The notes below the pieces were generated by a model, which searched no databases, was not told the DNA's origin, and saw only the letters and a list, made by a program, of their open reading frames with translations. Both the position numbers and the translations under genes were made by a program. Shown here in pieces: positions 1 through 64,000 of a stretch of DNA of 64,000 nt; the first letter of the stretch is position 1; the number at the start of each line of letters is the position of its first letter. Source of the stretch: Felis catus (lineage: Eukaryota); contig NC_058381.1 in assembly GCF_018350175.1 (NCBI RefSeq), positions 2,046,001-2,110,000 on the forward strand. The letters are read 5' to 3'.

Positions 1-4
1 TCGT

Positions 5-18
5 CCGCCCCCTCGTGG
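5..18 (-). promoter_or_regulatory. CTCF-like motif
   Basis: Minus strand reads CCACGAGGGGGCGG, close to the CTCF core consensus; motif match only. Confidence 0.5.
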
Positions 19-949
19 AAGGAGTCAAACATTGCCGGGTTTTGCCTACTTGCCGCGCTGGACCCCGGCGTCCCGCCAGCCTCCGAGCGTAGCCGACGGG
101 CGGGTGCCCGAGGCCTTAGTGAGCTGGGATTGGGGGAGGGCGAGCGGGCTTTGGGCGGGAGTCTGTCTCTCTGGATCCCTAAAAGGATTCAGGAGAGAGT
201 TGGGAGCGAGAATCCGGACGCCCAGGTCTCCTGAGCGTCTCTGGGCCCCCACCCGGGGCTTTCCCCACCTCCTCGAGGGGAAGCAGCTGGCGGAGCCGTC
301 CGGTCGCAGGACAATGGAAGGAAACGAACTAGAAATCATATCCGTCCCCTCCCTAACCCGCCCTATCAGAGCCCCCCTTCTTGCAGGCACCGCTAGAGGA
401 GCCTGTCATTCACACGACGCCCTCCCGCTGTCTTGAGACCCCACGCGAGTCCACTATCTCCTCCCCACACCTGGTGCCTTGTTGGGCGCCCCTTTATCTC
501 CTGGATACCTTACGTTGGAAGGGGGGAGTTTCCCTGTATTCACTCTCCGGGAACAGGCACCCCCTTCCAAAAGCCAACACACCAATTTTCGCTGCCCCAG
601 GCCCCTCGACGACCCGGGTCACCCATGTTTGCGATCTCGAGATTCCCCAACCCCCTCCCCAATTCCACCGTCCCATCCCCGGTTCCACTTTCAGTGGCCC
701 AAGACCCCTGAGGTTACGACCACCCAGGGTTTCTGAGGTCCCGCCCTCAAGCCGGAGACCCCGCCCCGGGCTCGCCATCTGGAGAGCAAGGGAGGAAGGA
801 AGGATACAGACCCAGGCGTTCACCCCACCTCCACCCCCGCCCCCGCCATCCCGGCCAGATAAAGGAGCCGAGTCCAGGAGGGGAGAGGGACCCCGCCCCC
901 CTGAGAAGAGAAGCCGCAGCCCCTGCAGGACGGGGGTAAGAACGACAGA

Positions 950-1700
950 CTGAGGGACCCAGACTCCGGGGTCCCCGCGAAGGGCTCTGGATGGTAGGAA
1001 GACTGAGGCCCAGTACTCGGGCTGCGCTCGGGGTCGGGGACCAGATAGTAGTGGGAATTCAGTGCTTCGGAAAGGGAGCTTCGACTGGGATTTGGAGAGG
1101 TGTGGACCGCGGGCCGTCTAGGGTCTCCAGGCAGGTGGGACACCCGAGAGCCAGGCGCGCGGCGAAACAGAGGGGAGCGGGGTGCTGGAAGGGCACGAGC
1201 AGTGGGGACCAAGGGCGCTGCGGCCGGATTCCCCACGCGGGCCATCGACGGCGCGGTCGGGAACCTCAAGCTCGCTGCAGGCACTGTGGAGTCTCGGGGG
1301 GGTTGGGGGGGGTGCAGCGAGCGCCGGTGAGCTGAGGCCAGAAACAACTAGACGGCTCGAGCCAGGCTGCGCGAGCCGGCCTAGGGGCTCGGCTCTAGCT
1401 GCGCGTCAGCAGAAGGGGCGAAGCGAGGAGGGCAGGCGTCTGAGGTCGGCCCGGGTCCCTGAGCTCCTTGCTCTGCACCCGCAGGCCTGCGTCGCGATGG
1501 GCTCCACCGCCACCCCGGAGGGGGCGCTGGGCTACGTCCGCGAGTTCACGCGCCACTCCTCCGACGTGCTCGGCAACCTGAATGAGCTGCGCCTGCGCGG
1601 GATCCTCACTGACGTCACGCTGCTGGTTGGCGGGCAACCCCTCCGCGCCCACAAGGCGGTTCTTATCGCCTGCAGGTTGGACGGGTGACTCAGGGGATGG
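950..1700 (+). promoter_or_regulatory. BCL6B: BCL6B CpG-island promoter and non-coding first exon (donor CCG|GTGAGC at 1326/1327)
   Basis: High CpG/GC density upstream of the ATG exon; good donor upstream of the acceptor at 1484. Confidence 0.65.
1497..1675 (+). CDS. BCL6B: BCL6B coding exon 1 (BTB N-part)
   Basis: Acceptor cag at 1482-1484, ATG 1497, [21 protein letters not shown], donor gt at 1676. Confidence 0.95.
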
Positions 1701-4637
1701 GGTGGGGCCAAATGGGAAAGGGGCGGAGCCATGAGGCCTTCGGAAGGGGATCCGAAGCCTAGCCTTCCGGAAGCAGGAGGCTGAGCACCCCGGGATTGGG
1801 GCGACAGTGGGGAGGACGTGGCGCGTGTCTCCCAGGGGCCCCCAGGCGCTAACATAGCCTATCTGCCCTCTGTCCAGCGGCTTCTTCTATTCAATTTTCC
1901 GAGGCCGAGCAGGAGTGGGGGTGGACGTGCTCTCCCTGCCCGGGGGGCCCGAAGCCGGAGGCTTCGCTCCCCTTCTGGACTTCATGTACACCTCACGCCT
2001 CCGCCTCTCTCCCGCCACTGCGCCCGCGGTCCTTGCGGCCGCCACCTACTTGCAGATGGAACATGTGGTCCAGGCATGCCACCGCTTCATCCAGGCCAGG
2101 TGAGGGAGCCCCAGCTCCGTGGGGTGAGGTGGCATCCCGGGTGTCAAGGGCAGAGGCCGGGATTTGGAAATGGCACTAAGATCCATCGCACTGTTCCCAG
2201 CTATGAACCTCTGGGCATCTCTCTGCGGCCTTTGGAGGCAGAACCCCCCACGCCGCCAATGGCCCCTCCCCCGGGCAGTCCCAGGCGCTCCGAAGGACAC
2301 CCGGACCCACCTACTGAATCTCGCAGCTGCAGTCAAGGTAGCCCAGACCCCAAGGCCTGCAACTGGAAAAAATACAAGTTCATCGTGTTAAACTCTCAGG
2401 CCTCCCAAGCGGGGAGCCTGGCGGGGGAGAGGAGTTCCGGTCAACTTTGCCCCCAAGCCGGGCTCCCCAGTGGAGATGAGGCTTCCAGCAGCAGTGGCAG
2501 TGAAGAAGGACCCATTCCTGGTCCCCAGAGCAGGTACGGAAACTGGAACCTCAAGAATTGGTAGAGGCTAGCCTCAGCTAGGGGACCGAGCCACCGGGCG
2601 GGCCTGGGTGGTCAGGAGCGGAGAGGGAGGGGTGGGGCTTCGGCAGCACAAAGGGCGTGGCTCATTGGTCAGTATTGGCTCACCTCCAGGGGGCAGGCCT
2701 TTGGCTCCAAGTCCTCCAGGGTAGAACCCCCCCCCCCCCCCCCCCCAGTAGAAGCTCTCCTAACCCTTTTCTCTGGGCTTGCCATCTGCCTAGGCTGTCT
2801 CCAACTGCTGTCACGGGACAGTTCAAGTGTGGGGCTCCAGTCCATACCCGCCATCTCCTCACAGCCCCGGCTCAAGAGACCCCTGGCTCACACTCTGGGC
2901 CGGCTTGTCCCCCACCAGGTACAAGAGCCCTTTCGGTTACTTCCTTCTTGGCTTTTCTCCTGGGTCTGCTCAAGGCCAAGTTTGGGCCAAAAGGAAAGGC
3001 CCTTTCCAATTACTGCAACATAGAGTCACGTGCGGGGCTTTTAACAATCCCATTGCCCGGGTCACATCCCCGAAGATCAGAATGTCTGGAAGAGGGCACC
3101 AGGTATCAGTGCTCTTTAAAGCTTCCAGCGAGCAGCGAAGTTCTGGCCTGTTCCCCTCGGGGAGGAACGGTGGGCCCAGAGCTCGGCAGGGCCTGCCTCT
3201 CTGGCAAGCTGTCAACCATCGTGGTGCAAGAGGGGACCAACAGGGGTCGGTAACTGGGGCCTCCCCGTACCACCGCCTCTACCGAAGAGATTAGCAGAGT
3301 ATTCTGGAGTCAGACAGACATGAAGTCAGATCTTGGCTTGTCCTCTCATTAACCATGTGACCTTGAGTAAGTCAGACGAGCCCCAGAAGCCTTTACAGTA
3401 AATTGGGAAAGAGAAAACCCACTTTACCAATGTGGTTTGAGGATTCACTGGTATTGTTGTCATGACCCACCTCCCCTCCCAGGAAGTGAATTTTTCAGCT
3501 GCCAGAACTGCGAGGCTGTGGCCGGGTGCTCGTCGGGGCTGGACCCCTTGGCTCCTGGGGATGAGGACAAACCTTACAAGTGTCAGCTATGCCGGTCCGC
3601 CTTCCGCTACAAAGGCAACCTGGCCAGTCACCGCACGGTGCACACAGGTAGGGGAGGAGAGGGCCTCCCCCCCCCCCCCCCCCCCCGGGCTTTGTGCCCG
3701 CAGGTGTCCTAGGGCCGAGTCCCCGACCTCCCTTCCTCCCTGCCTCCAGGGGAGAAGCCCTACCACTGTTCCATCTGCGGGGCCCGCTTCAACCGGCCGG
3801 CCAACCTGAAAACGCACAGCCGCATCCACTCCGGAGAGAAGCCGTACAAGTGTGAGACGTGCGGCTCGCGCTTCGTGCAGGTACCCAGCCGGCTCCGAGG
3901 CCAACTCCGAGGCCAACTGGCCGGAGCGCGGGGCGGGGCCGCGGGGTGGGTCCCTCGGCCGGCGCGGTCTGAGGTCCCCCTCCCCTCCCAGGTAGCGCAC
4001 CTGCGCGCGCACGTGCTCATCCACACCGGGGAGAAGCCCTATCCCTGCCCCACCTGCGGCACTCGCTTCCGCCACCTACAGACCCTCAAGAGCCACGTTC
4101 GCATCCACACGGGGGAGAAGCCTTACCACGTGAGTACCCGCCCCGCCCCGCCCCGGCCTCGCCCTCGCCCGAAGCAGGAGCGGGGCCTCGCTTTTACCTA
4201 GGGGCGGGGCCTCGAGGGGAGCACCTGGAAGTGGGCGGAGTCCTGAGAGATCAAGGGGCGGGGCCGGGGAGGCTCAGGCACCCGTGTCAGGCCCCCGGAC
4301 TGGGCGCCGTCCGTCCCCCACCCCGCGCCCCCAAGAGGAGCTGGGGGGGAGCTGAGGGCGGGGCCCGCCTCCTCCGCCTCCGCGGAGGATCTGGGAAGAC
4401 GCGAGGACCGAAGAGCTGGTCTTCCGCGGGGAGCCGGACAGTTGCCCCGCCTTAAAGGTGCTGGTGGAAGGGGGCGGGCGCTGACCCGGCTGTTCCCCCC
4501 CGCCTCCGCCTCCCCCACAGTGCGACCCCTGCGGCCTGCATTTCCGGCACAAGAGTCAACTTCGGCTGCATCTGCGCCAGAAGCACGGGGCTGCCACCAA
4601 CACTAAAGTGCACTACCACATTCTGGGGGGGCCCTAG
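1497..4637 (+). CDS. BCL6B: BCL6B (BAZF) BTB/POZ C2H2 zinc-finger repressor, spliced CDS, 469 aa
   Basis: join(1497..1675,1878..2099,2201..2533,2794..2918,3483..3647,3750..3880,3992..4129,4521..4637)=1410 nt, all GT-AG, phases consistent. BTB domain ([26 protein letters not shown]), KACNWKKYK motif shared with BCL6, C2H2 fingers with TGEKPY linkers, ends HYHILGGP*. Confidence 0.97.
1878..2099 (+). CDS. BCL6B: BCL6B coding exon 2 (BTB C-part)
   Basis: GFFYSIF...[17 protein letters not shown]; AG/GT flanks. Confidence 0.95.
2201..2533 (+). CDS. BCL6B: BCL6B coding exon 3
   Basis: [30 protein letters not shown]; AG/GT flanks. Confidence 0.93.
2794..2918 (+). CDS. BCL6B: BCL6B coding exon 4
   Basis: [15 protein letters not shown]..; AG/GT flanks, phase fits. 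Confidence 0.9.
3483..3647 (+). CDS. BCL6B: BCL6B coding exon 5
   Basis: [36 protein letters not shown]. Confidence 0.95.
3750..3880 (+). CDS. BCL6B: BCL6B coding exon 6
   Basis: [43 protein letters not shown]. Confidence 0.95.
3992..4129 (+). CDS. BCL6B: BCL6B coding exon 7
   Basis: [28 protein letters not shown]. Confidence 0.95.
4521..4637 (+). CDS. BCL6B: BCL6B last coding exon
   Basis: [28 protein letters not shown]. Confidence 0.95.
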   Translation, partial: CDPCGLHFRHKSQLRLHLRQKHGAATNTKVHYHILGGP

Positions 4638-6580
4638 CTGAGCGCCGCCCCGATCCCACTCGCCTCCTGGAAGCCGGGAAAGCTGCGCTCAGGCCCGGCC
4701 TCCCTGTCGGCCTTGGGCATGAGGAGAGGGGTGGTGTGCGAGGCCCCTCTGGTATCAGAAACAGCCACCGCCTTAAATTCTCATGGGGGGGGGCGGGGGG
4801 AACAGGGATGGCAGGTCGTGGCTTGATCTGCCTGTTTTGCTGGTCAAAACCTCTTCCCCACAATTGAAATTGTCCTTGAGGAGACAGCAAGCTGGGAGCT
4901 GAGGGAGGGGAGAGACTGGAGGCCTGGATTCCCTGAGGGAACAGTCCTCCACACCCGCGGCCCCCTCTCCGTTTGGTTTGTCTGTAAATATAATTTATTG
5001 AGGCCCGTGGGTGGCACCGGGGCCTCCATTCGATTGCATTTCCCACCTCCCTCTTCCACAAGTGTGATCCAAAGTGACCTGAAGCACAGTATGCGAGGTC
5101 ACAGCTCTGCTGGCAGAGATTAGCACTTGGCCGCGTCCTTAGGCTTGAGTGTTTTATGTTTATTATTGTCATTAACTTTTATCTTCGGAATCGTCTCGTT
5201 TCTTCAACCTGTTTGCTTGTTGGTGTGTGCAAAATGGAGGAAGGGTTTCTGTGTGTCCTGTCTCTCCCGATTGTAGGTCTGGAACCTTAATTTTCTAGGG
5301 CAGCACTGGGCACGTGTGAGTTTGTGGCATTGGGTCAGGAACCCTCTCCGGTATTCTGGGTAATGTAGGTTCTCTAGCGGGCTGGAACTGGCTACAGACT
5401 TTTTTCTCTGTTTTCAAGACTTCGAGGAAGCTTTATGGTGAGGCTGACGGGGAAGTAGGAAGTGTTTCCTGGGGGCTGTGGATGTGGGGGCTTTGTCGGT
5501 GTTGGAGCTAGGGGGAATGATTGGAGAGGCTTTCTCTTATGGCCCTAACCTTCCCAAGAGTCTGGCCACCTGGGTTTGGCTGCACTATGTCTGTCTGGCA
5601 TGAACTGGGCTGTATTTGAGCCCAGAATCTTCCCACTGGGGCTTGTGCTTAGCACTGAGTTGATCCCTCCATGAGGGAGAGATCTGAAATTCCTTATCAG
5701 AGACGACGCAAGCTTTTCGGGTTCTGCCCAGCCTCCAAGAATGGTATGACCTGCGGGGGAATTATGAAACTCTTTATCTTGACTAACAGCTGAGTCACGA
5801 CCAGTCCTTTACTGTAGATGTGTCTGGATTTGAATGTTCCTTGGGATTCTGTCTACCTGAGACAAACCCCTTCTCCCTTTGGTGAGCTTTTGGGCATTTG
5901 TGGCAAGTGTTCAGATTCCAGAAACGTCTTTGCCTTGAGAAGTCACAGGTGCTTGGTAACTTTGTTACTTTAGAGAAGCCAGGTCTGTGACCTGGCCTTC
6001 GTGCCACTGTGTTCCTGTCTGAAACCAGCGAAGGCAGCAGGACCTTCCACAGGGAGAGAAATGGGGCTGAGTTCCATTCTGTGCTAGAGTTTGGGATTAT
6101 GATTGGGATTGCTGTTGGGATTAGAGATTTAAAAGATTAATTGACTGGTGGACCTTCCAGCTGACCGAATATCTGGGTAGGACTGAGAGATTGGTAGGTT
6201 GGTTGAGGGGCAGTCTCCGGTGCAGGCCAAGCAGGTGGAAAGTTGGGAATGGAGTTGCCTCTTCACTGGATGGGATGTCTGGAATGTGAGATGATACCTG
6301 GAGCCTCGATTTACAGTCCTTTCCCTCCTTGGGAGCTCTTCGATTGCAGGGTGTGGCGTGGAGCTGGCTCAAGATAGGTCAGCACTAATCGCTTCTGCTT
6401 GAGGCCAGGTGAGAAAGCAACTTTTCTTGATCTTTCCCTCTGACTCCCCGCCACAGAGTTGAGAGCAGAAGAGAGATAGGAGAAGGAAACATGATTTTTT
6501 TTTTTTTTAAGTCAACTGGTTGGGCAGGTGGAGAGCGCCCAGGGGTGGAAATGTTAGATCCTGCAAGATCAGAATGTTGG

Positions 6581-6586
6581 AATAAA
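6581..6586 (+). terminator. BCL6B: Probable BCL6B polyadenylation signal
   Basis: AATAAA about 1.95 kb after the stop, followed by GT-rich sequence. Confidence 0.6.
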
Positions 6587-7829
6587 GAAGCCCCTCTGTG
6601 CTGCCTGCTGTGTCCAAGGTTCTTGCCTGGGAGGATCTGGGAGCAGGGTGCAGCCAGGGAAAGAAGGTTCTTCCCTGCTGGACTCCATCTTGGATTTTGT
6701 GACCATTCCACTGCCCCCATCACATCAGACCCTTAGAATGGCCCTTGTTCTCCCTTTCCCTGCCCTTGCCTTCCGGCTCATTGTGTGAGAACCAGTGACT
6801 TCATGAAGTTTCTCCGGAGCCACCTGCATCCTGCCGTTCTGAAGTCACTTCCTGGTCGAGGTGTGGGGGCAGCCGCGAGAAACCTGGAAGCCACGAATAA
6901 TGCCGAGAGGCGGGGGGGGGGGGGGTGGAGGGGAATATGCATCTGTGCTGGGGTCCTAATGCTTGGGACACCCCCTGCCTACCACCACCACCGCCACCAA
7001 GGAAAATGGATAGGACTTGGGTCCCATGAGGGCCATACAGGATGCAGGTGGCAGTGACAAGGCCATGTATGCGGTTGGAGCCCATGTGAGAGCTCCACCC
7101 CTCCCCCAGCGATGGTGCCTTGGAATGTATCCACTGCCCAGTTCGTGCTTCTTCCCCGCCCTATGCGTGGCCTGGGTGCCCGGGTCTGCTCTGCCCGTAG
7201 GCAGAGGGTCACTGATTCTGTTAGGTTACCTCCCTTTTGGATTTCAATTCCTCATCTGTGAAAGAAGTCCATTAACATGGTCTGCAGTTCCTTCCAATAT
7301 TTACAGTTTGTGGTTGTATTTCTCAATCTGAAAACTCATGATCTAGATTTTTTTTTTTAAGTAAAATAATGAAACAAAGAATCCAAACTAAAACCTCTCT
7401 TCCTCCTCCCACTATAGCTTCTGTCCTGTTGAAAATGAGACCAGCTAATATTACTTATCCCCTGCTACCTGTCAGGTCCTAAACTAAGCATTTTACTTTA
7501 GTGCATACATAGATTTTCTAATTCAATTCCCCTGACAACCCGAAAAAGTAGGTACTAATCTTATCCCCAGTTTACAGTTAGGAAAGCCACCTGAGAGGCT
7601 CAGTGGCTTAGACAGTATGTGATGAAACCAAGATTGGAGCCTTGATTTGCTCCTAAAGATTATGCCCCTGCACTATGTTATACAGCCGCATCAATTTCTA
7701 CGTCTTGGCATTATTTCCCACCAGCCGAAGTTTTGATTCCACTTAACAAAATCTGGGGGGGTATGATTATTTTTATTAACCACACATAAAATTATAAGGC
7801 TCAAAATGCTTTTCTTAAGAAAAATAGTT

Positions 7830-8310
7830 TTGGGAAAGCGCAAGTGGGAAGGGGCAGAGAGAGGGGGACAGAGGATCCCTAAGCAGGCTCTGCACTAACA
7901 GGCCGACAGCAGTGAGCCCAATGTGGGGCTCAAACTCGTGAACCACGAGATCGTGACCTGAGCTCAAGACCGAAGCTCAACCAACTGAGCCACCCAGGCG
8001 CCCCTGCTTGCTTGCTTGCTTTTCTTTCTTTTGAGAGAGACAGAAAGAGCAGGGGAGGGGTAGAGAGAGAGAGGGAGAGAATCCCAAGCAGATGCGGGGC
8101 TCGAGCCCACGAACTGTGAGATCATGACCTGAGCTGAAACCAAGAGTCGGATGCTTAACCAAGTGAGCCACCCAAGGCTCTTTTTTTTTTTTTTAAGTAG
8201 GCATCACACCCAGCGTGGCACCCAATGCAGGCCTCGAACTTACGACCCTGAGATCAAGATCTGAGCTGAGATCAAGAATCGGATGCCCTACCCACTGAGC
8301 CACCCAGGCA
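7830..8310 (-). mobile_element. Cluster of three Can-SINE (SINEC) copies
   Basis: Reverse-complement of ggggcgcctgggtggctcag heads, (GA)n and poly-T. Confidence 0.85.
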
Positions 8311-8849
8311 GCCTCCCCCCTCCCCACCCCCATTTGTCTGGGTATGAGCCCTTGAACCCAATTTGCCAGGTCAGGGTCTTGGGGAGCATGAATTATAATG
8401 AAGAAACAGGAAGCCAAGCCCTCGGTGCTGTCTCAGGTGGACCCACTGGGTACTGGTTGGGTAGGAGGGGCTGACTGCTCCGGTGGTCAGAATTTGGCTC
8501 TTTAGTCAACCCCATCAGGAGATCAAATACTGCGTAGAAGTTGTTGTTACCAGAGGGTGAAAGAAAAGGTTCCAGCCCCACCGAGGAAGGGGTGTAGGTG
8601 ATGTTTGTGGGGCCCCGGGTGAGCTCACAGCCGCCCTTCCTCTTCCCAGTTATTTTTGGTCTCTGTGACCTGTGGGTTTCCTGCTGGTGAAAACAGAAGC
8701 AACAGGAACTGAGTTCCCACTGCAGAAATGAACGCCCGCAGTCCAACAGCCTGTCCTTCCCCTGGTCTCTTCCGGGGCCTCCGAGACCTCCGGGATCCAG
8801 GCATGTAGCTTCTAGCGTCCTCGGGCGCTCGGGCAGGTGTCTTCGTCTG

Positions 8850-9900
8850 ACACTCTCATCTCAGAACCCCTGCGCCCACCGGGCGACCTGGCCTTGCAGC
8901 TAGGCCCCTCGTTGAGCAAGTGGGTGTCTTCCTCTCCCGAACCAGTTCACCCACCACCTTCCCGCACGAAACTGCCAACGGGAGGGTCTTGGTGCGGAAA
9001 TCCGCACGGATAAAAGTGGGCGGGGGACGCAACGGCCTCCCCGCACATCCCCGAGTCCCCGTGGGGCCCACCCGGTAGGCCGCCTCGGGTCCCCTCTTTA
9101 CGCATGCGCCCCACTCGCTGTCCGGGTCCGGGACGCGGCTCTAAGCCCCGCCCCGCCCTTCTGGCCCCACCCCCCGTGCTCCGGAGTCGCGCGTCCCCAC
9201 CAGCGAGCCGTGCCCGGGGGTGCCGGCCGCGGTGGCCGCGTAGCTGACACTTCCAGTGACAAGAGCGATAACCCACACGGGGGCTGGCGCGCCGCAGGGC
9301 TGGGCCCGCACCCGGGGCCGCCTCGCGGCTCCTCCGCTGAACGTCGGGCCCCCGCGCGGGCCCGTCCCGCCCCGGCCTCGACCCGCGGCGCGCTGCCCGC
9401 GGAGCCACGCCCCCGGGCGCCGCTCGCCCGCCCTCCCCACCTAGGTCGCCCCCCTAGGGGAGAGGCGCAGGCGCCTCACGCAGCCTCCCAGCCGCTTAAA
9501 AGCCCTCGTCGGTGCCTTCCTCTTTAGCAGCCTGCCCTCCGCAGGCTGGGCGGCTCGCGGGGCGGAGGTGGAGCGTCCCCGCGCCCTGCTCCCGCCCGGG
9601 CGGCGCGCACTGGCTGCAGCCGCGTCCCCTCCCCGATGGCGCGCAGGGCCGAGCCCCCCGACGGGGGCTGGGGGTGGATGGTGGTGCTGTCCGCCTTCTT
9701 CCAGTCGGCGCTGGTGTTCGGGGTGCTCCGTTCTTTCGGCGTCTTCTTCGTGGAGTTAGTGGCGGCGTTCCAAGAGCAGGCGGCGCGGGTCTCCTGGATC
9801 GCCTCCATAGGGATCGCCGTGCAGCAGTTCGGGAGTGAGTGCCGCGCCCGGGTCCGGCGTGCAGGCGACCCTCCCTCGGAAGGGATAGGGGGTTGGGGGG
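8850..9900 (+). promoter_or_regulatory. SLC16A13: SLC16A13 CpG-island promoter
   Basis: Very CpG-rich; GC box ccccgccc near 9146; NRF1-like ACGCATGCGC near 9100. Confidence 0.7.
9636..9834 (+). CDS. SLC16A13: SLC16A13 exon 1
   Basis: ATG..AVQQFG, donor gtgagt at 9835. Confidence 0.95.
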
Positions 9901-12335
9901 GGGTGAAGGGGGCGCCAGAGAGGCAGGGCGGGGCTGGGAAGGACGCCGGAGATCTCGCAGAACCTCTTCCTCTTTCTCAGGCCCCGTGGGCAGCGCCCTG
10001 AGCACGAAGTACGGGCCCAGGCCCGTGGTGATGGCTGGGGGCATCTTGGCTGCGTCGGGGATGCTGCTCGCCTCCTTTGCTACCTCCGTGACCCACCTAT
10101 ACCTGAGCATTGGGCTGCTGTCAGGTGAGGCCCAGGACTAAGACAGGAGAGGGAAAGGGCCTCCGGGCTCTCACCTGCTTCCTGCCCCTTCCCAGAGGCT
10201 CGGGGAGGCTCAGAGAAAGTTTCTGCTAGCACCTGTGCCCGCAAGGGAAGGTTGAAGAGGGATGACTAACGTGATAAAGCGCGGCTTGGGGGATATTGAG
10301 AAATTCAAAGATGACGGATCCAGCAAATGCAAGCCCGGGGCTGGAGTGTAAGAATCACCCTACACTTGTGCCAGCTTCGGTGGCTGCGAAATAGATCTCG
10401 TTGTCCAATTTGCATACAGACCAAGAAAGGCTTCGGAAGCTTATGTAACTTGGCAGCTGGAGCTCACCGTAGCCAGAAGTGATATATAGCCCAAGCCCAA
10501 CTGCAAAGTTCTGAGCCACTACCCCGCAAACGGTATTTCTAAGCCTCTGCAATCCCCTGAGGTGTATCACCCCATCTGCAAGACGGCGAGCCCGAGGCTG
10601 GGAGATTGAATAAAATACAGGGTAACGATGCTAGGGGCTGTAACCCAAGCCTGTGCTACATCCTGGGCAGTGGTGGGATTACTGGGTGCCCCGAGCCCCC
10701 TAAGAGTCCCCCGACCCCTATTTGTTCCTTTCTGACAGGCTCTGGCTGGGCCTTGACCTTCACTCCGACCCTGGCTTGCCTGTCCCGTTACTTCTCTCGG
10801 AGGCGATCCCTGGCCACGGGGCTGGCACTGACCGGCGTGGGTCTCTCCTCCTTTGCCTTTGCCCCACTTTTCCAGTGGCTGGTCAGCCGCTACGCCTGGC
10901 GGGGGGCGCTGTTGCTGGTGTCTGCCCTCTCCCTCCACCTGGTGGCCTGCGGGGCACTCCTCCGCCCACTCTCCCTGACGGAGGACCCTGCTGTGGGCGG
11001 CCCTGGGGCCCAACTCTCTTCCCTCCTCCGCCACGGCCCCTTCCTTCGTTACACTGTGGCCCTCACCCTGATCAACACTGGCTACTTCATCCCCTACGTG
11101 CACTTGATGGCCCATCTCCAGGACCTGGACTGGGAGCCTCTGTCTGCCGCCTTCCTCCTCTCGGTGGTGGCTGTGTCTGACCTCGTGGGACGCGTGGCTT
11201 CTGGGTGGCTGGGGGACACCGCCCCGGGACCTGTGGCTCGACTCCTAATGCTTTGGACCACCCTGACCGGGGTGTCACTGGCCCTGTTCCCCGTGGCTCG
11301 GACTCCCACGGCCCTGATGGTTCTGGCCGTGGCCTATGGCTTCACATCAGGGGCCCTGACCCCCGTGGCCTTCTCCGTGTTGCCTGAACTGGTGGGCACT
11401 GGAAGGATATACTGTGGCCTGGGACTGGTGCAGATGGTAGAGAGCATCGGGGGGCTGCTGGGGGCCCCTCTGTCAGGTAAGGGGGACTGGGCTTCCGGGG
11501 GGGGTCAGGGCTGCATGTATTGCGAGGGGGAGGGAACTAATTCCAGTGTCTGTGACTACTGCCCTCCGGGATGGCACGGAACACGGGTCCGTCAGAGTAG
11601 CCCCGGAGTGGGTCCATGGCGCAACGAAATCGGGGACTGTGGGAGGATTGAGGGGAGCTATGAGGAGCCCTTGGCAGGGTGTCTGCAGCTTGGGTTTTCA
11701 GAGGACCTGGCCGGACCTGGCCAGACATAGCCCGCCAGCGTCTGCCCGTTCCCCTGGCCTACTGGGCCCCAGCCCAGGTGACTGAGCCGTCGGGTCAAAG
11801 TTCTCCATGCCCCAGATGCCCAAACCTTCAGACCCTTAAATTTCTCCTAACTATTAACTAGAAGGGCCGCTGTTGCTTGAAAGAAAGGCATGGGTGTGCC
11901 TGGCTCGATGTGGACGCCCAGGTCCCTGCTGGCTGGTTTGGAGGCCCTTTCCAAAGGCAGGAAGGGGGTGGACGTTAGCTTGAGAAACCTCGGGGTCCCA
12001 GAGTCCTGGAGCTCATCCAGTCCTGCCTTGTGAGTCCTGATTCTTCTGAGATGATGCGTTCGGGATTCTCTTTTCCCTCCACCGGTCTTGGGAAACGGGT
12101 CACCCATGTGTGTTCTTTTTCTCTCTTGGATCTAGGCTACCTCCGGGATACGACAGGCAACTACACAGCTTCTTTTGTGGTGGCCGGGGCCTTCCTTCTC
12201 GTGGGGAGTGGGATTCTCATCACGCTGCCTCACGTCTTCTGCTTCTCGGCCTCTGCCTCCAAGCCCCAGGACCCCAAGACGGATGCAGTGGATACCAAGG
12301 TCTCTCTCACCAAGGAAGGGCTGCAGGAGGACTGA
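9636..12335 (+). CDS. SLC16A13: Monocarboxylate transporter 13 (MCT13), spliced CDS, 426 aa
   Basis: join(9636..9834,9981..10124,10739..11476,12136..12335)=1281 nt; [17 protein letters not shown] signature, YFSRRRSLA motif, MFS-type hydrophobic segments. Confidence 0.97.
9981..10124 (+). CDS. SLC16A13: SLC16A13 exon 2
   Basis: [21 protein letters not shown]. Confidence 0.95.
10739..11476 (+). CDS. SLC16A13: SLC16A13 exon 3
   Basis: [19 protein letters not shown], donor gtaag. Confidence 0.95.
12136..12335 (+). CDS. SLC16A13: SLC16A13 exon 4
   Basis: [24 protein letters not shown]. Confidence 0.95.
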
Positions 12336-13304
12336 ACTCTGCAAAGGGACTGTCAGACCCAGAAAGCCAGAGGGCGCAAGCTCTCAGGGCCTTCTGTCCC
12401 ATCCTGGTGCCCACAGAACCGCCGTGCCCAAGAACAAGGCCTCTTGGCCCGCCTCCCCCCGGGGCAGTGTGTTGCCTGTGCCAACCTTTCTTGTCTCGTT
12501 GAGGACTCGTAGCTCTTCCTTGCTCCCACGACCTTTCCTGGAGGATCCCGGAGCTCAGCCTGCTCCCCTGCGCTGTGAATCGGCCGTGAACACCCAAAGC
12601 CAAGATCTTCACGTGCCTTACATGTGATTTCTACTTTGCTGCCCTTCCAGCTTTCTTCTCTGAAGACCGATGTTTGGGAGAGAGGGAAGCCCTTCTGAGA
12701 TAAACCTAAAGAAGGAAACTGGATAATAATGAGAACCTCACAAAGAGCTGGGGCGCATGTGCTTGGGTTGGCTGAATGGGTTCGTGGCTAGGAAGCGGGG
12801 AGGGGAAGTATCCATATGAACCCTGGACTCTGCTCTCTGGGCCACGGTTCCTCTGCCTTGTCCACTGACCTCCTCTTTCCCAGGCTCCCCCCATGACTCA
12901 GAAAAGAAACGAAGACAGCAGTGAGGACACAGGGTGGGGGGAGTCTGGGAGGGGCAGCAGAAGCTTAAAGCGCTAAGGTCTGGGTCTAGCATTTCCCACA
13001 GGCCAAAGGAGCCAGAAACACAGGAAAGACTCAGCCGGGAGGTCTGGAGGGGGCTGTTAGGTCCCTCATGAGCTCCCCACCCCGAACGCACGGAAACTTA
13101 GGAACAGCTTTTCAGAGACTCCCTGTTAAAATGGCAACAGCTTGGGCAAAGACAGGTGGACCAGCTGGACGGACGGAAAAACACCCCAGAGTTCAGTGGG
13201 ACCCCGTTCGTTTGAGTCAGCCTTCTTAAATATCTTCAGCAGAATGTTTGCAGCGCCCTAGATTGGCTAACAGCTGGAGCTTGCAGGAAACCGGATAGAA
13301 ATTC

Positions 13305-13310
13305 TTTATT
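13305..13310 (-). terminator. SLC16A11: SLC16A11 polyadenylation signal
   Basis: AATAAA on the minus strand 24 nt after the stop codon. Confidence 0.7.
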
Positions 13311-13334
13311 GGGGGAGTGGCCCAAACAAAACGG

Positions 13335-13570
13335 TCAACATGTAGTGTCCAGAGTGGATCGAGGGCCTCCCGAGGAGAGCAGGGCGACCGGAAGAACCGG
13401 GAGCAGCTCCCCCCTCTCGGGAGGAGGGGTGGCCTGCCGCGAGGGGGAGGCCGGTGGGCAGGAGGGCAGCGCCCCCGGCAGCCCCATGTAGATGAAGCTG
13501 CCGGAGAGAATGAAAGAGCCGCAGGCGAGGAAGGAGGCGGTGAAGTCCCCGGTCTCGTCCCTTAGGAAGC
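13335..13570 (-). CDS. SLC16A11: SLC16A11 last coding exon
   Basis: FLRDETGDFTASFLAC..TTC TGA. Confidence 0.93.
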
Positions 13571-15263
13571 CTGCAAGGAAGGGGAAAGGAATTTAGAGGC
13601 CTGGGACCCAGGGGTGGGGGGAGGCGGTAGGGAGGGGACAGAGGATGGTTGGGAGCGGATCTGCTGGCTCGGGCCCTTACCTGACAGGGGAGGGCCCAGA
13701 AGCCCCCCCAGACTCATCAGCATCATCACCAGCCCTGTGGCCTGTACGACACCTCCGACGCCCACTAGCCCCGGGAGCACACCGAAAACCAGGGGGGCGT
13801 AGCTTCCGGCGCTCAGCCCGTAGGCCCCAGCCGCGGCCAGCAGGGCCCCCCGGCAGCCCTCCTGGCTCCCCGCCAAGGGCACCAGTCCCACGGCCAGCAC
13901 CCCCAGCCCGGTCAGAGCCCCGAACACCAGCAGAAGCCGCGAGAGGGGCACCCAGCCCTGGTCCGCCAGCCAGCCGCTGATCAGCCGCGCGCCCGCGTCC
14001 CCCACCGCAGCCACGGCCACCACCAGCGCTGCCCCATACCCGCCCAGGCCCCGGTCTAAAGCGTGGGGGGCCAAGTGCACGTAGGGGACGAAGTAGCCGC
14101 CCCCAACCAGGGCTGTGCCCAGAGCAAAAACTGAGAAGGCCCGGCGCGCGAAGAGACCCAGGCCGAGGGCAGCTAAGGGCCCGCGGGGTGGCGCCGGGGG
14201 GTCGCCAGGGAGCACCAGGGGTCGCAGCAGGGCGCCACAGGGGGCGAGGTGGAGGGTGATGGCGCCGAGGACGAGCAGGGCGCCCCGCCAGCCGAAGGTG
14301 TCAAGGAGGAGCTGCAGGGTGGGCGCCAGGAGCAGCGAGGAGGCCCCGTTGCCCGTGAGCGCCAGCCCCACGGCCAAGACTCGACGGCGGGAGAAGTAAC
14401 GGGACAGGGTTCCCAGGGCAGGGGCGAACACCAGGGCCCAGCCGGAGCCTGCGAACGGACAGGACGGGGTGACGACAGGGACCCGGGATGCTCTGTGCCA
14501 GCAATCCCAGCCCGGATCCTCGCAGGAGGCCCCGCCCCTTTGGCCTCCAGCCCCCAGGAAGCGCCCACCTCCACCATCACCCCTTAAGGACCCGGGTGTC
14601 CCTCTCCCCTCACCAGCAAGGACGCCCAGGCCAAGGTAGAGGTGCAGCAGACTGCGAGCGAAAGCGGAGAAGACGAAGCCCAGCGAGGTGAGGACGCCCC
14701 CAACCATCACCACGGGGCGCGCCCCCCAGCGGGTGCTCAGGGCGCTGCCCACTGGGCCTGGAAGGGGGCGGAGTCAACGGAAGACACGCCTCTGGACCCC
14801 CAAACTCTATCCAGCACTCCTCTTTGGCGGCTCGCCAGGCCTAAAGCGTCTCTCTGCCCGCCCCCCCACCCCACCCCGCCTAATAGCTCCTGCCCTTGAC
14901 CTCAAGACGAGACCCTCTCTTTTCTAGAACTCGTTCCCCCCGGTCCCCACCGGTCGCCCTTTCTCAAGGGCTGTCTGGTGAGCAGGTGGGTCCTCCGCCA
15001 CCGCACACACTCTCCGCCACTCCACCCCGGTCCCCGCCTCCCACCTGGGGGTCCCCCTCACTGGCTGCCTGCTGCACCGCCAGGGCCAGGGCGCTGACCC
15101 ACGCAGTGTCCTGAGTGCTTCGATCAAAGTGCTCCGCGAGGTCAGGGAGGGCGAGGCCCAGCGAGCGTAACAGCCCGTAGGAGAGCCCATTCACCGCGAA
15201 GGCTGCGGCGGCCACCACCCAGCCCCAGCCCCCGTCCGGGGGTCCGGCAGGCTTGGGGGTCAT
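13335..15263 (-). CDS. SLC16A11: Monocarboxylate transporter 11 (MCT11), spliced CDS, 449 aa
   Basis: complement join(15263..15062,14757..14614,14448..13681,13570..13335)=1350 nt; [15 protein letters not shown]; exon phases match paralog SLC16A13; ends STLDTTC*. Confidence 0.96.
13681..14448 (-). CDS. SLC16A11: SLC16A11 coding exon 3
   Basis: SGWALVFAPAL..GGLLGPPLS. Confidence 0.95.
14614..14757 (-). CDS. SLC16A11: SLC16A11 coding exon 2
   Basis: [20 protein letters not shown], 144 nt. Confidence 0.95.
15062..15263 (-). CDS. SLC16A11: SLC16A11 coding exon 1
   Basis: MTPKPAG..AVQQAA; acceptor before 15269, donor gtgag. Confidence 0.93.
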
Positions 15264-15546
15264 CGCCGTCTGGGGAAGGGGGGACACACAGCGTCGGCGC
15301 CTCCTCTAGGAGACCTGGGCATCCCCGAGATGCGGGTTCTGGCTGCTGGCCAGGGTGGGCACGGCCCCCTGAGCACGATAGGGCGGGGCGGAGGGAGCGG
15401 GAGTCAGGCCTAGGGATAACCGCCCCCCCCCCACCCTCCACCCCCCACCCCCCACCCCCCGGTCTGCGCGGGCTCCCGGGACGGGGTGACAGCCGGATCC
15501 CCCAGGCCTGGGGCTCCCCCTCCCACGCCCACCCCTCCCCCCTTAC

Positions 15547-15830
15547 CCGGCCCCTCCGGGCGGTGAGGGAAGGGGAAAGGCAAGGACACCCCGGCCAGGT
15601 TTTCTGCCTGCTTCCTGGGCGGGCGGGGCCCCGGAGGGGAGCGAGCGCCGAGATGGAACCCCACCTGGACCGGCTCTCTCGGTAAACAGAGCTGGCCACC
15701 GGGGCCTGAGCCACCTGGGACGCGGGGGGTGGGGGGGGTAAGGAGGGCGGGGGAGCTGACTGTCAGCCAATGGCCTAGCCGCCGGTGAGGCCAGACGCTG
15801 AGTCCCACGGGGATTGAATTATATACACAC
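15547..15830 (-). promoter_or_regulatory. SLC16A11: SLC16A11 promoter and probable non-coding first exon
   Basis: Donor CGG|GTAAGG at 15547/15546; GC-rich; forkhead site GTAAACA 15682-15688; CCAAT near 15767. Confidence 0.55.
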
Positions 15831-15832
15831 GC

Positions 15833-15834
<2 letters not shown>

Positions 15835-15878
<44 letters not shown>
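15835..15878. repeat. (AC)22 microsatellite
   Basis: Seen directly. Confidence 0.95.
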
Positions 15879-15880
<2 letters not shown>

Positions 15881-16599
15881 CTACCTCCCCACCAGGGAGG
15901 GGGGCGGGAAGAATGAACGCGGCCCCGCCCGGCTCAAGTCCACGCACCTGCCACCTGCTTCTCCTGGAGGAGACCCGTGGTTTGCAATCCAGGGCAAACC
16001 CAAGGTCGGTAAGGCAACACGTGGAAATAGGCGTGACCCCCAAGGCCAGGGGCGCTGAGTACTTTTGCTCTCAGGGAACATTGCTGGAGGGCCAGGCAAT
16101 TCTTGGATATCAAATCACTGACCTCCACTGAGTGCTCATTTCTTGCTCAGCAGTAACGGGGCCCTCAAGGACCCAGGGGGAGGAAGAAGATTCCTTTACT
16201 AGGAGACGCTGTGATGAGCCAGATGCCCTCCACCCATGTCACCTGTACACGCTCCCAGTAAACCCGTGAAGGTGTTGTGCCCAATTTACAAATGAAGCTA
16301 CTGAAACTTGGAGAGGCTAGGTGCCTTGCATCAAAGTAACCCAGCTAAAAGATGTTGGAAATACTTGAATTTGGTTGGATCTGTCCAACTGCAGACAGGT
16401 GAATGGAGAACAGGCCTAGGATTGTAATAGGATACCACAGTGGAGGGAAGGGCCTGGGGACAGTGTGATGGCTGACTAGCCTGGAAATGGCAGAGCTTCT
16501 GCAGGGCCATGGAGTTCGTGATTCTAAGATAAGCGTCACTGGGAAGAGAAAGGATCCTTGGGATCAGACTCGCGGAAGATTCAGATTCGAATTAAAAAA

Positions 16600-16806
16600 A
16601 ATTTTTTTTAACGTTTATTTATTTTTGAGACAGAGACAGAGCATGAACGGGGGAGGGTCAGAGAGAGGGAGACACAGAATCTGAAACAGGCTCCAGGCTC
16701 TGAGCCGTCAGCACAGAGCCCCACACAGGGCTCGAACTCACGGACCGCGAGATCAAGACCTGAGCCGAAGTCGGATGCTCAACCGACTGAGCCACCCAGG
16801 CGCCCC
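16600..16806 (-). mobile_element. Felid-type Can-SINE
   Basis: Full body with tRNA-like head, CT tract and A tail on the minus strand. Confidence 0.9.
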
Positions 16807-16950
16807 TCGAATTTTAAAAACAAAGTAAGAAATCTGAGAATTGGACCCAGGTACTGATTTCGTGGGGGAACTTTATTTAAAAGTATACTTTTTACACCAG
16901 GATTAAGGTTACCGTTGCTTTACCTCAGGTATTTGAATCAAGAGATCTGT

Positions 16951-17165
16951 GGGGCGCCTGGGGGGCTCAGTCAGCTAAGCGGAGACTTCGGCTCAGGTCA
17001 TGATCTCAACAGTTCGTGAGTTGCAGCCCCGCGTCGGGCACTGTGCTGACAGCTCGGAGCCTGGAGCCTGCTTCGGATTCTGTGTCTCCGTCTCTGCCCC
17101 TTCCCTGCTCATGCTCTGTCTCTCTCTGTCTCTCAAAAGTGAATAAACGTTAAAAAAAAAAAAAG
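16951..17165 (+). mobile_element. Can-SINE with 17-bp target-site duplication (TSD)
   Basis: tgaatcaagagat(c/g)tgt at 16934-16950 and 17166-17182. Confidence 0.92.
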
Positions 17166-17521
17166 TGAATCAAGAGATGTGTTCTTTGGTTTAATCATTG
17201 TGCAATGTCATAGAAAATGTGGCAATCTCCAGTTTGGAGCAGGCATCACCCGAGAGCCACGTGGGGGCAGTGTTCCCTAATTGTTGAGAGAGTATCTGGA
17301 AATTGGAGGAAAACGACCACATTTCTCTACTTTGGGGATTAGGCCTGTAACAGTCGAAAGTAGACTCCCCCTCTCCCCTCTCTCCTCTGCACTTACAGCC
17401 ATCAGTGCCTCACCTGCTCCGAGGACATGCCTGGCTTTTTCTCACTTGTGAATTTTTGCATGTGCGATGCCCACTCCTTGAAACGTCCTGGATGGGGAGC
17501 AGGAGTCCCTGAAGGTTTACA

Positions 17522-17860
17522 GTCCTGCCCCGTGCACCCCAGGAAAGTGGTCTTACCCCGTGCACCCTAGGAAAGTGGTCTTACCCCGTGCACCCTAGGA
17601 AAGTGGTCCTGCCCTGTGCACCCCAGGAAAGTGGTCTTACCCCGTGCACCCCAGGAAAGTGGTCCTGCCCTGTGCACCCTAGGAAAGTGGTCCTGCCCTG
17701 TGCACCCCAGGAAAGTGGTCTTACCCCGTGCACCCCAGGAAAGTGGTCTTTCCCTGTGCACCCTAGGAAAGTGGTCCTGCCCCGTGCACCCCAGGAAAGT
17801 GGTCTTACCCCGTGCACCCCAGGAAAGTGGTCTTGCCCCGTGGACCCTAGGAAAGTGGTC
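17522..17860. repeat. 28-bp minisatellite, 12 copies
   Basis: aggaaagtgg recurs every 28 bp from 17541 to 17849. Confidence 0.95.
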
Positions 17861-19164
17861 TCACCGGTTTCCCTCCAGCCAGGGCTGCTGTTGTGAGAGG
17901 CACCTGAAAGGCGGAGCCGGCAGACCCCCACTTCCCAAGCCTGCTGCTGAGGACTGTGCTGCAAGCTGTACCCCCTCTGAAACAAAGCTCGCACTGTCCG
18001 CTCTCCGTGGTGGAGTAAACACGCAGCGCTCAAAGAGGAGGCCGGCGCCCCTGGGTCTGGCGGTTGTACAAAGTGACCCTAAGCACCTTTACGGGCCACC
18101 TGTGAACCTAGAGGGCATCCCAGGGCCTGGGACTGGGCTGATTGGTGGTGAAAGGGCACGGTCATTTTCTCTCTCACGCTCCCTATATTTAGCCAAAATG
18201 ACCATCACTTTACAGCTTCTGCTTACGGAGCCAACACGGCGTCGGAGGTTGGGAGAACGGACTCCAAGCTGGACTTTCTCAGCTCAGCCGCTTATTAACC
18301 GTATGATGGTGAGCAAGTTACGCAGCTTCCCCGTGCCTCAGTTTCCCCATCTCTAAAATGGGGATAATGATAGTGGCTACGCGGTAGCGTTGGGAGGGGA
18401 TTAAATGAGCCGCTGTGTGTCTACGCCTATGAGGACAGGACCTCGAGAATGTTGGTCTCTGTTGCTCTGGGCGACCCCGGCTGGACCCCACAGGGCCCCT
18501 GCTCGGTCGAATGTTGCCGTCTCTCCCTTCCGAGCGCCCACAGTCAAATTAGGGCAAAGGCGAGATACAGAGAGCTCGACACAGGGAGAGGGACACAGAC
18601 CCCACCGAGCGGTGCATGGGAGGAGCTGACTCATTCATTCGCTCAGGTCTGCTGGGAAGGCTTCACAGAAGAGGAGCCCTTGAAGCTGGGTCTTGAAGGA
18701 TGAGTAGGAGTTTGCCAGATGGCTGCCGTGGGCGGGGACACTCCAGGCAAAGGCAGCGGCTTGTGGAAAATCACAAATGCAGGCACCAGCTTGGCATATT
18801 ATTTATTGTTTGGGGAGCCGTGACAAGCGACTGTGCGGAGACGAGAGAGAATACAGAACAGCGCAGGACAAAGCCACCAGGGTAGAAGAGGCTCCCGTCA
18901 TCCCAGGTCTTGAAGACCAGACTGAAGGGTTGAGATGTTTTCCCAGGGACCGATGCCCCTCGAAAATTTCCACTGACGTAGTAGCATTCGCGAACATCAG
19001 AAGCTGAACACAGAGGATGACGGAACACCCCAGTCGGGGCGGGGGGGGGGGCAGGAGAGTCCGGGGCGAAACACCTTTTTTTGAGGTGGAAATTTCTCTG
19101 AAATATCTTGTTTTGCGCTGAAAATTCACGTGAAGGTCTGCAGCCTACCTCATTCTAATCTTTT

Positions 19165-19495
19165 AAGTTTTATTTTATTTTTGATTTTTTTTAACATTTT
19201 ATTTTATTTTCTGAGAGACGGAGAGAAACAGAGGGTGAGCAGGGGAGGGGCAGAGAGAGAGAGGGAGACGCCGAAATCAAAGCAGGCTCCAGGCTGCGAG
19301 CTGTCAGCACAGAGCCCGACGCGGGGCTCGAACTCCCGAACCGCGAGATCGTGACCTGAGCCGAAGTCGGACGCCGAAAAGACTGAGCCACCCAGGTGCC
19401 CCCAAGTTTTCTCTAAGTCATCTCTACACCCAACATGCGGCTCGAATTCACGACCCCGAGATCAAGAGACTCACGATGCACCCACTGAGCCAGCC
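19165..19495 (-). mobile_element. Two adjacent Can-SINEs
   Basis: SINE heads and tails on the minus strand. Confidence 0.85.
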
Positions 19496-20302
19496 CCCTC
19501 TGCTTCATAACCTTCGACGCATATTTTCACGGGAAAATAATGCTTTAAGTGACAAAGCAAAGCATTTAAGTTTTTCTCCGCCAAGTCTCCACTGAGGGTG
19601 CAGCCAAGCCCCTGGGGGCAGTCGGCCCCGACCCCACCCACCGCTAATCAGCAATGGTTGCTTCCCTTGCCTACTTAACCCCCATGGAATCTTCTGGGCC
19701 CGCAGGAACATCACCCACCATTGTTTGTCCTCTGCCCCTCACCCCCACGTTGCCTGGGAGGCAGGCCCCGGCACTATTGATCTCCCGGGTCTTTGACACC
19801 AAGGTGCAAGGTGACAACTAATCCAGAGAAAACACAGAACAGGGGATTCATGGGCTGAGCAGACTGGATGGGGGTGGGGCGGCATCCCAAGCGGTGGCTG
19901 TGATGGGCCTGGGTGCCGCTGCCTGCCCACAGGGAGAAAGCCCCAGACACAGGCCCTGAGCCAGGGAGATCAAAAGAGAGGGTCAAAGTCTGCTCGTAAT
20001 TTGGGATCCAGGAGTGTGTCTGGCTATAAACACTATGAAACGGCTCTGGGACTTTCCCAAGGCAGCACCTGCAGGAGGTTCTCAGGGCCCCAGCGGTCTG
20101 AAACCCCAGGGAAGCCCTGAGCTGGGCCCAGCCATCCCCTGGGTCCGCCTGCCGGGTGGGATCCTTCTGCGGAAGGCCGGTGGGAGGGAAGGGGGCAGGC
20201 AGGGACACAGGGCCGTACTCGTCGAGGTAGGCAAAGTCTGACGCTTTCTGGAGTTGGGCCCAGCTGACCTTGGGCTTCCGCGTGCCTAACAAAGCTGCCT
20301 CT

Positions 20303-20468
20303 TGGGGCGCCTGGGTGAGTTCGGGGCTCGCGCCGGGCTCTGTGCTGACAGCTCGGAGCCTGGAGCTGCTTCAGATTCTGTGTCTCCCTGTCTCTCTCTG
20401 CCCCTCCCCTGCTCGCGCTCTCTCTCTCCCTCTCTTTCTCAAAAATAAATAAACATTAAAAATAAATT
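20303..20468 (+). mobile_element. Internally deleted Can-SINE
   Basis: Head joined directly to B box; TSD agctgcctctt. Confidence 0.85.
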
Positions 20469-21583
20469 TCAGAGCTGCCTCTTACCCCATCACCCCCAAA
20501 ATCTTCTCCTTCAGCGCACCCAGAGACCAGGCTTTGGGAAGTCAGCACAGACCTCAAAGCCCAGAGCCAAGGCCTGGAAAAGTGGAAGGAAACACGACCC
20601 AGGAAGGGGATGGGGACGCAAAGGTCCGGATTTGTGGGTCAGGGCCAGGCCATCACATGGGCTGAGATGCTCTGAAAAGAGGGGGGTGGGTAGGTAACAA
20701 AGCAGGGGGCAAAGGCGCCCACCCAGGACGGTGGGGCTCGTTGTGTGCAGGGAGCGAGTCCCCTTGGGTGACCACATGTGAATGGAGAACGAGGCCGGGT
20801 CCCCTGAACTGTCTGTGGGGGGCTGGGCCTGGGTAAGGGATTTGCTGAGTCTGTGGCTGAAGGAGCCTGGTGACGGGGTCACAGTCAGAACCCGCAAGAC
20901 AGAGCTGAGGCTGGAGCCTGGGCCGGGCTGGATCCTACCCTCCCTTACTCCTCACTGACTCCCCCTACTAGCCTGTGCCTCTTGCAGCCCAGCCCCATCC
21001 TGTCCCTCTGCCACTACCCCTGCCTCCCCAGACCCCTTCCCAAGGGGAAGGCCGGCAGCCTCTGGCTCCTGGGTCTTGCTGGAAGCCCAGTTTCCAATGA
21101 CAAGGGATCGGGAGAGCCGGAGCGCTCCGCTGAAGGCTTTGAGCCTGGTCTGTGTGTCTAAATGTCCAAACGTGTCTTACCTGGGATTTTCTGGTTCTGG
21201 GACTTGGGCTCACGTCTGTGTCAAAGCTCTTAATTACAGGCCATGGGCGCTAACTCTGACTTACTGAAGGAGAGAAATGGCGGATTACAGGGCACCAGGT
21301 AGCCTCGGAATTACCCAGAAGGCTACAGAACTTTGGCAGAAAATGGTCTGCCGAGGGCCTAGATGACTTACAAGGGCCACTGCTGTCACCGCGGGCCACT
21401 AGACGTTGCTTCTGGCTCTCTGCCACCACCGGGCCTAAACCCAAGCCCAGGGTCTGTGCTCCTGACCACCTGAACCCCAGTCACGTGCTCTCGTCCTAGC
21501 TGGAAGGGACACGGGGAAAGAGCACCTGTGCCCTCAGCGTCCCTAGGTAGGTGGATTCTTGTCTCCACCAAAAATAATGAGGC

Positions 21584-22035
21584 GGGGTGCCTGGGTGGCT
21601 CAGGCGGTTGAGCGTCAGACTTCGGCTCAGGTCATGATCTCACAGCTCATGAGTTCGAGCCCAGCATCCGCAGCTCGGAGCCTGGAGCCCGCTTCCGATT
21701 CTGTGTCTCCCTCTCTCTCTGCCCCTCCCCCGCTTGCACTCTGCCTCTCTCTCTGTGTCAAAAATAAAAACATTAGGGGTGCCTGGGTGGCTCAGTCGGT
21801 TGGGCGACGGACTTCAGCTCAGGTCATGATCTCGCAGTCCGTGAGTTCAAGCCCCGCATCGGGCCCTGTGCTGATGGCTCAGAGCCTGGAGCCTATTTCA
21901 GATTCTGTGTCTCCCTCTCTCTCTGACCCTCCCCTGTTCATGCTCTCTCTCTGTCTCAAAAATAAATAAACGTAAAAAAAATTTTTTTAATAAATTAAAA
22001 AAAATAAAAATGAAAACATTAAAAAACAATTAGAA
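21584..22035 (+). mobile_element. Nested Can-SINEs (second copy inserted in the tail of the first)
   Basis: Heads at about 21584 and 21776; outer TSD aaaaataa(t/c)gaggc, inner aaaacatta. Confidence 0.88.
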
Positions 22036-23829
22036 AAAATAACGAGGCACACGTCAATCATGTCTCAGCAAAGCGTAGACCAAGTGTGGGTGACCCTTCG
22101 TTCCGTTTCCTCCCGTTCTTCTGGCCACGGGCAGCCACCCTTTCGTCTTCTCTCGGTCCAGTGTGGTCTCCAGCTCCCTGCGGGCCTCCTGTCTTGATTC
22201 CAGAGGGGGAGTCACGCCAGAAAGGGCCAGAGGTGAGGGCTGTCATTTCCCCTCTGCAGTAACCCAACCTCTTAGCTACCTCTGCATCCTCTGGGCTGCT
22301 GTCTGCCTTCCCAGCCCCAGCCTGCGACCTTGTGTTGGACTTAAAGGACTCGCCCCTTAGGGGACTCCCGAAGCTGACAACCCTTCACATCTGCCGAGGG
22401 CTACCGGCACCCTGCTTGGCGGGATTCTGCTTCCCTGCGGAGCACCATCTTCCAGGACCAAAGCCAAGGTGGGAGGAGACAGGGAGTGAGAGAACAGGTT
22501 TTCCTGCCCCTGCCGGGATGTCACTTGGACATCCTAGAGCCAAACGTGTGTAAGGCAGAGCTTTGGGGATCAAGTAAGCGGGAGGGGGGCTGTTTTCTTC
22601 CCCCCCAGGAAGAGCTCCCTGCACAGACACCAGGAGCAGTGGGTGGGCAAGTCCCGAAGTCCCTGTGACCCTGGAGAGGCTGCCTGGCTGCCACTGAGGC
22701 CACAGGACCTCTGGCTTGTGTGCAGGGTGGGTCTTTCCCTTCGGGGTCCCGGCCTCCCACGGAGCCCCTCTTGTCTGCCCAAATCTCCTTTGTCCCGGCC
22801 CACACTTCAGGGTCATTTCCTCTGCAAAGCCTTCTCCAGCCTCTCCCTACTTGCAAAGCATTTTCAGTCCTGAGCAGTGCTTCCCCCAAAGGGTCCCTTC
22901 CTTCTCTCTCTTCCATTCAGGCAGGCGGCCTTTACCCAACTTTCTTCCCCCGGTCTCAAGTCCGGGCGTGTCTCTCTTTCTTGGTTTACAACCAGGAACT
23001 TCTCGCAGTGGGACCGACCCAAAGCACATTTGTGAGTCTAGTGTCTACTGTCTATTTGAACAGGGTGGTGGCGGGGGGTTGGCCTGAAAGGGAGTCACAT
23101 CGGGCTGGGCCTACAGAGGTGGAGGGGAGGCCTTGGGCATCCGGTCGACCAGCTGCCTAGCAGAGGCATGTGACTTACGGGTTATGAGCTTACCCGTCCT
23201 GGACCCAGAGATCCGGGAGGTGACAGGTTGGTGCCCAGGGCTCAGATGTCTTGGGACAGTGGCCAGCGATTGCTGGGAACAGTGAGCAGCAGTGTGGGGT
23301 AAGACTGGAACCTGAGCTCCATGGTACATAAAACCGGGTTGTTCTTCCGTGGCTTGTGGGTTTATTTCCCTGTTGTCCTTGAGGAGAGCGGATTCATCCC
23401 CTGAGTACACAGGGCTCAGGACCAGAAGCTTTCCGAGTGCTTACAGATATGTTACGGACCTGGAAAAAAAGTATATTCTAAAAGCCAAAAACTGCAAAAA
23501 TCTAAATGAATAAACGTCTAAGGAAATATGTGCAAAATACAATGGTAGCCAATCAACATCTTGGTTAAATTGCATATTCCTAAAGTTTCATTACATCGGC
23601 ACACAGTTTGTAGATTAGTTCTTCTCACTTCCTAGAATTTCCTGAATGTTCGTGCATTCAATCCGTTCCTTGTAGGCAATTCTAAAAAAGAAAACCCTTT
23701 CAAACACCTTAACAGCAAACATATTATGTTTTGTGTGCAATGTAAGTGTATTTTAATATACTCGATATTGAGAGGTAATACGGTCTGGTGGGAGGAACAG
23801 GGACCCTGTAACCAGACTGCCTAGGTTTA

Positions 23830-24048
23830 TTTTATTTTTTTTTTCAGCGTTTTTATTTATTTTTGGGACAGAGAGAGACAGAGCATGAACGGGGGAGGGG
23901 CAGAGAGAGAGGGAGACACAGAATCGGAAACAGGCTCCAGGCTCTGAGCCATCAGCCCAGAGCCCGACGCAGGGCTCGAACTCACGGACCGCGAGATCGT
24001 GACCTGGCTGAAGTCGGACGCTTAACCGACTGCGCCACCCAGGCGCCC
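23830..24048 (-). mobile_element. Young felid SINE with perfect TSD
   Basis: TSD ccagactgcctaggttta at 23812-23829 and 24049-24066; CpGs intact. Confidence 0.93.
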
Positions 24049-24132
24049 CCAGACTGCCTAGGTTTAAATTCTGGCTTTGCCACTTACCAGCTGAATCACC
24101 TAGAACAAATTATATTTAATTGTTTTTCATGC

Positions 24133-24313
24133 TTATTTATTCTTGAGGCGGGGGGGGGGAGGGACAGAGAGAGAGGGAGACACAGAATCCGAAGCAGGTT
24201 CCAGGCCCTGAGCTGTCAGCACAGAGCCCAAGGCGGGGAGTGAACCCACCAACTGTGAGATCGTAACCTGAGCTGAAGTCGGAAGCTTCAAGGACTGAGC
24301 CATCCAGGCGCCC
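24133..24313 (-). mobile_element. Can-SINE
   Basis: SINE body on the minus strand. Confidence 0.88.
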
Positions 24314-25163
24314 CTCGGACAAATTATGTAACCTATCTGTGCAGCGGCTCCCTCGTCCGTAAAACACAACCACGGTAAAGTAGCACCTAGTTCAGAGCAG
24401 AAAACATGATGATGATGGTAATACCTTGTTATTATCGGCACAACTTCTCAGGTTGTCGTGGGGATTTGTAAAGCATTTGGAACAATTCCTAGCAGGAAGG
24501 AAGCTCTGTTTAAGGGTTTGTCTAAACAAACACATGGGGGAAAGCTGTGGATCCCCGAGTGTTTGCTTAGGTCTTTAAGAAAATTCTATCCCACTTCACC
24601 GGGGCTAGTGAACCCAAGGAGAGTGTTGTGTGCGGCCTCAGGCCACAGCCATGAGAGGAACCATGTGCACTTGGGCCCCCAGGATGGAGGCAGAGTGAGA
24701 GGGGCCCCAAGGAAAAGGGGAAACTCGGACTAGAGAGTTCGTGCTCAGTTTTTGTGTTCTGCCCGTTCGGACTAACCCATGGAGTTTCTAGCTTGGCTTT
24801 ATTGAGGAGGCTGTCTTCCTAAGTCCTCCCGAATGTGATTATCCATTTTGGCACTGACCTTGCTGGAGAAGGCCATCAAGAGGACCTGACGGGCAAGGGA
24901 CCCTGGAGCTTGACCCCAGCAATCAGAGCCTCCTTACCCACTCTCCTGTCCTTGGAGCACACATTCTGCCATTTTCAAGGATGTGGCCTTGAGAGAGCAA
25001 TGTGTCGTTGAGACCATCTGGCCTGGACACATGAGTGAACCCTGTTAAGGCTTCTGTGTAAACGTTTAAGAGTCTGGTGGGCAAGTGCTGAGAACTACTC
25101 ATCTTGCTGCTGCCCAAGACCAGCCTTGCATAGGAGTTTTCCCTGCTTATTAAAACTCTCATC

Positions 25164-25380
25164 GGGGCGCCTGGGTGGCTCAGTCGGTTAAGCGTCCGAC
25201 TTCGGCTCAGGTCATGATCTCATGGTCCGTGGGTTCGAGCCCCGCATCGAGCTCTGTGCTGACAGCTCGGAGCCTGGAGCCTGTTTCAGATTCTGTGTCT
25301 CCCTCTCTCTCTGCCCCTCCCCGGTTCATGCTCTGTCTCTCTCTGTCTCAAAAATAAAAAAAATAAACGTTAAAAAAATT
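25164..25380 (+). mobile_element. Can-SINE
   Basis: Full-length body and tail. Confidence 0.9.
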
Positions 25381-26980
25381 CTCATAAAAAAACCTGTCAT
25401 CTAACAACCTGGGGTGGCCACCTCTTTCTTTGGTCTCTCCCTGTCCTCCGTGTCCAGGAGCCAGTTTCAGATCTCACCTGGGGAGCTCCCGAAGTTGCCA
25501 ACCAACCGACCTCCGGGGCTCAAGCAGCCTTCGGCCCTGCCGCCCTGTCCTACACCATACATCCACCCGTTATCCCACACCCCTGCCCCAGTCGGGGCTC
25601 TCTCCCTTTCACGTTTGTCTTTGTCTCCAGCTATGGGTCCAACTTCCCCGTGATGTCACCGGGTATTGGGGATGGTGATGAGAAGTGGCCGTACCCGGAG
25701 ATCCCAGCGGATGGCAGTTCTTGGTAATATGAGCCCCAGAAGGAAAGGAAGATTGTGTTGCTTAGGATCACAGACCCTTCGGGAAAGCATAAGACGCGTG
25801 CTCGTTGGCTGCGAGTAGCAAAAACTTGGCTTAGACAATAAGAAAGTATATTCTCTCGCGTATCGATGAAACTGGAGGTAGGAATACCCAGGGCTAGCGC
25901 ATCAGCAGCACGACATCACCAGGGCATCATGTTCTCCCTGTGTTCTCATTCTGTTGCCCTCCGTGTTTTAGCCTTTTCCTTTCACCGTTACAGCATGGTA
26001 TCCAGGCGTAACATCTCTCCCGATGTGTCCCGCTTATCAGTAAGGACATCTTTTCCTCCGGCCCCAGAAGTGGCCAGATTGGTATCCCATGATTAAACCA
26101 GTCGCTGACAAGGCGGATGGGACCACCTTGATTAACTACCTCTGGGGCTGGGCTGGAAGGTTACGATCTCACAGTTGGTAACCTGAGCTGAAGTCGGACG
26201 CTGGAACAGGGTGGATCCCTACACACCATTCGGGGTCAGGTAGGAAGAAAGAAAAGTTAGATTGTCGTTGTGTAGGAAGCCAAGCGTATCGTTGGAGCCA
26301 TTTATGAATGCCAACTCGGGAAGGCTGAAAAACCCAAGATTATTCTAGAGGGCCGGCCTCTGCTGGGGGGGTTCCTTGGTTACTATTGATGTGATTTGTC
26401 CCCTCTGATTTTTACCACAAGCTCCGCCGTCCTCCACCACACATACACACAACGGGAAGAAACACCTAGACTCTGGGTAAAGGACCTCACATAATGTCCG
26501 GCAGGAAATGGACACCAATACAGCAACAATAAATAAATGCATAGGTCCCTTCCCCCAGTGCAGATGACCACACCCACATCCTAACTGGTCTCCCTGCCTC
26601 CAGCTGGCCCGGGCAATCCAGTCTCCTCACAGCCCGCAGAGTGATTTGTTTCAAAATTCAAATCTTATCTGCCTCCAAAGGCTCTCCACTGCCCTCAGGA
26701 CAAGGGCCAGATTCCTTAGGCAGGAGCGCAAGTCCCTTTATCATTTCAATCCATCCTGAAAACCTTGTGAGTTCTCTTATCCTCAGCTTCGGCATGGTGA
26801 CACAGGCACAGAAATCATAAAACACAAAGATAACGAGGCATCAGAAGTAAGAGTCAGCAGAAATAGCAAACATCAGAATTTGACCTGTGTATTTACATGT
26901 TAGAATTATTGGGAAAATACAAAATAACTAAATCTAATATGTTTAAATAAAGAGAAGATAATTTTAAAATATGAATGAGA

Positions 26981-27235
26981 AGGGGCACCTGGGTGGCCCG
27001 ATCGGTTAAGTGTCCGACTTCGGCTCAGGTCATGATCTCCCGGTTCGGTTCTCGAGTGCGAGCCCCGCGTCGGGCTCTGTGCGGACAGCTCGGAGCCCGG
27101 AGCCTGCTTGGGGTTCCGTGTCTCCCTCTCTCTCTGCCCCTCCCCCGCGCGTGCTCCGTCTTTTTCTGTCTCTCAAAAACAAATAAACAAACAAAAAAAA
27201 TATTTTAAGAAATATGAACAAGAAAAAAAAAAAAC
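26981..27235 (+). mobile_element. Can-SINE
   Basis: Full-length body and tail. Confidence 0.88.
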
Positions 27236-29249
27236 TATCAAAATTATTAGAACGATTTCCAGCAGAGAGGGTCCACAGCTGCTGCCACGGTTTTGGGCAC
27301 AGTAGTGAGGTTGGGACCTGAGCTGGTCCACTGCAACCGTGCTGGGGCTGGTGGGGTTCCATGTGGCAACAGTGTCTCAGCATGTTGGTGTAGCGATGGC
27401 CGTGGTGGATGGCTTCCCCTGAAAGGAGTAGACTAGAGGGGTGGAGTGCCCTCGGGTTCCAAACAGAAGATCAGGAGTTTGACTCGTTGCCTACTTCACT
27501 GTGATTCACAACATGCACAATTTGGACAGGACAATGTTGATTCGAGCAGTTTCCAGGGCCAGGTAAGGTAATGGGGGTAATTCTCAAGCAGAAAGAGCCA
27601 CAAGGCAGGTGACCCAATCCTTCTTTGACTTTAAGAAGAGAAGATCTCCCGGTTTAAGAGAGGAGACATCCTGAGAATCTAGAAAAACCTGAAAAGCAGT
27701 GGTTGGATGAGGACAGCAGTGGCTGGAAGGGTTAACCCCAGTCCCTACAGTTGAGAATAGACCTGCCTGCATCTCGGGACTGGCTGTGACTGGTGGTCAG
27801 GGAACTGGTAAAGATCTCAGGATCCTCCCCACCCGCCCTCGCCAAGGGGCGGATGGAACGAAACAAGGTAACTTCCCATCCCATCCTGTCCCACTGCTGG
27901 ATGGACAGAATCCCAAAGGGCTTCAGCAGAGCACAGCTAGACAAACGTCTTGCGGACAGAGGGAACGATCTTTTTTATTTTAAAAATTTTTTTGCAACCG
28001 CCATGTGTAGGATTTCTTACAGACGTCAAGGGCAGTCGGCTCGTACACATTCTGTTTCTATGACTTTCTGGGACAGAAGGACTCCATTCCTAGGGGCGTG
28101 GTCAGGGTATGAAACCAGAGGGTTCACGCATTAACTTCTGAAGTAGCTAATTTTAGGCAGTATTGGCTACGCCTGGGTGGATTGGCATTTTGTCCCCTAT
28201 TCTCGGGCGGTGCAAATCAACCTGTAGGAAACGGACGGAGTTAGGAGGGCGGGGCACGGCTTAGCCTCGTTTATCTAATGATTTTCCGCTCTCGCTCTGA
28301 AACCATTCCGTCGAATGACAACAGACGGTGTCCATCCACCCCTGCGAAGCAATCACGCACCCTGTGAATGACACGCAGCCGGATCGCTTTTCCATTTGTA
28401 AAACCTGACCGGTTATGGCTCACGCTGGCATTTCAAATCCTAGTCATGCTCAGGGCACTGCTTAGAGGCACTTGTCTTCCTTTGTAGCCAGTGATGCGTG
28501 CATTGCTCTCCAGATCCTGTTCGGACTCTTGTCCTTCTTTTCCTCAAAGCTCCAGGTGAGGCAACTCTGGGTGCAACGTGTATTTCACGCCACATGAGAC
28601 GCCGGCTGTGCAGGGCACCTCGCTCCGCGCATGGCATGCAGCTCGTACTGGAAGCACCAAACACCCAGCTCTCTGCCTTCCCCCGAGGGCTCAGGTAGCT
28701 GGCTCGCCCTGCTACAGCAGCTAAGTACACGCCTGACCCTTGGCTTTCCCTCCACAGTCGTGAGCCACCCGTCACTACCGCAAACATCTTGTCCTCCCCC
28801 AAGGAACTACCCCGAGCAGCCGGGAAACCAGCGGAGCTCCCCTCCTGGAAGGAAAACTCATTCGCAGAAGCCCCAGCCGGTTTCCGGATCCTCACGTTTC
28901 ATTGGCCAGGACGGAGTCACATGTCCACCCCTAAAGCCAATCGGAGGCAATAGAGAGTAGGCGTGCCCTAACGGGCTGCAGCCAATCCTAATCCAGCGCT
29001 TCGTGGAGGAGGGAGGCGGGGCTAACCCTGGACGGGCCGCTGCCCCAGACCTGCAGCCCCGAGCGGGGCGGGGGGAAGAGCGGCCGGGGACCCCAGAGAA
29101 TGATGGTCTGCAGTGAGAAAGAGGGGTGAAGCGGATGGCAGGGAGGGGAAAGAGACCCTCGGGGCTCCAGCTCCCCTTTCCAGTCCGTCCCAGGGCTTCA
29201 GCCCCTCCCCAGCCCTGGGCTAGCCTGTTGGCTTACCCAAGAACCCCCC

Positions 29250-29620
29250 CAAACGACAGAAGTGGATGGTCTCACGGTTGTGGAGGCCGAAGCCTGAAAT
29301 CCAGGTGTCAGAGCGCTCCCTCTGAAGCCTGGCGGCGAGGAGCCTTCCTCCCCAATTCCCAGCTGCCAGTGGTTGGTGGGCAGTCCTTGACCTGCCACCT
29401 GGGTGGCCACGTGGCTTTCTCCCCTGGGTGTCTGGGCCTCTCCTCTCCGGATGTGGACAGCGGGCATATTGGGTTAAAGACCCACCGTACCCTACTGTGA
29501 CCTCATCTAAACTGCTTACATCCGCAGCCATTCTATTTCCAAAGAAGGTCACAGGCACAGGTCCCGGTGTTAGGACTTCAACATCTCTTTTTGGGAGCAC
29601 CCAATTCGGCCCTTAAACAG
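29250..29620 (-). mobile_element. MaLR LTR remnant (MLT1-like)
   Basis: gtgacctcatctaaac..ctatttccaaagaaggtcaca..gttaggacttcaacatctcttttt resembles MLT1 as recalled. Confidence 0.65.
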
Positions 29621-30004
29621 GTTGTGTGAGACTCCCTTGTAGAACAAATGGTCTTTTTGCATTACCTAAACCCGGAGATTTTTCTGTAGTTTATAACCAA
29701 AGAGTCCTTCCAATACAGGATTCTGATAGGGGTTCAAACTGGTCCAAAGAAACAGGTGTCGCGCATCACCTCCTTACCTAAGCCTCCTTGTTTCCGGAAG
29801 CAACTCAGAGAAGCTTACATAATCACCAGAGGGCAGTTTTCTCTCTTTCGAACCAAAGTCCTTCTTCAGAAGAAGGTCTTGTGTAACTCTGAATACAGAG
29901 GGTTTGCTTGCAAAGTTAGAGAGCCAGCATGGGAAATTTCCAATGCCATTGGGTATTTGTACTTCCTCCTAGTCCCTGCCTGCTTTCTGGACATTGACTT
30001 TTTA

Positions 30005-30960
30005 AAAATCATTTAAGTGTGTTTGTTTGTTTTGGGAGAGACAGAGAGAGAGAAAGAGAATCCCAAGCAGGCTCTGCACTCTCAGCGTGGAGCCCAATGC
30101 AGAGCTCGAACCCACGAACCATGAGATCATGACCTGAGCTGAAATCAAGAGTCGGGTTTTATTTTGGGGGCGCCTGGGTGGCTCAGACGGTTCAGCGTCC
30201 AACTCTTGATTTGGGGCTCGGATCGTGATCCCAGGGTCGTGGGACTGAGCCCCAGGTTGGGCTCTGTGCTGACCATAGAGCCTGCTTGGGAGTCTCTCTC
30301 TCTCCCTCTGCCCCCCTCCCCTGCTCTCTTTCTAAAATAAATTTTTTAAAAATTAAGATTTTATTTTTAAGTAATCTCTACACCCAACGTGGGACTCGAA
30401 CTCACAACCCCAAGATCAAGAGTGGCACGTTCTTCTGAGCCAGCCAGGTGCCCCTGGACATGGATAGTCTTAATATTCAGAACCTACAACCAATTGTACA
30501 CCCTCATCTAACCAAGCCCCCTCCAAGGATTCTGACTTTTCAGAGCTGGGACAGCCTCCTCTTTGTGACTCTGGAAACACTGCCGCATCCCAATCAGGCT
30601 GTACTTGATTTTGCCTTTGCTGCGGGGGGCGGGGTGGGGGTGTGGGGTGACAGTTACAGCATGACCTTGACTCGCTCATTCCAAATTTGGAGGGCTTGTG
30701 AGAGCTAGTGAAATTTTCTAATTAGTATTTTTCCTTTTTTTTTTAAGTTTATTTCTTTTTGAGAGAGAGAGAGAGAGAGCATGCACTGTGAGCAGGGGAG
30801 GGGCAGAGGGAGAGGAAGAGAGAGAGAATCCCAAGCAGGCTCCATGCTGTCAGGGCAGAGCCCAAAGCGGGGCTCAATCTCAAGAACCGTGAGATCGTGA
30901 CCTGAGCCGAGATCAAGAGTCGAGCCCTCAACCGATTGACGCCCCCCCAGGTGCCCCCTC
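30005..30960. mobile_element. Cluster of four Can-SINEs, both orientations
   Basis: SINE heads and CT/GA tracts. Confidence 0.85.
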
Positions 30961-31452
30961 ACTAGTATTCTTCAATGTCCTATGTTTGTTGGTCTTTCTT
31001 AATTAAAAAAAAAAATATGCTTTATGCAGTTAGAAAATCCAAGTGGTGCAGAAAGACATTAACTGAAAAGAGGCACCCGGGTGGCTCAGTCCATTAAGCC
31101 TCAGACTCTTTTTTGCAATATATTTGCAATGTTATTGGTGTTGTTTTAATGTTCTGTGCGTTTGGCCGCCCTGGATCGCAGTATTTAGTGCCCACAGAAC
31201 CAGCTGGGTACCGATGCTCCTTATGTAACCTCTTCCACCCTGGGCGGTGCCCTCTGGACCCCATCACTTCCTGCTGTCCTCAGAGCACTTCCTACCAAGA
31301 CCCCTCTGGCTCCAGCCTGATGATTTTCAAGTGATGCGGGCAGGGAGGAGTGGAAGCGGGCTGCCTCCCCAGAGCTAAACTTGGCCCTTCCCATACCTTC
31401 CCTTTGACACCACCCTCTTTGACTTTAATTAATACTAATTGAAATCCTCCTG

Positions 31453-31685
31453 GAACACCTGGGTGGCTCAGTGGGTTAAGCGTCCGACTTCGGCTCAGGT
31501 CACGACCTCACAGTTCGCGTGTTCGAGCCCCGCGGCGGGCTCTGTGCCGACAGCTTGGAGCCTGCTTCGGATTCTGTGTCTCCCTCTCTCTCTGCCCCTC
31601 CCCTGCTCATGCTCTGTCTCTCTCCCTCTGAAAAAAAATGAAATAGGGTAAATAAACATTAAAAAAATATTTAAAAAATAAAGAA
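31453..31685 (+). mobile_element. Can-SINE
   Basis: Full-length body and tail. Confidence 0.88.
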
Positions 31686-31809
31686 ATCCTCCTATGTGCA
31701 GGCAGGTTTCTCGGCGGAGGGAATCTAGCAATCAATGGATCCTGCCCTCTCTTTTCGTGGGAATTCTTAGTGAGATGTTGGCTCTTTGTGGCTGAGATGG
31801 TGAGCTAGA

Positions 31810-32307
31810 TCGATCGCAAAAACAGCAATCTCCGCCCATCACGGTTATCTGTCCTCTCTACGATAGGATTTGCAGCTCCTTCAATCAAAAGCCCTATTTC
31901 CCACCTCCTTGAACGTGGGCTGCCTTGTGATCTACTTTGGCCAATAGCCTGAAACAGAAGTGATGCTTCGGTTCCAGAACTGAGAGTCCAGAGTTCTTGT
32001 ACTCTTCCGCTTACTCTCTTGAAACCAGCCCAAACACTGTGCCAAGAAGCCCAGACCAGCCTAACACAATCCAGGCATCCACGCTGTCCCAGCCCAGAGC
32101 CAACCAAATGTCAGACATGGGAGTGAGGCTATCCTAGACCAGCCAGCTCCCAGCCAACCCGCCAGCTGACCACAAATGCGTGGGCGACTCTGGCCAGACC
32201 AGAAACCATCCAGCTGACCTCTAGACTCACGAGCTATAATAAATGTTTATTGTTTTAAGCTACTGAGCATTGGGATGGATGTTACACAGCAATAGCTAAC
32301 CAATACA
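31810..32307 (+). mobile_element. MaLR LTR remnant (MLT1-like)
   Basis: 3' end aataaatgtttattgttttaagc..gttacacagcaatagctaaccaataca. Confidence 0.7.
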
Positions 32308-32524
32308 CCTGGGCATCTAAGCAACATTTCCCCAACTCTGGGCTCTTCAAAGAAATTAAATAATTGCCTTTTTTTTTTTATCACCCTAGGTTCATGCAGC
32401 TTTTAAGCAAGAGAAAAGAATTGAACTCAACTGTATGTAAAAAGGAAATGCTGTTTTACGATAACATAGGACTCTCCAAGGCCTCACCTAACTTTCTCCA
32501 TTTTGCTATTTTAAGATTGTTGAA

Positions 32525-32861
32525 GGGGCACCTGGGTGGCTCAGTCCGTTGAGCGTCCAACTTCAGCTCAGGTCATGATCTCACAGTCCGCGAGTTCAAG
32601 CCCCACTTTGGGCTCTGTGCTGACAGCTCAGAGCCTGGAGCCTGCTTCGGATTCTGTGTCTCACTCTCTCTCTGCCCCTTCCCGCTCTCTTTCTCAGAAA
32701 TAAACATCGAAAAGAAAAAAAAAAAAAGATTAGGGCACCTGGGTGGCTCAGTCGGTTAAGCATCCAACTTCGACTCAGATCATGATCCCACTGTCCCCAG
32801 GTTCGAGCCACACATCAGGCTCTGTGCTGACAGCTCAGAGCCTGGAGCCTGTTTCGGATTC

Positions 32862-32907
<46 letters not shown>

Positions 32908-32916
32908 CCACTGGTG

Positions 32917-32949
<33 letters not shown>

Positions 32950-32980
32950 AAAAATAAACAAGTTTTAACAATTAAAAAAG
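32525..32980 (+). mobile_element. Two tandem Can-SINEs, second with expanded (CT)n
   Basis: Heads at about 32525 and 32732. Confidence 0.88.
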
Positions 32981-33289
32981 AAAGTTTGCTGACAATCAGG
33001 CAATAAGAAATACATATGGCTTCACGAAACAATATACTGTGAAATTCTAGGATCGGCGAAACCAATCAATAGAGAAAAAAAGCAGATCATAAATATTAGC
33101 ACCTGGAGATAAAGGAAGCAGGCTCGGGGCGTAAGGAAACTTTGGGCTGACGGACATGCTCTGCACCTGGATGGCGTGGACGTTACTGAGGTATTTACAT
33201 GTTTCAGAAGTATCTCTACTCCTTAAGTGGGTGTGTTCTATCGTGTGAGGATTATATCTCGATAAGGCGGATTTTTAAGGTTTAACACA

Positions 33290-34095
33290 AAAACTTACGT
33301 CAGCAAAGCTGTGGAGAAAGAGGACCGTCGTGCCCTGTTGGTGGGAATGTGGGTCGGTGCAGGCCACCGTGGAAAATAGGATGACGGTTGCCCCAAAGAT
33401 TCAAAATAGAATGACCACGTGATCCGTCAGTGTCACCTCTGGGCATATACCCAAAGGAAATGAAAACAGAGTACGAAAGAGCCGCACCCCCATATTCACC
33501 GCGGCGTTCGTCACAATAACCAAGATATGGACACAGCCTGCCTGTTCGTCAACGGATGAACGGAGAGAGATGTGGTGTAGATAATACAACGGGAACCGTG
33601 TTCAGCCGTGAGAAGGAAGGGAAGCCTACCGTTCGCAACAATAGGGATAGACCCTGGGGGCGTTCCGCCAAAGTGAAATGAACCAGAGAAAAGGCGGGTA
33701 CCGCATGGTACCGTTTACGTGTGGAATCAAAAAACAAAACGAAAAGGTCAGATTCGTAGAAACAGAGAGTAGGCTGGTGGGGCTGGGGAGTGAGGTGGTT
33801 GGTAGGGAGAGGTTGGGTAAAGGGTACAAAGTTGTAGCTACGGGATGAGTAAGGTCTGAGGATCTCACGGTCGCTAGTCGTGAACACTATCCTATAATTG
33901 GGATTTACCGAGAGAGTAGGATTCGCATGTTCTCGCGTGCGCCCGCGCACACACACACGCGCGCGCGATGGATCCACGAGGGGATTAACCACACGGGGGA
34001 CCCTTTCACAGTGTATACCAATATCAAATCGCAATGATGCACACCTCAAACACCTTGCAGTTTGGTGGGTCGATTATACCTCAGTAAAGCTGAGA
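33290..34095 (+). mobile_element. Old L1 3' end (L1MA/MB-like)
   Basis: ORF2 end and 3'UTR motifs: tgttggtgggaatgt, ctgggcatatacccaaaggaaatgaaaaca, tgtggaatc, terminal tacctcagtaaagct. Confidence 0.8.
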
Positions 34096-34298
34096 TTAAA
34101 ACCAACAAACACCTGAAGGAAGTCTAGATGGTCTTTTGAACACCAAGGAGGGTAACATTCAAAATGGTGGCAGTGACCCAAACTCCCAGGGCTCAGTCCT
34201 GTCCCACGGGGTCCTATCAGGGGTCTCAGGGGAAGGCCCCCTCCCACTCCCTGCAGCTTGGTGGCCGGGTGGCCCGCGGGCAGCACTCGGCCACCGCG

Positions 34299-34452
34299 CT
34301 AGCCGGCCACGCCCAGGTGGGCCTCGCACACCCAGCGGTAGGGTCTTTGGCAGACATCGTCGTTCCAGCCGTCGGGGTAGAAGTGGGCACAGTCCTCGCC
34401 CCCGCCCAGCCCGTGCCCGTGCCAGTCGTCCGGCTGGCCCGGCCTCCAGTTC
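34299..34452 (-). CDS. CLEC10A: CLEC10A CRD exon 3 (last)
   Basis: [46 protein letters not shown]. Confidence 0.95.
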
Positions 34453-36894
34453 CTGCAGAGAGAGGACAATGGCCAGAGGGCCCAGAACCCAGGCTCGGGG
34501 ACAAGGGACTGAGGGTCAGACCCTGGAGGGGCAGGAGCTGAAGGGGGCAGAGGGGCACAGAAAGCCCGGCCGCACTCACTTGAAGTTGGTCTCATAGTCC
34601 GTCCCATCCACCCACTTCCAGGCTCCTTCGGCATCACTGAGGCCCATCCAGGCGTGTAAGGAGCCTATATGTTCCTGCACAAAGTTCTGGGGCGACAGAA
34701 GGGCAAGGGTGACTTCTCTCCAGCCCAGCCAACTCCCTGGACTCGCAGTTCTGAACTTGACGTGTCCATTCAGCCCGTTGGGGGACACTGGGGACGGTCA
34801 CCCCGATGCCCCCCGGCCAATGAAACTTCTGGGAGCGGCTCGGCGGGTGACAGAGCTCAACCAAGCCCCCTCGGGGATTCCGACGGCCCGGCGGAGGTTG
34901 AGAACCGCTGCCCTCAAGGGGACCCCGGCACTGAGGCGCTCACCTCCTCCTCCCTGGAGTTGACGACCACCAGGTGCGCGTTCTCCAGCCGGCAGTGCTT
35001 CTCGGCCTCCGGCCAGGTCTTCCCGGAGCGGGAGAACCAGTAGCAGCTGCCCTCGAACTCCAGCCAGTTGACCGGGCAGCAGGTACTTTGAGAGCCTGAG
35101 GGGCGGGGAGGTTCTGAGATGCCACCCAGGGGTGGGGGTGGGGGGACGAGCAGGAAATGGGGCGCAGCACCCCCACACCCCTCACCGTTGCTCTTGAGAG
35201 CGGCCACCTGGCAGGTCAGGGTCCTCAGGTCCTTGGCCAGCTGCTGGACTCGAGCGAGGGTATCGGAATGATCTGGGACACACACACAGGTGGGCAGCGG
35301 GGGCGGCGCCCGGGGGAGCTCAGCGAGCCCCCGGAAGCCAGGCGTCCCCGCGCGGGCCAGCCTAGGGCCCTCTGCGCCGTGTCCCGCGCGCGCGCCACGC
35401 CCCGGTGACGGGGACAGGGCCCCCACCTGCTTGCAGCTGCCGCTGGTCCTTCTCCAGCTTGCTCTCCAGGGCGAACACCTTGTCGTTCAGGCTGCGGGCT
35501 GCAGGGCAGGGGGGTCAGCACCGAGGCCGCTCCCCCCACCCCCACCCCCACCCCCACCCCCACCCCTCCCCCCGGGGGCCGCGGCTTCTCACCTGCTTGC
35601 AGCTCCCGCTTGTGATTTTCCACCTCGGCCTTCAGAGACGTTGTCGTTTCTTGCAAACTGCCGCCTGGAGGACACGTGGCGGGGGGAGGACTCGGTGCTC
35701 AGGACCCCCTCCCCCACCCCCACCCCCGCTCCCACGGAGCCCCTTCCGTGTGCCAGGCTCACCCTGGGCGTTCAGGGCCTGGAGCTCGGCCACAGTGCTT
35801 GAGGTGAAGTTGCTGAAAGTGCCTCCCAGGGTCACCAGGTCCCTCTGACACTTGGAATCTGATGGGGAGGGGACAAAGCATGTTGGGATTTATCAGGTCC
35901 TCTGTGAGCCGGCAGCCAGGGCAGCCAGCGGGCTCACCGCGCGCATTGTCCCGCCGTCTCCTCACATGACCCAACCCAGAGGGACGGGCGCTATCGTTAT
36001 CAGCTGTCCCGGTCTGGAGGGGTCAGGCCACTGGGCTACTCAGCCAACCGCACCAAGTGACAGAGCCAGCGGCCACCCTACCCGCCACCACCCCACCCCC
36101 ACCCCCGTGAGCTCGCTCCTCCCTGCCCACGCCGCTCCCCTCACTCTGGGATCCGATCACACAGATGCCAACCAGCAGGAGGAGGCTGATGCCCAGGGAG
36201 AGCAGGAAGGGCCGGGGGCCAGAGCAGAGCCGCTGCAGGTGGTGGAGAGGCGGAGGCGGCCCTGCAAGGGGACAGGGCGTCAGGGCGGGACAGGGAGGAG
36301 GAGAGGGCCCAGGGACCAGTCAGGGATGAGGGCTGTCGCGGGTAATGCTGGGAGGCCGAGGCAGGACACGTGGGGCGGGGTGCACCCAGGCCTCTGACCC
36401 CTCAGGGACCAGCCCAAGCCCTCAGTCACCTGGGCTCCTCACGCCTCCGTGGGGACGCACGGACACAAGCACCCGCAGATGGAGGGGGACGGTGATGGGC
36501 AAGAGGCTATCAGAGTTGGGGGAGGGGCAGAAGGACCCAGAGAGAGCTGGAGCCCCGCCAGGCTCACAGGTGGGTTTCCTTCTGAACCCAAATACTCTTC
36601 CCTCGATGCCAACCCTCACGGCCTCCTCCAGAGCAGAGGGATCCGGGCCCCCTGTGGCCCTCTCTGTCCCTGTCTTCACACTGGGGTCCCCAGAAGCTGG
36701 GGCCGGACCCCCTCAGGATGGGGGCCCCCCTGCAGCCCACACACGGTAGGGGTGCAGGTATGACAGCAGAAACCCTCTACCCCTGAAGAGTGTATCGAAG
36801 GAGGGAACATTTCCCCATCCCTCTTACCGTTTCTAGACCCCTGGCTTTGCTTCTCTGTCTCCGAATGCTGGAACTTTTCATACTGCATAGACAT
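34299..36894 (-). CDS. CLEC10A: C-type lectin CLEC10A (MGL/CD301), spliced CDS, 307 aa
   Basis: complement join(36894..36828,36261..36145,35858..35763,35664..35593,35498..35427,35272..35186,35095..34944,34686..34580,34452..34299)=924 nt; YEKF endocytic motif, type II TM, coiled-coil neck, CRD with QPD, Gly loop, CAHF and WND; lies between SLC16A11 and ASGR2. Confidence 0.94.
34580..34686 (-). CDS. CLEC10A: CLEC10A CRD exon 2
   Basis: [31 protein letters not shown]. Confidence 0.95.
34944..35095 (-). CDS. CLEC10A: CLEC10A CRD exon 1
   Basis: [28 protein letters not shown]. Confidence 0.95.
35186..35272 (-). CDS. CLEC10A: CLEC10A neck exon (87 nt)
   Basis: [28 protein letters not shown]. Confidence 0.92.
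35427..35498 (-). CDS. CLEC10A: CLEC10A neck exon (72 nt, b)
   Basis: [23 protein letters not shown]; AG/GT flanks. Confidence 0.85.
35593..35664 (-). CDS. CLEC10A: CLEC10A neck exon (72 nt, a)
   Basis: [23 protein letters not shown]. Confidence 0.9.
35763..35858 (-). CDS. CLEC10A: CLEC10A neck exon (96 nt)
   Basis: [31 protein letters not shown]. Confidence 0.92.
36145..36261 (-). CDS. CLEC10A: CLEC10A TM exon
   Basis: [31 protein letters not shown]. Confidence 0.93.
36828..36894 (-). CDS. CLEC10A: CLEC10A coding exon 1 (cytoplasmic tail)
   Basis: [22 protein letters not shown], donor gtaag. Confidence 0.88.
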
Positions 36895-38449
36895 GCTTGG
36901 ACCAACGCTGAGGCTACCGGGGCTGAAAGGGAAGCAGGGCCGGGGGGCCAGGCTGAGACAAGAGCTGGGGCGAAGCGGGGAGGCTGGGACTCGGTGGGAG
37001 CCCAGGTCAGGCCCAGAGTCCAAGGAAGAGGTGAACTCAGGTTGAGGGCGCGCCGAGGGTCGGAGAGAGGCTTGGGCCTGGTTCTGGGTTTGTGGGCGAG
37101 GTTGGACGTGGGGTCGGGACTGGGGGTCGGGCGGGGTTGCGTTGAGCTGGGGATGGAAGGAGGTAAAGTAGGAGCTAAATGCAGTACTGGCTGGGACCGG
37201 GGCCGACGCTGGGCTGGCACCGAGGGGCACGTCCTGCCGGCTGGGGTCGGGGATGTGGCTGAGCCTACGCCTGGTGCTGAAGCTGGAAACAGAGTCGGGG
37301 TCAACTTTGGGAAGGGGCTGGTGTTAAGATTCCAGTTGATTCTGAGGTCCAAGCTGGGGCTGGGGCTTAAGGGGAAGCTGGGGTTAGTACCGCGGTTAGG
37401 GCCGCGGTGGGGTGGGGGCTGAAACGGGGCTGAGTCTGCCTGAGATTCGGCCCCCCCATACTTCAAGCCCAACCCAGGGAAGGGAATAGAGTGTAAAACC
37501 TCCCCTCGGCCACTGAATCCCCAAGCTGTCCCTTACCATTTCTTGGTCTCCCCTAAGTGCCAGGCTGGTTACCTGCGTCTGGAACTCCTTGCGCAGCAAT
37601 GCCCAGAGTTGGAAAACACGAGATCCTGGAGATTCCGAGTGGGGGTCACCTACGCGACCAGAGTCCTGCCGGTGTCTGTGTGTCAAAGCCCAGGAGGCTC
37701 TAAGCTGGGATCTCCCGTTTCCCCGACTGGAGTGGGGAAGGAATCGGAAGGCTTGCGGGAGGAAGGGGCTGGATACGGGGCAGGTCCGCTCTCCTCCTCC
37801 TCTGGGGTGTATCTACCCCTGTCCCCTCCTCTTAAGCCCCCCTGACTTCCTCATTTTTACCATTCGGGAGAGGGGAGCCAGACCAGAAGGTCCAAAGGCC
37901 AGTGTGTCCGTTCTCCTCGCCCACGCCCCCTTTCGCTTCCTTCATCTAAAGTTCCCAGAACCCGTCTCCATCAGTGCGCAGCTGGGTCCAGAGGAGCGCA
38001 TCTCTGGTCTTGCTCAATCTCACCAAGTCCTGGCACATGAGCTTCCCCTGGGGCGCCCCGCCCCCCCCCCCCCCCCCAGGGAGGGAAGAACACACGGCAG
38101 AGTGGGGTTTCCTGACTGCAAAGGGAGGAAGGAGGCAGGAAAGGGAAATCTTACCGAGCATCGAATCTGTAACAGGGGATTGTGCCAGAGGCGTGCCAAA
38201 CATTAACCGTTCCGATCCCACAAGAATCTTGGGGAGGAGCTTTGGATGGCGGACTGAGGCTCAGAGCCGGGCCGTGGGCTTCCCAAGTTCATGGGTGTGC
38301 TGAGTGCAAGGGGCCAGAATTGCAGACCACCCTGGCCTGGCCATCTTCAAGAAAGGGAACTGGATTGAATCCCATCACCTGTAAATCTCATTGCCACACA
38401 CGGTGTGAATTCACACTCACAGTCTTTTCTTTTTCTTTTCTTTCTCTTT

Positions 38450-38656
38450 ATTTGCTTAATGTTTATTTATTTTTGAGAGAGAGAGTGCGAGCAAGTGGGG
38501 GAGGGGCAGAGAGAGAGGGAGACACAGAATCCGAAGCAGGCTCCGGGCTCCGAGCTGTCAGCACAGAGCCCTACTCTGGGCTTGAACTCACAGACCGTGA
38601 GATCGTGACCTGAGCCGAAGTCAGACACTTAATCGACTGAGCCCCCCAGGCGCCCC
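38450..38656 (-). mobile_element. Can-SINE
   Basis: SINE body on the minus strand. Confidence 0.88.
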
Positions 38657-38679
38657 GAGATAGGGTCAATTTTTATTAA

Positions 38680-39130
38680 GGCCATCAAGAGTAGGGTGTC
38701 AAGAAAGGCCTTACTGGGAAGGTGATATATGAGCAATGGTCTCCAGGAGGTGAGGGAGCAAGTTATGAGGAGTCCCAGGAGGAACAGGGCTCCAAACGGA
38801 AGACACAGCAGGTGCAAAGGGTGGAAGAATGTCTAGGGTGTACAAGGGTTCTCCATTCGCCAGACTTTTTATGGAGACATGAGCTAGAGAGAAGAGGAGT
38901 AGATGAGTCACAGAGGGAGAAGGGAGGCCGCCAATTCATCAGGGCACTTAGGCTATTGTTAAGCGTTTGTTTTTGCTCCAAGTTGGAGGGGCAGACTTTG
39001 GAGGGGTCGGAGCAGAGGAGGGAATGACCCGCCTTGTGTGTGAACTCGCACGTGTGACACCTGTGTTGTGAATCCCACGAAACGAGACAAGGGCGGAAAC
39101 GGCGCGCTGTGCTCGGAGGCGGTGAGAAGG
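38680..39130. mobile_element. L2 remnant
   Basis: Degenerate motifs typical of L2 3' region (gtgcaaagg, ttttgctccaag..gaggggtcggagcagagg) as recalled. Confidence 0.5.
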
Positions 39131-39194
39131 GTTCTGATCCTGGATAGGCTGCGAAGGTAGAGTTAACAGGATTCTGCTGATAAATTTCGTGTGG

Positions 39195-39199
<5 letters not shown>

Positions 39200-39240
<41 letters not shown>
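39200..39240. repeat. (CA)~20 microsatellite
   Basis: Seen directly. Confidence 0.95.
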
Positions 39241-39244
<4 letters not shown>

Positions 39245-39671
39245 TAGTTCTCCTTCCAGGCCCCAAAATAAAGTACACTTAGAGCATTTCCCATAAATTG
39301 CTGAGTCCTGAGGAAAAACCGCTTTCTCCCTGACTTTTGCAAAGCCGACGCCTAAAGATATGTGATGACCTTTTGCAACTGCGTTCATCGTGTGGGAACA
39401 GTGCTGTGTTGTCATCATGAGCAGGTTAGAAGCTTGTTAACACTGATGACGGTGCAGCTTTCCTCCCAATCCCTCCCGAGGTTCTGTTCCGTGAGCCCGT
39501 CCTCCCAAAGGCCGATCCCTTCCTGACTTCTTCGCAAGTTGCCCTCTTTTCTTTCCTAAATGCTTCTGCCTCTGAGGCCTTCGGAGGCTTCTGCCTTCTT
39601 GAGCATCATAGCTTCCGTCTTCCACCGCTTTCTCCCTGCTGCCTCTCCCAGCACCTCAGCTGGCCAGGATT

Positions 39672-39890
39672 TCTTTATTTTTTTTAACGTTTATTTATTT
39701 TTGAGACACAGAGAGACAGAGCATGAACGGGGGAGGGGCAGAGAGACGGGGAGACACAGAATCGGAAACAGGCTCCAGGCTCTGAGCCATCATCAGCCCA
39801 GAGCCCGACGCGGGGCTCGAACTCATGGACCGTGAGATCGTGACCTGAGCTGAGGTCGGATGCTTAACCGACTGAGCCACCCAAGCGCCC
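39672..39890 (-). mobile_element. Felid SINE
   Basis: Full-length on the minus strand. Confidence 0.9.
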
Positions 39891-40377
39891 CATCCAAAGA
39901 CATAAACTTTTTAAAAAAGGAGGAGAGAGAGAGAGAGAGAAAGACTGGAACTTAGAAGAAAAATGGGTCTTGAGGGTTTTTGCACACCACGTCCTTCTGT
40001 TTAACGGCCCGTTAAATGACTCCCCTGGTGATGCCTTTTTGAGCTGCGGATCCTTCAACTGGATTAACGATGCTGAAGTGAACAGGCTCGTAATGCCTGT
40101 TGGTGCTAAGAAGCAAAGACTGCTCTTGGCTAGGTTTCTAGAAGCAAAACGGGCAGAAACGTCGTTATCAGTCCACCTTCTCCCTACCGTGTAGAGGGAT
40201 ATTCATTTTTCCACACCTTCACCCACAAACCTGTCAGTTCTCGCCAATGTGATGTTCAAGAAACAAATACCTTCTCTGTTGTTTCAGTGATGGCTTAACT
40301 GACTCCTGGCTTGGGAGAAACAAAGTTTTGTCTTGGTGAGGTTCAGAAACTGTCAGAAGCTCTTGTATTTACTTAAA

Positions 40378-40590
40378 GTTTTTTTTTTTTAATGTTTATT
40401 TTTGAGAGAGAGACAGAGACAGAGTACGAGCAGGGGGTGGCAGAGAGAGAGGGAGACACAGAATCCGAAGCGGGTTCCAGGCTCTGAGCTGTCAGCACAG
40501 AGCTCGACGCAGGGCTCGAACTCACGGACCGTGAGTTCATGACCTAAGCCGAAGGCGGCCACTTAACCGACTGAGCCACCCAAGCGCCCC
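40378..40590 (-). mobile_element. Felid SINE
   Basis: Full-length on the minus strand. Confidence 0.9.
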
Positions 40591-40739
40591 CACAGTTTTT
40601 TAACCATAAAACCTTATATATACTTAGGCTTTTATTCTTCTATGTGAACGCTAACGTTATTTTATCCTACCCCCTCCCCCCTCCCACACACACAGTGTTG
40701 GCATTCAGGTCAAACCACAATATGTGTTTCTTTAATTGG

Positions 40740-41365
40740 CCTAATGGGCATTTATAGACCGCCCCACTCAACAGTGGCAGAAGACGCATCGTTCAAGTGC
40801 ACGTGGGACTGCCCCCAAGACAGACCGTGTCGCACAACAAACTTTATAACACATGTAAGCAAATTGAAATTTTACATCTGTCCTCGATAATAATGGAATT
40901 AAGCCAGAAAACAATTAGATGGAAAACCAAAAAAGATAATTATAAAAATCTCCCAACCCCGAAAATTATGCAACACATTTCTCAATAATCCATGGGTCAA
41001 AGAGAAAGTCTCAAGAAAAATTAGAAACGATTTTAAGCTGAACTGCAATGAAAATACAACAGATCAGGGGCGCCTGGGTGGCTCAGTGGTTAAGCGTCCG
41101 ACTTCGGCTCAGGTCATGATCTCAAGGTTCGTGGGTTCGAGCCCCGCGTCGGGCTCTGTGCCGACAGCTTGGAGCCTGGAGCCTGTTTCAGATTCTGTGT
41201 CTCCCTCTCTCTCTCTACCCTTCCCCTGCTCATGTTCTGTCTCTCTCTCTCTCTCTCTCTCTCAAAAATAAATAAGCATTAAAAAATTTTTTTAACAAAC
41301 AAAAAAACTAGCAGCAAATGAGATAGAAAGGAGTTTCCTCAACCTGTAAAAGGGCATCTACACCA
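40740..41365 (+). mobile_element. L1 ORF2 fragment interrupted by a Can-SINE (41066-41300)
   Basis: aataatccatgggtcaaaga..aatgaaaatacaaca typical of L1 ORF2. Confidence 0.7.
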
Positions 41366-42260
41366 AGACCTCATTTGGTTGTTATCAGATAGACTCTCCT
41401 GGATTTATCCTTCCTTTACATTCAGCTCTAAGACCAGTCTTAACTCCAGGTCACAAAAGCCCAGCCCAGACCAGAGCGAAGCCTCACGCAGCCCGACTCG
41501 GGAGTCGCAGGCGCGGGGCTCCAGCAGACATTGCCGAGGCTTTGCTCGGATCCCTTCCGGATCCCTTCCCTCCCATTCTTCACGGCCGGCACCTGTGTCT
41601 CTTGGTCAGAAGCCTGCCCTCAAGCTGCCCGAACACAGTTTCGGAACCCACGGCAGGATGTACCTTGGGATTCCCATTCTCGCCAACCCCAGGCAGAACC
41701 CGAACCAATGGCCGTTGGGTGCAAGACTATTAGTGCTCGGGGTTCCTTGTTCCTGACTGGGGAAAGCTGTGCCGGGACAGGACCCGTTGTTGGGACTGTG
41801 CTCAAGATCACCTAGTCACACTTCCTAACGAGTCACTTTCCAAAGAATCTCAGTGTCTGGTACACCCTTGCATAACTTCCTCCCCCTCCCCCTCCTGCAC
41901 CCCCATCCCCCTATCTGTTTTCCTGGGAACACTTTCTCATAAATCACTTTCATAAAGATCCGTATCACAGGACCTGCCACTGGAGAATCTAGGACAGGAG
42001 TCATGGGCTGTTCTGTTCCTCCTTCCCCTTTCTTTCCTCTTCTCCTCACTGAGCATCAAGGGTTGGGCGAAGGAGGGAGGAATTCAAGGAAGAGGCCCGC
42101 GATCTGGTGCCGTTGTGGCTGGTGGCCAGGACGCGCTTCACAGCAGGCCTCCAACACTGGCCTTCCGTGGGCTCTGTTGGTGGTGCCTCTGAGACTCTTA
42201 TGGGACCCTCTGCACCACAGGAGCCCCTCCCGAGGACGACGAATTCTCTGGCTACCCTCT

Positions 42261-42343
42261 GATGGCCACCATCGGCTCTTGCCCCGATGGCCACCATTGG
42301 CTCTTGCCCAATAGCCACCATCAGCTCTTGCCTCAGTGGCCAA
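42261..42343. repeat. About 3 copies of a 24-25-bp unit (atggccaccatcggctcttgccc)
   Basis: Seen directly. Confidence 0.8.
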
Positions 42344-43485
42344 CTACCCTAGATTCCAGCCATACACGCACGGTCTCCTTCAGCCTCACTCTGTGACAAA
42401 GTGCTCTTGGGCAGGGTCCTTCCTGGATGGCTCAGGCCTGGCATCCCTGGGGTCCACCAGGCTCACATTTTCCGTGACATTCTCACCCTGACAGATGACC
42501 AAGTGCGGCAGGACCCACTGATGCACAGGGCAGCTTTAGCCCCGGTTCTCTGCCTTCAGACGTCTCCTGTCAAGGACAAGTCTCTTTCTCCACGAGTGCC
42601 CTCAAAAATCCTGAAGACACATCCACGGCCGCCCCTAAAGTTCTTCTTGCCCCTGTCAAATAGCAGTCCACGGCCGTCCCCACAGCGTCTGCGGCTTACC
42701 TACCATCTGGCCCGGTAGTGACATGCCTGTTGTCCCCCCTTCGCGGACACCCCCGTCTCTACTGTGGCTCCCTTTGGACTCCAGCATCTGGCCAGTGGGT
42801 TGCAGGGAAGCATCCCCTTCCTCCATATGGAGAAAAAAAAAAAAGACTTGAATCTCTTGCCACATCTAAGAATGCCCTTGAAATGAACTCCTCAACTCCC
42901 TCGTCCCCTCTTACAGAGTCAGGGAGGGATGATGGTGGGCTACTTTGGCACCTCTTGGTAAATCCTGCCTGTGTGCGTCCAGCTCCCCTGGGTTTTAAAG
43001 GCACGGCCATTATCCGCAATCGTTCTCGGCTTTGGGAATCCAGCCAAACTTCTATAAAAACAGGAAAAGTGTCGTTTAATCTCTCTCATGTGGCCCTGTC
43101 ACTCTTCTCACTTCCTGAATCGGGCTTTGCCAAGATTTGATTGATCACATGAGAGTTTTTGTAAACAGATTTTTGCTAAGAGGGTAGAAAGACAGACTAC
43201 AGGCTTGGAGAAAATACTCGCAGACCACATACCAAACAGAAGACGAGTGTCTAGAATATGGAAGAATCTTCCAGGCCCCACTCGGGGGAGGGATGACTAA
43301 CGTAGGCTTTAACGTTTCACAACGCCGTGCTCATGTATCGCTTTGCCCTCAGAAGGTGCTCAGACAGACTGGGCTGAAAGAAATTATTCAATCCCCCCCA
43401 AATACTGTCCAAGTTCTTCAAGTAAATTCACTCAAGTATAATTACACACGGATATGTATACTGTATATGCAAAAAAAGAATTCTT

Positions 43486-44345
43486 GGGGCATCTGGGTGG
43501 CTCAGTCGGTTAAGGGTCCAACCCTTTGATTTTGGCTGAGGTCATGATGTCTTTCTTGGTTGTGAGTTCGAGCCCCACATCGGGCTCCATGCTGAGTGTG
43601 GAGCCTGCTTGGGATCCTCTCTCCCTCAAAAAAACTTTTCTTTAATGTTGATTTATTTTGAGAGAGAGAGAAAACGCAAGTGGGGGAAGGGCAGAGAGAG
43701 AGGGGGAGAGAGTGCCAGGCAGGTTCTGCACAGTCAGCATGGAGCCCAACACGGTGCTCGATCCCACCAACCTTCAGATAATGACCTGTACTGAAATCAA
43801 GAGTTGGACAGACTGAGCCATTAAATTGTTCTAATTAAAAAAATTTTTTTAAGTTTATTTATTTTGAAAGAGAGAGAGAGAGAGAGCTTGAGTAGGGGAG
43901 GGTCAGAGAGAGAGAGATGGAGAGAGAAAGAATCCCAAGCAGGCTCCCTGCCATCAGCGCAGAGCCCAACGTGGGGCTCGAACCCACAAATCACGAAATC
44001 GTGACCCAAGCCAAAATCCAGAGTCGGGCACTCAGCTGACTGAGCTACCCAGGCTCCCCCTGCAAAAAAAAAAAAATTTTTTTTAAGCATTCTCAAGATC
44101 CAACGGTAGAGTAAACCAATTAGAAAATGGGCAAAAAACACAGAGACGTTTCTCCAAAGAGGACATACACATAGAAAACAAGCACAGGAGATGTGCGATG
44201 TACCATTGGCCATCAGCGAAATGCAGAGTAAAAGCACAGTGATATACGGGGCGCCGGGGGGGCTCAGTCGGTTCAGCGTCCAACTTCAGCTCGGGTCACG
44301 AGCTCGCAGTTCGTGAGTTCGAGCCCCACGTCGGGCACAGAAATT
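43486..44345. mobile_element. SINE cluster within an old L1 fragment
   Basis: Four SINE pieces; L1 motif aaaatgggcaaaa..tctccaaagaggacatac. Confidence 0.75.
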
Positions 44346-44785
44346 ACTTTAAAAAATAAAATCCAAGAGTAAGTATTTAAAAGCGTGTCTCCTTTTGGCA
44401 TGGATTAAGGTCTTCCTTTGATAGAGTGCTGTGACAAAATTATTTCTAAAAGCACAGTGGAAGCTACTTTCATTTTTACGTATAATTATTATTGTTATAG
44501 GAAGCAGTTGGCTCCCACTGTTTTGTTCATCTCTCAGAAAGACAGTTTTACTCCATCAAATGTTCTGCTCACAACCGTGCACTCCACTCAGATTTTCTCT
44601 CCCCTCCAGTGAGTCCTTCCAACAACACAAGAGAACAGAAAATCATGCTTAGTGGAATTTTCATTTTATTCTTCTCTTACGTTTTTTTTCACCTTCCCTT
44701 TGATACAAAGGTACCTTTGATGCAACTGATGAGCCAAGGTTGATACTTTTTTTTTTTTTTTTTTAAAGAAATCTCAATGGACTCA

Positions 44786-47700
44786 GGAGCGCCTGGGTGG
44801 CTCGGTCGGTTGAGCATTTAGTTCTTGGTTTCGGCCTGGGTCATGATCCCAGGGTCATGGGATTGAGCCCCTTGTCAGGCTCTGTGCTAGCATGGAGCTT
44901 GCTTAAGATTTTCTCTCTCTCTCTCTCTCGCCCAGAAAACTCGCCGGACGAGCAGGACAGCAGGACGTCCCAAGGCGACTGCACTGCCCCAGATCCAGTG
45001 ACACCGAGGCCCCCAGCCTGGTGGGTGGGCAGGCGGCCCCGGGAGGCACAGAGCAGACTGACAAGGAACCTCCGGCGCCCTGAGCTCTAGGACCCCACCA
45101 GTCCCCTTACGAGGGCCCCCAGTGGCCCTGGCAATGTCTTCCCAGGATCAGAGACTTTTGTAAGTTGTGCAAACAGAAGTTATTCTCACTACAATCAGTG
45201 AGGGTGACCAGTGTCTCTCTCCCCTGCCACTTCCCCCCCTTCACACTGTCCTCTGTGCCAGGGGGCTGGGGACGCCTGGGTGGTTCAGGCGAAGCATCCG
45301 ACTCTTGATTTCCGGTCAGGTCACGATCCCAAGGTGGTGGGATCGAGCCACACATGAGACTCCACAGTGAGTGTGGAACCTGCCTGGGATTCTCTCTCTC
45401 ACTGCCCCTTCTCTGCCGGCTCTCTCTCTCTTTCTCTCTCTCAAAATAAATAAATAAACATTGGGAAAAAAATAATTAGGCTGGAAATACATTTGACTTG
45501 AGTGGGACGGCCACGGGGACGTGGTTTGCAGTCACATCGTGGATCCGTGTGGCTTTCAGGGGTCCTTCAGCCACGGGCTGTGCAGACGCACCAGGGGGAG
45601 ACACTGAGGTGGGACACGAAATGCGCCCTGAAGCTCTTGATATCGGTGATAAAGAGTAAACCACAACAACCTGTCCCTTCTCCTTGTGGAAAGACACCTT
45701 GCCACGTCTTTGCCACGTGTACGAGTACACAGTGAGTACTCGGGGGAAAAATGTGTAGGGAAAATGAATTTTATTTTTTTAATAGTTTTTATTTTCATTT
45801 TTTTGTAAAAGCTTATTTATTTATTTTGAGAGAGAGAGGGGCTCGATCTCACACATCGTGAGATCATGACCTGAGCCGAAGTCGGACGCTTAACCGACGG
45901 AGCCACCCAGGCGCCCCTAGGAAAATGAATTTTAGAGGTCAGTTGGGAATATTATTACAAATATCATATCCTTTTTCAGGATTTTGTGGTGTTTATGGTA
46001 GCTTTCAGCTTTTTAGAGTTGTGGGGAGGAGGGTTCTACCAAGTAAATATTCATAATGTTCTTTTTTTAAATTTTATTTATTTTGATAGAAACAGAATGA
46101 GAGAGTGTGTGTGAGCAGGGGAGGGGCAGAGAGAGAGGGAGAGAGAATCCCAAGCAGGCTCCACGTTGTCAGCACACAGCCCGATTTGCGGCTCGAGCTC
46201 ACAAACCTTGAGATCACGGCCTGAGCCGATCTCAAGAGTCAGATGCTTAACCGACCGGGCCACCCAGGCGCCCCTCATGATGTTATTTTTTTTAAGGAAG
46301 GCTCCTCAAAACTGAGTATGCTTCAGGCCCCATAAATCTTGGGTTCACCCACGTGGCTCTAGGAAAACGCAGGCACTGGTTATGTGACCTGTCACCGCGT
46401 GCAGAAAATTATATCCGGGCTTTTTCCAGTCCAGGATGATTTCGTAACAGGTTCAAAGAACACGAAGAAAATTTTTAAGTGAGATAATTATTAACTTCAG
46501 AAGAAACAGCAGTTGTGCAAGAAAGGAACTGTAACCAGATCACGAGGCGTGGCTCAGCAGGTACCCGGATGGACGCAGGCGTAACTGATGCAGATCCTGA
46601 ATTGGGATTTAAATGAAAATTGTTCGGACGCCTGGGTGGCTCAGTTGGTGAAGCATCGGACCTTTTTGTGTTTTTTTTTTTAACTTACATCCAAGTTAGC
46701 ATAGAGCGCAATAATGATTTCAGGACTAGATTCCTGTGACTCATCCCCTACGTATAACACCCAGTGCCCGTCCCAACAGGAGCCCTCCTTAATGCCCCTC
46801 CCCCATTTAGCCCACCCCCCCCCCCCGCCCCAGCCCCTCCAGCAACCCTCAGTTTTTTCTCCGTATTTAAGAGTCTCTTATGTTTTGTCCCCCTCCCTGT
46901 TTTTATATTACTTTTGCTTCCCTTCCCTTATGTTCATCCGTCTTGTATCTTAAATTCCACATATCGGTGAAGTCCCATGATATTCGTCTTTCTCTGACTG
47001 GCTGATTTCACTTAGCATAAAGCATCGTAGCCTAAAGCAGAAGATCTCAGCTCAGGTCACGATCTTGTGGTTCGTGAGTCGGAGACCCGCGTCGGGCTCT
47101 GCCCCAATGGCACGGAGCCTGATTGGGATTCTGTCCCTCCTTCTCTCTGTCCCTCCCACCCCCCTCAAAATAAACTTAAAATTAAAAAAAAAAAAATTCT
47201 GATATCAATCCTAGAGGGCACAACTAAAGCCCCGGAAGGGGTTTCTCTGAACAGCCAGTGCTTCAAGCCCTGTAAGGCTTGAAGCCTCATGAATGACCAC
47301 TTTTGTAGTTTAATAATTTAAGGCCAATCATATGTGCTTTGAAGGAGGAGTCCTAGAAAATTTTGAAAGTGAAAATGAGGAAATCTTGGAGCGCCTGGGT
47401 GGCTCAGTCAGTTAAGCCTCTGACTGTGGCTCACGTCATGATCTTGTGGTTTGAGAGTTTGAGCCCCGAGTCGGGCTCTGTGTTGACAGCTCAGAGCCTG
47501 GAGCCTGCTTTGGATTCTGTCTCCCTCTCTCTCTGCCCCTGCCCCATTCAGGTTCTGCCTCTCTCTCAAAAATAAATGAGCATTAAAAAATTGTCTTTAA
47601 AAGAAAATTAGGAAGTGTAGAAAGCATGGGGTTAGAAGCCGCAATTGCTTGAAATATTGCAGGTGAAAATATGGGGCGCCTGGGGGACTCAGTCAGTTGA

Positions 47701-47850
47701 GCATCAGACTTCAGCTCTGGTCATGATCTCACAGTTCATGGGTTCGAGCCCCGCGTCGGGCTCAGTGCTGTCGGCGCAGAGCCCGCTTCAGATCCTCTGC
47801 CCCTCCCCTGCTCACGCTCTCTCTCAAAAATAAAAACATTAAAAAATAAA
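44786..47850. mobile_element. Dense SINE cluster plus antisense carnivore L1 3' end (about 46680-47015)
   Basis: Several SINE heads; L1 tail nested inside a split SINE (46626-46660 and 47045-47195). Confidence 0.75.
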
Positions 47851-48074
47851 TATTATAGGTGAACACCAAAATGGCCACTGGTCCACCACAGAGAATGGCC
47901 AGATCCCCCAGGGCGCATCCATGCTTGGGAACTCTCGATGCCAAATTCCACGAGGCAGAACTTGTCAGGGAGCCGGCGAGACTGGGTGCGGGGCCACAAA
48001 ATCAAAAGAAGCCAGAGCGAAATGCCACGTGGCACCCAGGCACGAATGCAGGAAACCCCCTGACGGGAAACCTG

Positions 48075-48552
48075 GCTCGGGTCATTTTATGCGTCCACTT
48101 GACCGGACCCCAGGGTGCCAGTCAGACACCATTGTGGGCGTGTCTGTGCTCGGGATAGGGTGAACACTGGAATTGGTAGAGCAGGTCGGGCTAAGCCCCC
48201 GGCTAGAATAAACAGTGGGCCCTCCCGGAAGGAAGAGAACCTTCTCCCTGCCTGACCCCCTTCTCCCTGCAACATCAGCTGGCACCGGAAGGGAACATCC
48301 ACTCTTCCCGGGTCGTGAGCTCACCGCCTTCACCTGGAACCGCATCATGGGCTCCCCTGGGTGCCCGGGCTGTGGATTCACACTGGAATTGTCACCACTG
48401 GCTCTCCGGGGGGTCCGGCTCGCCTGCACACCCGCAGGACTCGTCAACCTCCATAATCGCACGAGCCAAATCCTTATAACAAATCTCTTTAATAAGTGAT
48501 GCACACACATACGTCCACATCCGACTGGTTCTTTGGAGAGCCCTGACTAATC
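48075..48552 (+). mobile_element. ERVL LTR remnant (MLT2-like)
   Basis: ttttatgcgtccacttgac start; gagccaaatccttataacaaatctct..tggagagccctgactaat end. Confidence 0.7.
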
Positions 48553-49410
48553 CTCTGGGCACGATAGTTAACTCTGGGAGAAGGCGGGGGAGTGAGGGGC
48601 CTCCCTGGGTGTGTGTGTGTGAGAGAGAGAGAGAGGGAGAGAAACACTTTTTACTAAGACCATATATTATTTTAGTAAAAATAAAACAGCCAATTGTTTA
48701 AAGGCCCTCTTAATATCGCCTTCAGGATGATCTTGGAAGGGTGAAGTTCAGGCACCGTGGAAGCAGCCAGTGACACCCTGTGCTGGGGAAATGTCTAGAT
48801 CTCTTACGGTCCAGAGAGGAGCAGTCACAGTGGACACAGGGCACAGAGGCTTCCCGACCTGCCTCCCCTTAGAGAGTATTTTCCACGGGCCCCCAGGCAG
48901 CTGGGCCACAGCTCCCGGGCTGGCGGGGGGGGGGGGGGGGGGGGGGGGGGAGGGGGGGCTGTTGTTCCCCAAAACCTCTTCTGCAGGAGACCCCCCCCCC
49001 ACTGCCAAGGATTTGGGGGGTGGAGGGTGCTGTTTCCAGGGGCTGCGTCCCGCTGAGCGGCTCGGCTCCAAGCCCCCCTCCCCTCCCTGACCCATGTCCC
49101 TTGGGATGGGGTCCCCAGGAGCAGCTGGCTCGGACTGAACCTGTCTCTTCCGGACCCCCCACCCCTTCTTTGCTCCCCACCTCTTCCCAGCTCCCAACGA
49201 CCAGTCCACACAGTTTCAAGCCATTTCTTCTTCCCCTATTGAGCGGCCTGAGAATGATAATCGTGAGGGTGACTTGCTGAAGGAGGCGGGACCTCAGCAT
49301 CTCCAGGGCGGTGATGCCCCCCCCACCCGCTCCGCCCCTCCCCAGGCCTCTATTTTTCCTTTCCTCAAAATCCTCCGGTGAGCTGGGGGGCGGGGCAGGG
49401 GGCGGGGCTT

Positions 49411-49567
49411 CTAACCCGTGATGTTCTGCCTCATCTCGCACACCCAGCGCTGCACCTGCTGGCAGAAATTGTCATTCCAGCGGCCATTGGAGCGGACTTC
49501 CGCGCAGTCTTCGCCTCCTCCCACCTCGTGGCCCTGCCAGTCGTCTGGCTGAGTGGCGGCCCAGTTC
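49411..49567 (-). CDS. ASGR2: ASGR2 CRD exon 3 (last)
   Basis: [38 protein letters not shown]. Confidence 0.95.
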
Positions 49568-52500
49568 CTAGGAAGGCAGGCTAGAGCTCAGGCTTTGACC
49601 CCTACCTACCCCTGCAGCCCTCACCCCCCCCCCCCCCCCAGCCCCCAGCTCAAGAAAAGCACATCCCGAGGAGGGGGCCAGGAGCGCACGCTGCAGCCTT
49701 GGAGGTTGGGAACCTGGGAGGGGGAGGCCTGGGGACTCTGGTCCCCGAGGGAAGGGTGGGAGTGGCTGGCCCCAGGCCAAACGAAGGAGGACGAGGGGGG
49801 AGCCACTTACTTGTAGCCATGATTATAGTCCGTGCCATCCACCCACTTCCACGAGCCATCGCTGTCCGTGAGCCCTATCCAGGCATCAAAGGGGTTTATG
49901 TGCTGTGAAATGAACTTCTGGAAAACAGGTGGTGTGACAAGTAAGGGAGATGATTCATTTCCAGAAGTACCAACTAAAAAGCTGGGCTATCTGGTTAACA
50001 GGAGTTTCCGGCTTATTGGAAATCTGCACGGACCTCCCCACTCCCACAGTGGGGTCCCAAACCCTTAGACACCTCACTTCCTCGTTCTCCCACCCTCCCG
50101 CCAGCCTCCGTTTCGCAGGATTCTTTTTCAAAAGCTTTGCAATGAGCACGCGCCACCGAACTGACGTCTCTGCGTCGCCCCAGGGAACGTCCACTCGTTC
50201 TAATCAGACTAGTTGTGCCTCCCGTGGGCGGGCCCAGGCCACGTCGGCGTAAGGCTGTACCCTCTGTAGCACGCAGCCAATGAGGAAGCAGGGGAGGGAC
50301 TTCAGCTCGGAGATAAATCGTCTGCTGTCACCGCTCCGAGTGCGCCTGTCCGGCAGACGCCCCCTCTTGTAGGAACGTTGATCAGAGCCTCGCTTCACTG
50401 CGCTCGGAGTCTCCGCGTCCCCGCTTAGGTTGGGGCAGCGGGCTTGTGTCTCACAAGCGGGGAGGAAGTTTCTAGTCCCTGGGACCTCCATTCAGGCCAT
50501 AGCTGTGACTCCTTGAGTCTTCTGCAGCTCGATCTGAAGCACCAGCTCCCAGCACAGCTATTCCTGTCTTTCCTTCTGTAACTGGAGTTATTATTTGGTG
50601 GACGTTGGCTGGGCTAAACGTCGTGCTAAGTGCTTTACGAAGATTCTCTTATCTGATCCTTACAAAGTCTCTAAATTGGGCGTCCTAGGTTCCTAGGACC
50701 TGGTTTAGGCGTTCCTAAACCAGGTTAAGGAACTTGAGGTAGCTGCAGAGCCCAGGAAGTCCAGTGTCCAGGGGTGGGGAGGTGGGGGAGGTGGGGGGGG
50801 TGGGGGGGTGGGATCTCCGCCCCCTGACCTGACGCCCATTTCATTCCCAGCTCACAGCTGCTACTCTGACTCAAGCCCTTTCCTTGTCTCCTACCCGTGA
50901 CCTCTGACTCTTGGAATTCTGATTCTGGCCCCTGCCCCTGCTGCCCCCATGGACCCCAACACCCATTCAGGATCTCAGTTTCAGGAGAACCCAGGTGGCT
51001 CAGTTGGCTAAGTATCCAACTTCGGCTCAGGTCATGATCGCACAGTCTGTGGGTTCGAGCCCCTTGTCAGTCTCTGTGCTGATAGCTCGGAGCCTGGAGC
51101 CTGCTTCCGGTTCTGTGTCTCCCTCTCTCCCTGCTCCTCCCCTGCTCGCGCTTTGTCTCTGTCTCTCTCTCTCAAAAATAAACATTTTTCAAAAACTTTT
51201 TAAAAGCAAAGAAGAGATGAATGATGTAAAATACCAGAGAAAATATCCAAGAAGAAAAATAATACGACGCTACGTGAAGGGAAGAAACCCAAGGAAGATT
51301 TGAGTTCTGCAAGAAAGCCCAGGAGCCCCGCAGAAAGCCGGGCGTCGAGTATAAACTATAGGCTTGGGGACAGGACCGCAAGGCAGAGGGAAAGAGAGAA
51401 AAACAAGAAGCAAAGGGCACAAGGTGGTGGCTGGGGACGGCACATCACAGAGGTATATTTGCATGACCCGTTCCAGAAAAAGAAAGAGCCCATGCAAGGA
51501 AAAAAAAATGTAATGTTCATGTATTTAAACATATGTTTAAAAAGTTAGAAAACCCAACTTGACGAATTAAGAGGACGCTCCTGACCTCGGAGCAAAACTC
51601 CCAAGAAGAAGAATCAACAACAAGATATGCCTGGATGAGGCTGGTGAGATTCAAGATAGCAAGGACTCCAACCACTCGGGGCAAAACACTTCCAGAATCT
51701 CGGGGAGACTAGAAGGAGGAGGCACTAACAACTTCAAAGTTGCCAAGAGACTAGATCTTAATTGCCGTCAACACAAAAAAGAAATGATTTTGTGACACGC
51801 TAAAGGTGTGAGCAAGGAGCAATCATATTGCAATGTGTAAATGTATCAAGCCCACACACTGTAGGCTTCAAACTTACACAATGTTACATGTCAATGATAT
51901 CTCAATTAAAAAGAAAAAAAAAAATGAGGCAGGGGCGCCTGGCTGGCTCAGCCAGTAGAGCATTGAATTCTTGATCTCAGGGTCATGAGTTTGAGCCCCA
52001 CACTGGACATGGAGCTACTTAAAAACGAACCCCCCCAAAAAAAACCAAAAATAAAAAAACAAGGCACATAGATAAGAATAAGTGGGCTGGTTTCCTCACC
52101 TTTCATATGGGAAGTTATATGAACTCGCTGATTTTTTCAATCCAATAAATTTCAGCCCATCATTTACATAATTTTAAATGCAATTTAGCAATTCGAAGTC
52201 ATCATTAGTATAATTAAAAATAAGCCAAGTCTAGGGGCACCCGGGGGGGGTTCAGTCGGTTAAGCATCTGACTTCCGCTAGGTCATGATCTCACAGTCTG
52301 TGAGTTCGAGCCCCGCGTCGGGCTCTGTGCTGACAGCTTGGAGCCCGGAGCCTGCTTCGGATTCTGTGTCTCCCTCTCTCTCTGTCCCTCCCCTGCTCGC
52401 ACTCTGACTCTCTCTCCGTCAAAAAAATAAATAAACATTAAAAGAAAGTTTAACAGAGTTTTGGGGTGTGAGACCAAGGTCACTATTTTTTAAACTCCTC

Positions 52501-55500
52501 CCGTGTAAAGGCTGGCATTATACATCCGAGGCTGAGAATCACCAATTTAAAACAGAGACTCCAAAAGCATGGACAGAGGCAGGTGAAGCAAATGCAAGGA
52601 AGAAGAAAGGAAGGACCATCTACTTTTATCCACATGCAAGGCCTGAAAGCAGACCCTGAGGGTCACGCCGTCACAAGGGCAGTCAGCCAGGGCCACCGCA
52701 AAGCTGGGGCCATCACGAACTTACTGTGGGTCAGAGCACAGAGCAGAGAGATCTCAGGTTGACCCACGTGAAACGGGCATTTTTTTTTCAAGTCAAAAGT
52801 GCTTGCACATGAGCAGTTTCAACCTGATCGGCAAAGCGAAATATGTTTGTAATTATTCTACCGTATAAATACATATATACACTGATAAATTTGATATATT
52901 AATATATATAAATTTGATACATTGGCATATTGATATAATATGTTGATATCTTTATATATGGGTTTTTTTATTTTTTTTTTACATTTATTTATTTTTGAGA
53001 GCCAGAGAGAGACAGAGCACAAGTGGGGGAGGGGCAGAGAGAGAGGGAGACACAGAATCCGAAGCAGGCTCCAGGCTCTGAGCCAGCAGCACAGAGCCCG
53101 ACGCGGGGCTCGAACCCACGAACTGTGAGATCGTGACCTGAGCCGAAGTCGGACGCTCAACCGACTGAGCCACCCAGGCGCCCCATATATATGTTGATAT
53201 ATAAACATACATAGTTGACATATTGATCAATGTCTATATGTTTGATATATTGATATCTTTATATATGTTGATATATAAATATATATGATATATTGATCAA
53301 TGTCTATACATTTGATATATTGGCATATTGGTATCTTTATATATGTTCGTATATAAATATATATATTTGCTATGTTGACCAATGTCTATATGTTTGATAT
53401 ATTGGCATATTGATATCTTTATATATGTTCATATATAAGTATATATATTTGATATATTGATAAGTATATATTCAATATACATATTCAGTAAATATATTCT
53501 GGCAATATGTCGAGTTGAAAACACTGGCTAAGGAGGTGAGCGAATCTGAATTCTGGCTCTGTCCTGCATTACGGGCAAGTCACTTGACCCCCCCCCTTTT
53601 TCTTAGTCCCCTCATCTCTGCCTCCCTCAAAGGGGGGTCCGAGCGCCCGCCCCATAGGGTCGTGAGGATTACAGGTTAACGCATGAAAACTCCTCGCACG
53701 CAGCAAAGACTCAATGACCGATCCCCGTCGTATCCTCCTTTTCAGAAAATCGCCCCCCCCCCCCCAATGGCTTGGTCCTCCCCTGGGAACACGTGTTCGC
53801 GGCTGTGGCTGGTGGCAGCGGTGGGCAGGGGAGACCTGAAGCGCTTTGGAGGGACCCAGGAACCCTGCCCACTCTGTCCCTTTCAGCCCATGACCGACCC
53901 CACCCCAAGTACAGCAAGAAGGGCCCCGGCGTCCACACTGTGCCGTCGGAGCACCTGTGCCCGAGCTCCTGGCGCTAACGTCCCACCTCTTAGAATCTGT
54001 GGCCGCTTCGCCATGAACTTCCCGGCGCTCGGCCACACCTCTGCTTCTGGACGCTTCCTTTGGTTAGAAAATAATACTAAAGCAGCCTGCCCAGCCCCCC
54101 GGGCATACCCTGGGCCGCGCTCACCTGCTCCTCCCTGGAGTTGACGACCACCAGGTGCGCGTTCTCCAGCCGGCAGTGCTTCTCGGCCTCCGGCCAGGTC
54201 TTCCCGGAGCGGGAGAACCAGTAGCAGCTGCCCTCGAACTCCAGCCAGTTGACCGGGCAGCATTCCGTGCCTGAGGGGCCGGGGGGCGCGGGGAGATGAG
54301 CCCCGGCAGGAGGGCACAGGCGCCCTGGGACCGGGGACCCCGTGCCCGGGCCCTACCGTTGCTCCGGAAGAAGGCCATCTGACAAGTCAGGATGCGCAGG
54401 TCCACGGGGAAGTGCTTCAGATGAAGGAGCAGGGTGGCGTGATCTAGGGCACCGGGCGACGGACACGGTGGGCATCGCGTGGCGGGCAGTGCCGGCGCCA
54501 GCCCGCCGGGACCCCACGCGGGAGTTCGCGCGCTCACGCATTCACGCTGCGCGCGCACCCACACGACGCACGCGCGCACGCGCGCACACCCCCCGGGGAG
54601 GGTCTCTGACCTGCTTCCAGGTCTTTCTGCTGTTTCTCCAGCTTGGCCTCCAGAGAGGTCAGCAGGTCACTGGCATTGCCCCCTGAAAAGGAAGAAAGCT
54701 CAAGCATTTTCCCTCCCCTCTGCCTCCACCCTGCGTCCCGGCCCCTGGCCTCCCCGCCTCCACCCCGTCCCCACAGCGGCTTCCTAAGCCTAAGCAGGGT
54801 CCCCACGTTCCCAAAACAGACCCGCCACTTCATTAGCAGGGCCTGCCGGCATGACCCCTCACCACTTAGCCCCCGCCTCCCAGGGTCTTCCTCACCTGCT
54901 GGCCTCGCAGCTTCTGTTCCCTCCACCCGGCACTAACCCCCACCCTCTGCACCTGCCTGATCATCCTTCCGGGTCCCTCCGCCCAGGGATCCCGTCCCTG
55001 GAAGCCTGGGGGCCCCCTACCCCCAGCACCCCAAACACGCCCCCCTCCTGCTTCCCCCGGGGAGGCGCCCCCTCACCATGCGAGCTGAGAGCGCCCATCT
55101 CCGTGAAGACGCCGGAGGAGAAGTGGCTGAAGTTCTCTTTCAGGATCCGCAGCTCCTCTTGAAGCTGGGCTCCTTGTCGGGGGAGAGGGACAGAAGGGAC
55201 AGGGCAAAGTGGAGCGGGCTGTGTCCCGAAGGACAGCCCCTCCCCGCCCCGGCCCCGCCCGGCCCCTGCGACCCTCACTCTGGGACCCGATGACGCAGAC
55301 GGCCACCAGCAGCAGGACGTTGAGGCCCAGGATGAGCAGACTGAGGCGGAGCCTGGAGCATAGACGCTGCAGCAGCCACGGCGGGCGAGGAGGGGGCCCT
55401 GGCGGAGAAGGGGCGTCAGAGGGAAGCGCCTGGGGCGCGGGAGGCCCACAGAGCGCACCGTGGGAGCACCGGGGGAGCGTAGCCACCGCCGGGAGGAGAG

Positions 55501-58500
55501 TGGGTGGGGGTAGCGGGGAGGGAGTCACTGGGCTTTGACCCCAGGGCTCAGGCCCTGCACACACCGCATCCGCACGCTCACCCCACGTGCACACGTGCCG
55601 CCGCAAGTGCACGGGGCGCGCGGTGTTCACGTCATCCGTGGGCAAAGCCCCGCTCTCGGACCCGGGGACCCGGAGGCTTGGACACGTCCCGCACCGGAAG
55701 AAGCCCCCCCCCACTTCAGTCCAGGTCATTCCACTGCAGACCGCGCCCTCCCAGCCCCTTGTCCGTTTCCTGCTGCACTCGACACCCCCCCCCCCCCCGA
55801 GTCCCTCCCTCCGCTGTGAACTCTCCCCTGTAGCCTCAGTCACCTCACAGAAACTCGGACCCCCACACACGGGCACCACGTTTCTCAGTTCACCCTCGCA
55901 CTCCTTGCACCCTGACTGCTGCCCACTCGCTGTTGCCCCCAGCGCAGCCCCCCATTCCGTCTGGCCCCCGCCACCCTCGCTTTGGGACCCGATCGCGCGG
56001 CCGGGCGCCGGCAGCGGGACGTGCAGGCCCAGGATGAGCACACACTCTCATGAGCACACGTTCTCGCACACTCTGTCACAAACACACCCCAGCTTCACAG
56101 GCACTGAGCTGGCTTCGCCCCGCCCAGCGTCCCCTGGCCTGGGGCAGCGCTGTCCTCCGGCCGAAGCCCCTGCTCAGGCACCTTCACCTGCAACAACACT
56201 TCTTTGCCTCACACCCCACTTTCCTCTGTCCCCATCGCCATGACACCTTGACACCCCTGCACCCTGGAGGGGTCGGGGGGGAGGTCAGCCAGAGGCCCGG
56301 AGGCTTCCTCCCCAGTCTCCCTCCTGCCACCATCCCGAAGTGGACACTCCCTGTGAGTGACCAGCCAGAACTCCTGAGATCCTGACTCCAATGACTGTCA
56401 CCTCCTCCCCTTCCCACTCGGGACTCCATCCTGAGCCAGGGAGGCCACGTCTCCACGCTCCACTGCGAACACAGCCTCCCCTGTGCCCGACACCCTCCCC
56501 CTCACGCCCTCCTGACGCCCGGGGCGTCTCTCCATCCAGAAGCTGTCCCTGACCGCAGTCTTCCCCAGCCAGGTAGGTTCCCGGGGCTGAGTCCGACCGC
56601 TCTCTCCAACCCCGTCCGCTGCTCAGGCCCCCGTCCTGCTTCCCAGCCTGACCTAGGACCCATAGACCCCAATCCTGGGCGAGGGCGGCAACCCGTCCCC
56701 ACACCCCCGCTCAAATCAGACCGCCCGCGGCCGACACGGACAAGTCTTGGTGCCTCAACGTTCTCGTGCCCGCTTCTGTGAGGGACCCCAAATCGCCAGA
56801 CTCACAGAAGTCTAAGATGACGGTTGCCGGGGTCCAAGGAAATGGGGAGTCGCTGTTCGACGGGTACAAAGCTGCGTTTATGCAAGATGAGTAAGATCCG
56901 GACATCTGCCATACAGCTCCGTGCCCATAGCTCACAGCACGCTGTCGTGCCCCGAGCCGCTGGCTAAGAGGGTAGGACTCGGATTCAGGGTTCTTACCAC
57001 ATAAGAAACATGGAGGTCAGAAGACGAGCCACCTGACTGGATGGTTCTGAGAACACAATGAGGTCAAATATAAAAGGTGCTGCCCAGGCAAGTTTCAAGG
57101 TAAAAACCAAGGTCTGCCAGGGGCGCCTGGGTGGCTCAGTCGGTTAAGCATCCGACTTCGGCTCGGGTGGGGATCTCACAGTTTGTGAGTTTGAGCCCCG
57201 CGTCTGTATCTGTGCTGACAGCTCGGAGCCTGGAGCCCGCTTCGGATTCTGTGCCTCCCTCTCTCTCTACCCCTCCCTTGCTTGCACTCTGTTTCTCTCT
57301 CTCAAAAATAAATAAACATTAAAAAAAAAAAAGCAACGGTCTGCCAGACGTGGAAAAACAGAGGCTACATTCACCCACCCCGCCAGAAACAACCAAGATA
57401 TAAATCAGCCACCTCTCTCAAGACACTTGAACCTGAGGCAACAAAGGGCAAGGATCCGGGGAGACGGGGAAAATGATATGGGCCCCAGTGGTCACCTGCC
57501 TGCTTCTAGGAGACAGTTTTCAGGCCTTGGGCAGGGAGGGGAAATCCCAGCAGGGCCCAGCAGACTCTCCAAGCTGAAAAAGTGAGAGTTTGGGGAGACC
57601 ACAAGGGCAGAGTTCAGACAGGAGAGAGATGCCCAGAGAATTCTGGTCTGCGGAGGGCTGCACACTGATCAACACGTGCATGTCAGGAAAACTACCCAAG
57701 GCCAGGCAAGATCAAACCAACCTGGAAGGGCAAAGGAACCCTGTGTGGCACTCATACAGGACCGGGAATGGTACCTTGGGAGGGCTCCAGACCCGCCTGA
57801 CAAATCATAAAAGTGGGGACGCCTGGCTGTCTCAGCTGGAAGAGCACGTGACTCTTGGTCTGAGTCATGAGTTCAAGCCCTGAGTTGGGTATAGAGATTA
57901 CTAAAAAAAAAAAAAAATTAAATAAACTTAAAAAAATAAGGTAACAAATTTTCTTTTAAAAAATTCATAAAAGCAAAACCCAAAAGGATCAGATCGACTC
58001 CAAGTTGCTTGACTGCACCCCAGAACAAAGCTCAAGAATATTCAGAGGAGGGGCGCCTGGGTGGCGCAGTCGGTTAAGCGTCCGACTTCAGCCAGGTCAC
58101 GATCTCGCGGTCCGGGAGTTCGAGCCCTGCGTCGGGCTCTGGGCTGATGGCTCAGAGTCTGGAGCCTGTTTCTGATTCTGTGTCTCCCTCTCTCTCTGCC
58201 CCTCCCCTGTTCATGCTCTGTCTCTCTCTGTCCCAAAAAATAAATAAACGTTGAAAAAAAAAATTTTTTAAATAATAAAAAAAATTTTAAAAAAAGAATA
58301 TTCAGAGGAATATAACTATATCCAGCACACAACACAGTAAAGTTCACAATGTCTAGCCTGCACTCAAAGATTACCAGACATACAAAGAGGCAGGAAAACA
58401 CAACTTATGTTGAGGAGGTTCATAAATCTATCAACACCAAGCCAGAGGCACCTGTGTGGCTCAGTCACTCACACGTGACTCTTGATTTTGGTTCAAGTCA

Positions 58501-58569
58501 TGATCTCATGGTTCATGGGTTCAAGCCCCATATTGGTCTCTGCACTGACAGCTAGGAGCCTGCTTGGGA

Positions 58570-58601
<32 letters not shown>

Positions 58602-59233
58602 CCCCCTCCCTCATTCAGGGGGTCTCTCTATCTCTCTCAAAGTAAATAAATAAATCTAAAAAAAAATCCAGAATGGATGCAGACATTAGAATTAGCAGAC
58701 AAGGGCATTAAAACAGATATTGTAAAAATATTCTAGATGCTTAAAAATGTAACTACAGGGGCACCTGGGGGCTCAGTCAATTAAGCATCTGACTTCGGCT
58801 CAGGTCATGATCTCACAGTTTGTGAGTTCGAGCCCAGCATCGGGCTCGGTGCTGACAACTCGGAGCCTGGATCCTGCTTCGGATTCTGTGTCTCCCTCTC
58901 TCTCTGCCCCTCCCCCACTAGTACTCTGTCTCTTTCTCTCTCAAAAATAAATAAATATTAAAAATTTTTTTAATAATAAAAAATGTAAGTACACATCAAA
59001 GAAGATACTTAAAAAGTCCCGCCTCTGTGAAAGGGACAGAGGCCTCGGGGAGACAGAGCAATCAGCAGCTGGGGGAGAGGGAGCAAAGCCCGGGAAGCTG
59101 GGCGCTCACCTGCGTGGAAGGGGTCTTCTCTCCTGGGGTTGTGCCCATGACGGCCCGGCCCCTCCCCTCCACCCGGCTGGTGGTCGTTTCCCTCGGAGTC
59201 CAGCTGCTGGATGTTTTGAAAGTCCTTGGCCAT
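49411..59233 (-). CDS. ASGR2: Asialoglycoprotein receptor 2 (hepatic lectin H2), spliced CDS, 302 aa
   Basis: complement join(59233..59110,55398..55279,55172..55077,54682..54611,54443..54357,54270..54125,49917..49811,49567..49411)=909 nt; [12 protein letters not shown]-terminus, [10 protein letters not shown] neck, QPD/WND CRD. Confidence 0.96.
49811..49917 (-). CDS. ASGR2: ASGR2 CRD exon 2
   Basis: [31 protein letters not shown]. Confidence 0.95.
50985..52445 (+). mobile_element. SINEs and L1 fragments in the ASGR2 intron
   Basis: SINEs at about 50985-51200, 51932-52045 and 52233-52445; L1 3' end about 51690-51920. Confidence 0.75.
52860..53500. repeat. AT-rich degenerate tandem repeat (70-82 bp period) with a SINE inserted at about 52965-53184 (-)
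   Basis: caatgtctata recurs at 53228, 53298 and 53380. Confidence 0.8.
54125..54270 (-). CDS. ASGR2: ASGR2 CRD exon 1
   Basis: [25 protein letters not shown]. Confidence 0.95.
54357..54443 (-). CDS. ASGR2: ASGR2 neck exon (87 nt)
   Basis: [28 protein letters not shown]. Confidence 0.94.
54611..54682 (-). CDS. ASGR2: ASGR2 neck exon (72 nt)
   Basis: [23 protein letters not shown]. Confidence 0.92.
55077..55172 (-). CDS. ASGR2: ASGR2 neck exon (96 nt)
   Basis: [19 protein letters not shown]..; AAG acceptor. Confidence 0.9.
55279..55398 (-). CDS. ASGR2: ASGR2 TM exon
   Basis: [31 protein letters not shown]. Confidence 0.93.
55963..56043 (-). pseudogene. Decayed partial duplicate of the ASGR2 TM exon (pseudo-exon)
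   Basis: 66/81 ungapped identity to 55261-55341; donor GT mutated to GC. Confidence 0.85.
56790..58985 (+). mobile_element. Old L1 fragments with five inserted SINEs, including a young one at 58050-58293
   Basis: TSD aagaatattcagagga at 58034-58049 and 58294-58309. Confidence 0.75.
59110..59233 (-). CDS. ASGR2: ASGR2 coding exon 1
   Basis: [23 protein letters not shown], donor gtgag. Confidence 0.92.
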
Positions 59234-60335
59234 GCTGGGTGCAGGGCTGGAGCCTGGGCGGTTGAGGCTCCTCTGAGGACTGGGGCTGAGTTCGGGCTGA
59301 AGCTTGAGCTACGATGTGAATTCGGGCAGAGGCTGATGGGGGGTGGGTGGAGGACCCGAGCCCATCGAGGCTACCGTCTGGGTTGGGTCTAAGGTTGGAG
59401 GGGAGTTTGGGGCTGAAACGCAGCTGGGTCTCGTCCCTTCTCAGGACACTGCTTGGGCCGGGACCCGGCCAGGAGCCCTCCTTCCCCGCTTTCATGGACC
59501 AAACCCCCCTCCTCCACCAGCCCCCACGGTCCCTGCGCTAGGGTCTCCTCCATAACAAACATCCCCAGTCCCACCTGCCCCTGACTTTGGTTACCTGTCA
59601 GGGGTATGGAGGGCTGATGCCCGGGTCCCTCAGGCAGCCCGGCCCCAGGGCGAGGAGGGGCTAGACCCCAGAAAAGTGGGCCAGGTGGTACCAGGAGGGC
59701 TGGCCCAGGCGAGGGACCCGAGTCCGTGTGTCTGAGTGTCCAAGTGGTTCTAAGCTGGCCTCTCCTGTCCCCGGGACTTTGGACAGTAAATAGAAGTGGA
59801 AACAGGGTTGGAACTCAGGCAAAGTGTCGTGGGGGTGGGGGACACGACTGTCTCTATTCTTCCCAGAGAAAGGGGTCTCCTGGCCTGCCCCCCTCACCCC
59901 CGCACGCTGGTCACCTCGTGCCTCGCTGCACTGTTCCGGAGGGGTGCGGGCCAGGAGGGGGCTGGGGCTCAGTTCACTGTTTCCCCTCTGCCCCTCCCCC
60001 CTTCCACGCCCTGCCCCTGAATTTCCCAGAATTGTTGGTGTCTCCAAATATGCCCGGGCCCGGATAAGAGGCGCCAGTTCCCCGTTCTTGCCCAACGTGC
60101 GGGCTCAGCACCAGGCCCCCCCAGCTCTGGGCTGACTCACCTCACTCTCCTGGGAATAAAGCCCCTCAGGACCAGCTTCGCCCTCCTGTGCTGAATGGGT
60201 CCCAAGGCGGCCCCCCAGAGCTGGCACTTCTGTGGTCCCCACCTCCCAGGGGAGGGAATGGGGCCTCGGGAAGATGAAGGGACCTTCCCTGGGCAGGCAG
60301 AAAGAAGCAGCCCAGCGTAAAAGAGGGGAGAAGTC

Positions 60336-60550
60336 AGGGGCGCCCCGGGGGCTCAGCCAGTTAAGCGTCTTGATCTCAGCTCAGGTCATGATCTCACAGT
60401 TCGTGCGTTCGACCCCCGCATCGGGCTCTGTGCTGATGGCGGGGAAACGGCTTGGGGTTCTGTCTCTCCTTCTCTCTGCCCCTCACCGGTTTATTCCTCT
60501 CTCTCTGTCTCTCAAGGTAAATAAATAAACTTAAAAAAAAAAAAAAAAGA
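60336..60550 (+). mobile_element. Can-SINE
   Basis: Full-length body and tail; flanking aaaagagggga. Confidence 0.88.
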
Positions 60551-61325
60551 GGGGAAAAGTCACCGGAGCTCACCATAGCTTGAGAAAGAAAACAGCTTTC
60601 GTCCCTGATTTTGTGACCCTCACCAAACGCCTGCTGGCCGAGGACAGAGTTTCTCTGATTCAGCTAAGTCCTTGTGCTGAAAAGGTATCAGGGGCCTGTG
60701 TTTTCCGGCGGGAACTTGCAGACACACGGGACAGCCACACATTCCAACCTCCTGCCTTCCTGCCAGGCCCCCAAGGCAGTGGTGGCTGCTTTGGTTTTTT
60801 GACCATATCCCTCAGTCAGACACACGCACCCCCCCACACACACACACTGTGCTTCACTTTGTTCTGATGCCCCAGCACCTGCCACATAGCAGGTGCTTAA
60901 CAAGTATTTGCTGAAGAAACAAGCAGATGAAGGAATGAATTGGTACATGCGTTGTGGACGCGACGGTTTCCTCCAACAGTGCTCACCTCGCTCCCCGCAT
61001 CCTACTTCGTGACCACGTAGACGAACTTTCCCAGTCGGCTCACGGGCCACGCCCCCAGGCTTGGAAATCAGGGCTGGGAGGCCCCAGTCTGGGCAAGGAG
61101 GTGGTTTCAGTTCCAAGATTTGGGCAAGAACTTTGCCAAGTGGATTATCCACTGCCTGTCGAGGTGGGCCAGCTGCCATCCGGGGATGGGGGGGGATTCT
61201 CGCTGGCCACCCACCTCCACGGAACTGGGTTCAACACCCCCCCCCCACTGGCGAGATAGGACAGGGGACACGAGAGACATTCGCTGCGTCCTTCTCTTTC
61301 TCCCTGTTCCAAAGTCAGCATTTTA

Positions 61326-61595
61326 GGGACGCCTGGCTGGCTGAGTCAGTAGAGTGTGCAACTCTTGGTCTCGGGGTTGTGAGTCCGAGCCCCACGTTAG
61401 GTGTAGGGATTACTTAAAAATAAAATCTTGAGGGGCGCCTGGGTGGGTCAGTCAGTTAAGCATCTGACTTCCGCTCAGGTCATGATCTCACGGCTTGTGA
61501 GTTCGAGCCCCGCGGCGGGCTCTGTGCCGACAGCTCGGAGCCTGGAGCTGCTTCGGATTCCGTGTCTCCCCCTCTCTGCCCCTCCCCCATTCATG

Positions 61596-61635
<40 letters not shown>

Positions 61636-61665
61636 AATAAACATTAAAAAACTTTTTTTTAATCT
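61326..61665 (+). mobile_element. Two tandem Can-SINEs
   Basis: Heads at about 61326 and 61432. Confidence 0.87.
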
Positions 61666-61959
61666 TGAAAATCAGGTTTTAATTTACCGAAAGCTGACAT
61701 ATACTTGGATTATTTCTGAAGGTTTTATATTGTCTTACCACTTTTTTCTTGGGTTTTTCTGATTTGGGTTATGGAATCCTGTTTTTATTTGGTTGATTTT
61801 GGCTTGGAATTTTTTTTGGGGGGGTACCTCAGGCACAGAAACTTAGGTTAGCTGTATTCCTGAGTTGGTGACACCCAATCCTCCCTCCTACGTCCCCTGT
61901 TCCCCCAAAGCCAATCCTCCTACTCTCCACGGGCAGCCAGAATGGTGTCTTTGCTGCAT

Positions 61960-62535
61960 GGGACAACCTCCAAAGATGGCGGCCATCAACTTTTCTTCTG
62001 ATGGGCACTCAAGTCGCACCACCCTTCCAGAGCTATGGTCTACTTCCCCTCCCCGAGGAGCTGGGCTCACTGGGTGACTTGCCGTAGCCAATGGAAAGCG
62101 CTAGAAGGGACAATCTGCCGGTTCTGGGCCCAGGCTTCAGCTCAGTCTTGGAAGCCAGCCACCATGTTTTATGGGAGCCCAGCTACCCTGCTACAGAGAC
62201 AGAGGCTTGGGCTGGAGGTGGGGAAGCAAGACACCATATGGACATTGAGAGATCGAGAGAGAGAGGGACAGAGAGAGAGAGAGAGACCACACGGGGAAAT
62301 GCTGAGGCCTGAGGACGTGTGAACAAAGCCTTCTGGGAGCTTCCAGCCCAGCCCAGCCCAACAGCTGAATACACCAGAGCGCCTAAGCCTAGCCAATGAG
62401 ACATGGGCCCCCTGGCCAGGCCTGCCCTAATTTCTGGCCCCAGAGAGTCTTGAGATATAATAAGCAGTCGTTTGTTTTCAACCGCTGAAGTTGGGGGTGG
62501 ATGTATGTTATGTATCAACAGGTAACCACAACAAT
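61960..62535 (+). mobile_element. MaLR LTR remnant (MLT1-like)
   Basis: cctccaaagatggcggcca start; tgttatgtatcaacaggtaac end. Confidence 0.65.
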
Positions 62536-62942
62536 ATTTACTCTTCAATATGCATCCTTGTCAAATGTGTGCGTGTCTATTTGTCCGTTAGGTGCGTAAA
62601 TGGGACTTTCCTAAATCTTTTGTTCCTGACCTTTCTCGCCCAGCAACAAATGTTTAAGATCCGTCCGCGTTGCTATTAGCACATCTGGCTTGTTGCTACG
62701 AACTCACTGGTGTGTGTCGATCGCGGTTTATTTACCCAGTCCCCTAGCGAGAAACCCTAGGCTCTCGCCAGCTCCCAACCGCCACCGTCTACACCGCGGC
62801 TGATGTTCCCACCACGTTTCCACGCGGACGTACGTGAGAAGTTCTCTCGGAACTGTATCCAAGAATGAAATCGCTGGGTCACGGGATATTCACGCGCTTC
62901 ATTCCAGGCACACACACGTTTTTGCGCTGATGAGATCGGAGC

Positions 62943-62945
<3 letters not shown>

Positions 62946-62997
<52 letters not shown>
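62946..62997. repeat. (TA)n followed by poly-T
   Basis: Seen directly. Confidence 0.9.
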
Positions 62998-64000
62998 GTG
63001 GTCTTTGTCCCCCTTTTCTTTTTTTTGCTTGCCTGAGATCCTCCCCCTCCCCCCTCCCCCCTTACTGTCTCTCCCATCCCTGAGCCTTCTATGAGAATAG
63101 TAATAACCCAGAATTATTTTTCTGTCTTCTCTCTGCTGGTCACCATGTCCCTGCACAGATCTAGGCGAGACCTTCCCTGTATCATACGGTCAAATCACGA
63201 GATCACAAATTATTCTCAGGCTTGATTTGCCTGAGTCCCGTCAGGGCACACGTTTTCCAGAATGGCTATGCCCGAGGATACCGCCCCCACCCCCGCCCCC
63301 CACTGGCCCATGACAGTCCACCCCACCCCCACCCCTCCAACCCCTGTCTGGTTCATCCTTCTCAACCTTTGATACTATTCAACTTCCCAGTTGCTGCAGA
63401 TCTGACACCTTCTTCCCAGTTTCTTATTTCACATTTCCAGTTAAGAGTGGGCTTGGATACTTCCTCATCTGTGTGGTGATCATCTGAGTTTCCCCTTGTA
63501 AGAACTGCTCTTTTCATATCCTTTGTGTATTTTCCTATCGGGTTTCCTGAATCCACTTTGTGGATTAACCAGGATTTCTGGTGTATTCTAGACGCTTGTT
63601 CAAAAAACAAGAAAGCTGTTTCGAAAATAAAAAAGCAATAACCATAGTATTGTTGAAGTCAAAAACTTAGGAGAAGCTTTGGAAGATAAATTTTAGGAAA
63701 GCTCCCAGGAAAGAGAGGGACAGAGAGAGAGAGAGAGAAAGAGAGAGCGCGCGCAAAAGGACAAAGAGATAAAAAGAAAAAAAAGTTTTAATAAGAAAAT
63801 AGCTAAATTAGGGGGACTCTTTTCCCCCCTCTGGCCTCATGTTTCCATGTATGTTTCTCATTAGGGAAACTCTCTGGGCCTCCATCCCAGCCCCCCAGCT
63901 CCCAGGCACATAGGTCTGCCTAATTCTTGGATGAAATCTTAATAAGTCCTTTTGATTTAAGATTTTAAGCGAAACCCACCTTTCACTGCTTATCAGCAAA

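What the first reader, a model, noticed from the sequence alone, without database searches (positions are those of the whole stretch)
34936..54262. Exon-restricted gene conversion: CLEC10A and ASGR2 share a 100% identical 135-bp CRD tract
Seen: 34947-35081 (CLEC10A CRD exon 1) equals 54128-54262 (ASGR2 CRD exon 1) base for base, offset 19,181 bp. That is 45 codons with no synonymous difference ([45 protein letters not shown]), and 145/146 when the donor flank gcgctcacct is included. Identity stops at the exon edges, and the other exons and introns are clearly divergent. Known: these paralogs (myeloid GalNAc/Tn receptor and hepatocyte receptor subunit) predate the placental radiation, so protein constraint cannot explain silent-site identity. 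Inference: recent non-allelic gene conversion homogenised the N-terminal scaffold of the CRD while the sugar-binding exon (QPD/WND) stayed gene-specific, i.e. modular concerted evolution in the ASGR/MGL cluster. Third codon positions in the tract are essentially all G/C, consistent with GC-biased conversion.
Basis: partly seen in the sequence, partly recalled or inferred. Interest (0 to 1): 0.85.

Follow-up and report, generated by a model that had tools for sequence, protein, structure and literature searches.

The report
One lectin exon copied between neighbours
Two neighbouring sugar-receptor genes of a cat (CLEC10A and ASGR2) carry a 135-letter stretch of one exon that is letter-for-letter identical because one gene has overwritten the other, and protein comparisons suggest the same exon has been overwritten repeatedly in several mammal lineages; it is a clear but ordinary kind of event.

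Summary
Window 34947-35081 equals 54128-54262 exactly (135 nt), and 145/146 over 34936-35081. The other six exon pairs are 64% identical (Ks 0.82), and their longest identical run is 17 nt. The identity is not an assembly artefact. In Logan contigs of three whole-genome samples, the tract is a separate 135-nt contig at about double depth. It joins both a CLEC10A-type and an ASGR2-type flank, and no variant letters appear. The tract does not follow the exon edges. It starts 14 nt (CLEC10A) or 8 nt (ASGR2) inside the exon, leaves the last codon different (GAG/CAG), and runs 8 nt into the intron. Protein comparison of 44 mammal species shows this exon groups by lineage and the sugar-binding exons group by gene. 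In exon 1, 34 sites group by species and 16 by gene. In exons 2+3, the counts are 6 and 177. An AU test rejects CLEC10A monophyly for exon 1 (p=0.008). Variants shared by both paralogs within felids point to several exchanges. The best explanation is interlocus gene conversion, recurrent at this exon. I found no published report. This is a new member of a known kind, of moderate interest.

The parts
34936..35081 (-). Converted tract, CLEC10A copy (146 nt; 135 nt exact at 34947-35081; mismatch at 34946)
54117..54262 (-). Converted tract, ASGR2 copy (146 nt; 135 nt exact at 54128-54262; mismatch at 54127)
   Evidence: the 994-nt contig matching only 34936-34976 with one other letter is this copy's flank
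34944..35095 (-). CLEC10A CRD exon 1 (152 nt; ..[11 protein letters not shown]...NSREEE | gtgagcgc)
   Evidence: phmmer to PDB CLEC10A/ASGR1/ASGR2 CRDs, E about 1e-21
54125..54270 (-). ASGR2 CRD exon 1 (146 nt; ..G TE CCPVNW...NSREEQ | gtgagcgc)
34580..34686 (-). CLEC10A CRD exon 2 ([16 protein letters not shown]...); 66.7% nt identity to the ASGR2 exon
34299..34452 (-). CLEC10A CRD exon 3 with QPD and WND motifs and the stop codon; 65% nt identity to the ASGR2 exon
35186..35273 (-). CLEC10A last neck exon, just upstream of CRD exon 1; 62% nt identity to the ASGR2 exon
36143..36262 (-). CLEC10A transmembrane exon (approximate edges); 72% nt identity to the ASGR2 exon
49811..49917 (-). ASGR2 CRD exon 2 ([16 protein letters not shown]...)
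49411..49567 (-). ASGR2 CRD exon 3 with QPD and WND motifs and the stop codon
54357..54444 (-). ASGR2 last neck exon
55280..55411 (-). ASGR2 transmembrane exon (approximate edges)

Best explanation
The tract is the product of interlocus (non-allelic) gene conversion between two tandem, same-strand paralogs 19 kb apart. CLEC10A is the macrophage Gal/GalNAc lectin gene and ASGR2 encodes the minor subunit of the hepatic asialoglycoprotein receptor. During repair of a break in one gene, the matching exon of the other served as template. The heteroduplex could extend only across the small island that still aligns, which is most of CRD exon 1 plus 8 nt of the splice donor. About 146 nt were therefore overwritten, and the introns and the sugar-binding exons were left untouched. 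Shown here: the identity is real, it includes all silent sites, and it is present in raw data of independent animals. Inferred from protein comparisons: this exon has been exchanged repeatedly and in both directions in several mammal lineages and within Felidae. In the lineage of this window the last copy probably went from CLEC10A into ASGR2. Each exchange resets identity and so eases the next one. The exon encodes the N-terminal scaffold of the CRD, which is interchangeable, so selection tolerates the exchange.
For: Within the window, the tract is 135/135 (145/146) identical against 64% in the other exons, with Ks 0 against 0.82 and a permutation p below 5e-5.

Three WGS samples from three studies were laid on the window. 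The tract is a stand-alone 135-nt contig at depth 63 in X1 and 76 in X2. In X12 it forms two abutting contigs at depth 72. Flanking contigs are at 20-37. Two alternative low-side flanks are present: a 586-nt CLEC10A contig and a 994-nt contig that matches only 34936-34976 with one other letter. No variant letters were seen.

Across 44 species, paralog identity in exon 1 ranges from 57% to 100%, while exons 2+3 stay at 38-61%. In 15 disjoint species pairs, exon 1 has 34 species-grouping and 16 gene-grouping sites, against 6 and 177 in exons 2+3. The gene label changes 20 times on the exon-1 tree and 3 times on the exon-2+3 tree. The AU test rejects one CLEC10A clade for exon 1 (p=0.0076). Feliform CLEC10A plus ASGR2 form one clade (support 88), as do the arctoid pairs (support 92).

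Within felids, both Lynx paralogs have Tyr30, and both P. uncia paralogs have Glu21 while other Panthera have it only in CLEC10A. Both hyaenid paralogs have Ile40-Thr41. ASGR2 has Tyr30 (with Ala4 or Thr4 in Lynx and Prionailurus) in Lynx, Prionailurus and Leopardus, but the CLEC10A states in Felis.

The tract length fits published non-allelic conversion tracts, with a mean of 250 bp (CI 63-1000) and GC bias (bioRxiv 10.1101/135152).
Against: No nucleotide sequence of any other species could be obtained. Recurrence, direction and timing therefore rest on 46 amino-acid columns and on predicted proteins.

Incomplete lineage sorting or hybridisation among cats could mimic some 'independent' events.

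Two of the three read sets are flagged as possible sources of the assembly.

In sample X12 the tract contig is split at 34966/34995 and there is a loose end at 35024. This is unexplained.

GC3 is also high (61-92%) in unconverted exons, so GC bias is not demonstrated.
Confidence: 0.9

Rival explanations
1. Assembly or polishing artefact: one copy's sequence was pasted onto the other in the reference, and the true exons differ.
For: An exact 135-nt repeat is the kind of place where short-read polishing can copy one paralog onto another. Runs X1 and X2 may be the assembly's own source.
Against:: in three samples the k-mer graph has a single tract contig at about twice the flank depth. It joins both a CLEC10A flank and an ASGR2-type flank, and no alternative letters appear. 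X12 is not flagged as a source. Eleven other felid genome annotations give 93-100% identical paralog exons that keep their gene-specific first residues, SQST versus TE.
Confidence: 0.02
2. A single old conversion in the feliform or carnivoran ancestor, followed by very slow divergence, with no recurrent exchange.
For: The exon is conserved in general, at 57-70% protein identity between paralogs even where no exchange is evident. Zero differences at about 36 near-neutral sites only bounds the last event to under roughly 20-40 My (my calculation, assuming 1-2.2e-9 per site per year).
Against: Lineage-specific residues are shared by both paralogs at nested levels: hyaenids, Lynx and P. uncia, arctoids and hedgehog. 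ASGR2 states are patchy across the cat tree. Both patterns need several events.
Confidence: 0.05
3. Extreme purifying selection at the nucleotide level (a splicing, regulatory or dual-coding element in the exon) keeps both copies identical without any copying.
For: All 45 codons have G/C at the third position, and the splice donor is also identical.
Against: Such constraint would hold orthologs constant. Instead the exon differs between cat, hyaena, seal, bear, dog and others at 2-9 residues, while the two paralogs change together. The exon's first 8-14 nt are free to diverge.
Confidence: 0.02
4. Unequal crossing-over or a small segmental duplication replaced the exon, rather than conversion.
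For: The genes are tandem and in the same orientation. Read-through ASGR2-CLEC10A gene models exist.
Against: A crossover would make everything on one side chimeric. Here both flanks of a 146-nt patch remain gene-specific, and gene order and number are unchanged.
Confidence: 0.02

Closest known systems
Paired Siglec receptors homogenised by gene conversion (SIGLEC11/SIGLEC16, SIGLEC5/SIGLEC14 in primates; PMC5701461, PMC4042635)
   Same: These are also neighbouring lectin-receptor paralogs. Only the exons for part of the extracellular region are kept near-identical by repeated conversion in several lineages, and the rest of each gene stays distinct.
   Different: In the Siglecs the ligand-binding domain is homogenised, which is read as selection for matched ligand recognition by activating and inhibitory partners. 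Here the sugar-binding exon escapes and only the N-terminal scaffold exon is exchanged. The fold (C-type lectin) and tissue roles (liver versus myeloid cells) also differ.
Non-allelic gene conversion between mammalian duplicates in general (bioRxiv 10.1101/135152; PMC2720389; PMC4467073)
   Same: The tract is short (146 nt against a mean of about 250 bp). The genes are tandem paralogs tens of kb apart. The tract is GC-rich. Concerted evolution of part of a gene pair has lasted through mammalian history.
   Different: ASGR2/CLEC10A appears in neither of the two papers checked. The overall divergence of the pair (Ks about 0.8) is far above the level at which conversion is usually thought to cease, so exchange survives only in one conserved island.
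ICAM1/ICAM3 exon-restricted conversion noted by this scan in the same genome (s1-162424)
   Same: It shows the same pattern in the same genome: one exon near-identical between old paralogs, with repeated copying reported in many placentals.
   Different: It is a different gene family and chromosome piece. That note is an unchecked AI report, and I did not test it.

Membership tests
Interlocus (non-allelic) gene conversion tract | A stretch between paralogs far more alike than the rest of the genes, silent sites included | tested here: met
   135/135 identical with Ks 0, against 64% and Ks 0.82 elsewhere. Permutation: 0 of 20,000.
Interlocus (non-allelic) gene conversion tract | Phylogenetic incongruence: the tract groups by species, the flanking parts by gene | tested here: met
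   Tested at protein level only. Site patterns are 34/16 against 6/177, label changes are 20 against 3, and the AU test gives p=0.0076.
Interlocus (non-allelic) gene conversion tract | Both flanks of the tract remain locus-specific (a patch, not a crossover) | tested here: met
   The exon's 5' 8-14 nt, the introns and all neighbouring exons are diverged.
Interlocus (non-allelic) gene conversion tract | Real in the organism, not an assembly product | tested here: met
   A double-depth 135-nt contig with two sets of flanks in three WGS samples.
Interlocus (non-allelic) gene conversion tract | Donor and acceptor identified with an outgroup | tested here: inconclusive
   Felis ASGR2 has Val4/His30 like CLEC10A. 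Prionailurus and Lynx ASGR2 have Thr4 or Ala4 with Tyr30, and Leopardus ASGR2 has Tyr30. This points to CLEC10A into ASGR2, but from 2 residues and without DNA.
Interlocus (non-allelic) gene conversion tract | GC-biased repair signature (weak-to-strong changes in the acceptor) | tested here: inconclusive
   GC3 is 45/45 in the tract against 61-92% in the other exons. No polarised substitutions are available.
ASGR/MGL group of type II C-type lectins (ASGR1, ASGR2, CLEC10A) | C-type lectin CRD with the Gal/GalNAc-type QPD motif and the WND motif, after a coiled-coil neck and a signal-anchor | tested here: met
   QPDDW and WNDD/WNDN are read in CRD exon 3 of both genes, and the TM and neck exons are present. 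Best PDB matches are the CLEC10A, ASGR1 and ASGR2 CRDs. Homologues carry PF00059 and PF03954.
ASGR/MGL group of type II C-type lectins (ASGR1, ASGR2, CLEC10A) | Orthology of the two window genes to CLEC10A and ASGR2 | tested here: met
   Exons 2+3 group cleanly by gene across 44 species. tblastn of felid CLEC10A and ASGR2 proteins matches the respective loci at 92-100% per exon.

The most novel reading that the evidence does not exclude
CRD exon 1 is a long-lived conversion hot spot of the 17p13-type lectin cluster. It has been exchanged repeatedly, in both directions, among CLEC10A, ASGR2 and in some lineages ASGR1 (in canids all three are 43-44/46 identical). This has happened in at least four placental lineages over tens of millions of years. 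The specificity-determining exons are kept out of the exchange, either by loss of homology or by selection against mixing sugar specificities. Published CRD-based trees and orthology calls for this family would then be mosaics.
Probability: 0.55. Interest if true: 0.55.

Novelty: new member of a known kind. Interest (0 to 1): 0.4.

Why it matters
The finding is a clean, well-bounded example of concerted evolution confined to one module of an old gene pair with Ks of about 0.8. Conversion is usually assumed to have stopped at that divergence. There are practical consequences. The first third of the CRD carries no orthology signal in carnivores and several other orders. The identical exon probably explains chimeric ASGR2-CLEC10A gene models in felid annotations, and short reads cannot be assigned to either gene there. 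The receptors matter medically: ASGR for GalNAc-targeted drugs, and CLEC10A for Tn-antigen recognition. It is therefore useful to know which parts of their CRDs are shared by descent and which by copying when cross-species models are compared. It does not reveal a new mechanism.

Tried and rejected
I could not fetch DNA of other felids, hyaena or dog, so there are no nucleotide trees, no dS between paralogs in other species, and no GENECONV run across species.
- **RNA run X24** (oligo-dT, raw reads) laid no read on the stretch. This gives no test of expression or of read-through transcripts.
- **The search of earlier findings** by place gave nothing near the window.
- **Literature:** no paper in the held library links gene conversion or concerted evolution with ASGR1, ASGR2, CLEC10A or MGL. 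Neither the Carson & Scherer 2009 paper nor the Harpak et al. preprint mentions them. The CLEC10A review does not discuss it.
- **Spliced models:** I searched no joined protein model of the window genes, and the joined step was left out. Exons were searched by reference, and one stop-free genomic stretch (34917-35486) was used with the exon as the scored region.
- **Metagenome scans:** I did not scan metagenome contigs for the exon, because host contamination there would mostly be human.
- **Human sequence:** no human contig was fetched. Human protein chains of the PDB appeared and were only read. The human CLEC10A hit was not used.
- **Excluded rows:** Myotis lucifugus 'CLEC10A-like' P0181, Camelus and Tamandua were left out of the quartet site counts and the trees, because the models are mosaic or truncated.
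- **Assembly artefact, nucleotide-level constraint and crossover** were considered and rejected (see the rival explanations).
Full report
**Observation.**
Reading both places and comparing them at a fixed offset shows that 34947-35081 and 54128-54262 are identical over 135 nt. One mismatch follows (34946 c against 54127 g), then ten more identical bases down to 34936. Beyond these limits the fixed-offset match falls to chance level. The window holds no N. A self-comparison finds no third copy of the tract in the window.

**What the two places are.**
Both lie on the minus strand. Six-frame reading and tblastn with felid proteins found later give two complete type II C-type lectin genes.
- One is a CLEC10A-type gene. 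Its start exon lies near 36.9 kb, followed by a TM exon, four neck exons, and CRD exons at 35095-34944, 34686-34580 and 34452-34299.
- The other is an ASGR2-type gene. Its start exon lies near 59.2 kb, and its CRD exons are at 54270-54125, 49917-49811 and 49567-49411.
- The shared exon's best PDB matches are the CRDs of CLEC10A, ASGR1 and ASGR2, at E about 1e-21.
- The QPD and WND sugar- and calcium-binding motifs sit in CRD exon 3 of both genes.
- The best-matching proteins are those of Felis catus.

**Anatomy of the tract.**
The tract does not coincide with the exon.
- At the exon's 5' end, CLEC10A has 14 nt (..SQST) and ASGR2 has 8 nt (..TE) before the shared TGCTGC. These differ and include a 6-nt indel.
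- At the 3' end, the single mismatch is the first base of the last codon (GAG Glu against CAG Gln).
- The last two exon bases and the first 8 intron bases (gtgagcgc) are again identical.
- The introns beyond are unrelated, and the next intron is about 260 bp against 4.2 kb.
- The tract is therefore a 146-nt island whose limits are the limits of remaining homology.

**More than chance or constraint.**
- The other six exon pairs (630 nt) are 64.3% identical, with pS 0.50, Ks 0.82 and Ka 0.41. The tract has Ks 0 over 28 synonymous sites, and P(no synonymous difference) is 3e-9.
- The longest identical run elsewhere in the coding alignment is 17 nt.
- Shuffling the 229 differences 20,000 times never gave a run above 42, against 137 observed.
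- All 45 third positions are G/C, against 61-92% in the other exons.

**Not an assembly artefact.**
Fourteen whole-genome data sets of the same species hold the CLEC10A stretch. I laid Logan contigs of three of them, from three studies, on 34250-35750.
- In X1 and X2 the tract is a contig of exactly 135 nt (34947-35081), at depth 63 and 76.
- The neighbouring contigs are at 20-37.
- On the low side, two alternative contigs abut the tract. One is a 586-nt contig that continues into the CLEC10A intron. The other is a 994-nt contig that matches only 34936-34976 with one other letter, which is the ASGR2 flank with its G/C difference.
- This is the graph shape expected of one sequence present twice in the reads.
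- No other letters, gaps or joints were reported.
- X12, which is not flagged as a possible source of the assembly, shows the same picture, except that the tract is split at 34966/34995 and one contig runs off after 35024. I cannot explain this.
- The RNA run laid no reads.

**Comparison across species.**
Three searches and one cluster look-up gave CLEC10A and ASGR2 proteins for 44 species, and ASGR1 for eight of them.
- Within a species, the two paralogs are 38-61% identical in CRD exons 2+3 everywhere (the mosaic Myotis lucifugus model aside). In exon 1, identity ranges widely. It is 57-67% in elephant shrew, rodents, xenarthrans and shrews, and 93-100% in all felids. It is 96% in hyaena, 93% in grey seal, 93% in a lemur and 91% in hedgehog.
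- The alignment shows residues peculiar to a lineage yet shared by both paralogs. Examples are Ile40-Thr41 in hyaenids, Pro4, Glu-Asp24-25 and Ser34 in seal, Asp-Ser34-35 in hedgehog, and Gly34 in hippo.
- In 15 disjoint species pairs, exon 1 has 34 sites grouping by species, 16 by gene and 4 crosswise. Exons 2+3 have 6, 177 and 5.
- Cat against every other lineage has no gene-grouping site in exon 1.
- On maximum-likelihood trees, the gene label changes 20 times for exon 1 and 3 times for exons 2+3.
- The AU test rejects a single CLEC10A clade for exon 1 (p=0.0076).
- Feliform CLEC10A plus ASGR2 form one clade (SH-aLRT 88). So do the three arctoid pairs (92), the hedgehog pair (85) and the hyaena pair (87).
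- The gene-grouping sites seen in rodents, afrotherians, xenarthrans and some bats show that the two exons were already distinct early in placental history. The homogeneity elsewhere is therefore secondary.
- The exon assignments in the felid models are sound, because the gene-specific residues SQST and TE are encoded by the same exon as the tract.

**Within Felidae.**
- CLEC10A and ASGR2 differ by 0-3 residues in this exon in every species, but the variants are patchy.
- Both Lynx paralogs have Tyr30.
- Glu21 is in all four Panthera CLEC10A but only in P. uncia ASGR2.
- ASGR2 has Tyr30 in Leopardus, Lynx and Prionailurus, with Ala4 or Thr4 in the last two. It has the CLEC10A states Val4/His30 in Felis, the puma lineage and the pantherines.
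- The last codon is Glu in most CLEC10A, but the ASGR2-type Gln in Lynx, Puma, Herpailurus and Neofelis.
- On the accepted cat phylogeny (my knowledge), this needs several exchanges in both directions. Alternatively it needs sorting of converted and unconverted alleles.
- For the window's lineage, it suggests that ASGR2 was overwritten from CLEC10A after the split from Prionailurus. This is inference from two residues.
- The window alone only bounds the last exchange to under about 20-40 My. That figure assumes zero differences at about 36 near-neutral sites and a rate of 1-2.2e-9 per site per year.

**Mechanism.**
The simplest account is interlocus gene conversion during break repair between tandem paralogs. 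The tract length of 146 nt lies inside the published range, with a mean of 250 bp, and the GC-rich tract fits the reported GC bias. The exon encodes the N-terminal third of the CRD. That third includes the first cysteines and the first helix but none of the QPD/WND loop. Swapping it should therefore not alter sugar specificity, which would explain why exchange is tolerated here. Whether the sugar-binding exons escape through lost homology or through selection is open.

**Known or new.**
Conversion between neighbouring lectin-receptor genes is well known, for example in the Siglec pairs (PMC5701461, PMC4042635). I found no report for ASGR2/CLEC10A in the held library. This scan has noted a like pattern for ICAM1/ICAM3 in the same genome (not tested by me). 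I file the finding as a new member of a known kind.

**Limits.**
- No DNA of other species was available.
- Many of the proteins used are predicted models.
- The exon-1 tree has only 46 columns.
- The joined spliced proteins of the window genes were not searched.
- No human contig was fetched or used.

Noticed in passing
window 34365-34373 (CLEC10A CRD exon 3): Felid CLEC10A lacks the residue just before the WND motif (..PDG-WNDD). All 10 felid species examined lack it. Hyaena has Gly there, and other mammals have Arg, Lys, Gln, Met, Asn or Glu. It is a Felidae-wide one-codon deletion beside the calcium- and sugar-binding site.
   Followed up: partly
window 34390-34420 and 34352-34453: In the WGS contigs, a 31-nt piece of CLEC10A CRD exon 3 (encoding [11 protein letters not shown]) is a separate contig at about double depth. 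It occurs only once in the window. A copy must therefore lie outside, probably in ASGR1, which may mark a second small exchange tract.
   Followed up: partly
window 34966-35024, run X12: In one of three animals the 135-nt tract contig is split at 34966/34995, and one contig leaves the tract after 35024. This could be a variant in one copy or a third partly matching copy.
   Followed up: no
proteins P0006 (Panthera onca), P0013 (Lynx), P0111 (Herpailurus): These predicted isoforms join ASGR2's 5' exons, through CRD exon 1, to CLEC10A's CRD exons 2-3. They may be real read-through transcripts or models misled by the identical exon.
   Followed up: no
proteins P0136, P0113, P0130 (Lycaon) and P0017/P0018 (dog, fox): In canids all three genes, ASGR1 included, are 41-44/46 identical in this exon (41/46 for CLEC10A-ASGR2). 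They share Ser34 and the ending NSREEQ, which most other ASGR1 lack. In felids ASGR1 stays apart, with 4-8 differences.
   Followed up: partly
protein P0181 (Myotis lucifugus 'CLEC10A-like'): Its CRD exons 2+3 are 94% identical to the species' ASGR2. It is either a mosaic gene or a mixed gene model. Vespertilionid bats list many extra family members.
   Followed up: no
window 17522-17865 and 53186-53460: Tandem repeats (period about 28 and about 75 nt) and many copies of a roughly 200-nt carnivore SINE dominate the self-matches of the window.
   Followed up: no
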